64,000 nucleotides of DNA from Gammaproteobacteria bacterium. GTDB lineage: Bacteria > Pseudomonadota > Gammaproteobacteria > Eutrophobiales > Eutrophobiaceae. The position numbers and the translations under genes were made by a program. The stretch is taken from positions 1,408,001 to 1,472,000 of the forward strand of contig OZ250183.1 of NCBI GenBank assembly GCA_965238225.1. Reading direction: 5' to 3'. Positions 1 through 64,000 of this stretch are shown here, one piece after another; the stretch's first letter is position 1, and each line of letters opens with the position of its first letter. The notes below the pieces were generated by a model, which was not told where the DNA came from, ran no database searches, and saw only the letters and a program-made list of their open reading frames with translations.

Positions 1-246
1 AACCACTACTTGCGCACGCCATGTGGTTGGGGTTACGCTGGCATCAATAACAGGTGTATTGGTAGTAACACTGTTTACTGTTACAGAGTTTAGTGTCTCA
101 CCTGTCGCAAGGGTGCCGGTGATTTCTGGGGTGGTATCGTTGGTTGTTAGTGCGTCCACCGTGACAGCTTGAGCTGCCTGTGTAGAAAGACCTGTAAAAA
201 GACCTACAAGAAAAAAGACCAGTGCCTTACTGTTCAGTATTACCAT
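1..246 (-). CDS. 5' part of another secreted Ig-like repeat protein (runs off the window edge)
   Basis: Manual translation from ATG at 246: MVILNSKALVFFLVGLFTGLSTQAAQA-VTVDALTTNDTTPEITGTLATG...; signal peptide ending AQA; GAGGAA RBS; paralogous to the N-terminus of 3441..5819; open to position 1. Confidence 0.85.
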   Translation of the reverse strand, partial: MVILNSKALVFFLVGLFTGLSTQAAQAVTVDALTTNDTTPEITGTLATGETLNSVTVNSVTTNTPVIDASVTPTTWRAQVVV

Positions 247-337
247 AACATTCCTCAACCTTGCGATTACAGCAAACATCTTGTTGTTAAGAATGTTAAT
301 GATTAAAAGATGCAGTATTACACTAAAACTCTAAAGT

Positions 338-3300
338 CTAAAACTCAAGACCAAGCTCTAAGTCAAAACTGTCGGTGTGCCCTGAGTCTATGATCTCAGT
401 GCGCTCATAGCCTACTGAACCATAAGCGCCGGTTTGGGATTTATATTCAACACCGATACCAAACTTCAAGTTGTGTGTGGCACTGCCGTCTGTAGACAGG
501 GTGTATATTTGTCTGGTTGGGTCGCTCAGGTAATAAAGTTCAGCGTCAGAGCTCGGACTTATATCAGCACCGTATTCAACCACACCGAAGGGTCTCAGTG
601 CGCCTTGATTAAGCTCAATGAGATAGTCTACATCAAGCCCTGTGTACAGCACTAGGTTATTTATATCTTGTTTGTTGTAAGTCAGTGCAAAGTCTGAACC
701 AGATTCAGCAAAGTCTCCCAGACTGCTGTATGACACATTAACCCTGCCATAGGGAGAGAGGTTTATATCCTTTTGTTGGAATTTACCTCTGAAGGTCAAG
801 GATGCAAATATTTGTTTTATGTCACGGCTGCCTGTGAGTAATATATTGTCATTGCCACGGCGTTTTGTATCTACATTAATGCCGCCTACACCTATCATAC
901 CTTCAATGGCAGTGTTGTTGTGCAAGTCTAGGGCAGTGTAGACCGCAAAGCTTATGGCATCTGAATTCAGTGTTGTGTCGTTATTGCCAATCTCAACATC
1001 ACCTGTACCTAAGCTTACGGCAACACCTAAAAGCTGTTTGTCATTGGCTGTATATCTGTCTACGCCTAAGGAGATGTTTTGTGAGAAGCTGTCCTGTGCA
1101 GATGTGGTGGTGGTTGCATCATAATCACCTAGGGTGATATTGCCGGCAGTCCAGATTGCCCAAGTATCACTAATACTATCACTGATGCTGTTACCGCTTA
1201 AGGGGTTTAGGGCAGTCAGATGGCCTAAAGTATTGTCTAAAGTATTGTGTGCCAGTTTGGCAAATTCATTGGCGGCACGGTCGCTAAGCTCTTGTTTGAG
1301 CGCAGCAAACACAGACGTGCTGTGGTCGGCGTTATGCTTGGTATTATTGGCCAGTGTTCTTGCCATGTTGGCAAGGCGTGCTTGGCTCACAAGGCTATTT
1401 TCTTTGGGATTATTGGCCTTATATTCTGCCTTAAAGAGTGCGTCCAGTGTCGGATGTGCAAAGTTTAAGGTTATGCCTTGATGAGACAGGTTGTTGCTGC
1501 CTTTGTGGCGGCGTAACCAGTTCATGCGGTTGGTAATGGTGGTTACTGAGGTCTTAGTCCAGTCGACTGCTATATCAGCTTGCATGTTAACACCAGACAC
1601 AACATCTTTAACTGTTGCAGGGTCAGGGGTGGGCGGTGTTGCTGATACGCTAAAGCTAAAAGTAGCTTGCGTGGCATCACGGCTTGCGCGGTCTACAAAT
1701 GCGCCTACTGGGATATTGACTGTGTATTCTGCACTCAGATCAAGATTGTTGGACGGGTTGATGGTGACAGCATCAGTATCATTGGCTGTGACTTGTGCAC
1801 CTGTCACATCAAGTGCTATGGCGGTGCCGCCTGTAGGGGTTAAGGTGATGGTACCTGTGCCGGCGCTGACTCGCTCACTGAAATTCAGGATAATATCAAC
1901 ATTGGCTGGCACCTCTGTGGCACTGTCTGTAAGTGCATAGCTTGTATTGTCTCTACCAAATGCGTAGGTAGTTAAGCTCGGACTGGTGGTATCAGCGGTG
2001 ACAGTCAAGACAGCATTCGATGGGCTGGAAACATTACCAGCGCGGTCTTGTACAAATAATCTATAAGTGCCACTGGCTTGTGGTGCGTAAATAGCAGTAG
2101 CATTGCCCGCAGCACGGGTGATGGTGGTGCCTTCTGTAAAGTTTTGCGTAGATTGCGGTGCAAACCAGATGATATCATCAGCATTACCAGAACCTACAAC
2201 AGTAATCGCTGCGTTAGCCATGCCACTGACCGCACTGGCAAAGACTGTGTCTTGATCGGTGGGGGTAGCCGCTGTGGCTGATGTACCAAAGCGAAGGACT
2301 TCCACTATAGATGTAAAAGCGTTGCCGGCAAGGTCAGAGAATAATGATCCGATACTTAATACAACATCTCTACCCGCAATAAAGTTGATGCTTGGATCGA
2401 TGGTCACTGTATTGCCAGCCACTGTGATGCGTGGGTCTGCGCTGAGAATGGTTTCAGCTATAGGTGTAAGACCTAATGATACGCCTGATTGAATTAGGAT
2501 ATCGCCGCCCGCCACTTTCATGACTGCCTCATTAAAGGTCAAGATAATATTGGCATTGGTGGCAGCATTTGTTACTGTTTCGCTCTCGGTAAATAGATAT
2601 TGCCTGCCATCTCCGATGGCATAGGAGACCAATGCTGGTCTTGTGCCGTCAATGGCGAGTTCGTTGCTGGTGGTGTCTGTGCCGATATTGCCAGTTGCAT
2701 CGGTGAATGTTGCACTAACCTCATAGCTGCCATCAGCAAGTGCATTGGCACTTGCCACTGTAAAAGACCAAGTGCCATCTGTAGCAACAGTGGGTGTGTA
2801 GGTAACAGCGTTTAGCGTCACAGAAAGGCTTTCTCCTGTGCCAAGTGCTATGCCTGTGTCTGTTGTGCCGGTGATGGTTGGGGTGGTGTCATTGGTGGCT
2901 AGTGCGTCAACTGTGGGTACAGGCGCTGTGTTGTCTATGGTAATGGTGGTCCCTGCGGTAGGGGTTGCGGTGATGGTGTTGCCTGCTAAGTCTGTGCCTG
3001 TGCTTAGGGTGAAGCTTTGTGCACCATCACCTGCGCCTACTGTCCAGTCATAGTTATAGGTTGTTGCATTGTGTTTTGTCATGTTGGCGGCAGCAATGTT
3101 CTCTACACCAGAGCCTGTGATTTGCATGACAGGGCTATCTGCCATGGGCTCGTCGAATTTGGCATTAACAATTATGGCATCCCCTGCTTTTACGACACTG
3201 ACAATGATATTACCGCCAGTTTGTTTCAAGTAATAGCGCAGGTAGGCTGTGGGGGCTGTATTGTCTACGCTTAAGGTGGCGGTTGATGGGCTAGAGACAT

Positions 3301-3508
3301 TGCCTACGCTGTCTTGTATAAATAATTTATAGTCGCCTGTGGTTGTGGGGGCTGTAATTGAAGTGGCAGTGCCTGTGGCACGGGTGATGGTGTTGCCTAT
3401 GACAAAGTTTGTGGTGCCTGCTGGGGCAAACCAAACGCTGTTACTTGCATCGCCCGAGCTTGTCGATGGGGACTGTCGCACTGCCGGCAACAGCCCTGCT
3501 GGTAGCAA
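338..3508 (-). CDS. Autotransporter adhesin, C-terminal part (Ig-like modules plus beta-barrel translocator); joins 3441..5819 across a 1-nt frameshift at ~3464
   Basis: Thr-rich Ig-like repeats, then amphipathic beta-strands ending FDLELGLEF (terminal Phe); no signal peptide of its own; the ORF begins in the middle of a repeat. Confidence 0.85.
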   Translation of the reverse strand: MLPAGLLPAVRQSPSTSSGDASNSVWFAPAGTTNFVIGNTITRATGTATSITAPTTTGDYKLFIQDSVGNVSSPSTATLSVDNTAPTAYLRYYLKQTGGNIIVSVVKAGDAIIVNAKFDEPMADSPVMQITGSGVENIAAANMTKHNATTYNYDWTVGAGDGAQSFTLSTGTDLAGNTITATPTAGTTITIDNTAPVPTVDALATNDTTPTITGTTDTGIALGTGESLSVTLNAVTYTPTVATDGTWSFTVASANALADGSYEVSATFTDATGNIGTDTTSNELAIDGTRPALVSYAIGDGRQYLFTESETVTNAATNANIILTFNEAVMKVAGGDILIQSGVSLGLTPIAETILSADPRITVAGNTVTIDPSINFIAGRDVVLSIGSLFSDLAGNAFTSIVEVLRFGTSATAATPTDQDTVFASAVSGMANAAITVVGSGNADDIIWFAPQSTQNFTEGTTITRAAGNATAIYAPQASGTYRLFVQDRAGNVSSPSNAVLTVTADTTSPSLTTYAFGRDNTSYALTDSATEVPANVDIILNFSERVSAGTGTITLTPTGGTAIALDVTGAQVTANDTDAVTINPSNNLDLSAEYTVNIPVGAFVDRASRDATQATFSFSVSATPPTPDPATVKDVVSGVNMQADIAVDWTKTSVTTITNRMNWLRRHKGSNNLSHQGITLNFAHPTLDALFKAEYKANNPKENSLVSQARLANMARTLANNTKHNADHSTSVFAALKQELSDRAANEFAKLAHNTLDNTLGHLTALNPLSGNSISDSISDTWAIWTAGNITLGDYDATTTTSAQDSFSQNISLGVDRYTANDKQLLGVAVSLGTGDVEIGNNDTTLNSDAISFAVYTALDLHNNTAIEGMIGVGGINVDTKRRGNDNILLTGSRDIKQIFASLTFRGKFQQKDINLSPYGRVNVSYSSLGDFAESGSDFALTYNKQDINNLVLYTGLDVDYLIELNQGALRPFGVVEYGADISPSSDAELYYLSDPTRQIYTLSTDGSATHNLKFGIGVEYKSQTGAYGSVGYERTEIIDSGHTDSFDLELGLEF

Positions 3509-5819
3509 AGACTGTGTTTTGATTGGTGGGCGCTTGTGTGTCTACGCTTAAGCTCGCGGTTGATGGGCTAGAGACATTACCTGCGCTGTCTTGTACAAAT
3601 AATTTATAGTCGCCTGCTGTTGCAGGGGCTGCAATTGAAGTGGCAGTGCCTGTGGCGCGGGTGATGGTGTTGCCTGCAACAAAGTTTGTGGTGCCTGTTG
3701 GGGCAAACCAAACGCTGTTACTGGCTACGCCTGAGCTTATGATGGGGACTGTCGCACTGCCGGCAACAGCCCTGATATTAGAATTAAAGACTGTGTTTTG
3801 ATTGCTGGGGCTTAAGTTGTCTACGGTGATGCTGGCACCAGATGTGGGGGTTGCGGTGACTGTATTGCCTGTTAAGTCTTGCCCTTGGCTTAAAGTGAAT
3901 GTTTGTGTGCCATCGCCAGTACCGACTGTCCAAGCATAGGTGTAGGTTGTTGCATTGACCCTTGTCATGGTGGCGGCAGAGACAGTATGTGCGCCAGTGC
4001 CGGCAATGCGCATGGCAGGGCTACCTTTCATAGACTCAGAAAAGGCAGCAGTGATGGTGATGTTGGTGCCTTGGTTTACCTGTGTGGCAGTATTAGTGCT
4101 TGTGCCATAGGTATAAGCAAGGGTGGCTGTGGGGGCTGTGTTGTCTACGATGATGCTGGCACCTGAGACAGGGGTCGCGGTGATGGTATTGCCTGCTAAG
4201 TCTGTGCCGTCGCTTAGGGTGAATGTTTGTGTGCCATCACCAGTACCGACTGTCCAAACATAGGTATAGCTTGTTGCATCAACCCTTGTCATGTTGGCGG
4301 CAGAGACAGTATGTGCACCAGTGCCTGTAATCTGCGGGATAGGGAATAATGCTATGTCCTCATTAAAGTCAGCAGTGATGGTGATGCTGGTGCCTTGGCT
4401 TACGCGTGTGGCAGTATTAGTGCTTGTACCATAGGCATAAGTAAGGATGGTTATCGGGCTTAGGTTGTCTACGGTTAAGGTGGCCGTTGATGGGCTAGAA
4501 ACATTGCCTACGCTGTCTTGTACAAATAATTTATAGTCGCCTGCTGTTGCAGGGGCTGTAATCGAAGTGGCAGTGCCGCTTGCAGCGCGGGTTATGGTGC
4601 TACTTGCACTAAAGTTTGTAGTGGTGGCTGGGGCAAACCAAACGCTGTTACTGGCTACGCCTGAGCTTATGATGGGGACTGTCGCACTGCCGGCAACAGC
4701 CCTGCTGGTAGCAAAGACTGTGTTTTGATTGGTGGGGGCTGTATTGTCTACAGTAATGCTGGCACCAGATGTGGGGGTTGCGGTGACTGTATTGCCTGTT
4801 AAGTCTTGCCCTTGGCTTAGAGTGAATGTTTGTGTGCCATCACCAGTACCGACTGTCCAAGCATAGGTATAGCTTGTTGCATTGACCCTTGTCATGTTGG
4901 TGGCAGAGACAGTATGTGCGCCAGTGCCGGCAATGCGCATGGCAGGGCTACCTTTCATAGACTCAGAAAAGGCAGCAGTGATGGTAATGCTATCTCCTGC
5001 TTTTACCCGTGTGGCAGTATTAGTGCTTGCGCCATAGGTATAAGCAAGGGTGGCTGTTGGGGCTGTGTTGTCTACGATGATGCTGGCACCTGAGACAGGG
5101 GTCGCGGTGATGGTATTGCCTGCTAAGTCTGTGCCGTCGCTTAGGGTGAATGTTTGTGTGCCATCATTTGCGCCTACTGTCCAAGCATAGGTATAGCTTG
5201 TTGCATCAACCCTTGTCATATCTGTTGCAGAGACAGTATGTGCGCCAGTGCCTGTAATCTGCGGGACAGGGAGTAATGCCATGTCCTCATTAAAGGTGGC
5301 GGTGATGGTGATGCTGGTGCCTTGGCTTACGCGCGTGGCAGTATTAGTACCCGTACCATAGGTATAAGCGAGGGTGGCTGTGGGGGTTGTGGTATCTATT
5401 GTAAGTGTTGCGTTGGTTGCACTGACAATGCCTCCTGCAAAGATTGTTGCAACGACTGCGTAAGTGCCTTCATTAAGTGCATTAAGAACCGCTACTTGCG
5501 CACGCCATGTGTTTGGGGTTACGCTGTTATCAATAACAGGTGTATTGGTAGCAACACCGTTTACCGTTACACCGACTAGTCCATCACCTGTCGCAAGTGT
5601 GCCGGTGATTGTTGGCGTTGTATCGTTGGTTGTTAGTGTATCAACCGTAATAGCTCGAGCCGCCTGTGCAGACAAAGCTGCAAGAAAAAAGACCAGCGCC
5701 AAGCGTTTTGTTAAGTTTATCATGCTGCCAAGACCCCCAAGCGTATTACTTGGAATCTTGTTTGTGGTGGTGCTTAATTTACCAATTAACTGCATAGGTT
5801 TACTCTTCAGTATTACCAT
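3441..5819 (-). CDS. Autotransporter adhesin, N-terminal part (signal peptide plus Ig-like repeats)
   Basis: Signal peptide KRLALVFFLAALSAQAARA; internal ~100-aa repeats; frame breaks at ATVPI where sibling repeats continue ATVPIISSG; alternative start ATG 5723. Confidence 0.85.
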   Translation of the reverse strand: MVILKSKPMQLIGKLSTTTNKIPSNTLGGLGSMINLTKRLALVFFLAALSAQAARAITVDTLTTNDTTPTITGTLATGDGLVGVTVNGVATNTPVIDNSVTPNTWRAQVAVLNALNEGTYAVVATIFAGGIVSATNATLTIDTTTPTATLAYTYGTGTNTATRVSQGTSITITATFNEDMALLPVPQITGTGAHTVSATDMTRVDATSYTYAWTVGANDGTQTFTLSDGTDLAGNTITATPVSGASIIVDNTAPTATLAYTYGASTNTATRVKAGDSITITAAFSESMKGSPAMRIAGTGAHTVSATNMTRVNATSYTYAWTVGTGDGTQTFTLSQGQDLTGNTVTATPTSGASITVDNTAPTNQNTVFATSRAVAGSATVPIISSGVASNSVWFAPATTTNFSASSTITRAASGTATSITAPATAGDYKLFVQDSVGNVSSPSTATLTVDNLSPITILTYAYGTSTNTATRVSQGTSITITADFNEDIALFPIPQITGTGAHTVSAANMTRVDATSYTYVWTVGTGDGTQTFTLSDGTDLAGNTITATPVSGASIIVDNTAPTATLAYTYGTSTNTATQVNQGTNITITAAFSESMKGSPAMRIAGTGAHTVSAATMTRVNATTYTYAWTVGTGDGTQTFTLSQGQDLTGNTVTATPTSGASITVDNLSPSNQNTVFNSNIRAVAGSATVPIISSGVASNSVWFAPTGTTNFVAGNTITRATGTATSIAAPATAGDYKLFVQDSAGNVSSPSTASLSVDTQAPTNQNTVFATSRAVAGSATVPIDKLGRCK

Positions 5820-5946
5820 AACATTCCTCGAAATAGGCTGTAGTCGATGACTTTAAGAGTTCTGCACGACTTTGCATGACTTTGCGATTATAGCGAACAT
5901 CTGCTGTAGAATACAATACTTAAAGATGCAAGTATTACACTAAAGC

Positions 5947-6032
5947 CTAAAACTCCAAGGTCAACTTCTAAATCGAAACTGTCTGTATGTCTTGAGTTTA
6001 TGGCTTCAATACATGTAGCTTGCCGTGCCCAC
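5947..6032 (-). pseudogene. Relic of an autotransporter barrel C-terminus
   Basis: Translates IEAINSRHTDSFDLEVDL, then after 1 extra nt EF-stop; matches TEIIDSGHTDSFDLELGLEF-stop at 338..400. Confidence 0.75.
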
Positions 6033-6056
6033 AGATCGTGTTCCTAGGTAGGTTGG

Positions 6057-9000
6057 TTATGTGTCGTACCGTCCTGCAAATGACTTGCAATTGTTTAAAT
6101 ACACTTCTATTGTGCCGCCGGATGTAGGTTCGCTCACCACCACATTGCCTGCTAAGTCTGTGCCTCGGCTTAGTGTGAATGTTTGTGTGCCACCATCAGT
6201 GTTCACCGCAGTCCAGAGATAGTAATAGGTTCTTACGTTGATAACTCTTGTCATGCTGGCAGCAGCAATGCTATCTACACCAGTGCCTGTAATTTGCGCG
6301 GTAGGGAATAATGCCATGTCCTCATTAAAGGTGGCGGTGATACGTACCACATCCCCTACGTTTACTCGAGTCACAGCCCTGTCATCTACAGAATAAGTGA
6401 GTACGGCAGTAGGAGACGTGGTATCTTTTACTGTAATTGTAGCACCAGATGTAGGTTCGCTAACTACCATATTACCAAATAAGTCCATGGCATGGCTTAG
6501 TGTAAATGCCTGTATGCCACCACCTGTGCCTACTGTCCATTCATAAATGAATGTTTGTATATAGGCGTAGGGCCATCTATCTAGATCTGCCCATGCCATG
6601 TTTGTTGCCGGAATGTTATTTGCACCAGTGCCTGTGATTTTTATGCCATCACTACCTTCCGTGATATCTACTACCAATTCACTGAAGGTAGCAACAACGG
6701 TGACGACATCCCCTGCTGTTACTTGACTTACAGGAGTACCATAGGGACCATCTATGAAATAACGGAGTCCAACTGTTGGGTTTGTAGTATCTTTTTTTGA
6801 ATTAAAGCCAAACGTTGTGAAGCCGAAAGAGTTGCCTGTAAGATCATCAAATGCTGTCGCTTGAATATTCACTTGAATATATTCACCATTCTGCCTATCA
6901 AAGGGGATTAATGGGTCAATGGTGAGTGTATTAGTACCATAACCTGTGATCTGTCTGACGGATGCGTTGAGGTCTTCGAGGGTGGGGGGATACTTCAAGT
7001 TCACTTCTCTCCTGCTGCTGTGAATAATATGGACATTACCTGAACCTTTGGCGACTGGCTCATCAAAGATCAGAACAATATTGTTGAATGCAGCAACACC
7101 TGTTGCACCATCTGCAGGTGAGTGTGATACAAGTGTCGGCGCTATGGTATCTATCATAAGTTCGTTTGTTGTAGTGTCTGCGCCAGTGTCACCTGCTGCA
7201 TCAGTGATTGTTGCAGTGATGTCGTAAGTGCCATCAGCAAGTGTATTGGCTGTCAAACTCCATGTGCCATCTGTAGCAACAGTGGGTGTATAGGAAACAG
7301 AGTATATTTCTACAGAAAGGGTTTCGCTTGAACTAAGTGCTGTGCCTGTGCCTGTAGTGCCTGTGATTGTTGGTGTTGGGTCATTGGTTTCTTGTGTATT
7401 AACCGTGGGTGTAGACTTAGCAGCATTATTATTCACTGTAATGGTGACACTAGATGTGGGTTCCATCACATTACCTGCTAAGTCTGTGCCTTGACTTAGT
7501 ATGAATTTTTGTTCGCCATGGGCATCACCTACTGTCCAAAAATAGTAATAGGTTGTTGCGTTGAATTTTGTCATGTTGGTGGTGGCAGTAGGATCTACGC
7601 CAGTACCTGTAATTTGCATGGCAGGCGTATCTGCTATGTCCTCACTAAACGTAGCATTGACAATGATGACATCCCCTGCTTTTACTTCAGTAAAACCGTA
7701 ACTAATGCCGTTTATTCTTTTGTAAGAACGGACATCGGCTGTAGGGGCTATGGTATCTTTTATGGTAAGTTCATTTGTTGTAGTGTCTGTGCTGATATTA
7801 CCTGCTGCATTTGTGATTGTTGCAATGACGTTATAGGTGCCATCAACAAGTGGTGTATTGGCTGTAAAAGACCATGTGCCATCTGTAGCAACAGTGGGTG
7901 TATAGCTTGTGCCATCTAACGCTACAGAAAGGGTTTCTCCTGTAGTAAGTGCTATGCCTGTGCCCGTAGTGCCTGTGATGACAGGGGTTGTGTCATTGCT
8001 GGTTTGTGCATTAACCGTGGGTGTCGCAGGGGCTATGTTATCCACTGTAATTGTGGCAGATGCAGGTGTTATTACATTGCCTGCTAAGTCTGTGCCTTGG
8101 CTTAAGCGAAATGTTTGTGTGCCATCACCTGTGCCTACTGTCCAAAAATAGCGAAAGGTTCTATTGCTATATCTTATCATATCGGTGGTAGCAATAAAAT
8201 TTACCCCCGTGCCTGTGATTTGTATGGGAGGACTATCTGCTATGTCCTTATTGAATTCGGCATTGATAATGATGACATCCCCTGCTTTTACCTTAGAAAA
8301 CTCGGTAAGACCGTAACTAATGCCGTTTATACTGAGGTAAGCATGAACATCGGCTGTAGGGGCTGTGGTGTCTATGGTAAGTTCGTTTGATGTAGTGTCT
8401 GTGCTGATATTGCCTGTTGCATCTGTGAATGTTGCAACGACTTCGTAGGTTCCGCTGGTAAGTGCATTAGCATTACTTACTGTAAAAGACCATGTGCCAT
8501 CTGTAGCAACAGTAGGTGTGTAGCTTGTGCCATCTAACGCTACAGAAAGGGTTTCTCCTGTAGTAAGTGCGCTACCTGTGCCTGTTGTGCCTGTGATGAT
8601 AGGGGTTGTGTCATTGCTGGTTTGTGCATTAACCGTGGGTGTCGTAACAGGGGCTGTGGTATCTACGGTAAGCTCGTTTGATGTAGTATCTGTGCTGACA
8701 TTGCCTGCTGTGTCTGTGGCTGTTGCAGTGATGTCGTAAGTACCATCAGCAAGTGTATTTGCTGTAAAGTGCCATGTGCCATCTGTAGCAACAGTGGCTG
8801 TGTAGGTTTCACCATTTAAGGCAACAGAGAGTGTCTCACCTGTAAGAAGTGCGCTACCTGTGCCTGTTGTGCCTGTGATGACAGGTGTGCTGTTGTTGCT
8901 GGTTTGTGCATTAACCGTGGGTGTCGCAGGCGCTATGGTATCTACTGTAAGTTCGTTTGATGTAGTGTCTGTGCTGATATTGCCTGCTGCATCTGTGAAT

Positions 9001-10853
9001 GTTGCAACGACTTCGTAGGTTCCGCTGGTAAGTGCATTAGCATTACTTACTGTAAAAGACCATGTGCCATCTGTAGCAACAGTAGGTGTATAGGTTTCAC
9101 CATTTAAGGCAACAGAGAGTGTCTCACCTGTAAGAAGTGAGTTACCTGTGCCTGTTGTGCCTGTGATTTCAGGGGTTGTGTCATTGCTGGTTAGTGTATT
9201 GACTGTAGGGGTAGCAGGGGCTGTGGTGTCTATTATAAGCTCGTTTGATGTAGTGTCTGTGCTTACATTACCTGCTGTGTCTGTGACTGTTGCAGTGATG
9301 TCGTAAGTACCATCAGCAAGTGTATTGGCTGTAAAAGACCATGTGCCATCTGTAGCAACAGTGGGTGTGTAGGTTTCACCATTTAAGGTAATAGAGAGTG
9401 TCTCACCTGTAAGAAGTGAGTTACCTGTGCCTGTTGTGCCTGTGATGACAGGGGTTGTGTCATTGCTGGTTAGTGTATTAATCGTGGGTGTAGTAACAGG
9501 GGCTGTGCCTATCACTGTAATGGTGTTAGACGTGGTTTCGACAGTGTCCGTGCCTTGGTGGGTTAAAGTAAATGTTTGTATGCCAACAGCACCATCGTTG
9601 ATTGTCCATGAATAGTAATAGAGCTCTCCGAGACTATCACTAGAGTATCTCATCATACTGGTTGCAGGAAAGCTATGTGCGCCAGTACCTGTGATTTCTA
9701 TACTAGGACTATCTGCCCATACTATTCCTCCAAGGTCTGTGGCAATGACAAATGCAGTATTCCCTGCTTCTACTTGAGTAACAGGCTGACCATTCATCAA
9801 ATAAATGAGTGTAGCTTCGGGTGCTGTGGTATCTGTTGTTATGGTTGTAATGCTTATACTGATACCAGCATAAGCATTACCTGCGCTGTCTGTGAAAGCT
9901 GTGTTGGGGGCAGTAATGCTATAGCTGGTATTTGCCAACAGAATATTTGTTGGATCAATGGTAATTTTATTAGTACCTTCTCCTGTTACCTGTGTGCTTG
10001 TTATAGGAATATTTATAGCAGTACCACCTTGAGGTGCTAGGGTGATATTGCCTGTGCCTATGGTAATTTCTTCATTAAAGGTCAGCACAATATTACTGTC
10101 TAATGGAACATTAGTTGCATTATTTGCAGGTGTAAAGGATGTTAATGTCGGAGCTGTGTTGTCTACGGTAAGTTCGTTTGATGTAGTGTCTGTGCTGACA
10201 TTGCCTGTTGCATTAGTGAATGTTGCAGTGATGTTGTAAGTGCCATCAGCAAGTGTATTGGCTGTAAAAGACCATGTGCCATCTGTAGCAACAGTAGGTG
10301 TATAGGTTGTACCATTTAAGGTAATAGAGAGTGTCTCACCTGTAAGAAGTGCGCTACCTGTGCCTGTTGTGCCTGTGATGACAGGGGTTGGGTCATTGCT
10401 GGTTTGTGTATTAATCGTGGGTGTAGTAACAGGGGTTATGCCTATCACTGTAATGGTGTTAGACGTGGTTTCGACAGTGTCCGTGCCTTGGTGGGTTAAA
10501 GTAAATGTTTGTATGCCAATAGCACCATCGTTGATGATCCATGAATAGTAATAGATCTCTCCGAGACTATCACTAGAGTATCTCGTCATACTGGTTGCAG
10601 GAAAGCTATGTGCGCCAGTACCTGTGATTTCTATGCTAGGATTATCTGCCCATACTATATCCATGCATGAGTTTCTTCCAAGGTCTTTGGCAATGACAAA
10701 TACATTATTCCCTGCTTCTACTTGAGTAACAGGCTGACCATTCATCAAATAAATGAGCTTAGCTGTGAGTGCTGCCTGTGCTACCTGTGCAGAAAATCCT
10801 GCAAGGAGAAAGACCAGTGTGAGACGTTTTAGTAGATTAGCTTTGCCTAACAT
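6057..10853 (-). CDS. Secreted Ig-like repeat protein (adhesin-like, 1598 aa) lacking a beta-barrel or anchor
   Basis: Signal peptide MLGKANLLKRLTLVFLLAGFSAQVAQA; Big_13-like modules (TPTVNTLTSNDTTP.ITGT...DGTWSFT), SbsA-type Ig modules (PANNATNVPLDSNIVLTFNE) and variable B modules; ends NNCKSFAGRYDT. Confidence 0.85.
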   Translation of the reverse strand: MLGKANLLKRLTLVFLLAGFSAQVAQAALTAKLIYLMNGQPVTQVEAGNNVFVIAKDLGRNSCMDIVWADNPSIEITGTGAHSFPATSMTRYSSDSLGEIYYYSWIINDGAIGIQTFTLTHQGTDTVETTSNTITVIGITPVTTPTINTQTSNDPTPVITGTTGTGSALLTGETLSITLNGTTYTPTVATDGTWSFTANTLADGTYNITATFTNATGNVSTDTTSNELTVDNTAPTLTSFTPANNATNVPLDSNIVLTFNEEITIGTGNITLAPQGGTAINIPITSTQVTGEGTNKITIDPTNILLANTSYSITAPNTAFTDSAGNAYAGISISITTITTDTTAPEATLIYLMNGQPVTQVEAGNTAFVIATDLGGIVWADSPSIEITGTGAHSFPATSMMRYSSDSLGELYYYSWTINDGAVGIQTFTLTHQGTDTVETTSNTITVIGTAPVTTPTINTLTSNDTTPVITGTTGTGNSLLTGETLSITLNGETYTPTVATDGTWSFTANTLADGTYDITATVTDTAGNVSTDTTSNELIIDTTAPATPTVNTLTSNDTTPEITGTTGTGNSLLTGETLSVALNGETYTPTVATDGTWSFTVSNANALTSGTYEVVATFTDAAGNISTDTTSNELTVDTIAPATPTVNAQTSNNSTPVITGTTGTGSALLTGETLSVALNGETYTATVATDGTWHFTANTLADGTYDITATATDTAGNVSTDTTSNELTVDTTAPVTTPTVNAQTSNDTTPIITGTTGTGSALTTGETLSVALDGTSYTPTVATDGTWSFTVSNANALTSGTYEVVATFTDATGNISTDTTSNELTIDTTAPTADVHAYLSINGISYGLTEFSKVKAGDVIIINAEFNKDIADSPPIQITGTGVNFIATTDMIRYSNRTFRYFWTVGTGDGTQTFRLSQGTDLAGNVITPASATITVDNIAPATPTVNAQTSNDTTPVITGTTGTGIALTTGETLSVALDGTSYTPTVATDGTWSFTANTPLVDGTYNVIATITNAAGNISTDTTTNELTIKDTIAPTADVRSYKRINGISYGFTEVKAGDVIIVNATFSEDIADTPAMQITGTGVDPTATTNMTKFNATTYYYFWTVGDAHGEQKFILSQGTDLAGNVMEPTSSVTITVNNNAAKSTPTVNTQETNDPTPTITGTTGTGTALSSSETLSVEIYSVSYTPTVATDGTWSLTANTLADGTYDITATITDAAGDTGADTTTNELMIDTIAPTLVSHSPADGATGVAAFNNIVLIFDEPVAKGSGNVHIIHSSRREVNLKYPPTLEDLNASVRQITGYGTNTLTIDPLIPFDRQNGEYIQVNIQATAFDDLTGNSFGFTTFGFNSKKDTTNPTVGLRYFIDGPYGTPVSQVTAGDVVTVVATFSELVVDITEGSDGIKITGTGANNIPATNMAWADLDRWPYAYIQTFIYEWTVGTGGGIQAFTLSHAMDLFGNMVVSEPTSGATITVKDTTSPTAVLTYSVDDRAVTRVNVGDVVRITATFNEDMALFPTAQITGTGVDSIAAASMTRVINVRTYYYLWTAVNTDGGTQTFTLSRGTDLAGNVVVSEPTSGGTIEVYLNNCKSFAGRYDT

Positions 10854-11251
10854 AACGTTAATACTCCGTCATCTTGTTTGCATTATACTTACACCTAAAA
10901 TTTATACCACTTAAATATCTAACTTAGATTAATTACACCTGATGATTCTATACCCATCTGCTGCATACTCATCTGCTGGTTGATTGCCAATTACTTGTTA
11001 GTATTGACCAATCCTTAACTGGCATAGATTTTAAATAATTTCAAGTGCCTTTTTAAACTGTGCTGCATCCTACAAAAATTCTTTTAGCTTGTTTTAAACC
11101 CTTAGTCTCGTTTTGGTTACAATAAGTTCCTAAAAGATAAAGAGGGCTACCCCAGATAAGTAGGTTATAGTTACCTTAAGGCATTGTTTTAACTGTTTTA
11201 ATTAGTTTAATTGCTTATTATGTGACAGCCCTTAATAGATCGATATTAAGC

Positions 11252-11340
11252 CTAAAAACTCCAAGGTCAACTTCTAAATCGAAACTGTCTGTGTGTCTTG
11301 AGTTTATGGCTTTAATACATGTAGAGCTTGCTGTGCCCAT
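11252..11340 (-). pseudogene. Second relic of an autotransporter barrel C-terminus
   Basis: MGTASSTCIKAINSRHTDSFDLEVDL aligns without gaps to YGSVGYERTEIIDSGHTDSFDLELGL of the intact barrel; in frame with the upstream gene, 8 codons past its TAA. Confidence 0.75.
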
Positions 11341-11364
11341 AGATCGTGTTCCTAGGTAGATTGG

Positions 11365-14300
11365 TTATGTGTCGTACCGTCCTGCAAATGACTTGCAATT
11401 GTTTAAATCCACTTCTATTGTGCCGCCGGATGTAGGTTCGCTCACCACCACATTGCCTGCTGAGTCTTCGCCTCGGCTTAGTGTAAATGTTTGTGTGCCG
11501 CCATCAGTGCTCACCACAGTCCAGAGATAGTAATAGGTTCTTGCATTGGCTCTTGTCATGCTGGCAGCAGCAATGCTATCTACACCAGTGCCTGTAATTT
11601 GCGCGGTAGGGAATAATGCCATGTCCTCATTAAAGGTGGCGGTGATACGTACCACATCCCCTACGTTTACTCGAGTCACAGGACTTCCATCTACGGTATA
11701 GGTGAGTTCGGCTGTGGGCGCTGTGCTATCCACTATAATTGTAGTAGATGTGGATGCCATTACATTGCCTGCTAAGTCTGTGCCTTGGCTTAGTGTAAAT
11801 GTTTGTGTGCCATCACCTGTGCTTGCTGTCCAGAAATAGTGAAAGGTTCTATTACTATCTCTTGTCATATTGGTGGCAGCAATGGGCTCTAAACCGGTAC
11901 CTGTGATTTGTATGGGGGGCGTATCTACTATGTCCTCATTGAAGGTAGCAATAACAATCATGTTATCTCCTTGTTTTACTTGGGTGACAACAACAGCAAT
12001 ACCATTAATGCTTTTGTAATAAGTGAGTGTAGCGGTAGGGGCTGTGGTGTCTACGGTAAGTTCGTTTGATGTAGTATCTGTGCTGACATTGCCTGCTGTA
12101 TCTGTGGCTGTTGCAATGACGTTATAGGTGCCATCAGCAAGTGTATTGGCTGTAAAAGACCATGTGCCATCTGTAGCAACAGTGGGTGTGTAGCTTGTGC
12201 CATCTAACGCTACAGAAAGGGTTTCGCTTAAGCTAAGTGCTGTGCTTGCGCCTATTGTGCCTGTGATTTCAGGGGTTGTGTCATTGCTGGTTAGTGTATT
12301 GACTGTAGGGGTAGCAGGGGCTGTGGTGTCTACGGTAAGTTCGTTTGATGTAGTATCTGTGCTGACATTGCCTGCTGTATCTGTGGCTGTTGCAATGACG
12401 TTATAGGTGCCATCAGCAAGTGTATTGGCTGTAAAAGACCATGTGCCATCTGTAGCAACAGTGGGTGTGTAGCTTGTGCCATCTAACGCTACAGAAAGGG
12501 TTTCGCTTAAGCTAAGTGCTGTGCTTGCGCCTATTGTGCCTGTGATTTCAGGGGTTGTGTCATTGCTGGTTAGTGTATTGACTGTAGGGGTAGCAGGGGC
12601 TGTGGTGTCTACGGTAAGTTCGTTTGATGTAGTATCTGTGCTGACATTGCCTGCTGTATCTGTGGCTGTTGCAATGACGTTATAGGTGCCATCAGCAAGT
12701 GTATTGGCTGTAAAAGACCATGTGCCATCTGTAGCAACAGTGGGTGTGTAGCTTGTGCCATCTAACGCTACAGAAAGGGTTTCGCTTAAGCTAAGTGCTG
12801 TGCTTGCGCCTATTGTGCCTGTGATTTCAGGGGTTGTGTCATTGCTGGTTAGTGTATTGACTGTAGGGGTAGCAGGGGCTGTGGTGTCTACGGTAAGTTC
12901 GTTTGATGTAGTATCTGTGCTGACATTGCCTGCTGTATCTGTGGCTGTTGCAATGACGTTATAGGTGCCATCAGCAAGTGTATTGGCTGTAAAAGACCAT
13001 GTGCCATCTGTAGCAACAGTGGGTGTGTAGCTTGTGCCATCTAACGCTACAGAAAGGGTTTCGCTTAAGCTAAGTGCTGTGCTTGCGCCTATTGTGCCTG
13101 TGATTTCAGGGGTTGTGTCATTGCTGGTTAGTGTATTGACTGTAGGGGTAGCAGGGGCTGTGGTGTCTACGGTAAGTTCGTTTGATGTAGTATCTGTGCT
13201 GACATTGCCTGCTGTATCTGTGGCTGTTGCAATGACGTTATAGGTGCCATCAGCAAGTGTATTGGCTGTAAAAGACCATGTGCCATCTGTAGCAACAGTG
13301 GGTGTGTAGCTTGTGCCATCTAACGCTACAGAAAGGGTTTCGCTTAAGCTAAGTGCTGTGCTTGCGCCTATTGTGCCTGTGATTTCAGGGGTTGTGTCAT
13401 TGCTGGTTAGTGTATTGACTGTAGGGGTAGCAGGGGCTGTGGTGTCTACGGTAAGTTCGTTTGATGTAGTATCTGTGCTGACATTGCCTGCTGTATCTGT
13501 GGCTGTTGCAATGACGTTATAGGTGCCATCAGCAAGTGTATTGGCTGTAAAAGACCATGTGCCATCTGTAGCAACAGTGGGTGTGTAGCTTGTGCCATCT
13601 AACGCTACAGAAAGGGTTTCGCTTAAGCTAAGTGCTGTGCTTGCGCCTATTGTGCCTGTGATTTCAGGGGTTGTGTCATTGCTGGTTAGTGTATTGACTG
13701 TAGGGGTAGCAGGGGCTGTGGTGTCTACGGTAAGTTCGTTTGATGTAGTATCTGTGCTGACATTGCCTGCTGTATCTGTGGCTGTTGCAATGACGTTATA
13801 GGTGCCATCAGCAAGTGTATTGGCTGTAAAAGACCATGTGCCATCTGTAGCAACAGTGGGTGTGTAGCTTGTGCCATCTAACGCTACAGAAAGGGTTTCG
13901 CTTAAGCTAAGTGCTGTGCTTGCGCCTATTGTGCCTGTGATTTCAGGGGTTGTGTCATTGCTGGTTAGTGTATTGACTGTAGGGGTAGCAGGGGCTGTGG
14001 TGTCTACGGTAAGTTCGTTTGATGTAGTATCTGTGCTGACATTGCCTGCTGTATCTGTGGCTGTTGCAATGACGTTATAGGTGCCATCAGCAAGTGTATT
14101 GGCTGTAAAAGACCATGTGCCATCTGTAGCAACAGTGGGTGTGTAGCTTGTGCCATCTAACGCTACAGAAAGGGTTTCGCTTAAGCTAAGTGCTGTGCTT
14201 GCGCCTATTGTGCCTGTGATTTCAGGGGTTGTGTCATTGCTGGTTAGTGTATTGACTGTAGGGGTAGCAGGGGCTGTGGTGTCTACGGTAAGTTCGTTTG

Positions 14301-14961
14301 ATGTAGTATCTGTGCTGACATTGCCTGCTGTATCTGTGGCTGTTGCAATGACGTTATAGGTGCCATCAGCAAGTGTATTGGCTGTAAAAGACCATGTGCC
14401 ATCTGTAGCAACAGTGGGTGCAACAGTGGTGTAGCTTGTGCCATCTAACGCTACAGAAAGGGTTTCGCTTAAGCTAAGTGCTGTGCTTGCGCCTATTGTG
14501 CCTGTGATTTCAGGGGTTGTGTCATTGCTGGTTAGTGTATTGACTGTAGGGGTAGCAGGGGCTGTGGTGTCTACGGTAAGTTCGTTTGATGTAGTATCTG
14601 TGCTGACATTGCCTGCTGTATCTGTGGCTGTTGCAATGACGTTATAGGTGCCATCAGCAAGTGTATTGGCTGTAAAAGACCATGTGCCATCTGTAGCAAC
14701 AGTGGGTGTGTAGCTTGTGCCATCTAACGCTACAGAAAGGGTTTCGCTTAAGCTAAGTGCTGTGCTTGCGCCTATTGTGCCTGTGATTTCAGGGGTTGTG
14801 TCATTGCTGGTTAGTGTATTGACTGTAGGGGTAGCAGGGGCTGTGGTGTCTACGGTAAGTTCGTTTGATGTAGTATCTGTGCTGACATTGCCTGCTGTAT
14901 CTGTGGCTGTTGCAATGACGTTATAGGTGCCATCAGCAAGTGTATTGGCTGTAAAAGACCA
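11365..14961 (-). CDS. Giant Ig-like repeat protein, C-terminal third (93-aa stalk repeats plus two B modules)
   Basis: The frame of ORF 11365..11961 stays open up to 14961; the repeats contain no Met, so the ORF track shows only the last 198 aa; same C-terminus as 6057..10853. Confidence 0.8.
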   Translation of the reverse strand, partial: WSFTANTLADGTYNVIATATDTAGNVSTDTTSNELTVDTTAPATPTVNTLTSNDTTPEITGTIGASTALSLSETLSVALDGTSYTPTVATDGTWSFTANTLADGTYNVIATATDTAGNVSTDTTSNELTVDTTAPATPTVNTLTSNDTTPEITGTIGASTALSLSETLSVALDGTSYTTVAPTVATDGTWSFTANTLADGTYNVIATATDTAGNVSTDTTSNELTVDTTAPATPTVNTLTSNDTTPEITGTIGASTALSLSETLSVALDGTSYTPTVATDGTWSFTANTLADGTYNVIATATDTAGNVSTDTTSNELTVDTTAPATPTVNTLTSNDTTPEITGTIGASTALSLSETLSVALDGTSYTPTVATDGTWSFTANTLADGTYNVIATATDTAGNVSTDTTSNELTVDTTAPATPTVNTLTSNDTTPEITGTIGASTALSLSETLSVALDGTSYTPTVATDGTWSFTANTLADGTYNVIATATDTAGNVSTDTTSNELTVDTTAPATPTVNTLTSNDTTPEITGTIGASTALSLSETLSVALDGTSYTPTVATDGTWSFTANTLADGTYNVIATATDTAGNVSTDTTSNELTVDTTAPATPTVNTLTSNDTTPEITGTIGASTALSLSETLSVALDGTSYTPTVATDGTWSFTANTLADGTYNVIATATDTAGNVSTDTTSNELTVDTTAPATPTVNTLTSNDTTPEITGTIGASTALSLSETLSVALDGTSYTPTVATDGTWSFTANTLADGTYNVIATATDTAGNVSTDTTSNELTVDTTAPATPTVNTLTSNDTTPEITGTIGASTALSLSETLSVALDGTSYTPTVATDGTWSFTANTLADGTYNVIATATDTAGNVSTDTTSNELTVDTTAPATPTVNTLTSNDTTPEITGTIGASTALSLSETLSVALDGTSYTPTVATDGTWSFTANTLADGTYNVIATATDTAGNVSTDTTSNELTVDTTAPTATLTYYKSINGIAVVVTQVKQGDNMIVIATFNEDIVDTPPIQITGTGLEPIAATNMTRDSNRTFHYFWTASTGDGTQTFTLSQGTDLAGNVMASTSTTIIVDSTAPTAELTYTVDGSPVTRVNVGDVVRITATFNEDMALFPTAQITGTGVDSIAAASMTRANARTYYYLWTVVSTDGGTQTFTLSRGEDSAGNVVVSEPTSGGTIEVDLNNCKSFAGRYDT

Positions 14962-15113
14962 TGGCCATCTGTAGCAACAGTGGGTGTGTAGCTTGTGCCA
15001 TCTAACGCTACAGAAAGGGTTTCGCTTAAGCTAAGTGCTGTGCTTGCGCCTATTGTGCCTGTGATTTCAGGGGTTGTGTCATTGCTGGTTAGTGTATTGA
15101 CTGTAGGGGTAGC
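12037..15113. repeat. Tandem array of 11 near-identical 279-bp units (93-aa Ig-like module)
   Basis: Unit AGGGGCTGTGGTGTCTACGGTAAG... recurs every 279 bp; the deviations seen are a 9-bp in-frame insertion (~14421) and a 1-bp deletion (~14963). Confidence 0.95.
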
Positions 15114-18100
15114 AGGGGCTGTGGTGTCTACGGTAATGGTGGTAGATGTAGGTGTTATTACATTACCTGCTAAGTCTTCGCCTTGGCTTAGTGTGAATGT
15201 TTGTGTGCCATCACCTGTGCCTGTTGTCCAGAAATAGTGAAAGGTTCTATTACTATCTCTTGTCATATTGGTGGCAGCAATGGGCTCTAAACCAGTGCCT
15301 GTGATTTGCACGGGAGGCGTATTTGCCATGTCCTCACTAAACTCAGCACTGATGATGATGACATCCCCTGCGTTTGCTTCAGTAATACCGTAACTAATGC
15401 CGTTTATTCTTTTGTAATAAGAAAGTTCGACAGTGGGGGCTGTGGTATCCACGGTAACGATAATAACAGTGCTTACGGGTACCACCGCATTACCTGCTAA
15501 GTCTTCGCCTTGGCTTAGTGTGAATGTTTGTGTGCGACCATCACCTATGCCTGCTGTCCAGAAATAGTGAAAGGTTCTATCACTATCTCTTGTCATATTG
15601 GTGGCAGCAATGGGCTCTAAACCAGTGCCTGTGATTTGCACGGGAGGCGTATTTGCCATGTCCTCACTAAACTCAGCACTGATGATGATGACATCCCCTG
15701 CGTTTGCTTCAGTAATACCGTAACTAATGCCGTTTATTCTTTTGTAATAAGAAAGTTCGACAGTGGGGGCTGTGGTATCCGCGGTAACGATAATAATAGT
15801 GCTTACGGGTACCACCGCATTACCTGCTAAGTCTTCGCCTTGGCTTAGTGTGAATGTTTGTGTGCGGCCATCACTTATGCTTGCTGTCCAGAAATAGTGA
15901 AAGGTTCTATTACTATCTCTTGTCATATTGGTGGCAGCAATGGGCTCTAAACCAGTGCCTGTGATTTGCACGGGAGGACTATTTGCCATGTCCTCACTAA
16001 ACTCAGCACTGATGATGATGACATCCCCTGCGTTTGCTTCAGTAATACCGTAACTAATGCCGTTTATTCTTTTGTAATAAGAAAGTTCGACAGTAGGGGC
16101 TGTGGTATCTATTATGGTAAGTTCGTTTGTTGTAGTGTCTGTACTGACATTGCCTGCTGCATCAGTAATTGTTGCAATGACGTTATGGATGCCACCGGTA
16201 AGTGGTGTATTGGCTGTAAAAGACCATGTGCCATCTGTAGCAACAGTGGGTGTGTAGGTTGTGCCATTTAAGGCAACAGAGAGTGTCTCACCTGTAAGAA
16301 GTGCGTTACCTGTGCCTGTTGTGCCTGTGATTACAGCAGGTGTGCTGGTGTTGCTGGTTAGTGTATTGACTGTGGGAGTCGCAGGGGCTGTGCTATCCAC
16401 TGTAATTGTAGCAGATGCGGGTTCCATCACATTGCCTGCTAAGTCTGTGCCGTTACTCAAAGAAAATGTTTGTATGCCATCACCAGTACCCACTGTCCAA
16501 GAATAGCGAAAGGTTCTATTGCTATATCTTATCATATCGGTGGTAGCAATAAAATTTACCCCCGTGCCTGTGATTTTCATGGGAGGACTATCTGCTATGT
16601 CCTCATTGAATTCGGTATTGATAATGATGACATCCCCTGCTTTTACCTTAGAAAACTCGGTAAGACCGTAACTAATGCCGTTTATACTGAGGTAAGAACG
16701 AACATCGGCTGTAGGGGCTGTGCTATCCACTGTAATTATAGTAGCTGTGGATGCCATCACATTGCCTGCTAAGTCTGTACCTTGGCTTAAGCGAAATGTT
16801 TGTATGCCATCACCTGTGCCTACTGTCCAGAAATAGTGAAAGGTTCTATTACTATCTCTTGTCATATTGGTGGCAGCAATAGGATCTACACCAGTACCTG
16901 TGATTTGTATGGGGGGCGTATCTCCTATGTCCTCATTGAATTCGGCACTGACAATGATGACATCCCCTACTTTTGCTTCGGTAAAACCATAACTAATGCC
17001 GTTTATTCTTTTGTAATAAGAAAGTTCGACAGTAGGGACTGTGGTGTCTACGGTAAGCTCGTTTGATGTAGTATCTGTGCTGACATTGCCTGCTGCATCT
17101 GTGGCTGTTGCAATGACGTTATAGGTGCCATCAGCAAGTGGTGTATTGGCTGTAAAAGACCATGTGCCATCTGTAGCAACAGTGGGTGTGTAGGTTGTAC
17201 CATTTAAGGCAACAGAGAGTGTCTCACCTGTAAGAAGTGCGTTACCTGTGCCTGTTGTGCCTGTGATTTGTGGTGTTGTGTCATTGCTGGTTAGTGTATT
17301 GACTGTAGGGGTAGCAGGGGCTGTGTTGTCTACGGTAATAGTGGTAGATGTAGGTGTTATTACATTACCTGCTAAGTCTGTGGCTTGGCTTAGTGTAAAT
17401 GTTTGTGTGCCATCGCCTGTGCCTACTGTCCATCTATGGTAATAGGTTATTGCATTGAATCTTGTCATGTTGGTGGTGGCGGTAGGATCTACGCCAGTGC
17501 CTGTGATTTGTATGGCAGGCGTATCTGCTATGTCCTCACTAAACGTAGCATTGACAATGATGACATCCCCTGCTTTTACCTTAGAAAACTCGGTAAGACC
17601 GTAACTAATGCCGTTTATACTGAGGTAAGAATGAACATCGGCTGTAGGGGCTGTGGTGTCTATGGTAAGTTCGTTTGATGTAGTGTCTGTGCTGATATTG
17701 CCTGCTGCATCTGTGAATGTTGCAACGACTTCGTAGGTTCCGCTGGTAAGTGCATTAGCATTACTTACTGTAAAAGACCATGTGCCATCTGTAGCAACAG
17801 TAGGTGTGTAGCTTGTGCCATCTAACGCTACAGAAAGGGTTTCTCCTGTAGTAAGTGCTATGCCTGTGCCTGTTGTGCCTGTGATGATAGGGGTTGTGTC
17901 ATTGCTGGTCAGTGTATTGACTGTAGGGGTAGCAGGGGCTGTGTTGTCTACGGTAATGGCAGCAGATGTAGATGCCATTACATTGCCTGCTAAGTCTGTG
18001 CCGTCGCTTAGTGTAAATGTTTGTGTGCCATCGCCTGTGCCTACTGTCCAAAAATAGTAATAGGTTATTGCATTGAATCTTGTCATGCTAGTTACAGCAA

Positions 18101-19121
18101 TGGGATCTACGCCAGTACCTGTGATCTGCATATGAGGCGTATATGCGATGTCCTCATTGAAGGTAGCAATAACAATCATGTTATCTCCTTGTTTTACTTG
18201 GGTGACAACAACAGCAATGCCATTAATGCTTTTGTAATAAGTGAGTGTAGCGGTAGGGGCTGTGGTATCTATGGTAAGTTCGTTTGATGTAGTGTCTGTA
18301 CTGACATTGCCTGCTGTGTCTGTGGCTGTTGCAATGACGTTATAGGTGCCACCAGTAAGTGCATTAGCATTACTTACTGTAAAAGACCATGTGCCATCTG
18401 TAGCAACAGTAGGTGTATAGGTTGTGCCATCTAACGCTACAGAAAAGGTTTCGCTTAAGCTAAGTGCTGTGCTTGTGCCTATTGTGCCTGTGATTTGTGG
18501 TGTTGTGTCATTGCTGGTTAGTGTATTGACTGTAGGGGTAGCAGGGGCTGTGTTGTCTACGGTAATGGCAGTAGATGTAGATGCCATTACATTGCCTGCT
18601 AAGTCTGTACCTTGGCTTAGTGTAAATGTTTGTGTGCCATCGCCTGTGCCTACTGTCAATCTATAGGTGTAGATTGTTGTATTGAATTTTGTCATGTTGG
18701 TGGCAGCAATGGGATTTACACCAGTACCTGTAATTTGCATGGCAGGCGTATCTGCTATAGGTTCGCTGAATCTAGCATGGACGATGACGGCATCCCCTGC
18801 TTTTACTGCAGGTATACGATAATTAGCTCCTATACGATAACTCATGCCGTTTACTCTTAGCCAAGAACGGACATCGGCTGTGGGGGCTGTGGTGTCTACG
18901 GTCAGCTCGTTTGATGTAGTGTCTGTGCTGACATTGCCTGCTGTGTCTGTGACTGTTGCAATGACGTTATAGGTGCCACCAGTAAGTGCATTAGCATTAC
19001 TTACTGTAAAAGACCATGTGCCATCTGTAGCAACAGTAGGTGTATAGGTTTCACCATTTAAGGCAACAGAGAGTGTCTCACCTGTAAGAAGTGTGCTACC
19101 TGTGCCTATTGTGCCTGTGAT
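14850..19121 (-). CDS. Giant Ig-like repeat protein, middle segment (alternating spacer and variable modules)
   Basis: ORF 14850..18845 extends in frame without stops to 19121; bounded by frameshifts at ~19122 and ~14963. Confidence 0.8.
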   Translation of the reverse strand: MTGTIGTGSTLLTGETLSVALNGETYTPTVATDGTWSFTVSNANALTGGTYNVIATVTDTAGNVSTDTTSNELTVDTTAPTADVRSWLRVNGMSYRIGANYRIPAVKAGDAVIVHARFSEPIADTPAMQITGTGVNPIAATNMTKFNTTIYTYRLTVGTGDGTQTFTLSQGTDLAGNVMASTSTAITVDNTAPATPTVNTLTSNDTTPQITGTIGTSTALSLSETFSVALDGTTYTPTVATDGTWSFTVSNANALTGGTYNVIATATDTAGNVSTDTTSNELTIDTTAPTATLTYYKSINGIAVVVTQVKQGDNMIVIATFNEDIAYTPHMQITGTGVDPIAVTSMTRFNAITYYYFWTVGTGDGTQTFTLSDGTDLAGNVMASTSAAITVDNTAPATPTVNTLTSNDTTPIITGTTGTGIALTTGETLSVALDGTSYTPTVATDGTWSFTVSNANALTSGTYEVVATFTDAAGNISTDTTSNELTIDTTAPTADVHSYLSINGISYGLTEFSKVKAGDVIIVNATFSEDIADTPAIQITGTGVDPTATTNMTRFNAITYYHRWTVGTGDGTQTFTLSQATDLAGNVITPTSTTITVDNTAPATPTVNTLTSNDTTPQITGTTGTGNALLTGETLSVALNGTTYTPTVATDGTWSFTANTPLADGTYNVIATATDAAGNVSTDTTSNELTVDTTVPTVELSYYKRINGISYGFTEAKVGDVIIVSAEFNEDIGDTPPIQITGTGVDPIAATNMTRDSNRTFHYFWTVGTGDGIQTFRLSQGTDLAGNVMASTATIITVDSTAPTADVRSYLSINGISYGLTEFSKVKAGDVIIINTEFNEDIADSPPMKITGTGVNFIATTDMIRYSNRTFRYSWTVGTGDGIQTFSLSNGTDLAGNVMEPASATITVDSTAPATPTVNTLTSNTSTPAVITGTTGTGNALLTGETLSVALNGTTYTPTVATDGTWSFTANTPLTGGIHNVIATITDAAGNVSTDTTTNELTIIDTTAPTVELSYYKRINGISYGITEANAGDVIIISAEFSEDMANSPPVQITGTGLEPIAATNMTRDSNRTFHYFWTASISDGRTQTFTLSQGEDLAGNAVVPVSTIIIVTADTTAPTVELSYYKRINGISYGITEANAGDVIIISAEFSEDMANTPPVQITGTGLEPIAATNMTRDSDRTFHYFWTAGIGDGRTQTFTLSQGEDLAGNAVVPVSTVIIVTVDTTAPTVELSYYKRINGISYGITEANAGDVIIISAEFSEDMANTPPVQITGTGLEPIAATNMTRDSNRTFHYFWTTGTGDGTQTFTLSQGEDLAGNVITPTSTTITVDTTAPATPTVNTLTSNDTTPEITGTIGASTALSLSETLSVALDGTSYTPTVATDGHGLLQPIHLLMAPITSLQQPQIQQAMSAQILHQTNLP
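15160..16109. repeat. About three tandem 330-bp copies of one variable B module
   Basis: VELSYYKRINGISYGITEANAGD...MTRDS(N/D)RTFHYFW repeats with a 330-bp period (antisense ORFs at 15306, 15636, 15966). Confidence 0.9.
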
Positions 19122-21346
19122 TTGATAGGGGTTGTGTCATTGCTGGTCAGTGTATTGACTGTAGGGGTAACAGGGGCTGTGTTGTCTACGGTAATGGCAG
19201 TAGATGTAGGTGTTATTACATTGCCTGCAAAGTCTGTGCCTTGGCTTAGTGTGAATGTTTGTGTGCCATCACCTGAGCCGACTTCCCAAAGATAGTAAGT
19301 GCGTCGATAGGAATCTTGTATCATTCTGCTTGTAGCGATGGTGTTTGCCCCTGTGCCTGTGATCTGCATGGGAGGGTCTCTTGTGATGTCCTCATTGAAG
19401 GTAGCAATAACAATCATGTTATCTCCTTGTTTTACTTGGGTGACAACAACAGCAGTGCCGTTAATGTGTTTGTAATAAATGAATGTAGCGGTAGGGGCTG
19501 TGGTATCTATGGTAAGTTCGTTTGATGTAGTATCTGTGCTGACATTGCCTGCTGTGTCTGTGGCTGTTGCAGTGACGTTATAGGTGCCACCAGTAAGTGG
19601 TGTATTGGCTGTAAAAGACCATGTGCCATCTGTAGCAACAGTGGGTGTGTAGCTTGTGCCATCTAACGCTACAGAAAAGGTTTCGCTTAAGCTAAGTGCT
19701 GTGCTTGTGCCTATTGTGCCTGTGATTTCAGGGGTTGTGTCATTGCTGGTTAGTGTATTGACTGTAGGGGTAGCAGGGGCTGTGGTGTCTACGGTCAGTT
19801 CGTTTGATGTAGTATCTGTGCTGACATTGCCTGCTGTGTCTGTGACTGTTGCAGTGATGTCGTAAGTGTCATCAGCAAGTGTATTGACTGTAAAAGACCA
19901 TGTGCCATCTGTAGCAACAGTAGGTGTATAGGTTTCACCATTTAAGGCAACAGAGAGTGTCTCACCTGTAAGAAGTGTGCTACCTGTGCCTATTGTGCCT
20001 GTGATTTGTGGTGTTGGGTCATTGCTGGTTAGTGTATTGACTGTAGGGGTAACAGGGGCTGTGTTGTCTACGGTAATGGCAGTAGATGTAGATGCCATTA
20101 CATTGCCTGCTAAGTCTGTGCCGCCGCTTAGTGTGAATGTTTGTGTGCCATCACCTGAGCCGACTTCCCAAAGATAGTAAGTGTGTCGATAGGAATCTTG
20201 TATCATCCTGCTTGTAGCGATGGTGTTTGCCCCTGTGCCTGTGATCTGCATGGGAGGGTCTCTTGCGATGTCCTCATTGAAAGTGACATCGACAATCATG
20301 TTATCTCCTTGTTTTACTTGGGTGACAACAACAGCAGTGCCGTTAATGTGTTTGTAATAAATGAATGTAGCGGTAGGGGCTGTGGTATCTATGGTAAGTT
20401 CGTTTGATGTAGTGTCTGTGCTGACATTGCCTGCTGTGTCTGTGGCTGTTGCAATGACGTTATAGGTGCCATCAGCAAGTGGTGTATTGGCTGTAAAAGA
20501 CCATGTGCCATCTGTAGCAACAGTGGGTGTATAGGTTTCACCATTTAAGGCAACAGAGAGTGTCTCACCTGTAAGTAGTGTGCTACCTGTGCCTATTGTG
20601 CCTGTGATTTCAGGGGTTGTGTCATTGCTGGTTAGTGTATTGACTGTAGGGGTAATAGGGGCTGTGGTGTCTATTATAAGTTCGTTTGATGTAGTGTCTG
20701 TACTTACATTGCCTGCTGTGTCTGTGGCTGTTGCAGTGATGTCGTAAGTACCATCAGCAAGTGTATTGGCTGTAAAAGACCATGTGCCATCTGTAGCAAC
20801 AGTAGGTGTATAGGTTTCACCATTTAAGGTAATAGAGAGTGTCTCACCTGTAAGAAGTGTGCTACCTGTGCCTGTTGTGCCTGTGATGACAGGGGTTGTG
20901 TCATTGCTGGTTTGTGTATTAATCGTGGGTGTAGTAACAGGGGTTATGCCTATCACTGTAATGGTGTTAGACGTGGTTTCGACAGTGTCCGTGCCTTGGT
21001 GGGTTAAAGTAAATGTTTGTATGCCAACAGCATCATCGTTGATGATCCATGAATAGTAATAGATCTCTCCGAACACTACACTAGAGTATCTCGTCATACT
21101 GGTTGCAGGAAAGCTATGTGCACCAGTACCCGTGATTTCTATGCTAGGATTATCTGCCCATACTATTCCTCCAAGGTCTGTGGCGATGATAAATACATTA
21201 TTCCCTGCTTCTACTTGAGTAACAGTCCGACCATTCATCAAATAAATGAGTGTAGCTTCGGGTGCTGCCTGTGCTACCTGTGCAGAAAATCCTGCAAGGA
21301 AAAAGACCAGTATGAGACGTTTTAGTAGATTAGCTTTGCCTAACAT
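19106..21346 (-). CDS. Giant Ig-like repeat protein, N-terminal segment with signal peptide
   Basis: MLGKANLLKRLILVFFLAGFSAQVAQA is near-identical to the start of 6057..10853; frame lost at NDTTPI due to 2 extra nt at ~19122. Confidence 0.85.
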   Translation of the reverse strand: MLGKANLLKRLILVFFLAGFSAQVAQAAPEATLIYLMNGRTVTQVEAGNNVFIIATDLGGIVWADNPSIEITGTGAHSFPATSMTRYSSVVFGEIYYYSWIINDDAVGIQTFTLTHQGTDTVETTSNTITVIGITPVTTPTINTQTSNDTTPVITGTTGTGSTLLTGETLSITLNGETYTPTVATDGTWSFTANTLADGTYDITATATDTAGNVSTDTTSNELIIDTTAPITPTVNTLTSNDTTPEITGTIGTGSTLLTGETLSVALNGETYTPTVATDGTWSFTANTPLADGTYNVIATATDTAGNVSTDTTSNELTIDTTAPTATFIYYKHINGTAVVVTQVKQGDNMIVDVTFNEDIARDPPMQITGTGANTIATSRMIQDSYRHTYYLWEVGSGDGTQTFTLSGGTDLAGNVMASTSTAITVDNTAPVTPTVNTLTSNDPTPQITGTIGTGSTLLTGETLSVALNGETYTPTVATDGTWSFTVNTLADDTYDITATVTDTAGNVSTDTTSNELTVDTTAPATPTVNTLTSNDTTPEITGTIGTSTALSLSETFSVALDGTSYTPTVATDGTWSFTANTPLTGGTYNVTATATDTAGNVSTDTTSNELTIDTTAPTATFIYYKHINGTAVVVTQVKQGDNMIVIATFNEDITRDPPMQITGTGANTIATSRMIQDSYRRTYYLWEVGSGDGTQTFTLSQGTDFAGNVITPTSTAITVDNTAPVTPTVNTLTSNDTTPIKSQAQ

Positions 21347-21430
21347 AACGTTAATATTCCGTCATCTGTTTGCGTTATATTTACACCTAAATTTATACCA
21401 CTTATATCTAACATAGTATAACTACACCTT

Positions 21431-21973
21431 AAAACCTTAGCCTGTCTTTATGCAAGCAGAATGCAAGCAAATAGTAATGATTAAATCCTATTACCAATAA
21501 CCATATTGACTCCTGAACTATAACAACTATACAACTATACAACTATACAACTATATACAACTATATAACTATATTGACTCTGACTGCCTGAACCGATACA
21601 GGTTCAATAACATCTAAAATATAGAACATCTAAAATATAGCTTTAAATCTTGTTTTATTCCCCTAAGTCCTACTCTAGATTATTATTATTATACGAGAAC
21701 CTGAGAATACCAAAGTGCTGATTGGCAGCGTCGGTGATGTTGATTCGAATATACCGAACTCCTGTTGGATCATTCTTGATGAGTACATCACTGGTAGACT
21801 GCTTGGTAGTCAGTGTTTGCGTTTCAGAAACCGAAGATTGCCCGTATCCACCTTGGTACATAGTCTGAGCAGTCCAGTTTGTGCCATCTGCTGATGTCTG
21901 GATCTGATAAGTAATATTTTGCCTGGTGTAGTTTGGGCTGCCATCTGCATTCGCTCGACCAAAAGCAAGTCCT
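21431..21973. repeat. Direct repeat copy 1 (intergenic block with short CAACTATA array plus 3' end of the CBM32 domain)
   Basis: 21431..21663 matches 24169..24878 apart from array length; 21682..21973 matches 24931..25222 with 2 substitutions seen. Confidence 0.9.
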
Positions 21974-24063
21974 ATCCTATTTAGAGTGATTGGATTTTCC
22001 ACGTCTATTTGCCACCAAGCCGAATTAGTGCCACTGCCTGCATCCCAGTAGGTAGATCGATAACCATCAATTGCGCCACATGCTGTGGATGAGTTTATGG
22101 ATGCGCTGGCGGTTTTACCAATAGCCAGCCCTTTAATTGGCACAGCTACAGACTCAAGTTCCTCAGGCAAACTGGCAATAATACTGCTGATGGTTCTAGG
22201 GGCAGTAATACTGCTCTGTTGACCCGCATTGGCTACCAGAGCCTCGGGCATATCTGCTAGGGTGCCACTGCCATTGCTATAAATTATGTTGTTGTCTCCT
22301 TGGGTGACATTACACCCATTACAAAAATATCCGCTCAGGCGACCATAGTAATTTGAGGAGATATTATAGACACCGTTTGAATCGAACTGTGCCCCGCGAG
22401 TGCCGTTATCCATGTAGATTCCAAGAGTCATCCTAGTCCCTGATGACGGGAGTTTGCCATCGTGAATCAAATTGGACAGGATTCTCATTTTAGGAGATGC
22501 GCCCAGATTGTAAATGCCGGCGGTATCTCCAAGTTTCTGTGTATAATTATAAATCCTGTTATGGAGAATCAGATTGTCTCGTACAACCGTCGCTGAATTG
22601 TAGGCCTTACCCGTATTGTCCGTAATAAAATTGAAATTATTTACATCATAACGACCCCAGCCCCAGCCGATTGAGATCCCACCAGCAGGCAGATTATGGA
22701 TAGTATTGTTAATGATGACCGTTCGTTCGGTGTAATTCACCTTTAACCCTACTGCATCGTAATATTCTACGCCTACATTATGGATCAGATTATTATCTAT
22801 CAGATTGTCTTTCACTGCCTTGTCTCGGGGGATATGGTGATCCTGCAGGTTACCAATAACCACGGAAGAAGCCGATATATCGGTGAAGGTGTTATTGAAG
22901 ACAGTATTGTATTGAGATGATCTACCCAAACGTAAGCCATTGGCACCTAGGTGTTTGAAGGTATTATCTTCAAACAACAAATAGGATGATTTTTCAAAAT
23001 GTACATTGCCTGGTGTTTCTTCCAAGCCATCGAAAGCATCTTCGATGGTAATATAATCAGGGTCTGTCAAGACAGCACCGGATTGAATGCTGACATAGCC
23101 TTTCGGTGAGCTGGGGAGCAGCCAAGTCGCATAAGAAAACTGTAAGCCTTCAAAGGTGATATCTCGCACACCGATACCATTCACCAGTTTCTCCAGCCTT
23201 GGCAGCACAACCGATACGGCATTTGCACCGGTCATCGATTCACCGCTGCGCGGTTTGTAGTAAAGTGTGTCTGTACTGCGATTGAGATACCATTCTCCTG
23301 CGACATTCAGTTCCTCAAAGACATTTTCCACCCAGGCTGGGTTTACTCCATAAGTCCAGCTGGGAGCTGCGCCTACATTGCCAAAAGGACCCAACTTAGC
23401 CAGCGCCCAATGTTCATCTGTAACTGTTGCCACGCCTCCTGATATAGACTTGATCAGTCCACGATCCATTTTCCAGTTGTGCAGTATTACCAATTCAATA
23501 TCACTTTGATTGGCCCAGTTAGCCGTCCCCGCAGGTGCTCCATATTCACCAGTGCCTCTGTCTTTGTAGTACCACCCACCACCACCGCCAGTTCTGGCGC
23601 GCGTAGCACGCTTACCATTAACATAAAGCTGGCGGGCATGGGACTCCGAAGACACGGATGCCTGCCAGATACCATCATTGTCGGGGTCTGTCCAAGCAGT
23701 GATCACACTGCCGCCACTGATAATTACTTGCCCTGGATTTTGAGCCTTATATATGACCTTATAGCCGTCTTTTCCTGAATCTAGGGAAGTCAGACTAAAA
23801 GTCTTTGACAATTCATAGGTGCCATCCTGCAAAATAACATACACGTCACCGCTGAAACTGTCGGTTTGTCGACCATCACGAATGTAATCTCGAGCTTTCT
23901 CCAGTGTCTTCCAAGGCGAAGCACTGGTACCCGTATTTGAATCACTGCCAGACGGCGCAAGGTAGAGGGTTGTTTCTGCCATTGAGGCTGTACTGAATAA
24001 TACGCAAACAGTGCACAATGCACAAACAACACTGACTGGAGATGCCTTATTCCAACTAGTCAT
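21670..24063 (-). CDS. Secreted right-handed parallel beta-helix carbohydrate-active protein (GH141-like) with C-terminal F5/8 type C (CBM32) domain
   Basis: Signal peptide; YLAPSGSDSNTGTSASPWKTLEKAR...ILQDGTY...DSG...VIYKA...ISGG N-terminal motif; Asn-ladder beta-helix repeats; AIDG...TYW...WWQID...YQIQTSADGTNW...RYIRINI discoidin motif. Confidence 0.7.
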   Translation of the reverse strand: MTSWNKASPVSVVCALCTVCVLFSTASMAETTLYLAPSGSDSNTGTSASPWKTLEKARDYIRDGRQTDSFSGDVYVILQDGTYELSKTFSLTSLDSGKDGYKVIYKAQNPGQVIISGGSVITAWTDPDNDGIWQASVSSESHARQLYVNGKRATRARTGGGGGWYYKDRGTGEYGAPAGTANWANQSDIELVILHNWKMDRGLIKSISGGVATVTDEHWALAKLGPFGNVGAAPSWTYGVNPAWVENVFEELNVAGEWYLNRSTDTLYYKPRSGESMTGANAVSVVLPRLEKLVNGIGVRDITFEGLQFSYATWLLPSSPKGYVSIQSGAVLTDPDYITIEDAFDGLEETPGNVHFEKSSYLLFEDNTFKHLGANGLRLGRSSQYNTVFNNTFTDISASSVVIGNLQDHHIPRDKAVKDNLIDNNLIHNVGVEYYDAVGLKVNYTERTVIINNTIHNLPAGGISIGWGWGRYDVNNFNFITDNTGKAYNSATVVRDNLILHNRIYNYTQKLGDTAGIYNLGASPKMRILSNLIHDGKLPSSGTRMTLGIYMDNGTRGAQFDSNGVYNISSNYYGRLSGYFCNGCNVTQGDNNIIYSNGSGTLADMPEALVANAGQQSSITAPRTISSIIASLPEELESVAVPIKGLAIGKTASASINSSTACGAIDGYRSTYWDAGSGTNSAWWQIDVENPITLNRIGLAFGRANADGSPNYTRQNITYQIQTSADGTNWTAQTMYQGGYGQSSVSETQTLTTKQSTSDVLIKNDPTGVRYIRINITDAANQHFGILRFSYNNNNLE

Positions 24064-24168
24064 GAGAAATACCTCTGTCTTTGAACTTACCTTAAAACCT
24101 TAGCCCTTACATGTTTTATATTGTATTGCCTATATAAACAGCAATACCTACATAAACAACCAACTGCA

Positions 24169-25222
24169 AAAACCTTAGCCTGTCTTTATGCAAGCAAAAT
24201 GCAAGCAAATAGTAATGATTAAATCCTATTACCAATAACCATATTGACTCCTGAACTATACAACTATACAACTATACAACTATACAACTATACAACTATA
24301 CAACTATAAACTACAATATACAACTATACAATATACAACTATACAACTATACAACTATACAACTATACAACTATACAACTATACAACTATACAACTATAC
24401 AACTATACAACTATACAACTATACAACTATACAACTATACAACTATACAACTATACAACTATACAACTATACAACTATACAACTATACAACTATACAACT
24501 ATACAACTATACAACTATACAACTATACAACTATACAACTATACAACTATACAACTATACAACTATACAACTATACAACTATACAACTATACAACTATAT
24601 ACAACTATACAACTATACAACTATACAACTATACAACTATACAACTATACAACTATACAACTATACAACTATACAACTATACAACTATACAACTATACAA
24701 CTATACAACTATACAACTATACAACTATACAACTATACAACTATACAACTATACAACTATACAACTATACAACTATACAACTATACAACTGACTCTGACT
24801 GCCTGAACCGATACAGGTTCAATAACATCTAAAATATAGAACATCTAAAATATAGCTTTAAATCTTGTTTTATTCCCCAGATCCTACTCTACGCCTGAAC
24901 CATTTAACTTACAACACCCATCAATCAACCATTATTATTATACGAGAACCTGAGAATACCAAAGTGCTGATTGGCAGCGTCGGTGATGTTGACTCGAATA
25001 TACCGAACTCCTGTTGGATTATTCTTGATGAGTACATCACTGGTAGACTGCTTGGTAGTCAGTGTTTGCGTTTCAGAAACCGAAGATTGCCCGTATCCAC
25101 CTTGGTACATAGTCTGAGCAGTCCAGTTTGTGCCATCTGCTGATGTCTGGATCTGATAAGTAATATTTTGCCTGGTGTAGTTTGGGCTGCCATCTGCATT
25201 CGCTCGACCAAAAGCAAGTCCT
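24169..25222. repeat. Direct repeat copy 2 (with the expanded microsatellite)
   Basis: Homologous to 21431..21973. Confidence 0.9.
24254..24790. repeat. Microsatellite (CAACTATA)n, about 67 units
   Basis: ~537 bp of an almost pure 8-mer, irregular only near 24300-24335 and ~24598. Confidence 0.97.
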
Positions 25223-25491
25223 GCAGTGCCTGTGATGACAGGGGTTGTTGCAACGACTTGAAGAACGCCTACTTGCGCACTCCATGTGTTTCCACTAACA
25301 ACAGGTGTATTGGTAGCAACACCGTTTACCGTTACAGAGTCTAGTGTCTCGCTGGCAGTAATAAGTGTGCCTGTGATTGTTGGTGTTGTATCGTTGGTCG
25401 TTAGTTTATCCACCGTGACAGCATGTGCCGCCTGCGTAAACAAAACTGCAGACACTACAACCAGCACTAAACGTTTCAGTAATTTCGTCAT
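24925..25491 (-). CDS. Chimeric 188-aa mini-gene: Ig-family signal peptide and N-terminus fused to the C-terminal part of the neighbouring CBM32 domain (possible pseudogene)
   Basis: MTKLLKRL...TQAAHA-VTVDKLTTNDTTPTITGT resembles the starts of the Ig genes; from GLAFGRANADG onward it is nearly identical to the end of 21670..24063. Confidence 0.75.
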   Translation of the reverse strand: MTKLLKRLVLVVVSAVLFTQAAHAVTVDKLTTNDTTPTITGTLITASETLDSVTVNGVATNTPVVSGNTWSAQVGVLQVVATTPVITGTAGLAFGRANADGSPNYTRQNITYQIQTSADGTNWTAQTMYQGGYGQSSVSETQTLTTKQSTSDVLIKNNPTGVRYIRVNITDAANQHFGILRFSYNNNG

Positions 25492-25803
25492 ACAGTATAA
25501 AGTCCTCTTCTTATACAGTTATATGTTACCTTCATACAAGATATGTAAATATAAAATATTCTCAAAGGTCTTGTAATTGTTCTGTCGTTTGCTTCTTAAG
25601 CCAATTATTCTGAAGTATAGCCTTTTAGTATCGTTTGAATGGTAATAGTTCCAAAAATATTGATGAAAAATCCAAAAAATTTAATGAAAAGAACATCTTA
25701 CAGCTGGCCAAACAGGTCTCCGAGTTCAGGCTTATTATTCTCGTGAATTTAACTTGTAAATTTCATTTAATCATTTTTAAGGGTATGTTAATGAGGGGCT
25801 TGC

Positions 25804-27945
25804 TTAAACTAACTCAAAATCAATTTTTTTATCATCTAAACTGACGTTCATTACCTTGACTTTTGCCCTATTTCCCAAGCAATAATTTTTTCCTGTGCGC
25901 TCTCCGGTGAGCCTGTGTCCGATGGGGTCAAAATGGTAATAATCTTCAGGTAATTCTGTAATATGAATAAGTCCTTCAACATAAGTGCTGTCTAACTCAA
26001 CAAATAATCCAAATGAAGTCACGCCACTGATTGTGCCCTCGTAGCACGAGCCCACTTTGCCTTGCATGAATTCACATTTATACCATTGAATCACATCTCT
26101 ACTGGCTTCTTCAGCGCGCCTGTCCGTTGCAGAACAATGTTTCGCAATACTGCGCATGTCTTTATTTGAATAAATAAAATCTGTTGTATTTTTATTGTGA
26201 ATCAAATGTCGAATTGCTCTATGTATTATTAAATCTGGATAACGCCTGATGGGGGATGTGAAATGTGTATAGGCTGGAAATGATAATCCGAAATGACCCT
26301 CGTTTTTCTCACTGTAAATGGCTAGCTGCATACTACGCAATAATACTGTTTCGATTAAATGCGCATCTTCCCTGTCTTTTACCTTATTGATAAGGTTAGC
26401 ATACTCTTTCGCAGTAGGCTGTGCAGTGCTTTCCAGACTCAGACCCAATTGACTAAGAAACCCATGCAATGCTTCTAGTTTTTCTGCCTTGGGTGTTTCA
26501 TGCACTCTGTAAATGCAAGGAATTTTATGCTTTAAAAGAAATTCTGCTGCTGCAATATTTGCTGCTAACATAAATTCTTCAATCAGACGATGGGCATCAT
26601 TTCTTTCAAGCGCATATATAGAAGACACAGTATGCTCATCAGTAAACTCAAAACAGGGTTCAACTGATCTAAAATCAAGAACGCCGTTCTTTTCTCTGTG
26701 TTTGTTTAATGATTTGTATAAATCATAGAGATTCTCTAAGTGCGGAATACATTTTTTATATTGCTTGCGTAGTTGTTTGTCTTGATTTATTAAGATGTTG
26801 GCGACTTTGGTGTAAGTGAGTCTTTCTGCGGACTGCATAACGCCCTCAAAGAAACGATAACGTGTGACCTTGCCCTGCTTATTAACATGAAGCTCGCAGG
26901 CAAGACATAATCGATCTATTTTTGGGTTCAAGGAACACAATTCATTGGAAAGTATTTCAGGCAGCATAGGAACTACATGCTTAGGAAAATAAGTAGAATT
27001 TCCACGATTTAATGCTTCATCATCCATAGCCATGCCCGGACGCACATAGTGAGATACATCTGCAATCGCGACTAATAAACGCCACCCAGAGTTTTGCCGT
27101 TCGCAAAAGACGGCATCATCAAAATCTTGTGCGTCTTCACCGTCAATAGTGAGCAATGGTAGATTTCGTATGTCTTCTCTGCTGCCTAAAGCATCAGCAG
27201 CAACTATATTCGTAAACTTGGCAGTTTCCGTCAACACTTTATTTGGCCATTCATTGGGGATTTCGTGCGATCTAATAGCAATCTCAACAGCCATTCCTGC
27301 TTCTGAATGTTCGCCTAAAATTTCTACGATTTTTCCTACAGGCTGGGTATGTTTATCAGGTTGTTTGGTAATATCTACTACCACATATTGTCCTGTTTTT
27401 GCTTGCCGTGCTGTTGGTTTAGGAATCAAGATATCTTGATGAATACGTTTGTTTTGAGGCACTACAAAAGCAACGCCATGTTCTTCAAAAAAACGTCCGA
27501 CGATGGACTGGTTTGCACGTTGCAAAATTTCAACCATAGCGCCTTCTTTGCGACCACGTTTGTCGATGCCAATAAGGCGCGCAATAATTCTGTCGCCATG
27601 CAATAAACCCTGCATTTGTCGAGGCGATAAATAAAAATCATCCGCTTCATCTTCAATATTGAGAAACCCATAGCCTTTGCTATGACCAATCACCGTGCCT
27701 TGATATAAGTCCATTTTATGCACTAAGCCATAAGCTCCACGACGATTAAGGACGATTTGACCATCACGCTGCATGGCTTTAATGCGTCGCAATAGTGCTT
27801 GTCGTGCCTCGCTGCCATTAACGCCCAAGGCATCTGCAATCTTTTTTAATGTTCTGGGTCGGTTACATTCTGTGAGGTGAGTAAGTATCTCTTGCCGTTT
27901 CGGCAAACTAATTTTGTAAGTATTTTTTTTATAATCTGATTTCAT
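25804..27945 (-). CDS. rnr: Ribonuclease R
   Basis: HTH, cold-shock, RNB (TIDGEDAQDFDDA; YTHFTSPIRRYPDL) and S1 domains; start moved to ATG 27945 because the longer ORF overlaps the tRNA. Confidence 0.95.
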   Translation of the reverse strand: MKSDYKKNTYKISLPKRQEILTHLTECNRPRTLKKIADALGVNGSEARQALLRRIKAMQRDGQIVLNRRGAYGLVHKMDLYQGTVIGHSKGYGFLNIEDEADDFYLSPRQMQGLLHGDRIIARLIGIDKRGRKEGAMVEILQRANQSIVGRFFEEHGVAFVVPQNKRIHQDILIPKPTARQAKTGQYVVVDITKQPDKHTQPVGKIVEILGEHSEAGMAVEIAIRSHEIPNEWPNKVLTETAKFTNIVAADALGSREDIRNLPLLTIDGEDAQDFDDAVFCERQNSGWRLLVAIADVSHYVRPGMAMDDEALNRGNSTYFPKHVVPMLPEILSNELCSLNPKIDRLCLACELHVNKQGKVTRYRFFEGVMQSAERLTYTKVANILINQDKQLRKQYKKCIPHLENLYDLYKSLNKHREKNGVLDFRSVEPCFEFTDEHTVSSIYALERNDAHRLIEEFMLAANIAAAEFLLKHKIPCIYRVHETPKAEKLEALHGFLSQLGLSLESTAQPTAKEYANLINKVKDREDAHLIETVLLRSMQLAIYSEKNEGHFGLSFPAYTHFTSPIRRYPDLIIHRAIRHLIHNKNTTDFIYSNKDMRSIAKHCSATDRRAEEASRDVIQWYKCEFMQGKVGSCYEGTISGVTSFGLFVELDSTYVEGLIHITELPEDYYHFDPIGHRLTGERTGKNYCLGNRAKVKVMNVSLDDKKIDFELV

Positions 27946-27974
27946 TGACAAGCTTTCTATGGTTATATTAGAAT
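27945..27974 (+). promoter_or_regulatory. Sigma70 promoter for tRNA-Leu
   Basis: TTGACA-18 nt-TAGAAT followed by a GC-rich discriminator CCACCGC, 30 nt upstream of the tRNA. Confidence 0.7.
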
Positions 27975-28004
27975 CCACCGCTTTTTCTAAACATAACACT
28001 TCAT

Positions 28005-28091
28005 GCCGAGGTGGCGGAATTGGTAGACGCGCCAGCTTCAGGTGCTGGTATGGGTAACCATGTGGAGGTTCAAGTCCTCTTCTCGGCACCA
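28005..28091 (+). tRNA. tRNA-Leu (CAG)
   Basis: GCCGAGG/TCTCGGC acceptor stem; D-loop GGAATTGGTAGAC; anticodon arm CCAGC-TTCAGGT-GCTGG; long variable arm; GGTTCAAGTCC T-arm; encoded CCA. Confidence 0.97.
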
Positions 28092-28231
28092 TTTAATTGC
28101 TTTGTTTAATTGCTTTGTTAGATTCGGCTGCATTTATTTAATTCCATTATATCTGATTCCGCCGGGTTTAATTTTCATAAAATTAACGCTCAAACGAGAA
28201 AAATCAGGGGCTATGATTAGAAATCCGCTGA

Positions 28232-29536
<1,305 letters not shown>

Positions 29537-29577
29537 TTAAAGTAGTGCGATTAGTCTTGGAATGATTGGTGGTGATT

Positions 29578-30759
29578 TTATTGTAAGACAACAGTCCATT
29601 TTTTATCTTTATACTCAAGCTGCCTGTCGCAACCCATAGCTTCTGGCGTATCATTTTGCTGTGGTAACTCACAAATAACGATTTCACCTTGGCTGCGTAA
29701 GTTGTTGATTGCTTCCATCTGGTCAGGCTCATCACTGTATGGTGCGTAGATACCCATTCTGTTCTCAGGCGCAAACTCGCTCAAACCAAGCAATGTTTTA
29801 ATGTCTGTACTAAACCCAGTGGCTGGACGCGCGCGCCCAAAGGCGCTGCCAATATCATCATATCTCCCGCCGAAGGCAATGCCTTGGCCATTGCCTGGCA
29901 TATAGGCTGTAAAAACGATGCCTGTGTGGTAGTGATAACCGCGTAACTCGGAACAATCAAAATTAAATGTTACATCAAGCATTCTTTTACTTACCAAACC
30001 AATGATGTTTTGCAATTCGTCCAGATACTCCTTTGCCTCTGGATTAATACCTTCAAAACACACTCTGGCTTCTTTGAATTCATTGATTGAACCATGCAGA
30101 GTAATTAATGCCTTAAACATCTGCCCTGTTTCGCTGGATAAAGACCCTGAAAAAATCATATCATCTAATTCTGACATTGCCTTACGTTGGAACACATCAA
30201 ATAATTCCGCCTCTAAATCATTATCCAAATTTGCTAATTTAAGTAAATTGTTATAAACACCAACATGCCCAAGATCAACATGAATATTTTTTATGCCTGC
30301 TTTCTTTAGTGTTTCAATCATAAGACACAAGACTTCTGCATCACTTTCAAATCCTTTATGTCCGTATAATTCAGCGCCTATTTGTAATGGGCTGCGATTA
30401 CCGCCTGTATTTTCAGGGCGTGTATGCAAAACTGTTCCGAAATAACATAATCTTGTCGGTACTTGTCGTTTTAAGATATGCGCATCAATCCTTGCAATCT
30501 GTGGTGTTGTATCTGCACGTACGCCCATTAAGCGACCGCTTATCTGATCAGTTAATTTAAATATTTGCAAATCTAAATCTTCTCCCGTTCCCGTCAGCAA
30601 GGAGTCCATATACTCAATCATCGGTGGAATGACCAGCTGATAACCACAGCTCGTATATAGATCAATAATTTCACGACACAGCCTATCCATTTGCTCAGAA
30701 CAAGGCGGCAGAATCTCCTCTATTCCTTCAGGTAATATCCAACTATTCTTAGTTCTCAT
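29578..30759 (-). CDS. hisZ: ATP phosphoribosyltransferase regulatory subunit
   Basis: LPEGIEEILP, RADTTPQIARID and GGRYD...RPATGFS motifs; located between hflC and purA. Confidence 0.93.
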   Translation of the reverse strand: MRTKNSWILPEGIEEILPPCSEQMDRLCREIIDLYTSCGYQLVIPPMIEYMDSLLTGTGEDLDLQIFKLTDQISGRLMGVRADTTPQIARIDAHILKRQVPTRLCYFGTVLHTRPENTGGNRSPLQIGAELYGHKGFESDAEVLCLMIETLKKAGIKNIHVDLGHVGVYNNLLKLANLDNDLEAELFDVFQRKAMSELDDMIFSGSLSSETGQMFKALITLHGSINEFKEARVCFEGINPEAKEYLDELQNIIGLVSKRMLDVTFNFDCSELRGYHYHTGIVFTAYMPGNGQGIAFGGRYDDIGSAFGRARPATGFSTDIKTLLGLSEFAPENRMGIYAPYSDEPDQMEAINNLRSQGEIVICELPQQNDTPEAMGCDRQLEYKDKKWTVVLQ

Positions 30760-30798
30760 TACATCGTTTTTTCAAACTGATTAATTTTTATTTGGAAA

Positions 30799-30984
30799 TT
30801 AACGAACCAGATAAAGCAACACTAAACCGGATAACATGCTTGTTAATCCCATAAATCGCATTTTTTTATCTTCCATATTTGCAAAGAGAATCAACATCTT
30901 CCGAAAACTATCAGGATTGCAAAACGGCATAAAACCTTCGATGATGAAAACCAGAGCTATTGCCGTTAAAAACTCACTCCACAT
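30799..30984 (-). CDS. DUF2065 (YjeT-like) small membrane protein
   Basis: MWSEFLTAIALVFIIEGFMPF...RFMGL; conserved position after hflC. Confidence 0.85.
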   Translation of the reverse strand: MWSEFLTAIALVFIIEGFMPFCNPDSFRKMLILFANMEDKKMRFMGLTSMLSGLVLLYLVR

Positions 30985-31084
30985 AAAACCTTCCTGCAAT
31001 CATTTTTGTTGCTCACACAAAGCCTGTCAAAGACGCCTTGGTTCCATCTCAAGGGTCTCCTTAGGTTTGATCCGGAGTTTAGAT

Positions 31085-31948
31085 TTATCGACCTTGTGGA
31101 TGAGTAAAATATTTAAAGAAATCCGAGTCAGGAGATATTAACAGGATATCGTTTTTTCCATCAAAACTGTTCTGATATGCCGAGAAACTTCTATACATGG
31201 CATAAAATTCTTTATCTTTGCTAAAGGCAACCGCATAAGTTTCAGTGGCTTGTGCATCACCCTCACCTCGGACTATTTCAGCATCACGATAAGCGTTGGC
31301 CAAGATTATTTCTCGTTCCCTGTCAGCTGCTGCGCTAATTCTTTCCGCCGCTTCTTCGCCTCGCGCACGGAAGTCTTTAGCAACCCGCAAACGCTCCGCA
31401 CGCATTCTCTCATAAACAGAATCGCTAACTTCTTCTGGCAAATCAATTCTCTTGGTTCTGATATCAATTACAGTTATCCCCAGTTCCTGCGGTAATTGAG
31501 ATATTGTTGATGCAACTGCATCAAATATTTCACCGCGTTCACCAGCCACCACTTCTTGCACAGTTTTCTTTCCGAACTCGTCACGCAGTGCTCGAGTAAT
31601 TCTCTGTTCAAGCAATTCATTTGCGTATGGGACATCGCCGCCAAGAGATATTGTATAAAATTTACTAACGTCAGAAATACGCCATTTAACGTAATAGTCA
31701 ACAATTACATCTTTTTTCTCTTTCGTTAGAAAACGCTGTGGTGCCTGGTCGAGATTTAACAGTCTCGCTTCAAAGGTCTGTGATGTATTTACACCGGGCA
31801 TCTTAAGATGCAGACCTGATTTGTAATCTGCTCTCTCTATTTCACGGAATTTAAAAACAATTGCCTGTTCCCATTGTTCAACTTTAAACAAAGACACCGA
31901 AGCAAGCAACGTCAACACAACAATCGAAATAATAATCTTTGGTATCAT
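31085..31948 (-). CDS. hflC: FtsH protease modulator HflC
   Basis: SPFH domain; RFLTKEKKDVIVD and RMRAER motifs; downstream of hflK. Confidence 0.95.
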   Translation of the reverse strand: MIPKIIISIVVLTLLASVSLFKVEQWEQAIVFKFREIERADYKSGLHLKMPGVNTSQTFEARLLNLDQAPQRFLTKEKKDVIVDYYVKWRISDVSKFYTISLGGDVPYANELLEQRITRALRDEFGKKTVQEVVAGERGEIFDAVASTISQLPQELGITVIDIRTKRIDLPEEVSDSVYERMRAERLRVAKDFRARGEEAAERISAAADREREIILANAYRDAEIVRGEGDAQATETYAVAFSKDKEFYAMYRSFSAYQNSFDGKNDILLISPDSDFFKYFTHPQGR

Positions 31949-31950
31949 AA

Positions 31951-33114
31951 TTAACGTACCTCTCTATTTCTATTTCTACTTCTAATCTGTTTAGAGGCGG
32001 AGTTTTGAATTCTTGATTGAGAATCTGATTTAAATTCTCCAGGAACTGATAATACATTCTGAGAGGTATTACCACGCTGCTCTAATAATTTATCAATTGG
32101 CAAATATATTAAACTATTCCCATTATCAGAATCTATAAATACTTTATTAGAATTCGATAACACTGACTCAATCGTATCAAGATAAAGACGCTGGCGTGTC
32201 ACTTCAGGTGCGCGCTGATATTCAGTCAGCAATTGCTCAAAGCGACTGGCTTCACCTTCAGCTTTGGCAATAACTTTTGCCTTATAGCTGTTTGCTTCTT
32301 CGCGTAAACGCGCAGCGGCACCTCTGGCTTTTGGAATAATATCGTTTTTATAGGCTTCTGCCTGATTGACTGATTTCTGCTCATCCTCTCTTGCCTTGAT
32401 TGCATCATCAAAAGCAGCCTTGACTTGCTCAGGTGGTTTTGCTGATTGCATTTCTACTTTAGCAATCACAATTCCAGATTTGTAAATATCCATGATTTCC
32501 TGAATTAATATTTCTTGCCTTTGCGCAATTTGACTTCGACCTTCTGTTAGAACAAAGTCAAGTTTGTTTTTACCAATCACTTCACGTACAGCGCTTTCTG
32601 TGACCTGCCTTAGTGTTGCAGAAGGGGCGGAAAGGTTAAACAGGAAATCGGCCGGGTTGTTGATTTTCCACTGCACTGCAACTTCAACATCTACAATATT
32701 TTCATCTTGCGTTAGCATGCTTGCTCTATGTTTAAAAGGACGCAGTTGTCCCACATTAACTTTAATCACTTTTTCTATTGGACGCGGAAACCTCAGACTA
32801 AGTCCAGGTTGTAAATCTGCCACGTGTTTACCAAAACGCAAAACAACGCCACGCTCCTGTTCGTCTATTGCATAAAAAGAATCAAAGATCAGCCACCCAA
32901 CAAGTGCTGTCAAAATAAAAGCTGCGGGTATTATTGAGCCGCCACCATTTCCAGCACCGCTTGTGGGTTTTTTTCCAAAAAATCCGCTGAGACCTTGCTG
33001 CATCTTGCGTATCACTTCATCCAAGTCCGGCGGATCATCGCCATTATTCTTATTGCCCCCGTTACCCCAAGGATTTCTACCCTTATCACCGCCAGGTGGT
33101 TCATTCCAGCCCAT
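31951..33114 (-). CDS. hflK: FtsH protease modulator HflK
   Basis: MGWNEP...PWG...PPDLDE N-terminus; SPFH domain; MLTQDENIV. Confidence 0.96.
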   Translation of the reverse strand: MGWNEPPGGDKGRNPWGNGGNKNNGDDPPDLDEVIRKMQQGLSGFFGKKPTSGAGNGGGSIIPAAFILTALVGWLIFDSFYAIDEQERGVVLRFGKHVADLQPGLSLRFPRPIEKVIKVNVGQLRPFKHRASMLTQDENIVDVEVAVQWKINNPADFLFNLSAPSATLRQVTESAVREVIGKNKLDFVLTEGRSQIAQRQEILIQEIMDIYKSGIVIAKVEMQSAKPPEQVKAAFDDAIKAREDEQKSVNQAEAYKNDIIPKARGAAARLREEANSYKAKVIAKAEGEASRFEQLLTEYQRAPEVTRQRLYLDTIESVLSNSNKVFIDSDNGNSLIYLPIDKLLEQRGNTSQNVLSVPGEFKSDSQSRIQNSASKQIRSRNRNREVR

Positions 33115-33199
33115 TATTGTGTCTTCTCCAATTTTTAAAGCATTACGCCAAAAGTATATTCAGTTCTATTTATGTGGTTTCTCAAGCCTCGCTATTGTC

Positions 33200-34510
33200 T
33201 CACTGTAGCAAGACATCTTCCAGACCTAATTTTGGGGTTAGTTTCTGCATAGATTCGTAACTCAATTCCAGACCGGATTCCCGAAAAAGCTGGTCTAATC
33301 TATGCGATTCCATATCTACTTCCATCATCCAACCACCTCTCTCGTCATGCTTTTCATTACGTACAACACCTATATTAAACAGGTGGGCACGTAATTTACC
33401 TGCAGAAGCGGGTAAATTTAGTCGGTGATGCTGAACTTTAGAGCGAATAAACGTGGTGATTGCGCCTAATAAACCTGCAATCCCCTCGCCAGTTTTAGCA
33501 GATAAAAATACCCTCCGAGGAAAGCCATGCTCATCCATTTTAACTTTTGCGCTAAAGCCCTCATGCTGATCAATTTTGTTATAAACCTCAATTTGTGGCA
33601 CGTTTTCCGCGCCGATTTCATCGATAACAAGATTGACCTGCTGCATCTGAATATCACGTCTTTCACCAGCAACATCAACAATATGTAAAAGTAAGTCAGC
33701 TTCTCGTGTTTCCTCCAGCGTTGCATGAAATGCAGCCACCAAATCGTGGGGGATATGCCTGATAAATCCTACGGTATCGGTCAAAATTACCGGGGTTGCA
33801 GGTGCTAATTCAATACGACGGAAGGTTGGATCAAGTGTCGCAAATAATTTATTGGCAGTATAAACATTCGAACCTGTCAGCCTGTTAAACAAAGTTGATT
33901 TGCCGGCGTTGGTATAACCTACTAAGGAAATGACTGGTATGTGCGATTTGCTTCGTCTTTTTCTGCCTTGTCCGCGCTGATGTCTAACTTTTTCCAGTCT
34001 CAGGTTGATTGTTTTAATGCGCTTACCTATCAGACGGCGATCCGTCTCTAACTGGGTTTCGCCTGGCCCTCTTAAGCCAATTCCACCTTTTTGCCGCTCC
34101 AAATGCACCCAGCCTCTAATCAAACGGGAAGACAGATACTGTAACTGAGCCAACTCGACTTGTAATTTTCCTTCAAAACTTCTGGCGCGTTGCGCAAATA
34201 TATCAAGAATCAACCCTACGCGATCAACCACCCTGCATTGACATATCTTTTCTACGTTACGTTCCTGTCGTGGACTCAAAATATGATTAAAAATGATAAT
34301 ATCAGCCTGTTTTTCAGTCACTGCCTGCTTTATTTCTTCAGCTTTACCACTGCCAATAAAAAAACCAGCATCCGGCGCACTCCTAGAACAGGAGATGATT
34401 GTAAGCGCTTCGAGTCCGGCAGATGTTACCAGTTCGACAAACTCTTCAATATCTTCGTTAAATTCAGTATTTTGAAAATCAATATTGACGAGAATAGCGA
34501 ACCCGCTGAT
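33200..34510 (-). CDS. hflX: Ribosome-splitting GTPase HflX (start codon uncertain)
   Basis: GPGETQLETDRR, GYTNAGKS, DTVG and NKID motifs; the HflX-like N-terminal domain (AILVNIDF...EEFVELVTSAG...FIGSGKAEE) continues in frame upstream of the GTG at 34321 to an ATC at 34510. Confidence 0.92.
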   Translation of the reverse strand: MSGFAILVNIDFQNTEFNEDIEEFVELVTSAGLEALTIISCSRSAPDAGFFIGSGKAEEIKQAVTEKQADIIIFNHILSPRQERNVEKICQCRVVDRVGLILDIFAQRARSFEGKLQVELAQLQYLSSRLIRGWVHLERQKGGIGLRGPGETQLETDRRLIGKRIKTINLRLEKVRHQRGQGRKRRSKSHIPVISLVGYTNAGKSTLFNRLTGSNVYTANKLFATLDPTFRRIELAPATPVILTDTVGFIRHIPHDLVAAFHATLEETREADLLLHIVDVAGERRDIQMQQVNLVIDEIGAENVPQIEVYNKIDQHEGFSAKVKMDEHGFPRRVFLSAKTGEGIAGLLGAITTFIRSKVQHHRLNLPASAGKLRAHLFNIGVVRNEKHDERGGWMMEVDMESHRLDQLFRESGLELSYESMQKLTPKLGLEDVLLQ

Positions 34511-34551
34511 AGCTGCCCCTTAAGTTAAGCAAACATCTAAAATTGTGAATT

Positions 34552-34797
34552 TTAAGTCTTGCCCTGACCATCGTGATGATCGTCCGGAAGCTTGATATTA
34601 CGTGTCGGGACAATGGTTGATATTGCATGTTTGTACACCAATTGACTGACAGAACTCTTCAAAAGCACAACAAATTGATCGAATGATTCTACTTGACCTG
34701 TGAGCTTTATCCCATTAATGAGAAATACTGATACAGGCACTCGCTCTTTGCGTAAAACATTAAGAAACGGGTCTTGCAAAATATGCCCCTTATTCAT
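34552..34797 (-). CDS. hfq: RNA chaperone Hfq
   Basis: [26 protein letters not shown]...YKHAIST. Confidence 0.98.
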
Positions 34798-35000
34798 AAC
34801 ACTTCTCCTTAAGTTTTTAAAATTATTATTTTTATAAACCTGAGACAGGTTCTTTAATTATTGTACTTTTCTTTAAAACCTAAAATGATTTATCTCGAAT
34901 CATTCATGGAGTTCTTGTTTATTATTAGTGACTTTAAATTATTATCGACGGATTGGATTATATTCTTATTACTTGCGTCATGCTAGATGAATATATCAAC

Positions 35001-35933
35001 TTAATAAACATTTTTTTCCTTCAGTATCCTCTGTATTTTGTCAACCAGCCCGAATTCGGCACAGTTGAACCAAACACCATTTTTCTCTTTCCTGAACCAG
35101 GTCATCTGCCTCTTTGCCAGTTGTCGCGTTGCAGTAATCCCTTGTTCGACCATCTCTTCGTAATTTATTTTTCCATCCAGATAATTCCAAACCTGACGAT
35201 AACCAACCATACGCATGGCAGGTAGATATCTAGAAAATTGTTCATCTGAATGAAAAGACCTGACTTCTTCTACGAGTCCTTCATTTAGCATGTTCATAAA
35301 ACGATGTTTAATTCTTTCATGAAGTATTGAGCGATCTTCAGGATATAGAATAATTTTAATGGATGAAAAAAGAAATGGATTTGTCGTCTCATTTTTGTGG
35401 TGATCTGTCATATTGCGACCACTAATTTCATAAATTTCCAGAGCGCGTTGTACGCGTTGCGGATCATTTGGGTGAATTCTATCTGCCGATACAGGGTCAA
35501 TCTCAGCAAGTCTGCTATGCATCGCTTGCCAGCCAATGGCTTTTGCTTCTCGCTCAAGTTTCTGTCTGACTTCTTTATCAGCATCCGGAAAATTAAATAT
35601 CCCTGACTCCAACACACGAAAATACAGCCCTGTACCACCCACCAAAAACGGGATCTTATTTTGAGAATGTATTTCGTCGATAGCTTGCAAAGCATCACTA
35701 CGAAACCTTGCTGCCGAGTAAGTCTCGTCTGGCTCACAGATATCTACCAAACGATGAGGGACATTACTTAAGAATTCCTTTGATGGCTTGGCCGTGCCAA
35801 TATCCATGCCTCGATAAACCAAAGCAGAATCTACACTGATAATGCCTATGGGGAAACGCTTAAATAGTGCTGCTGCAATTTCTGTTTTGCCCGTTGCAGT
35901 CGACCCCATTAAAAATACGACAGGCAATGTCAT
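35001..35933 (-). CDS. miaA: tRNA dimethylallyltransferase
   Basis: GSTATGKT, SVDSALVYRGMDIGTAKP and TRQLAKRQMTW motifs. Confidence 0.97.
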   Translation of the reverse strand: MTLPVVFLMGSTATGKTEIAAALFKRFPIGIISVDSALVYRGMDIGTAKPSKEFLSNVPHRLVDICEPDETYSAARFRSDALQAIDEIHSQNKIPFLVGGTGLYFRVLESGIFNFPDADKEVRQKLEREAKAIGWQAMHSRLAEIDPVSADRIHPNDPQRVQRALEIYEISGRNMTDHHKNETTNPFLFSSIKIILYPEDRSILHERIKHRFMNMLNEGLVEEVRSFHSDEQFSRYLPAMRMVGYRQVWNYLDGKINYEEMVEQGITATRQLAKRQMTWFRKEKNGVWFNCAEFGLVDKIQRILKEKNVY

Positions 35934-36107
35934 TTCAAGTTTTCCATTTTTGATAGATTATAAATCTACTGAAATTAGTTTCAAATAAAGACAGAGTTTT
36001 TTTGCTGTATCCCGTTACTGTATCTATGCGTGATAAGTTCGAGGGATATTCCTGCGACGGAGGTATTTCGTATAAGTAATTTTACTAAATTACCTAAATT
36101 ACCAAAA

Positions 36108-37406
36108 TTATATTGCCGGGATATTAAGAACTTGACCGACTAGAATCTTATCACTTTGCAACTGATTTGAATCACGCAGTATATTCATTCTGACTTTATA
36201 CCGCGCCGCAATACTCGAAAGTGTATCTCCATATGCGATAACATACTTGCGCATTGTTCTTACAGCAATAAATGTTCCTTTCGGCGCGCGGTATCTGAAA
36301 TAATCCTTCAAACCACTTAACAGTGTCTTTGCAAGTTTGTTTTGATATGCAACATTCTGTAATTTTTTCTCTTCTTGAGGATTAGAGATATAGGCCATCT
36401 CAACCAATATTGAAGGAATATCCGGTGACTTTAGAATTACAAACCCTGCTGACTGTACATATTTTTTATGGGTTTTACTTAATTTTTTCAGATGAGATAG
36501 AACCTTTTCAGCAACGCCGATACTGGCTTCAAGACTGGCAGTTTGGGAAAGATCTAGTAATACCGATACTAATACATCATCTTTGTCTTCAAGACTGACG
36601 CCGCCAATAAGATCAGCAGCGTTTTCTCTTTCGGCTAACCATTTCGCTGTTTCACTACTTGCTCCTTTGTGAGAAAGGATATAAACGGAGGAACCCCTAA
36701 CTTTAGTATCTTTAAAGGCATCGGCATGAATAGAAATAAGTAAGTCTGCCTTGTGCCTTCTAGCTTTCCCCATTCGATTACGCAAGCTAAGAAAATAATC
36801 GCCTTCTCGTATAAGAATGCCCTTCATACCATATTCATGATTAATCAGACTAACCAATTTTTTAGCGATCTTCAGTGTCACATCTTTTTCACGTACACCA
36901 TGTGGCCCCGTTGCACCAGGGTCGTCTCCGCCATGACCCGCATCAATAGCAATAATAATATTCTTTGATCGTTTGTTATCTGCTTGTGTCATTACAGGAG
37001 TAACTGCATCCTGCTTGTTTTCATCGTAGAGGTCTATAACCAAACGATGTCCGTATTGCTTATTGGGTTGCAGTAGGAAGCTACGCATTTCAATATTTCT
37101 CTTTAAATCGAAGACAATACGTAAGTTCGATTTGCCTCTTGCAGCACTACGAACATTTTTGAGATATCTATCAGTGTTAACAGGCTGATTGATTTTTCGG
37201 GTCATTTTTGCGTTTTCAATGTCGACGACCAAACGGTAAGGATTGGATAGCAACCCTAGTTTGTGCTTGACCGCTGGGTGAGAAACATCAAACACCACGC
37301 GCGTGTTGTCAGGCGCTGCCCAAATACGGACATTCTGCATTGTCACCTGAGCTGCAAACACAGGCACTTGCAACGTGAAACACAAAATTAAACACAATTT
37401 ACGCAT
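36108..37406 (-). CDS. amiB: N-acetylmuramoyl-L-alanine amidase (AMIN + Amidase_3 + LysM)
   Basis: IDAGHGGDDPGA, SIHADA and ILVEMAYISN motifs; C-terminal LysM; follows tsaE. Confidence 0.9.
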   Translation of the reverse strand: MRKLCLILCFTLQVPVFAAQVTMQNVRIWAAPDNTRVVFDVSHPAVKHKLGLLSNPYRLVVDIENAKMTRKINQPVNTDRYLKNVRSAARGKSNLRIVFDLKRNIEMRSFLLQPNKQYGHRLVIDLYDENKQDAVTPVMTQADNKRSKNIIIAIDAGHGGDDPGATGPHGVREKDVTLKIAKKLVSLINHEYGMKGILIREGDYFLSLRNRMGKARRHKADLLISIHADAFKDTKVRGSSVYILSHKGASSETAKWLAERENAADLIGGVSLEDKDDVLVSVLLDLSQTASLEASIGVAEKVLSHLKKLSKTHKKYVQSAGFVILKSPDIPSILVEMAYISNPQEEKKLQNVAYQNKLAKTLLSGLKDYFRYRAPKGTFIAVRTMRKYVIAYGDTLSSIAARYKVRMNILRDSNQLQSDKILVGQVLNIPAI

Positions 37407-37547
37407 GGTCTTGAGACTGTAAGTTTCCTTAAATATTGTTCTTAATTGTTTGATTGTTACTTGAATAATCTCAAGTTTTATCTAGAAAACAAATATATAT
37501 ATCTGTTTTATAAGCAATAAAAAATAAAAAATCAAGTTTTAAGGATG

Positions 37548-37997
37548 TTAAAAAGAATGGATAATCTCTTTCCCTAGGGAAGTTTTAGCCTCTAGGTGAA
37601 CCTTTCTCCGTTTATCGTCATATTGAATGTGAATGTGAATATCTGGCAAGCCCAGCAATACTGCACCTTTTTCTGGCCATTCAACAAGACATATCCCCTC
37701 CCCAGAGAAGTAATCACGTATGCCGAGAGACTCAAGTTCTTGCGGATTATTGAGTCGGTAAAGGTCGAAGTGAAATACTTCAAGGTCAACAAGTTTGTAG
37801 GACTCTACAAGTGTATAGGTGGGGCTTCTGACAATCCCTTGGTAACCAAGTCCATACAGAAATCCTCTGCTTAAAGTGGTCTTACCGGAACCCAAATCAC
37901 CTTGCAAAAATAACTTACTGCTAGGCGGACAAGCGCTTGCCAAGCTTCGACCCAGTGCCTCCATAGCCGAGGCATCACCAATATTAAACTTACGCAT
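37548..37997 (-). CDS. tsaE: tRNA threonylcarbamoyladenosine biosynthesis ATPase TsaE
   Basis: GDLGSGKTT, SPTYTLVESY, HFDLYRL and EWP motifs. Confidence 0.96.
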   Translation of the reverse strand: MRKFNIGDASAMEALGRSLASACPPSSKLFLQGDLGSGKTTLSRGFLYGLGYQGIVRSPTYTLVESYKLVDLEVFHFDLYRLNNPQELESLGIRDYFSGEGICLVEWPEKGAVLLGLPDIHIHIQYDDKRRKVHLEAKTSLGKEIIHSF

Positions 37998-39504
37998 TAA
38001 CTAATTTTCTTATCCACGGCATTAAATCACTTGCCAACACCCCGCGTTCTGTAACAGCGCAGGCATTATCTCCAGCGCTTGCATGGAGACAAACGCCCAA
38101 TCGCACTGCATCTGCTATATCAATACCCAATGAGATTCTCTGAGCGATTAATCCAGCTATAACACCTGTTAGAACATCCCCCATGCCCCCACTTGCCATA
38201 CCAGGATTTCCGGCAGAACAAATTGATACCTTTGTCTCGCCGTCTTTCCTGCCATCAACAATCACCGTACCACTGCCTTTCAATACAGTAATGCCGCCAA
38301 ATCTCTTCTGGATCTCCTTAGCGGCAGCAATCCTGTCCGATTGAATCGTACAGGTATCACAACTTAATAAACGCGCTGCCTCGCCAGGATGGGGAGTGAG
38401 CACCCAATGATCAGAGGTAATAGGGTCTTGTGCAAGTAAATTTAAGGCATCCGCATCAACAACCACAGGCAGTCTGCGCTCTATTGTTTTAGAAAATAAT
38501 GACATGCCCCAATTTGATTGGGAAAGCCCTGGTCCAATAGCCGCGACATTTGCCTTTTCCAAAAGAGGGATTAATTCATTTGAATTTTCGACTGCATGCG
38601 CCATGATTTCCGGAACAGCCATGACGATATATCCTGCATGATTCGCACGCGTAGCGAGGCTGACTAATCCTGTGCCAGTTCTCGCAGCAGCTTCAGCACA
38701 CAATCGCACAGCGCCTGCGTAACCATAGTCCCCGCCAATCACAAGGACATGACCAAAATCTCCTTTGTGTGAAGATTTTGATCTTGGCAACAAACAAGAT
38801 TGCAGATCATCTAATGTAATTTGTTCTGTCATTGAGTTAATTTTTCTTCCTGCCTCGTCTGTTATATCTAAATTACTGAAATATACATCCCCAGCATATT
38901 CCGCGCCTTGACCGGTGAAAAGACCCTGTTTCAAACCAATAAATGAAATTGTAGTATCCGCCTTTATTGCTGAACCCATGACTGTGCCCGTATCTGCATT
39001 GAGCCCAGACGGAATATCAAGAGACAGCACTGGTGCATTACAGCGATTAACAGTGTTGATAATTTCCTGCCATTTTCCAGATACTTCTCTGTCTAAGCCA
39101 GTACCTAAAAGCGCATCGACAATAACATCAAATTCATTTAGGTCTTCTTTATTAACTGTCGTGGACTCTAAACAATTGGCAGCATATTTTGTGGCAGCAA
39201 GTCTGGCATCTCCCTCTAGTTTTGCATGGTCGCCTACTTGCTGAAGTTTAACGCAAAGACCGTCGGCCTTTGCAAGCCTCGCCAAAACATAGCCATCACC
39301 ACCATTATTGCCCACGCCACAAAATACGAGGATATTTTTTGCTTCAGGCCACTTTGAGCGCATCAATTTATAGGCAGCATTCCCCGCGCTTTCCATTAAG
39401 GTAATGCCGGAAATGGAAAATTCCTCAATGGCGATGCGATCCAATTCTCGGACTTGTGCTGCGAGATATAACTTCTTCGGCAATGACGGTTCAGGTAATG
39501 GCAT
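37990..39504 (-). CDS. nnr: Bifunctional NAD(P)HX epimerase/dehydratase
   Basis: GNNGGDG, DALLGTG, DIPSG, HKGDFG, TPHPGEA and GGMGDVL motifs. Confidence 0.95.
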   Translation of the reverse strand: MPLPEPSLPKKLYLAAQVRELDRIAIEEFSISGITLMESAGNAAYKLMRSKWPEAKNILVFCGVGNNGGDGYVLARLAKADGLCVKLQQVGDHAKLEGDARLAATKYAANCLESTTVNKEDLNEFDVIVDALLGTGLDREVSGKWQEIINTVNRCNAPVLSLDIPSGLNADTGTVMGSAIKADTTISFIGLKQGLFTGQGAEYAGDVYFSNLDITDEAGRKINSMTEQITLDDLQSCLLPRSKSSHKGDFGHVLVIGGDYGYAGAVRLCAEAAARTGTGLVSLATRANHAGYIVMAVPEIMAHAVENSNELIPLLEKANVAAIGPGLSQSNWGMSLFSKTIERRLPVVVDADALNLLAQDPITSDHWVLTPHPGEAARLLSCDTCTIQSDRIAAAKEIQKRFGGITVLKGSGTVIVDGRKDGETKVSICSAGNPGMASGGMGDVLTGVIAGLIAQRISLGIDIADAVRLGVCLHASAGDNACAVTERGVLASDLMPWIRKLVNA

Positions 39505-39542
39505 TCAGCACTTATTCAATATAATCTTGATTGAGCGCCGAT

Positions 39543-40085
39543 TCAGCTGACGAAGAAATGCTCCCGATAAAATTTTAATTCATCAATAGAATCTCGTATG
39601 TCTTGCATGGCAAGATGTTCTGACTTTTTTTTAATCATTGGTTTGTCAGGATACCAGCGCGTCACCATTTCCTTGACTGAGCTCACATCAAGGTTCCGAT
39701 AATGAAAATACTGCTCCAGTTGTGGCATTAAACGGTGTAAAAATCGACGATCTTGGCAAATACTATTTCCACACATGGGAGAAGCCTTTTCAGGGACGAG
39801 CCTGCTCAAAAATTCCAAGGTCATAGTCTGTGCATCAACAGCAGAATAAGGGCTTTTCAGTACCCGTTCGGCAAGGCCAGATTGCTTATGTTGGCGAGTA
39901 TTCCATTCATCCATGGCAAGTAAAGTCTCTTTCGTCTGATGCACAATAACGGCAGGCCCTTCAGTGAGAATATTTAATTCAGAGTCAGTGACAATTGTTG
40001 CAACCTCGATGATATAATCATTGTCTGTATTTAAACCGGTCATCTCTAGATCGATCCAGATGAGATTACTTGGTGATGAAGTCAT
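39543..40085 (-). CDS. orn: Oligoribonuclease
   Basis: [21 protein letters not shown] and HYRNLDVSS motifs. Confidence 0.97.
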
Positions 40086-40217
40086 AAAAATATCCTTAAA
40101 ATTACTTTGGCAAAGGGCATTCTACTATAATATGTGCTGCCTGAAATGGACTATGCCTTGAAACAGGAGCAGTAATTAAAGATAAATAATTAAAGAGAAC
40201 AAAAAATTGTTGAAATT

Positions 40218-41462
40218 ATGAATGAATTTACCTACATATTCCTTTTTGCATTGACGCTGAGTATTGTTGTTCAACTACTGCTCGGTTACAGGCATATTAG
40301 TCATGTTCGCTTATTTAGCGGGGCAGTCCCCGATGCCTTCGCAGACAAGATTCCACTAAAGGCACACCAAAAAGCCGCAGCCTATACTCAAGCAAAGGTT
40401 AAGACAGGTTTGTTTGAGTTATTATTTTCAGCAATTTTTCTTTTGATCTGGACACTGGGTGGTGCATTGCAGAGCCTTGAGAATGCTTGGCAATCTCTAG
40501 AATTGTCCGAGCTTTGGACAGGCACAGCATTTTTACTGTCTGTGATTGCCATTATGGCGCTTCTGAATTTGCCTATATCTGCCTACCGTACTTTCTGCAT
40601 CGAACAAAAATTTGGCTTTAATAAAACGACTGTGCGTATTTTTATTATGGACATTATCAAAAATACGATTGTAGGTTTTCTAATTGGCGTACCGTTGCTG
40701 GTACTGATACTTTGGATCATGAATGTCTCGGGAACACTATGGTGGTTATATGTATGGATAACATGGTTTGGATTTAGTCTGATCATGATGTGGGTCTATC
40801 CAAGTTTCATTGCGCCTTTGTTTAATAAATTTAAACCACTGGATGAAGGTAAATTAAAAGATCGTATTGAAAATTTACTGACACGTAATGGTTTTACCTG
40901 CAATGGTATTTTTGTCATGGATGGTTCAGCGCGATCGACTCATGGCAACGCTTACTTCACTGGCCTTGGTTCAAATAAACGCATTGTCTTTTTTGATACA
41001 CTGATAGGCGAATTAAGCCATGATGAAATTGAAGCGGTTCTGGCACATGAGCTTGGGCATTTTAAATGTAACCACATCAAAAAACGTGTGATAATCATGG
41101 GCGCGTTGTCACTCGCCGGACTCGCCATTCTCGGATGGTTAATTAACTTACCTTGGTTTTATCAAGGCTTAGGAATTTCAACGCCATCCAATTACATGGC
41201 TCTATTGTTATTTATTATGATTTCGCCAGCATTCACTTTTTTTCTGCAGCCGATCTTTTCATTCACATCGCGCAAACACGAATTTGAAGCGGATGATTTT
41301 GCAGCAGGACAAGCCCAAGCAGAACATTTAATCCATGCACTGGTTAATCTCTACAAAGAAAATGCCAATACCCTGACACCGGATCCCATATATTCAGCTT
41401 TTTATGATTCACATCCCCCAGCACCTGTCAGAATTGCACATTTATCTGAAAAAATTTCATGA
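40218..41462 (+). CDS. M48 family (Ste24-like) membrane zinc metallopeptidase
   Basis: Multiple TM helices; DGSARSTHGNAYFTG, HELGH, EFEAD and SHPP motifs. Confidence 0.92.
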   Translation: MNEFTYIFLFALTLSIVVQLLLGYRHISHVRLFSGAVPDAFADKIPLKAHQKAAAYTQAKVKTGLFELLFSAIFLLIWTLGGALQSLENAWQSLELSELWTGTAFLLSVIAIMALLNLPISAYRTFCIEQKFGFNKTTVRIFIMDIIKNTIVGFLIGVPLLVLILWIMNVSGTLWWLYVWITWFGFSLIMMWVYPSFIAPLFNKFKPLDEGKLKDRIENLLTRNGFTCNGIFVMDGSARSTHGNAYFTGLGSNKRIVFFDTLIGELSHDEIEAVLAHELGHFKCNHIKKRVIIMGALSLAGLAILGWLINLPWFYQGLGISTPSNYMALLLFIMISPAFTFFLQPIFSFTSRKHEFEADDFAAGQAQAEHLIHALVNLYKENANTLTPDPIYSAFYDSHPPAPVRIAHLSEKIS

Positions 41463-41570
41463 AAATTTTGCAAAGAATTATTGTTATATGGATTTTTATT
41501 AATACCATTAACTGCAACACATGCAGAAGATATTAATATTGCAAAGAACTACATCAAAAGCATTGTCTAG
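41459..41570 (+). pseudogene. Possible 5' remnant of an exported-protein gene
   Basis: ATGA overlap with the M48 stop; MKILQRIIVIW then, after a frameshift, FLLIPLTATHA-EDINIAKNYIKSIV-stop, which resembles a broken signal peptide. Confidence 0.35.
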
Positions 41571-41683
41571 AATGCCGTTTGAATTGAGCTGAACGAACCA
41601 CAGGCTGTCTCCTTTGAATAGAGAGTAATACTGTAATACGCACTATGTCGTAATGTACATCATGTGATTCGCATGAAATATGA

Positions 41684-42277
41684 TCATACGTCTTGTCTGC
41701 CCGACATCGCATATGAGATTGTTCGACTATTTACATACTCTAGGCCACCGCCTACAGGAATGCCATGTGCGATGCGTGTAACCTTTAGATTAGATTTTTT
41801 TACCATCTCCCCAATAAAATGTGCAGTCGCCTCGCCTTCCACTGTGGTGCTTGTTGCCAGTATTACTTCTTCAATCTCACCTTTGTCAACCAACTGATTT
41901 AGTTCAGATAATCCGATTTCATCTGGCCCAATACCATCTAGTGGCGAAAGATGTCCCATCAATACAAAATACAGCCCTCGATAATCTGATTTCTCTATAG
42001 AAACAACATCCGCTGGATTTTCGACCACACACAGCAGGGCACGATCGCGTTTTTTATTGATACATAGAGGACAAACTTCCGTTTCACTGAAAGTTCTACA
42101 ACGCTTACAATGACCTACTAAATCCATGGCTTCATGCATGGAAGCTGCAAGTTTACGTGCACCATCTCTATCTCTTTCCAGTAAATGATAGGCGATGCGT
42201 TGCGCAGACTTTTTGCCCACTCCTGGCAAACAACACAGGGCTTCTACTAAATGAACTAGCTTGGGAGATTCAAGCAC
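41684..42277 (-). CDS. recR: Recombination mediator RecR
   Basis: LPGVGKKSAQR, C4 zinc finger, Toprim motif EGEATA, TRIAHGIPVGG. Confidence 0.97.
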   Translation of the reverse strand: MLESPKLVHLVEALCCLPGVGKKSAQRIAYHLLERDRDGARKLAASMHEAMDLVGHCKRCRTFSETEVCPLCINKKRDRALLCVVENPADVVSIEKSDYRGLYFVLMGHLSPLDGIGPDEIGLSELNQLVDKGEIEEVILATSTTVEGEATAHFIGEMVKKSNLKVTRIAHGIPVGGGLEYVNSRTISYAMSGRQDV

Positions 42278-42293
42278 GAGAGGCTATTCCTGA

Positions 42294-42617
42294 CTAAAAT
42301 GGTAGTTTCATGCCTGCAGGTAAATTCATGCTTGCAGTTAAGCCTGACATTTTTTCCTGTGTCATATTTTCTACCCGACGATTTGCATCATTGACTGCAG
42401 CAGCAACCAAATCTTCCAGCATATCTTTATCATCCTCCAATAAGGTGGGATCAATACACACATGTTTAACATCATGTTTGCCTGTCATGGTAATCTTGAC
42501 CATACCTGCACCTGACTCACCTGTGACCTCCAGTTTAGAAATTTCTTCCTGCGCCTTCTGCATATTTTCCTGCATCTGCTGCGCTTGTTTCATTATGTTA
42601 CCCAGATTACCTTTCAT
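42294..42617 (-). CDS. ybaB: YbaB/EbfC nucleoid-associated protein
   Basis: MKQAQQMQE...GESGAGMV...[12 protein letters not shown]; between dnaX and recR. Confidence 0.95.
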
Positions 42618-42666
42618 ACTTTTATTATAACCTTAATTTAAAGAATAGTATTTATACAGACAGAGT

Positions 42667-44298
42667 CTACACAGGCCTGATAGAATTTTTATCCAGTGTC
42701 GCGCTGAATATCTCTTCCATCGCCCGAACATTATCATCCCCTTTCAAGGAAAATTCTGCAGCTTGCTGCTTTTCTTTATCCTCGCGTGCTTTTTTTTGTG
42801 AAGGAGTTTCCGCATCACACGCTCCTATGGATATTCTAAGTTCTATCTCTTTACCAAAACGCAGGTAAAGCGCATCAAACAAACGATCTTTCTGCGTCTT
42901 GTTAAAAAGATGTTCTTTATCTGGCGATAAAATTAAAGATATCTTGTCCTCGCTATATTCTTTTAATACACAGTGCCCAGCCAGCTCCTTAACCAACCCA
43001 ACCAAGGCCATTTCATCAACAATAGATTGCCAATTGTCAGTATTTGTTTGCGGCGCAATGCTGGCTTCATTGCTCGTATTTGAATCTATATCTGAATCTG
43101 CAGTATGTGTTTTTTCAAATGTCTTAAGCGCGCTCAATTTCGTGTTAGATGCTGTCTCAGGCATTATTTTACCCGTTACAGGTGTTGCTATTTGTGCTGG
43201 TTTAAAAGCCAACATTCTAATCAGTGTCATTTCAAATCCTGTGCGTGGATCGGGCGCAATAGGCAAATCTTTTCGCCCCATAACGCCGACTTGATAGTAC
43301 AGCTGAATATCTTCTTTACTGATAAGTTTGGATAATGCGCTGATTATTTCATCTTGCTCAGTATCGCCCAAACTCACTAAGTCGCACGGGGTCGCGTTAT
43401 CATCCAAAATCTGACACATGGCTATGCGCTGTAAAATTGAGAGTAGTTCCACTAATATTAAATCATAATCTGGATTATGCTCTGCCATACGGTCAGCACA
43501 CTGAATCACAGACCGTGCATCTCCGCTTATCAGCGCTTCAAGTAATTCATTCAGATCTAAACTATCGACGGTTCCCAACATAGTTCTGACCTGTGCTTCC
43601 TGTAGACGACCGCCGCCATAGGCAATCGCCTGATCCAATAAACTCAATGCATCACGCAAACTACCGTCCGCTGATTTTGCAATAAGACTTCTTGATATTG
43701 CGTCACTTTCAATTGATTCTAAGTTAAGGATTTTATCAAGCTGTATTTCAATTTGTGCAACGCTTAAATGTTTAAGATTAAATTGCAAACAGCGCGAAAG
43801 AATTGTTGCTGGAATTTTTTTTGATTCGGTTGTTGCCAGTAAAAATTTCACATGCGCAGGGGGCTCTTCTATGGTTTTCAACAGTGCATTAAAACTATGT
43901 CCTGAAAACATATGTACTTCGTCAATCAGGTAAACTTTATAACGACCAACGCTAGGCGCATACTGAACATTGTCCATGAGATCTCGCGTCTCATCCACCT
44001 TTGCTCTTGAGGCTGCATCAACCTCTATTAAATCTAAAAAACGACCTTCGTCAACACCTACACAGGCAGAACATTCACCGCAAGGCTCAGAACTAAGCCC
44101 TTGTTCGCAGTTCAGGCATTTTGCAAAAATACGTGCAAGCGTTGTTTTTCCTACGCCACGAGTCCCTGTAAATAGGTAAGCATGATGTAAGCGGTCATTG
44201 TCTAAAGCATTAACCAGCGCTTGTAACACATGACCTTGTCCAACCATATCTTTAAATGTCTTTGGTCGCCATTTACGCGCTAAAACCTGATAACTCAT
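42667..44298 (-). CDS. dnaX: DNA polymerase III subunit gamma/tau
   Basis: MSYQVLARKWRP, GTRGVGKTT, IDEVHM and SRC motifs. Confidence 0.97.
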   Translation of the reverse strand: MSYQVLARKWRPKTFKDMVGQGHVLQALVNALDNDRLHHAYLFTGTRGVGKTTLARIFAKCLNCEQGLSSEPCGECSACVGVDEGRFLDLIEVDAASRAKVDETRDLMDNVQYAPSVGRYKVYLIDEVHMFSGHSFNALLKTIEEPPAHVKFLLATTESKKIPATILSRCLQFNLKHLSVAQIEIQLDKILNLESIESDAISRSLIAKSADGSLRDALSLLDQAIAYGGGRLQEAQVRTMLGTVDSLDLNELLEALISGDARSVIQCADRMAEHNPDYDLILVELLSILQRIAMCQILDDNATPCDLVSLGDTEQDEIISALSKLISKEDIQLYYQVGVMGRKDLPIAPDPRTGFEMTLIRMLAFKPAQIATPVTGKIMPETASNTKLSALKTFEKTHTADSDIDSNTSNEASIAPQTNTDNWQSIVDEMALVGLVKELAGHCVLKEYSEDKISLILSPDKEHLFNKTQKDRLFDALYLRFGKEIELRISIGACDAETPSQKKAREDKEKQQAAEFSLKGDDNVRAMEEIFSATLDKNSIRPV

Positions 44299-44433
44299 TT
44301 ACTTTTTTATCCTTATTTGTGGCTATTCTATTGATAATTATGACAACTAATTAGAATGACAAGAAGCACCGCATAATACAGGAATAGTGTATTTTATATA
44401 AGACGCTAAACGCTCAGAGAGCAAATCAAAGGC

Positions 44434-44545
44434 GGCGACCCATGCCCGCCTTGACCTCGGCACCCGTATCCATTGCTGCCGTTGCTCCCTTCCGGGTCTG
44501 GCGGGGTTCACAATTTCACGTCGCGAGGAGACCGGCAGGGTCACC
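44434..44545 (-). ncRNA. ffs: Signal recognition particle RNA (4.5S)
   Basis: Reverse strand GGTGACCC...CCAGACCCGGAAGGGAGCAACGG...GGGTCGCC: paired ends plus the domain IV GGAA tetraloop and AGCA motif; upstream of dnaX. Confidence 0.92.
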
Positions 44546-44718
44546 ATTAATTTAGCTTATTATTCGCCCCATCAATTTGATGATGGCAAGATAACACAAA
44601 GCATATTGATTTGACTATACTGTTACCGTCATAATTAGAACGTCGTCGCCACAAAATTAAAACTCAAACAGTCTATAAGATAATCGCCAAAAAAACTTAA
44701 AAGAAGAAAACATAATAA

Positions 44719-45609
44719 ATGAAACAATTCACCTACATTATCAATATCATTTTATTACTGGTATTTGCCTCTCTACTGGCATGCACTTATCCGAAAATAA
44801 TTTACGATGAGTGCGAAGGTTTTCATGAATGCAAGGAAAAGGCAGAACAAGGAGATATTAGCGCACAAACTAATTTAGGATTGATGTATGAATATGGAAA
44901 AGGCACGCCTAAAGATACCAAACAGGCAATTCAATGGTACAAAAAAGCAGCATGGCAAGGGAATGCTTGGGCACAATTCAATTTAGGATTGATATATACC
45001 AAAGAACAGAACCTGCTTCAAAATTACAATAAGGCAGTTAAATGGTTTGAAAAATCAGCCCAGCAGGGGCTTGCAGCAGCACAATTCAATTTAGGGTGGA
45101 TATATGCCAACGGAAAAGGCGTGCCTCAAAATTACAATAAGGCAGTTAAATGGTGGGAGAAAGCAGCGGTGCAAGGGCATGCTAGAGCGCAATTCAGTCT
45201 AGGCAGGGTGTACTTCTATGGACAAGGCATTATTCCTCAAGATAACAAGCAGGCATTTAAATGGTGGGGGAAAGCAGCGATGCAAGGCGGTGCTGAAGCA
45301 CAGTACAATCTAGCCTTTATGTATAAAAAAGGACAAGGCGTTCCACAAGATGATGCCCAAGCAATATATTGGTGTAGAAAAGCAGCAGAACAAGGATTTG
45401 CCCATGCACAACACGCTTTAGGGTTCTCGTATGAAAAAGGACAAGGCGTTCCTCAAGATCTAATCACAGCGTATATGTTTTTTAGTATTGCAAAGACAAA
45501 TGGTTTTGCAGACAGCAAAAAGGGTAAAGACCGTACTGCTAAGCACATGACTGCCTCACAAATAAAAGAGGCAGAAGACAGGGCAGCGCAGTGGATAAAG
45601 GCGCATTGA
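44719..45609 (+). CDS. Sel1-like repeat lipoprotein (6 SLR repeats)
   Basis: Lipobox-like LLAC; repeats of AQxNLGxxYxxGxGVPQDxxxAxxWxxKAAxQG. Confidence 0.9.
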   Translation: MKQFTYIINIILLLVFASLLACTYPKIIYDECEGFHECKEKAEQGDISAQTNLGLMYEYGKGTPKDTKQAIQWYKKAAWQGNAWAQFNLGLIYTKEQNLLQNYNKAVKWFEKSAQQGLAAAQFNLGWIYANGKGVPQNYNKAVKWWEKAAVQGHARAQFSLGRVYFYGQGIIPQDNKQAFKWWGKAAMQGGAEAQYNLAFMYKKGQGVPQDDAQAIYWCRKAAEQGFAHAQHALGFSYEKGQGVPQDLITAYMFFSIAKTNGFADSKKGKDRTAKHMTASQIKEAEDRAAQWIKAH

Positions 45610-45848
45610 TTCTGTCTATCAGAAAATTACAGGCACAAAAAATAAAGCAATGAAAACTAAGCAAGCATTTTTTATATGTGTGCATGTTAATACTGTAACC
45701 AGACATTCTAATATCATGCCGCAATGTAGGGTTGCCCAAACAAAGCACAGCTTTGTATTAAATCAATATAATGATGCCAAGCGGATCAAAATTGAATCCA
45801 AGTGATATAGTTCGAGAAGATTAACTAAGCGGAAATGATTGAAATAAC

Positions 45849-48800
45849 GTGGCAACATTTTCTAAATTCTTAAACTCATTTAGTCCTGATAAACATAAAA
45901 AAGGTACACAGTTTGAACACTTTGTTAAGTGGTTTCTAAAAAATGACCCACAGTGGGAAACTCAGGTAGATCAAATATGGTTATGGGATGAATGTCCAGA
46001 CCGGTGGGGTCAAGACTGTGGGATTGACCTTGTCTTTAAACACAGGAATTCTGAAATCTGGGCAGTTCAAGCAAAATGTTATTCCCCTGAATATTCCATT
46101 AGCAAAGCAGATGTAGATACATTTCTATCAGAATCTAACCGACCCAGTATTCATAAAAGATTACTCATCGCGTCAACAGACCAAATTGGTCAAAATGCAA
46201 AACAAGTCTGCGAAGATCAAGAAAAGCCTGTCGTGTACTTTCTTTATTCTGATTTTGCTAAGGCAGGGATAGAATATCCTGATGATATATCCAAACTTGA
46301 TACCGCTAAACGTAAACCTCGTCCAACACCAAGACCGCATCAAAAAAAGGCAATTGATGTAGTAGCAAACGGTTTTAAAAAGAATAATCGTGGTCAGTTG
46401 ATCATGGCATGTGGAACAGGAAAGACATTCACAACACTCTGGATTAAAGAACGACTCGCAGCAGAATCTACTCTGGTATTGCTTCCATCATTAAATTTGC
46501 TCTCACAGACAATGCGAGAGTGGACACTTGCAAGAAATGAATCATTTGCGCTCTTATGTGTCTGTTCAGATAGAACGGTAGGGGAAAAGTCTGGTGCAGA
46601 TAGATTCATAAACTCTATACATGACCTATCATTCCCAGTTACATCAGATATTAAGAGCATTAGTGAGTTTCTAAAAGGTAATGGAGCAAAGGTTATTTTC
46701 TCTACTTACCAATCCTCGCCGAAGATTGCTGAGTGTCAACAGGACTATGATGTGCCTTCGTTTGATTTGGTCGTTGCTGATGAGGCACACCGATGTACAG
46801 GTGAAGTTACCAGCGACTTCGCAACAGTATTAGATGAAGCAAAAATTAATGCAAATAAAAGATTATTTACAACAGCAACACCAAGAACATATTCAACACA
46901 TATCACAACAAAAGCAGAAGAAAGAGGTGTTGATGTTACAGGTATGGATGATGAGTCAGTATTTGGGAAAAAGTTTTTTGTATTAACTTTTTCACAGGCA
47001 ATAGATAAAAATTTATTAACAGATTATCAGGTTGTCATTATTGGTGTCGACAGACAGATGATTGCAGAGTGTATTGAGAATCGTGCATTACTGAGAACTG
47101 AATCTGGCGATGTGATTGATATGAAATCATTGGCGTCTCAAATAGGATCAATCAAGGTAATTAAAGATTATGATCTAAAACGGATGATTAGTTTTCATAG
47201 CACAGTGAAGGGTGCTGAGTCATTCGCATTTGGAGTTCAGAGCGCCATAGATTGTATTAGTCCACAACAGCGTCCAGATGGAAAAATATGGACAGATTTT
47301 ATTTCTGGAACAATGCCAACAAACAAAAGACAATTAAGACTTGAGAGACTAAAAGCACTCACAGAATGTGATAGAGGATTACTTTCTAATGCACGATGCT
47401 TGTCAGAAGGGGTTGATATTCCATCATTAGACGGTGTTGCATTTATTGATCCAAAAGGCAGTCAGGTTGATATTGTTCAGGCAGTCGGTCGGGCAATACG
47501 AAAAGCTAAAGAAAAGAATATTGGAACAATTTTTTTACCTGTATTTATTGAAGAGGGAGATGACCCAAAACAATCAATTCAAAACAGTCAATTCAAACCA
47601 GTGTGGGATGTTCTAAATGCATTAAAATCTCATGATGAAGTTCTCGCGTTTGAACTAGACCGACTGCGCACGCAAATGGGCAAAGAATGTAATAGTAACA
47701 TTGCTCAGGGTATCCCAAAAGTAGTGTTTGATCTACCAAGAACAATAGATTCATCATTTGCTGATTCATTAACAACCTATCTTGTTGAACACACTACAGC
47801 GTCATGGAATTTCTGGTTTGGATTGTTAGAACATTATACCAAACAAAAAGGCAATGCCAGACCGCCATCGACTTATAAAACAGAAGATGGGTATAGTCTG
47901 GGTAATTGGGTAAGGACTCAACGAACAGCCCGTGAGCAATTAAGCCAGGAACGAATTAAAAGATTAGGGTCATTAAAAGGCTGGGTCTGGGATGTATTAG
48001 AGTTTAAATTGGATAGAAGGATTTGGTCATCTGCAAGCGTATGTGAACCAAGAAGGCAATGCCAGACCGCCATCGACTTATAAAACAGAAGATGGGTATA
48101 GTCTGGGTGCTTGGGTAAGTACTCAACGAACAGCCCGAGAACAATTAAGCCAGGAACGAATTAAAAGATTAAATGCATTAGGTTTTGTCTGGGATGTATC
48201 AGAGTTGAAATGGGAAGAAGGATTTGGTCATCTGCAAGCGTATGTGGAACAAGAAGGCAATGCCAGACCGCCATCGACTTATAAAACAGAAGATGGGTAT
48301 AGTCTGGGTGCTTGGGTAAGTACTCAACGAACAGCCCGTGAGCAATTAAGCCAGGAACGAATTAAAAGATTAGGGTCATAAAAGGTTGGGTCTGGGATGT
48401 ATTAGAGTTGAAATGGGAAGAAGGATTTGATCATCTGCAAGCGTATGTGGAACAAAAAGGCAATGCCAGACCGCCTAAGAATTATAAAACAGAAGATGGG
48501 TATAAGTCTGGGTAATTGGGTAGGGAAACAACGAAAATCCGTGAACAATTAAGCCAGGAACGAATTAAAAGATTAAATGCATTAGGTTTTGTCTGGGATG
48601 TATTAGAGTTTGATTGGATAGAAGGATTTGGTCATCTGCAAGCGTATGTGAACCAAGAAGGCAATGCCAGACCGCCTAAGAATTATAAAACAGAAGATGG
48701 GTATAATCTGGGTGCTTGGGTAGGGACTCAACGAACAATCCGAGAACAATTAAGCCAGGAACGAATTAAAAGATTAAATGCATTAGGTTTTGTCTGGGAT

Positions 48801-49857
48801 GTATTAGAGTTTGATTGGGAAAAAGGATTTGGTCATCTGCAAGCGTATGTGAACCAAGAAGGCAATGCCAGACCGCCATCAGAATTATAAAACAGAAGAT
48901 GGGTATAATCTGGGTAATTGGGTAGGTAGACAACGAAAATCCGAGAACAATTAAGCCAGGAACGAATTAAAAGATTAAATGCATTAGGTTTTGTCTGGGA
49001 TGTATTAGAGTTGAAATGGGAAGAAGGATTTGGTCATCTGCAAGCGTATGTGAACCAAGAAGGCAATGCCAGACCGCCATCGACTTATAAAACAGAAGAT
49101 GGGTATAATCTGGGTGCTTGGGTAGGGAGACAACGAAAAATCCGAGAACAATTAAGCCAGGAACGAATTGAAAAACTAGATGCATTAGGTTTTGTTTGGG
49201 ATGTATTAGAGTTTAAATGGGAAAAAGGATTTGGTCATCTGCAAGCGTATGTGAACCAAGAAGGCAATGCCAGACCGCCTAATAAAACAGAAATTATAAA
49301 ACAGAAGATGAACGTATAATCTGGGTGCTTGGGTATTGGTATTTGGTCATCTGCAACGAAAAGGCAATCCGAGAACAATTAAGCCAGGAACGAATTAAAA
49401 ATTAGGGTCATTAAAAGGCTGGGTCTGGGATGTATTAGAGTTTGATTGGGAAAAAGGATTTGGTCATCTGCAAGCGTATGTGAACCAAGAAGGCAATGCC
49501 AGACCGCCTCAGAATTATAAAACAGAAGATGGGTATAATCTGGGTATTTGGGTAAGTACTCAACGAACAACCCGAGAACAATTAAGCCAGGAACGAATTA
49601 AAAGATTAAATGTCATTAGGTTTTGTCTGGGATGTATTAGAGTTGTATTAAATGGGAAGAAGGATTTGGTCATCTGCAAGCGTATGTGAACCAAGAAGGC
49701 AATGCCAGACCGCCTCAGAATTATAAAACAGAAGATGGGTATAAGTCTGGGTAATTGGGTAAGTACTCAACGAACAATCCGAGAACAATTAAGCCAGGAA
49801 CGAATTAAAAGATTAAATGCATTAGGTTTTGTTTGGAGTGCTCGTAGAAAAAATTAA
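45849..49857 (+). CDS. Mrr-like nuclease and SF2 (ResIII/DEAH) helicase with ~10 C-terminal helicase-associated (HA) repeats; multiple frameshifts in the repeat region
   Basis: DCGIDLV...VQAKCY nuclease motif; MACGTGKT, DEAH, TAT, LSEGVDIP, QAVGRAIR helicase motifs; VWDVLNALKSHDE; ORF fragments 48043..49689 are all the same repeat; final repeat ends GFVWSARRKN-TAA at 49857. Confidence 0.85.
47850..49840 (+). repeat. Tandem array of 10 HA-domain repeats of ~201-205 bp
   Basis: GGCAATGCCAGACCGCC at about 47850, 48055, 48256, 48459, 48660, 48861, 49062, 49263, 49492 and 49698 (the eighth unit is longer and garbled). Confidence 0.93.
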
Positions 49858-50079
49858 AGGGTTAACCGATTACAGAAAGAAAAAGTCATCCTAAATTAGG
49901 TCGCACTACCAAACCCCGATCAACTTGGACTCAGCATAACGACCTTTGCAAGGTTCTTGACAAATAATCTGCTACAACCTTCCTGAATAAGAAGTGTTGA
50001 TACTAATTTCTCCCTAAATCAAAAAAACCTAAAAAGAAAAAAATGAAATGTCTATGGAAGTATTATGTATATAATTTCC

Positions 50080-51471
50080 TTATTTTTTGTCCTTGGAATT
50101 GAGTAACATATTTTTTCCAATGGCTTCAATATTATTTTCATCTGCTTCAAGTGCAGTTTTTGTTTCTTCTGCCAGTTTAAATTTGCTTTCTTTAAGTTCG
50201 CGAAGCCACTCCAATTCGCTCAAGGTATATTTTTCCCATTTTCTGGCATCAACAAAACTTTTTTTAGATGTTTTCGCTTGCCTAAATGCCTGTAATGCCC
50301 CTCTAAAATCCTTAATATTGAATAAAGCCATGCCCATTAATAGTTGATTGTTGTCTTTGCGTTTTAGTTTGCCTTTTTTATCAGCCTTTTTTGCCGCTTT
50401 TGCTGCTTCCTTAAAATTACCAGCGTCAAAATATACGCCAGCAAGACGCGCATACAAACGCCCCTTGTCTGATAAATCTGATGCTCTTTCTAATGCTGGA
50501 ATGGCTTTCTTATGTTCATTGGCCTGCGCCCAAGCATTCGCTAGTGTTTCGATATTCTTTGGGCTCTCTTTAATAATCTTTTTTTGCACTTCTCTTTCTA
50601 TAATCTTGCCAGCCTTATAGGGAATCTCTTGTCCTAGGTACATATAGGCCACATTTAATACTTCTGATTCTTTTTGCAATGCCCCATTTAAATAGATTGC
50701 ATCGTAGGTTGTCAGACGTTTTCTATCATTACCCATCTCTCCATTTAGCCCGGCAATCTGTCTTAAATACGTTATGCTAGGATAAAAATGTAATAATTCT
50801 TCATAGGTTTTTAATGTATTTTTTGTATCATTCTTCTCAAAATAAATGGCTGCTTTCATGCGTAACCAATTTTCTTTTATTTTTTTACCTTCACTTTTCT
50901 CAATTTCTATCGCCTTAATAATATTTTTTAATGCGGGATTGAATTTTTTTGCTTGATAATAGGCTTGTGCCAGCATGATGTGTGCTGTCCCTGTTGGCTT
51001 AGGTATCTCTCTTAACCACTCTTCCATAAAGTTAATCACCGATAAGTAATCTTCTAACTGGAAATACAATTGCGCCATGGTGTATTTGGCGGTCAACTTC
51101 AAACCTTCTGGCGCATCGGGTTCTGCGATGATCTTTTTATAGGCGCTTATCGCATCTTTATATTTTTCCTGACTGGCATAGATAAACGCATAAAAATTCC
51201 ACATCTGACTTTTAGCGTAGCCTTCTAATCTGTCGCTGTTCTTAATTATATCAAGCGTATGTATCGCTTCATCGTATTCACCCTCTTCAGCCAATGCTTG
51301 TGCCTTCATCAAAACTTCAAAAGTTTTTGCATCAATCGCCCCCGTTGCTCTTGTACTATCTTTTTTCTTTGCTTGAACATTGAGTGATAGTGACAATAAT
51401 GTAATGACCATTAACGTAGTCACCATTATGTAAAAGATAGAGTGCTGACTTAGGCGCTGCTGTCTTTTCAT
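50080..51471 (-). CDS. Tetratricopeptide repeat protein of a TonB2-type operon
   Basis: Signal peptide, TPR-like helices, last gene after tonB. Confidence 0.85.
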   Translation of the reverse strand: MKRQQRLSQHSIFYIMVTTLMVITLLSLSLNVQAKKKDSTRATGAIDAKTFEVLMKAQALAEEGEYDEAIHTLDIIKNSDRLEGYAKSQMWNFYAFIYASQEKYKDAISAYKKIIAEPDAPEGLKLTAKYTMAQLYFQLEDYLSVINFMEEWLREIPKPTGTAHIMLAQAYYQAKKFNPALKNIIKAIEIEKSEGKKIKENWLRMKAAIYFEKNDTKNTLKTYEELLHFYPSITYLRQIAGLNGEMGNDRKRLTTYDAIYLNGALQKESEVLNVAYMYLGQEIPYKAGKIIEREVQKKIIKESPKNIETLANAWAQANEHKKAIPALERASDLSDKGRLYARLAGVYFDAGNFKEAAKAAKKADKKGKLKRKDNNQLLMGMALFNIKDFRGALQAFRQAKTSKKSFVDARKWEKYTLSELEWLRELKESKFKLAEETKTALEADENNIEAIGKNMLLNSKDKK

Positions 51472-51475
51472 TTTG

Positions 51476-52093
51476 CTATTTCTCTACTTGAAAAATAATC
51501 TTTGTGCGCACACCCGATACTTCAATAGGCTTACCATCGACAACACGCGGCTTGTATTTATAACGTGCGGCAGATTTGATTGCAGCCCTGTTAAAGATAC
51601 CTACCGGCTTTGCCTCAATCACGATTGGATCTCTTACTGTGCCTTGTTTGGTTACGGTATATTCGACGATAACATAACCTTCAATACCTCTGCGCAGAGC
51701 GTGTCTTGGATATTGTGGCGCTATTTTAACAATGGGCAAATATTCGCCGTCGGTTGCCTGCAGCCCTGCGCCAATATTTAAATCCAATCTTGCTCGTATC
51801 CTCCCCGCGACAATATTACCAACCACGGCATTGCCATCAATCTTGTCAAAATCCTGTTCTGGGATCTCCGGCGGCGGTGTCTCATCCACTTCCGGTTTCT
51901 CTGGTTTTTCAACTAGGCGCTGCGTTTGGATTTCGACTTCAGGCATAAGAACATTAGGCAATTTGATGCGCTTTTCTGCATCCGGACTTTTACCTGAAAA
52001 TTTAATCAAGCTCACCATTAATAATATTAATAATGCTGTAACAAAAGCCGCTTGTAGTACGACAAACAGTATTCTTAGTATATTATCTCTCAT
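51476..52093 (-). CDS. tonB: Energy transducer TonB
   Basis: N-terminal TM helix, Pro/Glu linker, PQYPRHALRRGIEGYV and YKYKPRVVDG C-domain; start uncertain (52093 or 52117). Confidence 0.9.
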   Translation of the reverse strand: MRDNILRILFVVLQAAFVTALLILLMVSLIKFSGKSPDAEKRIKLPNVLMPEVEIQTQRLVEKPEKPEVDETPPPEIPEQDFDKIDGNAVVGNIVAGRIRARLDLNIGAGLQATDGEYLPIVKIAPQYPRHALRRGIEGYVIVEYTVTKQGTVRDPIVIEAKPVGIFNRAAIKSAARYKYKPRVVDGKPIEVSGVRTKIIFQVEK

Positions 52094-52133
52094 AATGATA
52101 ATATCACTTTCTATCATTTTTTTTACATAGCAT

Positions 52134-52553
52134 TTAGTTAGATTGCTCTGTGGCGAGTGATATCTTTTCATGAGCAACTACTTTCCGGGCAGCGTCCAAT
52201 ACCTCCGTAAAAGTTTTGACTGAAGCTAATTCATCGGCCTTTATCACAATCCCACCCTCTGGGTTCTCAGCATGCAATCGTTCAATGTTCGCATGTACCG
52301 AACGTACATCAACACGACGTTTATCAATCCAGATACTATTATCGGCACTGATTGCCACTAACATGGTTGTGTTGTCTTTTTGACTAGATGTATTGGCATC
52401 GGGTCGATTGACCTCCACTCCGGCTTCCTTCACAAAAGTGGCTGTCACAATAAAGAAGATCAACATGATAAATACCACGTCCAACATTGGCGTTAAATCT
52501 ACCGCACCTTCATCTTCACCCGCTGTATCGTAACTAAAGCTTCGTCTTCTCAT
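52134..52553 (-). CDS. exbD: Biopolymer transporter ExbD
   Basis: DLTPMLDVVFIMLIFFIVT motif. Confidence 0.93.
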   Translation of the reverse strand: MRRRSFSYDTAGEDEGAVDLTPMLDVVFIMLIFFIVTATFVKEAGVEVNRPDANTSSQKDNTTMLVAISADNSIWIDKRRVDVRSVHANIERLHAENPEGGIVIKADELASVKTFTEVLDAARKVVAHEKISLATEQSN

Positions 52554-53086
52554 AATGAGTAATCCATCGTTAAATGCTCTTCAATTAATTTTTTTTCACA
52601 TGCAGCTTTCTGACTAATGTAAATATTTGCAAAAACCCCCGATAAAGCGGCAACCATCCCAGCCATAGTAGGTATAGTTGCACGTGATATGCCGCCTGCC
52701 ATGGCCTTTGGATCACTGCCACCTGTAATCGATAAAATGGTGAAGACATCGATCATACCGGTCACGGTGCCGAGTAATCCGAACAGAGGACAGATAGCAA
52801 TCATTGTTTTAATGAGTGAAAGATTTTTATCAATCTTGATGCGCATTTCAGATATGAGTTTGTCGCGTATCGCACGTGCTGCCCAAGAACACCGTTCAGC
52901 ACGCGATTCCCAAGCGCGGATGGCTTGCTTGGCATCATGTTGATAGAAGATGAAGTAATACCAGAACCGTTCCAACATCAAGACCCACATCACAAAGGTC
53001 AATACAGCAATCAAATACAAAACTGGGCCGCCGGAATTAAAAAATTTATTAATGGCCTCTTGTGCATCTAGTAAATACAATAGCAT
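52550..53086 (-). CDS. exbB: MotA/TolQ/ExbB proton channel protein (ExbB2-like)
   Basis: PLFGLLGTVTGMI and AGGISRATIPTMAG motifs. Confidence 0.85.
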   Translation of the reverse strand: MLLYLLDAQEAINKFFNSGGPVLYLIAVLTFVMWVLMLERFWYYFIFYQHDAKQAIRAWESRAERCSWAARAIRDKLISEMRIKIDKNLSLIKTMIAICPLFGLLGTVTGMIDVFTILSITGGSDPKAMAGGISRATIPTMAGMVAALSGVFANIYISQKAACEKKLIEEHLTMDYSL

Positions 53087-53114
53087 GGTCAGGATCTCCT
53101 GTTATTCCAGTAAT

Positions 53115-54491
53115 TTACTGACCCGCCCGTTCAGCAACAATGCCGGCACTTTGTTCTTCCAAAATATGTAACAGTTTTTTTGCCTTACCATTTAACAGGG
53201 TGTGCAACAACAGAGTGGGTATCGCAACGATTAAACCTAATACAGTTGTCACCAAGGCGCTAGAAATACCGCCAGCCATAGCCTTTGGATCACCAGCACC
53301 ATAAATAGTAATCGCTTGAAAGACGATGATCATCCCTGTCACCGTACCTAAAAGACCTAATAAGGGTGCTACCATCGCAATAATTTTCAACAGCGATAAG
53401 CCTGATCGAATCTCGGGGGTTTCTTTCAAGATTGCTTCCCCCATATGTAACTCCAAGCTTTCTGTATGCGAGTCCCGATTGTCTCCAGCAACCTTAAGAA
53501 TACGACCCAATGGGTTATCTAAATTTACCTCTCTACTGTTTAATTGGCTGCGCATTTTCGTAGAAATTAAGCTTAATATTACAAAGCGCCATAATGCTAT
53601 AAATATTGCAAAAATACCGACGCACGTAATGATATAGCCGACCTGTCGACCTTGATGCCAACGCTCTGTAAGCGTCGGGGTATTGATGATGGCCTTTAAA
53701 AACGCACCGCCAGCAGAACCAGTTGGGTCAATACCAACCGCAACAACACCAGAGGAAGATGCTTGTAATTTCTGGATATTTTTAGAAAAGCCGACTGGTT
53801 GCCGAGGAAGCTCTGACACACTATGTGTGTTAGAGTCATAAGCTAAATAATCACCATTAGAAACAAGGTTGAATAAACCAATACGCACAATTTCACGCTC
53901 TTTTTCAGTTCCTACGGTTGCAGGATATTTGACCACACGACCCGACTCTGTCAGCTCAAGATGTAGCTCAAACCAGACCCGTTCAATTTCTTCTAAACTG
54001 GGCAAATCAGTATTGCTACTCATCTTCTTAATCAATCTGTTCAAAAACGCTTCCCTGTCCGGGTACTGACTTGTTGTAACAGAGTTACGAAAACGACTGC
54101 TCATATCACCTGCAGCACCTGTTAGGTGCCCAAATAATTCTTTTAGTGAACCCAGTCGATCATTGCGTTGCTGGCGTTTTTCTTCAATCAATATTTCATT
54201 TGCATTAAAACGTTTCTCCAGTATGGCACTTTTTGTTTCGAGCGCTTTTATATCTTCCGTGGCTTTGTTAATTCGCGCGATCTGTTGTGCTCTCTCAGCG
54301 ATAAACGCTTGTTCGCGTTTCTTATTATCAGCCGCATCTTTGGAACGACCTTCTTTCACTTGTTGCAATAGTTGATCCATTGATAAAACATCATTTGCAG
54401 CAAAGCTTGCAAACGGTACATTTATAATCAATGCAAATAAGGCAAGTTTTTTAATCATTAAGAAACGCATTGCCTCACATAGGTTTTTCAT
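53115..54491 (-). CDS. Large MotA/TolQ/ExbB family protein (TtpC-like)
   Basis: Periplasmic coiled-coil N-domain plus APLLGLLGTVTGMI...GGISSALVTTVLGL. Confidence 0.87.
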   Translation of the reverse strand: MKNLCEAMRFLMIKKLALFALIINVPFASFAANDVLSMDQLLQQVKEGRSKDAADNKKREQAFIAERAQQIARINKATEDIKALETKSAILEKRFNANEILIEEKRQQRNDRLGSLKELFGHLTGAAGDMSSRFRNSVTTSQYPDREAFLNRLIKKMSSNTDLPSLEEIERVWFELHLELTESGRVVKYPATVGTEKEREIVRIGLFNLVSNGDYLAYDSNTHSVSELPRQPVGFSKNIQKLQASSSGVVAVGIDPTGSAGGAFLKAIINTPTLTERWHQGRQVGYIITCVGIFAIFIALWRFVILSLISTKMRSQLNSREVNLDNPLGRILKVAGDNRDSHTESLELHMGEAILKETPEIRSGLSLLKIIAMVAPLLGLLGTVTGMIIVFQAITIYGAGDPKAMAGGISSALVTTVLGLIVAIPTLLLHTLLNGKAKKLLHILEEQSAGIVAERAGQ

Positions 54492-55285
54492 CGAACCGCC
54501 TTCGGTGCGGCAATTGGCAAGGTCAATATATCAATTGAGGTCTGTTTTTTCGCCATCTTAATGCCCTGACGTATCGCATTACGATATGTTGCGTTATCGA
54601 GCAACTCCCACGTCTCACTATTGTGATCCCAGCGCGCAGAATTTTTTGTATCTTTAGATTGACACACCATAGCGATACGTCCAACACGAAGAACATTTAC
54701 CTCTTGCTCGGTACCATTCAAGGTCACGATATCCTGATACGTATCTATTTTGCGTCCGTATTCATTTTCGATTTGATAGGCTTCAATAACCTGCCGAAAT
54801 TTCTCCGAAACATCAACATCAGCAGCGGTAAGGCTATCTTGTACAAAGGCCATTCGTTCTTTGCGCTCTGCGACATGAAAAGGAATATCTAACTCAACGT
54901 AATCAGTCAAACTATCTGCCATCTTTGTCAACAAAGGCAACATTTGTCGTTCTATCAAAGCCACTTGTGCGATTGACTCATCAAAACGCTTTATCAAGTT
55001 TTCCTGACCAGCTGCTTGGGTTGATAACTGTTCATTGTAAACCTTCAAACCTTCAATTTGTTTCAACAATGCACGATATTTAATTAAGCGCTCCTGTGCG
55101 CCTTCAACAATCTTGTCTATTTTTATTTGTGACTGTTCTGCTTCTCTTAGTTTTTTCTCACCTATTTTCTGGATTTCTTCAAGCTGTCTCGCTTGCGCAC
55201 TAATAGAGATGGATATAAAAATTAGATATCCGCTGAACATGAAGAATAATCGATTACTTTTTTTACGCATCATAATCAACCTCAA
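54488..55285 (-). CDS. DUF3450 (TtpB-like) periplasmic protein
   Basis: DIPF...ER...SEKFRQVIEAYQIENEYG...LRVGRIA; first gene of the TonB2-type operon. Confidence 0.85.
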   Translation of the reverse strand: MRLIMMRKKSNRLFFMFSGYLIFISISISAQARQLEEIQKIGEKKLREAEQSQIKIDKIVEGAQERLIKYRALLKQIEGLKVYNEQLSTQAAGQENLIKRFDESIAQVALIERQMLPLLTKMADSLTDYVELDIPFHVAERKERMAFVQDSLTAADVDVSEKFRQVIEAYQIENEYGRKIDTYQDIVTLNGTEQEVNVLRVGRIAMVCQSKDTKNSARWDHNSETWELLDNATYRNAIRQGIKMAKKQTSIDILTLPIAAPKAVR

Positions 55286-55943
55286 TTTTTAACTGCATTT
55301 ACGCATTATAATTTACGCATTATAATTGATGAATTGTATTTATAAATTATAGACTTTAAAACTCTTATAACAATGATTTAATGAAACCGCTTTTTTAGCT
55401 TTTTTCCCTGCTTAACATAAATATAGTAGCACTCCCAAATTATCCAGTCTAACCGGTTTTGGTAAAGTTAACTAATTTAGACCGTTACAAACAACGAGTT
55501 TTCTATTTATAACGCTGCTGAGTTCTTTCAAGACGCAAAGGTATCTTGTCTAAGAGATCGGTAGTGATTGGCTGAAATCAGGTGACGCCCTAGATTAAAT
55601 AAGTTACACACCGCAGCTATGTACATTCAAGAAAACATTTTCTTTATTTCTTAGTTTATTGCCTTCTTCGAATAATTCATGAAGATACGGATGATTTAAT
55701 TCGACATAGTCCAAATTCAGCACACTTTAATGGCAATAGCAAGTTTTACACTTTTTTTTAGCCCCAAAGAGTTCTGATTGGATCAAATGAATTTTATTTC
55801 TTTACTAAAATATTTTCCTGAATTATATGTGCAATCTCGATATTCAGCCGAATGATGATAGTCATTGTTGCCAAAAAATACTGATAAAAAGCCCCATAAT
55901 TATCTCCTGTAATCCAGCTTACACCTCAACCTCTATCGAGCGA

Positions 55944-56450
55944 TCAATGCGCCTGACAGACGTTTGTTTGAAATTCGAGCCGTTGAGTCTTACCAAGTAC
56001 CTGCAATAGTAAAATCACTCGCTGCTCGTCACAAGATAACACCTCGGCAGACACACCCCTAAAGAATCCTTCGGTCACCTGCACTAGATCGCCTTTTTTG
56101 AAAGGGGTCAAAACCTGCCTCATCTCGCTGCGGACAGCCTCCACACGGCGTATATCGCTAATAAGCGCCTCGCTCGCCATCGCAGTCTCGTTTCCAAAAT
56201 GTACTAATTGGCTAACACCGCGGGTAGAACGTACTGGAGTCATGGCTTGCTCGGGATAGCTGGGGCGAATGAACAAGTAGCGGGGAAACATTGGTAACTG
56301 CACCCGCCGCCAGACTCCACGCTGCTTTTTAAGATCCAGCCACTGCGGCAAATACGCACAAAAACTCTGCCGTACCAAGTGATCATAAGCCTCCCGCTCC
56401 ATTCTTGGCTTGGTCATTACAACAAACCAGTTATTATTAAAACTCATCAC
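55944..56450 (-). CDS. rfaH: Transcription antiterminator RfaH (NusG paralogue)
   Basis: WFVVMTKPRME...HLVRQ...PMFPRYLF...VRSTRGVSQLVHFG; KOW-like C-domain; divergent from an ops-bearing operon. Confidence 0.88.
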   Translation of the reverse strand: MMSFNNNWFVVMTKPRMEREAYDHLVRQSFCAYLPQWLDLKKQRGVWRRVQLPMFPRYLFIRPSYPEQAMTPVRSTRGVSQLVHFGNETAMASEALISDIRRVEAVRSEMRQVLTPFKKGDLVQVTEGFFRGVSAEVLSCDEQRVILLLQVLGKTQRLEFQTNVCQAH

Positions 56451-56650
56451 AAACTTTAATTATCTCCCTATTTTGATTTTCATTATTTCATGAAATAGAC
56501 AAATCACCCAAAAAATAAATACAAATTTGCCAAAGCGTTCATGACGCAAACAACGTAAAAAAATAAAGCCATGAACACAAATCCAAACCACCTTGCTCGC
56601 TTCAGCCAAAAAAGCCCGCAGGTCGTTTGCTATGACCGCGTTCCTTCACA

Positions 56651-56680
56651 TTGCAAAGCGACTCTGGGTAATGCTATCAT
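56651..56680 (+). promoter_or_regulatory. Putative sigma70 promoter of the polysaccharide operon
   Basis: TTGCAA-18 nt-TATCAT with an extended -10 TG, ~100 nt upstream of ops. Confidence 0.5.
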
Positions 56681-56776
56681 GTTCAACGTCGAACATATGC
56701 AATCAATCTTGATATAAGCGCTTGATTTCTCGGCCATTCGGGCATTCCAACTGGGCTTGCGTACACTGCATGTCAT

Positions 56777-56788
56777 GGCGGTAGCGTG
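56777..56788 (+). promoter_or_regulatory. ops element (RfaH loading site)
   Basis: GGCGGTAGCGTG, an exact match to the GGCGGTAGnnTG consensus, in the operon leader. Confidence 0.9.
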
Positions 56789-56968
56789 CCTGAATCTCTA
56801 AGAGGGATAGCAATACAACTCAAAGAGTAAAGATTCACTCCTTCGGTATAGCTAAAAGATTCTACCGCAAGCTTACGTCGATATAAAAAAATCAGATGTA
56901 TCGACAAAAAACCAAAAATGTAAACAAATGCTACGAGACTAAATACATTTACTGCAAACTGCCAACTA

Positions 56969-57331
56969 ATGACTGTCCACTCAAATGAAGACACCTGCTT
57001 TAGGTTGCTTCGCCTACTACAAGAAAAACCTGATTTGACTCAGCGCGAGATCGCAACGCGGCTCGGCTTAAGTCTCGGCGGTGTGAATTACTGCCTGCGC
57101 GCCTTGACCGATAAAGGCCTAGTCAAAATCCAGAACTTTCGCAAAAGCAAAAACAAGATGGGCTACGTCTATCTGCTCACACCACGCGGCATCAGTGAAA
57201 AGATAGCATTAACGGAATCCTTTCTGGGACGAAAGATGCACGAATACGAAACTTTGAAGGCAGAGATTGCTGCGCTCAAACATGAGATGGGCGAACCCCA
57301 CACAAGGCAAACACCTAAAAAGAATACATGA
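56969..57331 (+). CDS. MarR-family EPS-associated transcriptional regulator
   Basis: TQREIATRLGLSLGGVNYCLRAL...KGLVKIQNF...YVYLLTPRG; heads a polysaccharide cluster. Confidence 0.9.
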   Translation: MTVHSNEDTCFRLLRLLQEKPDLTQREIATRLGLSLGGVNYCLRALTDKGLVKIQNFRKSKNKMGYVYLLTPRGISEKIALTESFLGRKMHEYETLKAEIAALKHEMGEPHTRQTPKKNT

Positions 57332-57405
57332 AAATTGCGATAATCGGTACAAGCGTATGTAGAGTGCAGGCTGTGTAGAAGCGATTCTAAGACTATATAA
57401 AGGCA

Positions 57406-58710
57406 ATGAAAAAAGAACTTATTCATAAATTCGAGAATAAATCCGCAGTGATCGGCATTCTTGGTCTTGGTTATGTCGGTCTGCCATTGATGCTGCGTTA
57501 TACCGAAGTGGGCTACAAAGTTCTAGGTATCGACATTGATGCCAAGAAAGTCGCAAGGCTCATGTTGGGAAAGAGCCACATCGAGCACATTCCCTCTGAA
57601 AAGATTAAAAATATGCTTAGCAAAGGTTTCGAGGCAACTACTGATTTCTCTCGCACTGGCGAAGCCGATGCCCTAATCTTGTGTGTACCGACACCGCTGA
57701 ATAAATACCGCGAGCCAGACTTAAGCTTTGTCACGGACACCACCGATATGATTGTGCCGTATTTGCACAAAGGCCAAGTGCTCTCGCTTGAAAGCACGAC
57801 TTATCCAGGCACGACTGAAGAAGAGCTGTTGCCACGCGTCGAATCTACAGGGCTTGAGGTCGGCAATAATATCTTCCTCGTCTATTCCCCCGAGCGTGAA
57901 GACCCGGGCAATCCAAACTTTGAGACACGCACCATCCCCAAGGTCGTCGGCGGTCATACCCCCGCGTGCCTTGAAGTGGGTATTGCGCTGTACTCGTCCG
58001 CGATCAATCAAGTGGTATCGGTGAGTTCAACCAAAGCGGCAGAGATGACCAAATTGCTCGAGAATATTCATCGCGCCGTGAATATTGGTCTTGTGAATGA
58101 AATGAAAATCGTGGCGGATCGCATGGACATTGACATACATGAAGTGATCCGTGCGGCATCAACCAAACCCTTTGGTTTTACACCGTATTATCCGGGCCCG
58201 GGCTTGGGAGGTCACTGTATTCCAATCGATCCGTTTTATTTTACCTGGAAGGCACGCGAATACGATTTCAATACGCGTTTTATTGAGCTTGCCGGCGAGG
58301 TCAACACTAACATGCCACGTTGGGTAATGGGTAAGGTGATGGATGCGCTCAACGAACGCGGTAAATCGCTCAAAGGCGCTAAGATATTAGTGCTCGGCAT
58401 TGCCTACAAAAAAAACGTAGGCGACATGCGCGAATCGCCAGCCGTCAAACTCATGGAGTTCCTTCAAGAAAAAGGTGCCGCCATCGACTATACCGACCCG
58501 CACGTACCGACCTTCCCCAAGATGCGTGCGCATCATTTTAATCTAAAGAGCATTGACCCAAGGCCTGAAAAAGTTGCGCAATATGACCTGCTTTTGCTGG
58601 TCACTGATCATGCAAAGTTTGACTACGCAATGTTCCAAAAGCATGCGCAGCTGATCGTCGATACGCGCGGTGTCTATACCCATCCTACAGCCAATATCGT
58701 GCAGGCATAA
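57406..58710 (+). CDS. wbpA: UDP-N-acetylglucosamine 6-dehydrogenase (WbpA-like)
   Basis: [26 protein letters not shown] and GGHCIPIDP motifs; cluster context. Confidence 0.85.
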
Positions 58711-58713
58711 CCC

Positions 58714-59763
58714 ATGTATCCAATCATTAAAAACCGCAAAATCCGTCTCGCTGTCGTTGGCTGTGGCCGTATTTCCCGCAATCATTTCGGTTCTATCGAA
58801 AAACATACTGACAACGTGGAACTCGCCGCAGTCTGTGACACCAATCCGCAAACGCTCGCCGAACATACTAAGCAATACAAAGTCGCCGGCTATCGCTCAA
58901 TGGAGGAGATGTTAAAAAAGGAGCAGTTGGATATAGTCACACTCTGTACGCCAAGCGGCATCCATCCTGACCAAGCTGTGCTCGCAGCCAAATACGGCAT
59001 CAATGTGATGACCGAAAAGCCGATGGCCACGCGTTGGCAGGACGGTATACGCATGGTGCGTGCCTGTGATGAAGTAAATGTTCGTCTGTTTGTGGTCAAA
59101 CAAAACCGCCGCAACGCAACGCTACAACTCTTAAAGCGTGCCGTCGAAGAAAAACGCTTCGGCAAGATTTATATGGTGCATCTCAATGTGTTTTGGACTC
59201 GACCACAGGAATATTACGATCAAGCCAAATGGCGCGGTACTTGGGAATTCGATGGCGGCGCATTTATGAACCAAGCCAGCCATTATATCGATCTATTCGA
59301 CTGGCTCATTGGCCCGGTCGATAAAGTACAAGCTATGATGAACACCACGCGCGATATCGAAGTCGAAGACACGGGCGTGCTCAATATCAAATGGCGCAGC
59401 GGCACGCTGGGCTCGATGAGCGTGACTATGCTCACTTACTCAAAGAACCTCGAAGGCAGCATTATCATCCTCGGTGAAAAGGGTACGGTGCGCATTGGAG
59501 GTGTCGCGGCCAATGATATCCAGCTCTGGCAATTTGACGAACAAAAAGACTATGATCAACAAATCGAAAAAGCCAACTATGAAACTACCTCGGTCTACGG
59601 GTTTGGTCATCCCCTTTATTATAAAAATGTGATCGATGTCTTGCGCGGTGAGGCTGAGCCAGAGACGGATGGACGAGAGGGACTTAAATCCCTTGAGCTT
59701 CTTATTGCAGCCTATCTCTCTGCACGCGACGGTAACACAGTCTCGCTGCCACTGAAATACTGA
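58714..59763 (+). CDS. wbpB: UDP-GlcNAcA 3-dehydrogenase, Gfo/Idh/MocA family (WbpB/WlbA-like)
   Basis: GCGRI, EKPMA, VKQNR and WRGTWEFDGGAFMNQASH motifs. Confidence 0.82.
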   Translation: MYPIIKNRKIRLAVVGCGRISRNHFGSIEKHTDNVELAAVCDTNPQTLAEHTKQYKVAGYRSMEEMLKKEQLDIVTLCTPSGIHPDQAVLAAKYGINVMTEKPMATRWQDGIRMVRACDEVNVRLFVVKQNRRNATLQLLKRAVEEKRFGKIYMVHLNVFWTRPQEYYDQAKWRGTWEFDGGAFMNQASHYIDLFDWLIGPVDKVQAMMNTTRDIEVEDTGVLNIKWRSGTLGSMSVTMLTYSKNLEGSIIILGEKGTVRIGGVAANDIQLWQFDEQKDYDQQIEKANYETTSVYGFGHPLYYKNVIDVLRGEAEPETDGREGLKSLELLIAAYLSARDGNTVSLPLKY

Positions 59764-59766
59764 GGT

Positions 59767-60348
59767 ATGAATTACCAAATTCATGAAACCGCCATTATTG
59801 ATGAGGGCGCGCAAATCGGTGAAGGAACCCGCATCTGGCACTGGGCGCATGTCTGCTGTGGCGCAAAAATCGGTAAAGATGTCTCCCTTGGTCAGAATGT
59901 CTTCGTCGGCGATAAGGTTATCATTGGTAACCGCTGCAAAATTCAGAACAACGTCTCGGTGTACGATAATGTCACTCTTGAAGACGGTGTCTTCTGTGGT
60001 CCTAGCATGGTGTTTACTAATGTCTACAATCCGCGGGCGTTTATCGACAGAAAGGAGCAATACCGCGACACACTCGTTCAGAAAGGCGCGACACTCGGCG
60101 CCAACTGCACCATCATCTGCGGTGTAACTATTGGCGAATACGCCTTCATCGCCGCTGGCGCCACAGTGAATAAAAATGTGAATCCCTACGCGCTGATGGT
60201 CGGCGTTCCTGCGCGCCAAGCAGGCTGGATGAGTAAAGACGGCGAGCAGATCCCACTACCTCTGGCTGGAGAAGGGGAATACACCTGCCAAAATACTGGC
60301 CAGCTTTATCGCCTTCAGGGAAACAATTTAGTGGTCATCGAAACATGA
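59767..60348 (+). CDS. wbpD: UDP-GlcNAc3NA N-acetyltransferase (WbpD/WlbB-like)
   Basis: Hexapeptide repeats; KIQNNVSVY and [13 protein letters not shown] motifs. Confidence 0.87.
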
Positions 60349-61451
60349 GCATTCCTTTTATCGATCTTAAAACGCAATACGAAGCGCTCAAACCACAGAT
60401 TAAAGAACGCATCAACCAAGTTCTAGAGCATGGCCAGTACATCATGGGACCGGAGGTAAAAGAACTGGAAGATAGTCTACAAGTCTACACCGATGCCAAA
60501 CACTGTATTACTGTAGCCAGTGGAACTGAAGCACTGCTCATCAGTTTAATGGCGCTGGATATAAGACCAGATGATGAGGTTATCACCACACCATTCACCT
60601 TTGTATCCGCCGCAGAAGTCATTGTTCTGCTGGGCGCCAAACCGGTGTTCGTGGACATTGAACCTGACACCTGCAATATCGATGCAAGCCAGATCGAAGC
60701 CAAGATCACCTCTAAAACCAAGGCCATCATGCCAGTCAGCTTGTATGGCCAGCCATCTGACATGGACGAGATCAACGCCATCGCTGCCCGCAACGGTAAT
60801 ATTCCAGTGATCGAAGATGCCGCGCAAAGCTTCGGCGCCGTCTATAAGGGCAAAAAGAGTTGTAAACTCTCCACCATCGGCTGCACCAGCTTCTTTCCCA
60901 GTAAACCACTGGGTGGTTATGGTGATGGCGGTGCCATCTTCACTAGCGACGATGCTATCGCCCAGGCTTGTCAGGAAATCCGCACCCACGGCCAAAGCCA
61001 ACACTATCTGCATACTCGTATCGGTGTGGGTGGGCGCATGGATACGCTGCAATGTGCTATCGTGCTGGCCAAGCTGGAGCGCTTCGAATGGGAAATAGAA
61101 CAACGCATTGCAATCGGACAACGCTACAACAAATTAATGGATGAATCAGGTATTCCGCGTGTCCAGCAGCGCTCAGATCGTACCAGCGTTTTCGCCCAGT
61201 ACACAATCTTCAGTATGAACCGGGAAGTCACACAGGCAAAGGTCAAAGACGCTGGTATTCCAACCGCCGTACATTACCCTGTGCCGCTCAACGAACAGCT
61301 GGCTTATAAAGACTTCTGTTGTTCGGACTGTATGCCCGTCGCTAGAGAAGTATCCAAAAAGGTGATAAGCCTGCCGATAAGTGCGTATCTATCGAGCGCA
61401 GACCAACAAATAGTCTGCAACGCCCTCCTCTTGTTAGAGGATAACAAGTGA
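60345..61451 (+). CDS. wbpE: DegT/DnrJ aminotransferase (WbpE/WlbC-like)
   Basis: [26 protein letters not shown] and SFFPSKPLG motifs. Confidence 0.87.
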
Positions 61452-62536
61452 TCAAGATTATCACCATCGTTGGCGCGCGACCGCAGTTCATCAAAGCTGC
61501 TGCTGTTTCACGAGTCATTCAAAACCACTTCGCAGGTTCAATCAATGAAACGCTCGTACACACCGGGCAGCACTACGATGAGAACATGTCTCAAGTCTTT
61601 TTCGATGAACTAAATATTCCCCGTCCCGGCTTTAATCTCGAAATTGCAGGTGGCAGTCATGGCGCAATGACAGGTCGCATGCTGGAAACAATCGAGACAG
61701 TGTTGCTTGCTGAGAAACCGGATTGGGTGCTCATCTACGGTGATACCAATTCTACCTTAGCAGGCGCATTGGCAGCCGCAAAACTACACATTCCGGCGGC
61801 TCACGTCGAGGCTGGCCTCCGCTCCTTTAATATGCATATGCCAGAAGAAGTCAATCGCATAGTTGCTGACCGAGTTTCATCCCTGTTATTTTGTCCGACC
61901 AACACCGCTGTTTCCAATCTGGCTACCGAGGGTATTACCAAGGAAGTCTATAACGTCGGTGATGTGATGTTCGACGTAGCGCTGTATTACCGTGACAAGG
62001 CGAAACAGCATAGCGCAGCTCTGGCAAGATTCGGTTTGCAAGAAGGTAGTTTTGCGCTGGCAACGTGCCACCGCGCGGAAAATACCGATGATTACGATCG
62101 GATAAGCAACATAGTTGCAGCGTTGGGCGAAATTGCAGAGAAACTGCCAGTGATATTTCCCTTGCACCCGCGCACCCGACAAGCGCTCACAGAAAACGAA
62201 CTTTTCAGTGAGCTTGGTAATGTAATGGTAACGGATCCTTTACCCTTTCTAGACATGATGGCACTGGAGCAGTCAGCCAAGTTGATCCTGACGGATTCTG
62301 GCGGTGTTCAAAAAGAAGCTTTTTTCTATGGCATCCCCTGTATCACGATGCGCGATGAGACCGAGTGGGTTGAAACGGTTTTTAGCGGAGCCAATACCTT
62401 GGCAAGCGCATCACAGACAGCTATTCTCACCGCCTTTGACAAGGTAATTCGTGGTCAATCTATGGGCGGGCATAGTCATCAACCCTATGGAGATGGCAAT
62501 GCAGCCAACAAAATTGCATCGATTTTGTTGCAGTAA
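61448..62536 (+). CDS. wbpI: Non-hydrolysing UDP-sugar 2-epimerase (WbpI/WlbD-like, WecB family)
   Basis: GARPQFIK, HTGQHYD, GDTNST, HVEAGLRS and TDSGGVQKEA motifs. Confidence 0.8.
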   Translation: MIKIITIVGARPQFIKAAAVSRVIQNHFAGSINETLVHTGQHYDENMSQVFFDELNIPRPGFNLEIAGGSHGAMTGRMLETIETVLLAEKPDWVLIYGDTNSTLAGALAAAKLHIPAAHVEAGLRSFNMHMPEEVNRIVADRVSSLLFCPTNTAVSNLATEGITKEVYNVGDVMFDVALYYRDKAKQHSAALARFGLQEGSFALATCHRAENTDDYDRISNIVAALGEIAEKLPVIFPLHPRTRQALTENELFSELGNVMVTDPLPFLDMMALEQSAKLILTDSGGVQKEAFFYGIPCITMRDETEWVETVFSGANTLASASQTAILTAFDKVIRGQSMGGHSHQPYGDGNAANKIASILLQ

Positions 62537-62574
62537 CGACTTCTAACTTCATGCTCATTGATTGAGGGATTCTT

Positions 62575-62760
62575 ATGAAAGCATTTGTAACAGGCGGCTT
62601 AGGTCAGGCAGGTTCCCACGTCGTCGAAGTGTTGCTAGCACGGGGTGGCGAAGTGATCGTTGTTGACAACTTGGCAACAGGACGACGGGAACATCTCACC
62701 GACCATTCGAAACTTAAATGTGCCAAAAATATAATAGAAATTTCACTAGAAATTAATTAA
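62575..62760 (+). pseudogene. Truncated NAD-dependent epimerase/dehydratase
   Basis: MKAFVTGGLGQAGSHVVEVLLARG-EVIVVDNLATG is a Rossmann start only; stops at 61 aa. Confidence 0.8.
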
Positions 62761-62778
62761 ATTGCAGGTAACAAACGA

Positions 62779-63000
62779 ATGATTTCCATCGTTGCTTATG
62801 GCACGACCAATTTGGGTTCTATCCTGAATATGCTCAAAAAAATTGGCATCGATGCTAAGGTTGTCTCTCGTCCCGAGGAGATTCTGTCAGCCGATAAATT
62901 GATACTGCCTAGAGTCGGTGCTTTCGATACGATGATGCTGCAATGTGTGCTTGAGAACTATCTTGCAGGAATAGCCGATTCCCGCCCTGACTGTAGGTGA
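62779..63000 (+). pseudogene. Truncated HisH-like glutamine amidotransferase (LPS-cluster type)
   Basis: MISIVAYGTTNLGSILNMLKKIG...ADKLILPRVGAF; similarity ends after ~53 aa, before the catalytic Cys motif. Confidence 0.8.
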
Positions 63001-63009
63001 TAATCCATC

Positions 63010-64000
63010 ATGCGCAAGCCGATCCTCATTGTCGCCTCTAGCACTGCAGGTTCCCAGCTGATCACTTTAATCAGCATGACCTATGCGGCACGCTTCCTTG
63101 GCCCTGAGGCCTTTGGCTTTTACGCCATCGTTTTTGCCTTTGCCGTCCCGATTGGGCTGATTGCGACTCTGCGGCTCGAGACCGCCTTCGTCTTTCTCAA
63201 CAACGAACCGCGTGTCTTATTAGCCGGGGTCACAGCCTGCGTCGGTCTTGCAATGGTTACAACACCCATCCTGCTTTACGGGTTAACTTCAGGTCGAGAC
63301 GAGGTAGCCTATGTTGGGCTACTGTCTTTCTTTCTCGGGATGAATGCAGTGATTATCAACCTGTCGAACTACCGACGCAACTATCCAAAGTTGGCCGCAG
63401 TACGTCTACTAACTGCACTGATGACACTGGTTTTAGTCACCATCTTCGTTCAGGTGGAACTGTCCGATGCGCTAACGCTGGCGACGATTTGCGGACAAGC
63501 CTTCGGATTGTTCACAGGACTGGTACTGCATGCAAGATGGATCCATGACAATTTCAAATGGCCTAGCTTGCGTACCATGGCTCATATCCTACGTGAAAAT
63601 GTCTCCTTTTCAGTGTTCAACGGGGCGCAGAGTCTATTCTCGGCGCTACAGGAAACTGTTGTCGTGATACTGATCACGAACTTTCTTGGGGTAGCCAGCG
63701 TTGGGATCTATTCCTTTGCCAATCGGATTTTACGGGCACCGATCTCGCTCACCTCCGAGGCAATCGGACGAGTTCTGCAGGTGCAGATCCGAGCCAACCA
63801 AGATGCTGATGCCGCCATCCGGCGTGCCTATATCGACCGTCTGCTGCGACTACTGGTGCTGGGAGCCTGTGGATTGGCGCTACTTATCTTCTTTGCCGCC
63901 GCACCAGTGTTGAGCTGGATCCTTGACCCAAAATGGGCAGGGCTGGATATACTACTTCCTGCGATGAGCCTTTACATATCGGCACTCTTTGTCGGAGCCA
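63010..64000 (+). CDS. wzx: Polysaccharide flippase (Wzx family), 5' part
   Basis: Manual translation MRKPILIVASSTAGSQLITLISMTYAARFLGPEAFGFYAIVFA...LRLETA...VGIYSFANRILRAP; multi-TM; open to the window end, so absent from the ORF track. Confidence 0.8.
   Translation, partial: MRKPILIVASSTAGSQLITLISMTYAARFLGPEAFGFYAIVFAFAVPIGLIATLRLETAFVFLNNEPRVLLAGVTACVGLAMVTTPILLYGLTSGRDEVAYVGLLSFFLGMNAVIINLSNYRRNYPKLAAVRLLTALMTLVLVTIFVQVELSDALTLATICGQAFGLFTGLVLHARWIHDNFKWPSLRTMAHILRENVSFSVFNGAQSLFSALQETVVVILITNFLGVASVGIYSFANRILRAPISLTSEAIGRVLQVQIRANQDADAAIRRAYIDRLLRLLVLGACGLALLIFFAAAPVLSWILDPKWAGLDILLPAMSLYISALFVGA

Follow-up and report, generated by a model that had tools for sequence, protein, structure and literature searches.

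Mosaic Ig-like modules in three tandem paralogs of a type Va autotransporter adhesin family

The window, the 64,000-nucleotide stretch of gammaproteobacterial DNA analysed here, contains at 338-21346 three tandem paralogs of a type Va autotransporter adhesin family, two of which are barrel-less deletion derivatives. The mosaic Ig-like modules of these genes (termed B modules) are probably the outcome of RecA-type recombination in an adhesin family that is partly decaying. The region is a clear example of known bacterial surface-protein evolution, not a new antibody-like system, and the B modules do not open a new mechanism of diversity generation. It provides a clean, quantified case in which intragenic and inter-paralog recombination builds mosaic Ig modules in adhesins, with two genes (A and B) caught after the shared loss of their membrane anchor.

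Architecture of the adhesin genes

All coding in 338-21346 is on the minus strand, and six open frames make up three genes rather than a single protein.

11365-21346, minus strand: gene A, in three frames (19106-21346, 14850-19136 and 11365-15030)
12037-15136, minus strand: array of a 279-bp Big_13 spacer unit, 11.1 copies at 99% identity (Tandem Repeats Finder)
6057-10853, minus strand: gene B, one intact frame of 1598 aa
338-5819, minus strand: gene C, in two frames (3441-5819 and 338-3541)
404-1156, minus strand: Autotransporter beta-domain (type Va barrel) of gene C, PF03797, E = 9.1e-30

Each gene starts with a signal-peptide-like N-terminus, recognised by reading the translations directly, in which a hydrophobic core is followed by AQA or ARA. 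Gene A encodes 13 B modules (13 anchors), Big_13/Ca_tandemer spacers and an array of 11 near-identical spacers, with Pfam matches to Big_13, Big_3_3 and Big_6. Gene B comprises six B modules, seven Big_13 spacers and two Big_5 domains (Pfam), and matches Ca_tandemer at 3e-76. The two genes have a common C-terminal end, and Pfam scans placed no Autotransporter domain or β-barrel in gene A and no β-barrel in gene B. Gene C possesses five B modules, one Big_13, Big_5, a second uncatalogued module of ~90 aa and a C-terminal autotransporter barrel. The PF03797 match spans profile positions 1-255 of 255 (residues 796-1046 of the frame 338-3541), and gene C is the only one of the three that has a type Va barrel. 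The passenger between N-terminus and barrel is Ig-like rather than β-helical.

The window has 27 spacer modules, and the 26 that were extracted comprise 18 distinct sequences with a mean pairwise identity of 74%. The statement of the earlier note that the spacers barely vary is thus right for the 279-bp array only, in which a 9-nt insertion occurs in one copy and the last copy lacks 1 nt. Such arrays are familiar from periscope proteins and fibrillar adhesins with Big_13 (PF19077) stalks (Whelan 2022, PMC9704523; Monzon et al. 2021, PMC8286594), Big_13 being one family defined from long surface proteins of tandem Ig-like repeats, according to section 6 of PMC9704523. The likeness lies in long proteins of tandem Ig-like repeats with near-identical DNA units; the description in PMC9704523 specifies tandem units longer than 50 residues that are highly identical at the DNA level, and the array has 11.1 copies of 279 bp at 99%. 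However, periscope proteins have a single distal adhesive domain, whereas here variable uncatalogued modules are interleaved along the stalk, and the gene with the long array (gene A) is without an anchor.

The family extends beyond the window. Across the genome, hmmsearch located 49 B modules at five loci (51 matches by a second genome search); there are six barrel copies plus one fragment, and kilobase tracts are shared between loci at 88-96% identity. A paralog at genome positions 1034329-1038800, which aligns with gene C over 4483 nt at 94.5% identity, is one open frame of 1653 aa. Gene B, at its 5' end and in the DNA upstream, matches another locus over 2 kb at 96% identity, and the 5' end of gene A matches another paralog over 776 nt at 95.6%. 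Three barrel-bearing paralogs are single open frames from the signal-peptide-like start to the end of the barrel. No B module was found in 40 relatives or in 299 other scored genomes of the same class (339 in total).

Fold and variable residues of the B module

Location by the anchor I[TA]G[TS]G yielded exactly 24 B modules of ~106 aa, in agreement with the ~24 copies of ~105 aa noted earlier.

2942-21274 overall, minus strand: B modules of genes A, B and C, as 24 extracted 318-nt stretches (anchors within the same range)
Low ends of modules 1-12, minus strand: 20957, 20066, 19184, 18555, 17946, 17328, 16725, 16395, 15786, 15456, 15126, 11728
Low ends of modules 13-24, minus strand: 11419, 10449, 9516, 8040, 7434, 6459, 6114, 5079, 4755, 4152, 3828, 2942

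The modules have a mean pairwise identity of 48%. They do share the fixed frame that had been proposed, with ten invariant columns (G26, I47, G49, G51, M60, G79, Q81, F83, L85 and D90) and seven nearly invariant ones, and all the quoted alleles of segments 1 and 2 are present. Variability indeed peaks in these two segments (mean column entropy of 1.77 bits versus 1.13 bits elsewhere, Mann-Whitney p = 7.5e-5); however, they contain only 13 of the 25 most variable positions. The other 12 fall in strand B, in the loops B-C and C-C' and in the tail. Tyrosine accounts for 16.3% of segments 1 and 2, compared to 0.1% of the rest of the module.

The B module has no sequence family match in Pfam, NCBIfam or PDB. 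Against the Pfam E-set families Big_12, Big_5 and Big_13, none of the 24 modules was significant; the best sub-threshold E-values were 0.0024 for Big_13 (5/24 modules), 0.02 for Big_12 (3/24) and 0.0055 for Big_5 (2/24), and the likeness to these families is that of a generic Ig-like sandwich. Whole-protein Pfam scans placed no family on the B stretches, and hhalign of the B module against the Big_5 domain of gene B gave a probability of 1.4%. Among the nearest ESM Atlas clusters with a family, Big_12 occurs in 11-100% of the members. Public proteins contain 987 relatives at E<=0.001, and across 610 related domains conservation is highest in a D-x-x-G-N motif near the end. The AlphaFold2 model is an all-β Ig-like sandwich with a pLDDT of 94.8, which matches S-layer, invasin, intimin and macroglobulin domains with Z-scores of 8-10. 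The confident fold and the 987 relatives, together with the lack of a match in the three databases, make the B module worth curating as a family.

Because the model strands are at residues 5-13, 16-19, 61-64 and 67-73, both segments are largely strand. Variable positions (6, 8, 10, 12 / 32, 34 / 63, 65 / 69, 71) alternate with conserved, mostly hydrophobic or aromatic ones (5, 7, 9 / 29, 31, 33, 35 / 68, 70, 72) along strands A, B, D and E, whereas strands C and F are near-invariant (mean entropy of 0.33 and 0.42 bits). By the strands of the model, the variable residues sit mainly at alternate strand positions rather than in CDR-like tip loops, and the antibody-like paratope of the earlier note is not supported. 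Judging from the strand order of the model and canonical Ig topology, they would line the exposed face of one sheet. Aromatic residues and arginine dominate the variable positions, and the exposed Tyr, Trp and Arg plausibly form a candidate face for ligand binding or self-association.

An enrichment of Tyr, Trp and Arg, when exposed, is unusual for a surface that is merely unconstrained.

With one nearly invariant sheet and a presumed variable, aromatic-rich face, the module might interest engineers of non-antibody binders, if a ligand is found.

Mosaicism, segment pairing and selection

The recombination or gene conversion that had been suggested among B modules has a strong statistical signal. 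For 13 core modules, none of 1000 permutations reached the observed PHI value, either at all sites or at third positions alone, and Rmin was 39. A copying model best explained 6 of these 13 modules as two to four blocks, with nine inferred breakpoints scattered across the modules. The 5' block of module 11728 differs from module 17946 by one mismatch in 108 nt, its other blocks being closest to 16725; module 15126 is identical to 15453 over 186 nt, after which its best partner is just 88% identical. Between a block and its nearest relative there are 1 to 25 mismatches; as most blocks are 7-25 mismatches from the nearest donor, those exchanges are old.

Each pairing of segments quoted in the earlier note was found at its place.

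Anchor 18125: KSING+FNA
Anchor 11907: KSING+DSNR
Anchor 7613: KRING+FNA
Anchor 16904: KRING+DSNR
Anchor 17507: LSING+FNA
Anchors 16574 and 8219: LSING+YSNR

Nevertheless, only 20 of the 176 possible class pairings occur, and more than one partner was seen for just 3 of the 16 segment-1 classes; the reassortment that had been claimed to be combinatorial is a limited one. The units of exchange are module blocks, in which segment 1 moves together with the strand that follows it and segment 2 with the one before it. Five close public relatives have the same pairing class as here in 6 of 7 modules. Small fractions are also reported for Neisseria Opa, in which HV1 and HV2 are reassorted among paralogous loci and 124 of 7068 possible pairings were seen, in the data set of PMC2265424. 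The two systems share two hypervariable regions on a conserved scaffold, several paralogous loci and new pairings by recombination. They differ in that the Opa scaffold, studied across populations, is an outer-membrane barrel of eight strands whose variation lies in loops, and that its receptors are known and it undergoes phase variation, whereas here a soluble Ig-like module in tandem varies mostly on its strands, within one genome.

The recombination needs no reverse transcriptase, and, in line with the earlier note, which saw none in the window, RVT_1 had no match in the complete, single-contig 1.72-Mb genome (the search was positive in 3 of 14 named genomes used as control). Likewise, as noted before, no site-specific recombinase or transposase is present among the 30 non-adhesin ORFs of at least 150 aa in the window. 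Diversity-generating retroelements, whose targets include Ig-like or C-type-lectin proteins, resemble the present case in localised hypervariability within a binding scaffold; they differ in that variation here comes in blocks shared between copies rather than as point changes against a template, and the genome has no reverse transcriptase.

Since no dedicated enzyme was found, we infer a RecA-type mechanism, the recombination signal itself being observed. Each passenger is a string of β-sandwich domains in which Big_13/Ca_tandemer rod spacers alternate with Ig-like B modules. The repeats have tens to hundreds of near-identical bases in common, and general homologous recombination, as unequal crossing-over and gene conversion within and between paralogs, would repeatedly exchange parts of modules and leave mosaics.

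Pooled dN/dS of the segments is 0.55-1.09, with values of 0.30, 0.66, 1.35 and 2.68 in four clades, and hence no consistent nonsynonymous excess was detected. Frame regions have a dN/dS of 0.36-0.54, and synonymous divergence in the frame is about as high as in the segments. In W-type modules (n = 12, mostly at other loci), segments 1 and 2 reach 2.68 compared to 0.47 in the rest, with a bootstrap interval of 0.87-16.3 and 96% of replicates above 1. The variable face is under weak constraint, perhaps with episodes of diversifying selection, and the W-type values may reflect a selection for change that is more than episodic.

These W-type segments are among the features expected of a dedicated repertoire system, in which the variable face of the B module is a paratope and genes A and B are archives that donate to barrel-bearing expressed paralogs by gene conversion. 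Such a system could be likened to pilS/pilE, vls or msp2 cassettes, or to Opa HV1/HV2 reassortment. All four pairings of two segment-1 with two segment-2 classes exist, aromatic and Arg residues prevail at variable positions, the open frames of genes A and B are still long despite the missing barrel, and the expansion is massive (49 copies in 1.72 Mb, against 0/40 relatives and 0/299 other genomes of the class). We nevertheless consider this account unlikely. Unlike promoterless silent cassettes, genes A and B each possess a start codon and a signal peptide, and their 5' regions resemble those of other loci. The modules of gene C are T-type, unlike the reassorted types of A and B, with a segment dN/dS of 0.30, and thus no transfer from A or B to C can be seen. 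The few multi-partner segment-1 classes, the age of most exchanges and the retained pairing classes of the public relatives also speak against it. With barrel loss in two of three genes, limited pairing and variation located mostly on strands, the repertoire of paratope-like surfaces envisaged earlier is not supported.

Silent-cassette gene-conversion systems include pilE/pilS, vlsE, msp2 and mgpB/MgPar. The present locus is similar to them in having truncated, non-functional-looking copies beside functional ones and segmental mosaics. It differs in that each of genes A and B has a start and a signal peptide of its own, and several barrel-bearing paralogs exist with no single expression site evident; promoterless donor copies feeding one expression site were not found. 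A bolder version, which we regard as quite improbable, holds that the B module serves as a natural scaffold for binding through a sheet face, in which exposed Tyr, Trp and Arg on strands A, B, D and E form a flat variable paratope opposite a constant sheet, and ~50 versions are renewed by segmental gene conversion with A and B as donor archives. If true, it would represent cassette-type diversification inside the tandem Ig modules of a non-pathogen.

Barrel loss, frameshifts and assembly

Remnants of the barrel lie behind genes A and B, and genes A and C are interrupted by apparent frameshifts.

11263-11349, minus strand: barrel remnant of the last ~29 codons, after the gene A stop (score 58 when aligned locally with the gene C end)
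5957-6007, minus strand: barrel remnant of the last ~17 codons, after the gene B stop in another frame (score 59)
19125-19126, minus strand: apparent frameshift 1 of gene A, where the TTP(Q/I)ITGT motif has two additional bases (AT), non-homopolymer
14963-14964, minus strand: apparent frameshift 2 of gene A, in the last array unit, whose DGTWSF codons lack one base
3458-3470, minus strand: apparent frameshift of gene C, where the VPIISSG codons contain one additional base

The stretches that start just before the A and B stops are 94.7-94.8% identical over their first 171-173 nt, and the truncation is therefore shared by the two genes. In the RecA-type reading, A and B would have lost the barrel in one shared deletion, which together with the apparent frameshifts of A and C would mark the locus as partly decaying.

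The apparent frameshifts could be assembly errors, in which case the decay of genes A and C is less advanced than described here. A more sweeping version, that both mosaics and frameshifts stem from mis-joined or poorly polished repeats, appears very unlikely. The region is highly repetitive and the frameshifts fall inside repeats; at the site of frameshift 1, a public protein of 90% identity (P0047, itself cut by other frameshifts) reads an in-frame TTPIITGT. Among the pieces shown, no run contig that holds the stretch exceeds 230 nt, and these contigs therefore cannot phase segment 1 with segment 2. However, an assembler chimera would equal its two parents, whereas the blocks here differ by 1 to 25 mismatches, and the genome is complete in one contig. 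Contigs of two runs cover 30 of 30 bins of 14800-21400 at >=97% identity with no indels listed, which is weak support as both runs come from one sample, possibly the source of the assembly.

Decay could also be the whole story, with the family being lost from a shrinking genome, the variation being pseudogene drift and the mosaics incidental. The barrel deletions, the three apparent frameshifts in the window and a paralogous locus at 1102987-1113495 that is split into at least six frames would fit, as would a genome of 1.72 Mb compared to 1.3-2.7 Mb in the ten congeners searched. Purely neutral decay is nonetheless improbable. The three barrel-bearing paralogs are intact as single open frames, strands C and F hardly vary, and the frame dN/dS of 0.36-0.54 with the strictly conserved core indicates that past purifying selection shaped most of the divergence. 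Given this dN/dS and the intact frame of gene B, the barrel-less genes may still do something.

Layout of the adhesin genes

The coding sequence at 338-21346 lies entirely on the minus strand and forms three gene units rather than a single protein, each with a signal-peptide-like N-terminus. Genes A and C are interrupted by apparent frame breaks:

21346-11365, minus strand: gene A, in three reading frames
10853-6057, minus strand: gene B, an intact 1598-aa frame
about 5819-338, minus strand: gene C, in two reading frames
near 19125, minus strand: frame break in gene A, two extra bases
near 14963, minus strand: frame break in gene A, one missing base
near 3460, minus strand: frame break in gene C, one extra base

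None of the three frame breaks falls in a homopolymer. The public representative P0047 (224 aa) matches the stretch of gene A surrounding module 19184 at 90% identity, and has TTPIITGT in frame at the +2 frameshift of the window, while other frameshifts cut P0047 on both sides. This reflects either indel errors in one record or independent decay of the copies.

Pfam/NCBIfam searches assigned the Ig-like spacer modules to Big_13, Big_3_3, Big_6 and Ca_tandemer, and a few other modules to Big_5. Of the three genes, gene C alone ends in an autotransporter beta-domain (PF03797, E 9.1e-30, full length). Genes A and B share the C-terminal ending '...TIEV(D/Y)LNNCKSFAGRYDT*', followed 3' of their stops by a remnant of the final 17-29 codons of the barrel (5957-6007 for gene B and 11263-11349 for gene A), and the ends of the two genes are 94.7-94.8% identical across the first 171-173 nt. 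The matching ends and barrel remnants thus identify A and B as copies of one barrel-less deletion derivative, and show a single shared deletion that took the anchor off before the A/B duplication.

The complete 1.72-Mb genome contains 49 B modules (the Ig-like units of about 106 aa that alternate with the spacers) at five loci, together with six barrels of this adhesin family and one barrel fragment. Three barrel-bearing paralogs are each a single open frame from a signal-peptide-like start through the barrel end; two further paralogous loci are split into frames. A paralog outside the window (C1:1568528-1574353) has eight B modules and a C-terminal domain unrelated to the barrel; judging from the sequence of the C-terminal 120 residues, this domain looks like a GH16/concanavalin-type jelly roll. 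Gene C possesses a second, uncatalogued module of ~90 aa (NQNTVF...SNSVWFAP...GDYKLFVQDS.GNVS) in about five copies (frames 3441-5819 and 338-3541), the sole Pfam matches of which are weak ones to BiPBP_C (E 0.0079), covering two copies in part.

Mosaicism among the B modules

Exactly 24 B modules are located in the three genes by the anchor I[TA]G[TS]G, and ten columns of their alignment are invariant, in agreement with the fixed frame of about 24 modules described in the earlier note; the segment alleles and pairings listed there are all present in their places. The B-module mosaics are real at the nucleotide level. Module 11728 (modules are named by their low-end coordinate) has one mismatch to module 17946 in the 108 nt of its 5' block, yet only 87% identity overall, and its remaining blocks best match module 16725. 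Modules 15126 and 15453 are identical across 186 nt, beyond which module 15126 is 88% identical to its best partner.

Recombination and selection were analyzed using custom PHI, four-gamete, copying-model and Nei-Gojobori scripts, which replaced GARD, FUBAR, MEME and GENECONV. For 13 core modules, 0 of 1000 PHI permutations were at or below the observed value, for all sites and third codon positions alike. The corresponding counts were 2/1000 (all sites) and 0/1000 (third positions) for all 24 modules, and 192/1000 (all sites, not significant) and 0/1000 (third positions) for the 49 modules of the genome. With each switch charged as six mismatches, the copying model split 6 of the 13 core modules into 2-4 blocks, with nine breakpoints at alignment columns 8, 33, 33, 44, 45, 53, 103, 109 and 126. 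Between the mosaic blocks and their nearest donors there are 1 to 25 mismatches, which argues against assembler chimeras and indicates that many exchanges are old. Two sequencing runs, both from one sample and neither independent of the assembly, contain 0.52 and 0.40 of the sampled words; no RNA run containing the sequence is listed. Among the pieces shown, the run contigs are at most 230 nt, too short to phase segment 1 with segment 2 or to show rare variants, and one contig joint (15038 to 20876, with a side of 21) is too short for trust. The observation is confirmed, and the recombination part of its interpretation is supported by PHI, block matches and the copying model.

No recombinase, integrase or transposase, only the housekeeping RecR, was found among the 30 non-adhesin ORFs of at least 150 aa in the window, and programmed site-specific recombination was rejected on this ground. 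A DGR is ruled out by the absence of a reverse transcriptase from the complete genome. The lack of both enzymes holds genome-wide for the reverse transcriptase and over the 30 window ORFs for the recombinase. Defining features of silent-cassette systems and of DGRs are missing here. The reassortment of two segments works as in Neisseria Opa HV1/HV2, for which PMC2265424 gives 124 of 7068 pairings as seen. The stalk part, made of spacers, fits the Periscope/fibrillar-adhesin class as portrayed in PMC9704523. A literature search on mosaic, hypervariable Ig-like repeats with gene conversion in surface proteins found no paper joining all of these.

Variation, pairing and fold of the two segments

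Column entropy averages 1.77 bits in the two variable segments, compared to 1.13 bits elsewhere (p = 7.5e-5), and Tyr makes up 16.3% of the segments but 0.1% of the remaining module. Variation is thus higher in the segments, as proposed, but not confined to them, as of the 25 most variable positions only 13 fall inside. Similarly, the spacers, said to barely vary, are less variable than the B modules (mean identity 74% versus 48%) and near-constant in the array at 12037-15136 (11.1 copies, 99% identical), but they still comprise 18 distinct sequences. One array unit near 14403, the third in reading order of 11 that are otherwise identical, has a 9-nt in-frame insertion, with SYTTVAPTVATDG replacing SYTPTVATDG.

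Classification at 70% identity of 48 modules (one truncated module left out) gave 16 segment-1 and 11 segment-2 classes, with 20 of the 176 possible pairings seen. Alternative pairings do exist, but only for three segment-1 classes (KR, LS and KS/KH); every other segment-1 class has a single partner, which limits the combinatorial reassortment. Segment 1 usually moves together with the strand that comes after it, and segment 2 with the strand before it. One type, WLRVNG... with FNATTYTYRW, predominates at the two other large loci, and in five close public relatives the pairing class is the same as here in 6 of 7 modules.

Pooled Nei-Gojobori estimates put dN/dS at 0.55-1.09 in segment 1 and 0.75-0.87 in segment 2; the B-C loop gives 0.73-1.18 and the remaining frame regions 0.36-0.61. 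Synonymous divergence is comparable throughout the module (dS 0.34-1.09).

dN/dS of segments 1+2 by clade of B modules
W-type, 12 modules: 2.68 (bootstrap 0.87-16.3); remaining module 0.47
N-terminal type, 6 modules: 1.35
KR/KS/KH/LS, 12 modules: 0.66
T-type (gene C), 7 modules: 0.30

As the values differ by clade (0.30-2.68), there is no consistent nonsynonymous excess in the segments, only a hint in one clade.

AlphaFold2, run on the 24-module alignment, predicted an all-beta domain (pLDDT 94.8) with strands at 5-13, 16-19, 28-35, 46-51, 55-59, 61-64, 67-73, 79-85, 88-90 and 99-105. In this model, segment 1 comprises strand A and a hairpin, and segment 2 the D-E hairpin. Strands C and F are near-invariant. 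Variable positions (6, 8, 10, 12; 32, 34; 63, 65; 69, 71; numbering of module 17946-18263) alternate with conserved ones (5, 7, 9; 29, 31, 33, 35; 68, 70, 72). The canonical Ig topology places strands A, B, E and D in one sheet. Given this topology and the alternation, we infer that the variable residues would sit on the exposed face of the A/B/E/D sheet rather than in tip loops. With this putative strand-face placement, the limited pairing and the lack of a consistent nonsynonymous excess, the antibody-like repertoire is not supported.

Relatives and genomic setting

A PDB sequence search with the module profile gave at best two chains (E 0.58 and 0.79), and Foldseek against the PDB nothing at E<=0.001. 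A wide VIA-align comparison yielded Z of 8-10 to many unrelated Ig-like domains, among which no family stands out. Kinship with Big_5 was rejected, as an hhalign comparison of the module profile with the gene B Big_5 domain gave a probability of 1.4%.

The B module was found in none of 40 relatives, including 10 congeners, and in none of a further 299 scored genomes of the class (one genome not scored). A single-module search, run over genomes other than that of the window, returned seven loci, the best in MAGs labelled Lacinutrix (54% identity) and Colwellia (55%). The profile search of 1.84 billion representatives retrieved 987 proteins at E<=0.001, 82 of them at E<=1e-30; six of the 150 matches listed are own-genome proteins. 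Seven of nine public relatives scanned have Pfam families at E<=1e-5, with T9SS tails, SLH domains and Big_12 among them. Segment 1 is alignable in only 28% of 610 related domains, and the best-conserved feature of these domains is D-x-x-G-N close to the end.

The neighbours in the window are housekeeping genes (rnr, purA, hisS-like, hflKC, hflX, miaA and amiB). Other features are as follows:

21516-21574: 8-bp unit (AACTATAC on the plus strand) repeated about 7 times, about 170-230 bp upstream of the gene A start
21670-24063, minus strand: 797-aa protein immediately upstream of the adhesin genes; it has a right-handed beta-helix and a GH141-like insertion, and its C-terminal domain is of the F5/8 type C (discoidin) kind
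24169-24308 and 24731-24891: intergenic DNA similar to that at 21516-21574
45849-48083, plus strand: 744-aa protein in which an Mrr-like restriction nuclease domain is fused to a ResIII/DEAD helicase and an HA domain

The 797-aa protein is probably secreted and glycan-binding or glycan-cleaving. The short tandem repeats in the gene A promoter region could allow expression switching by slippage.
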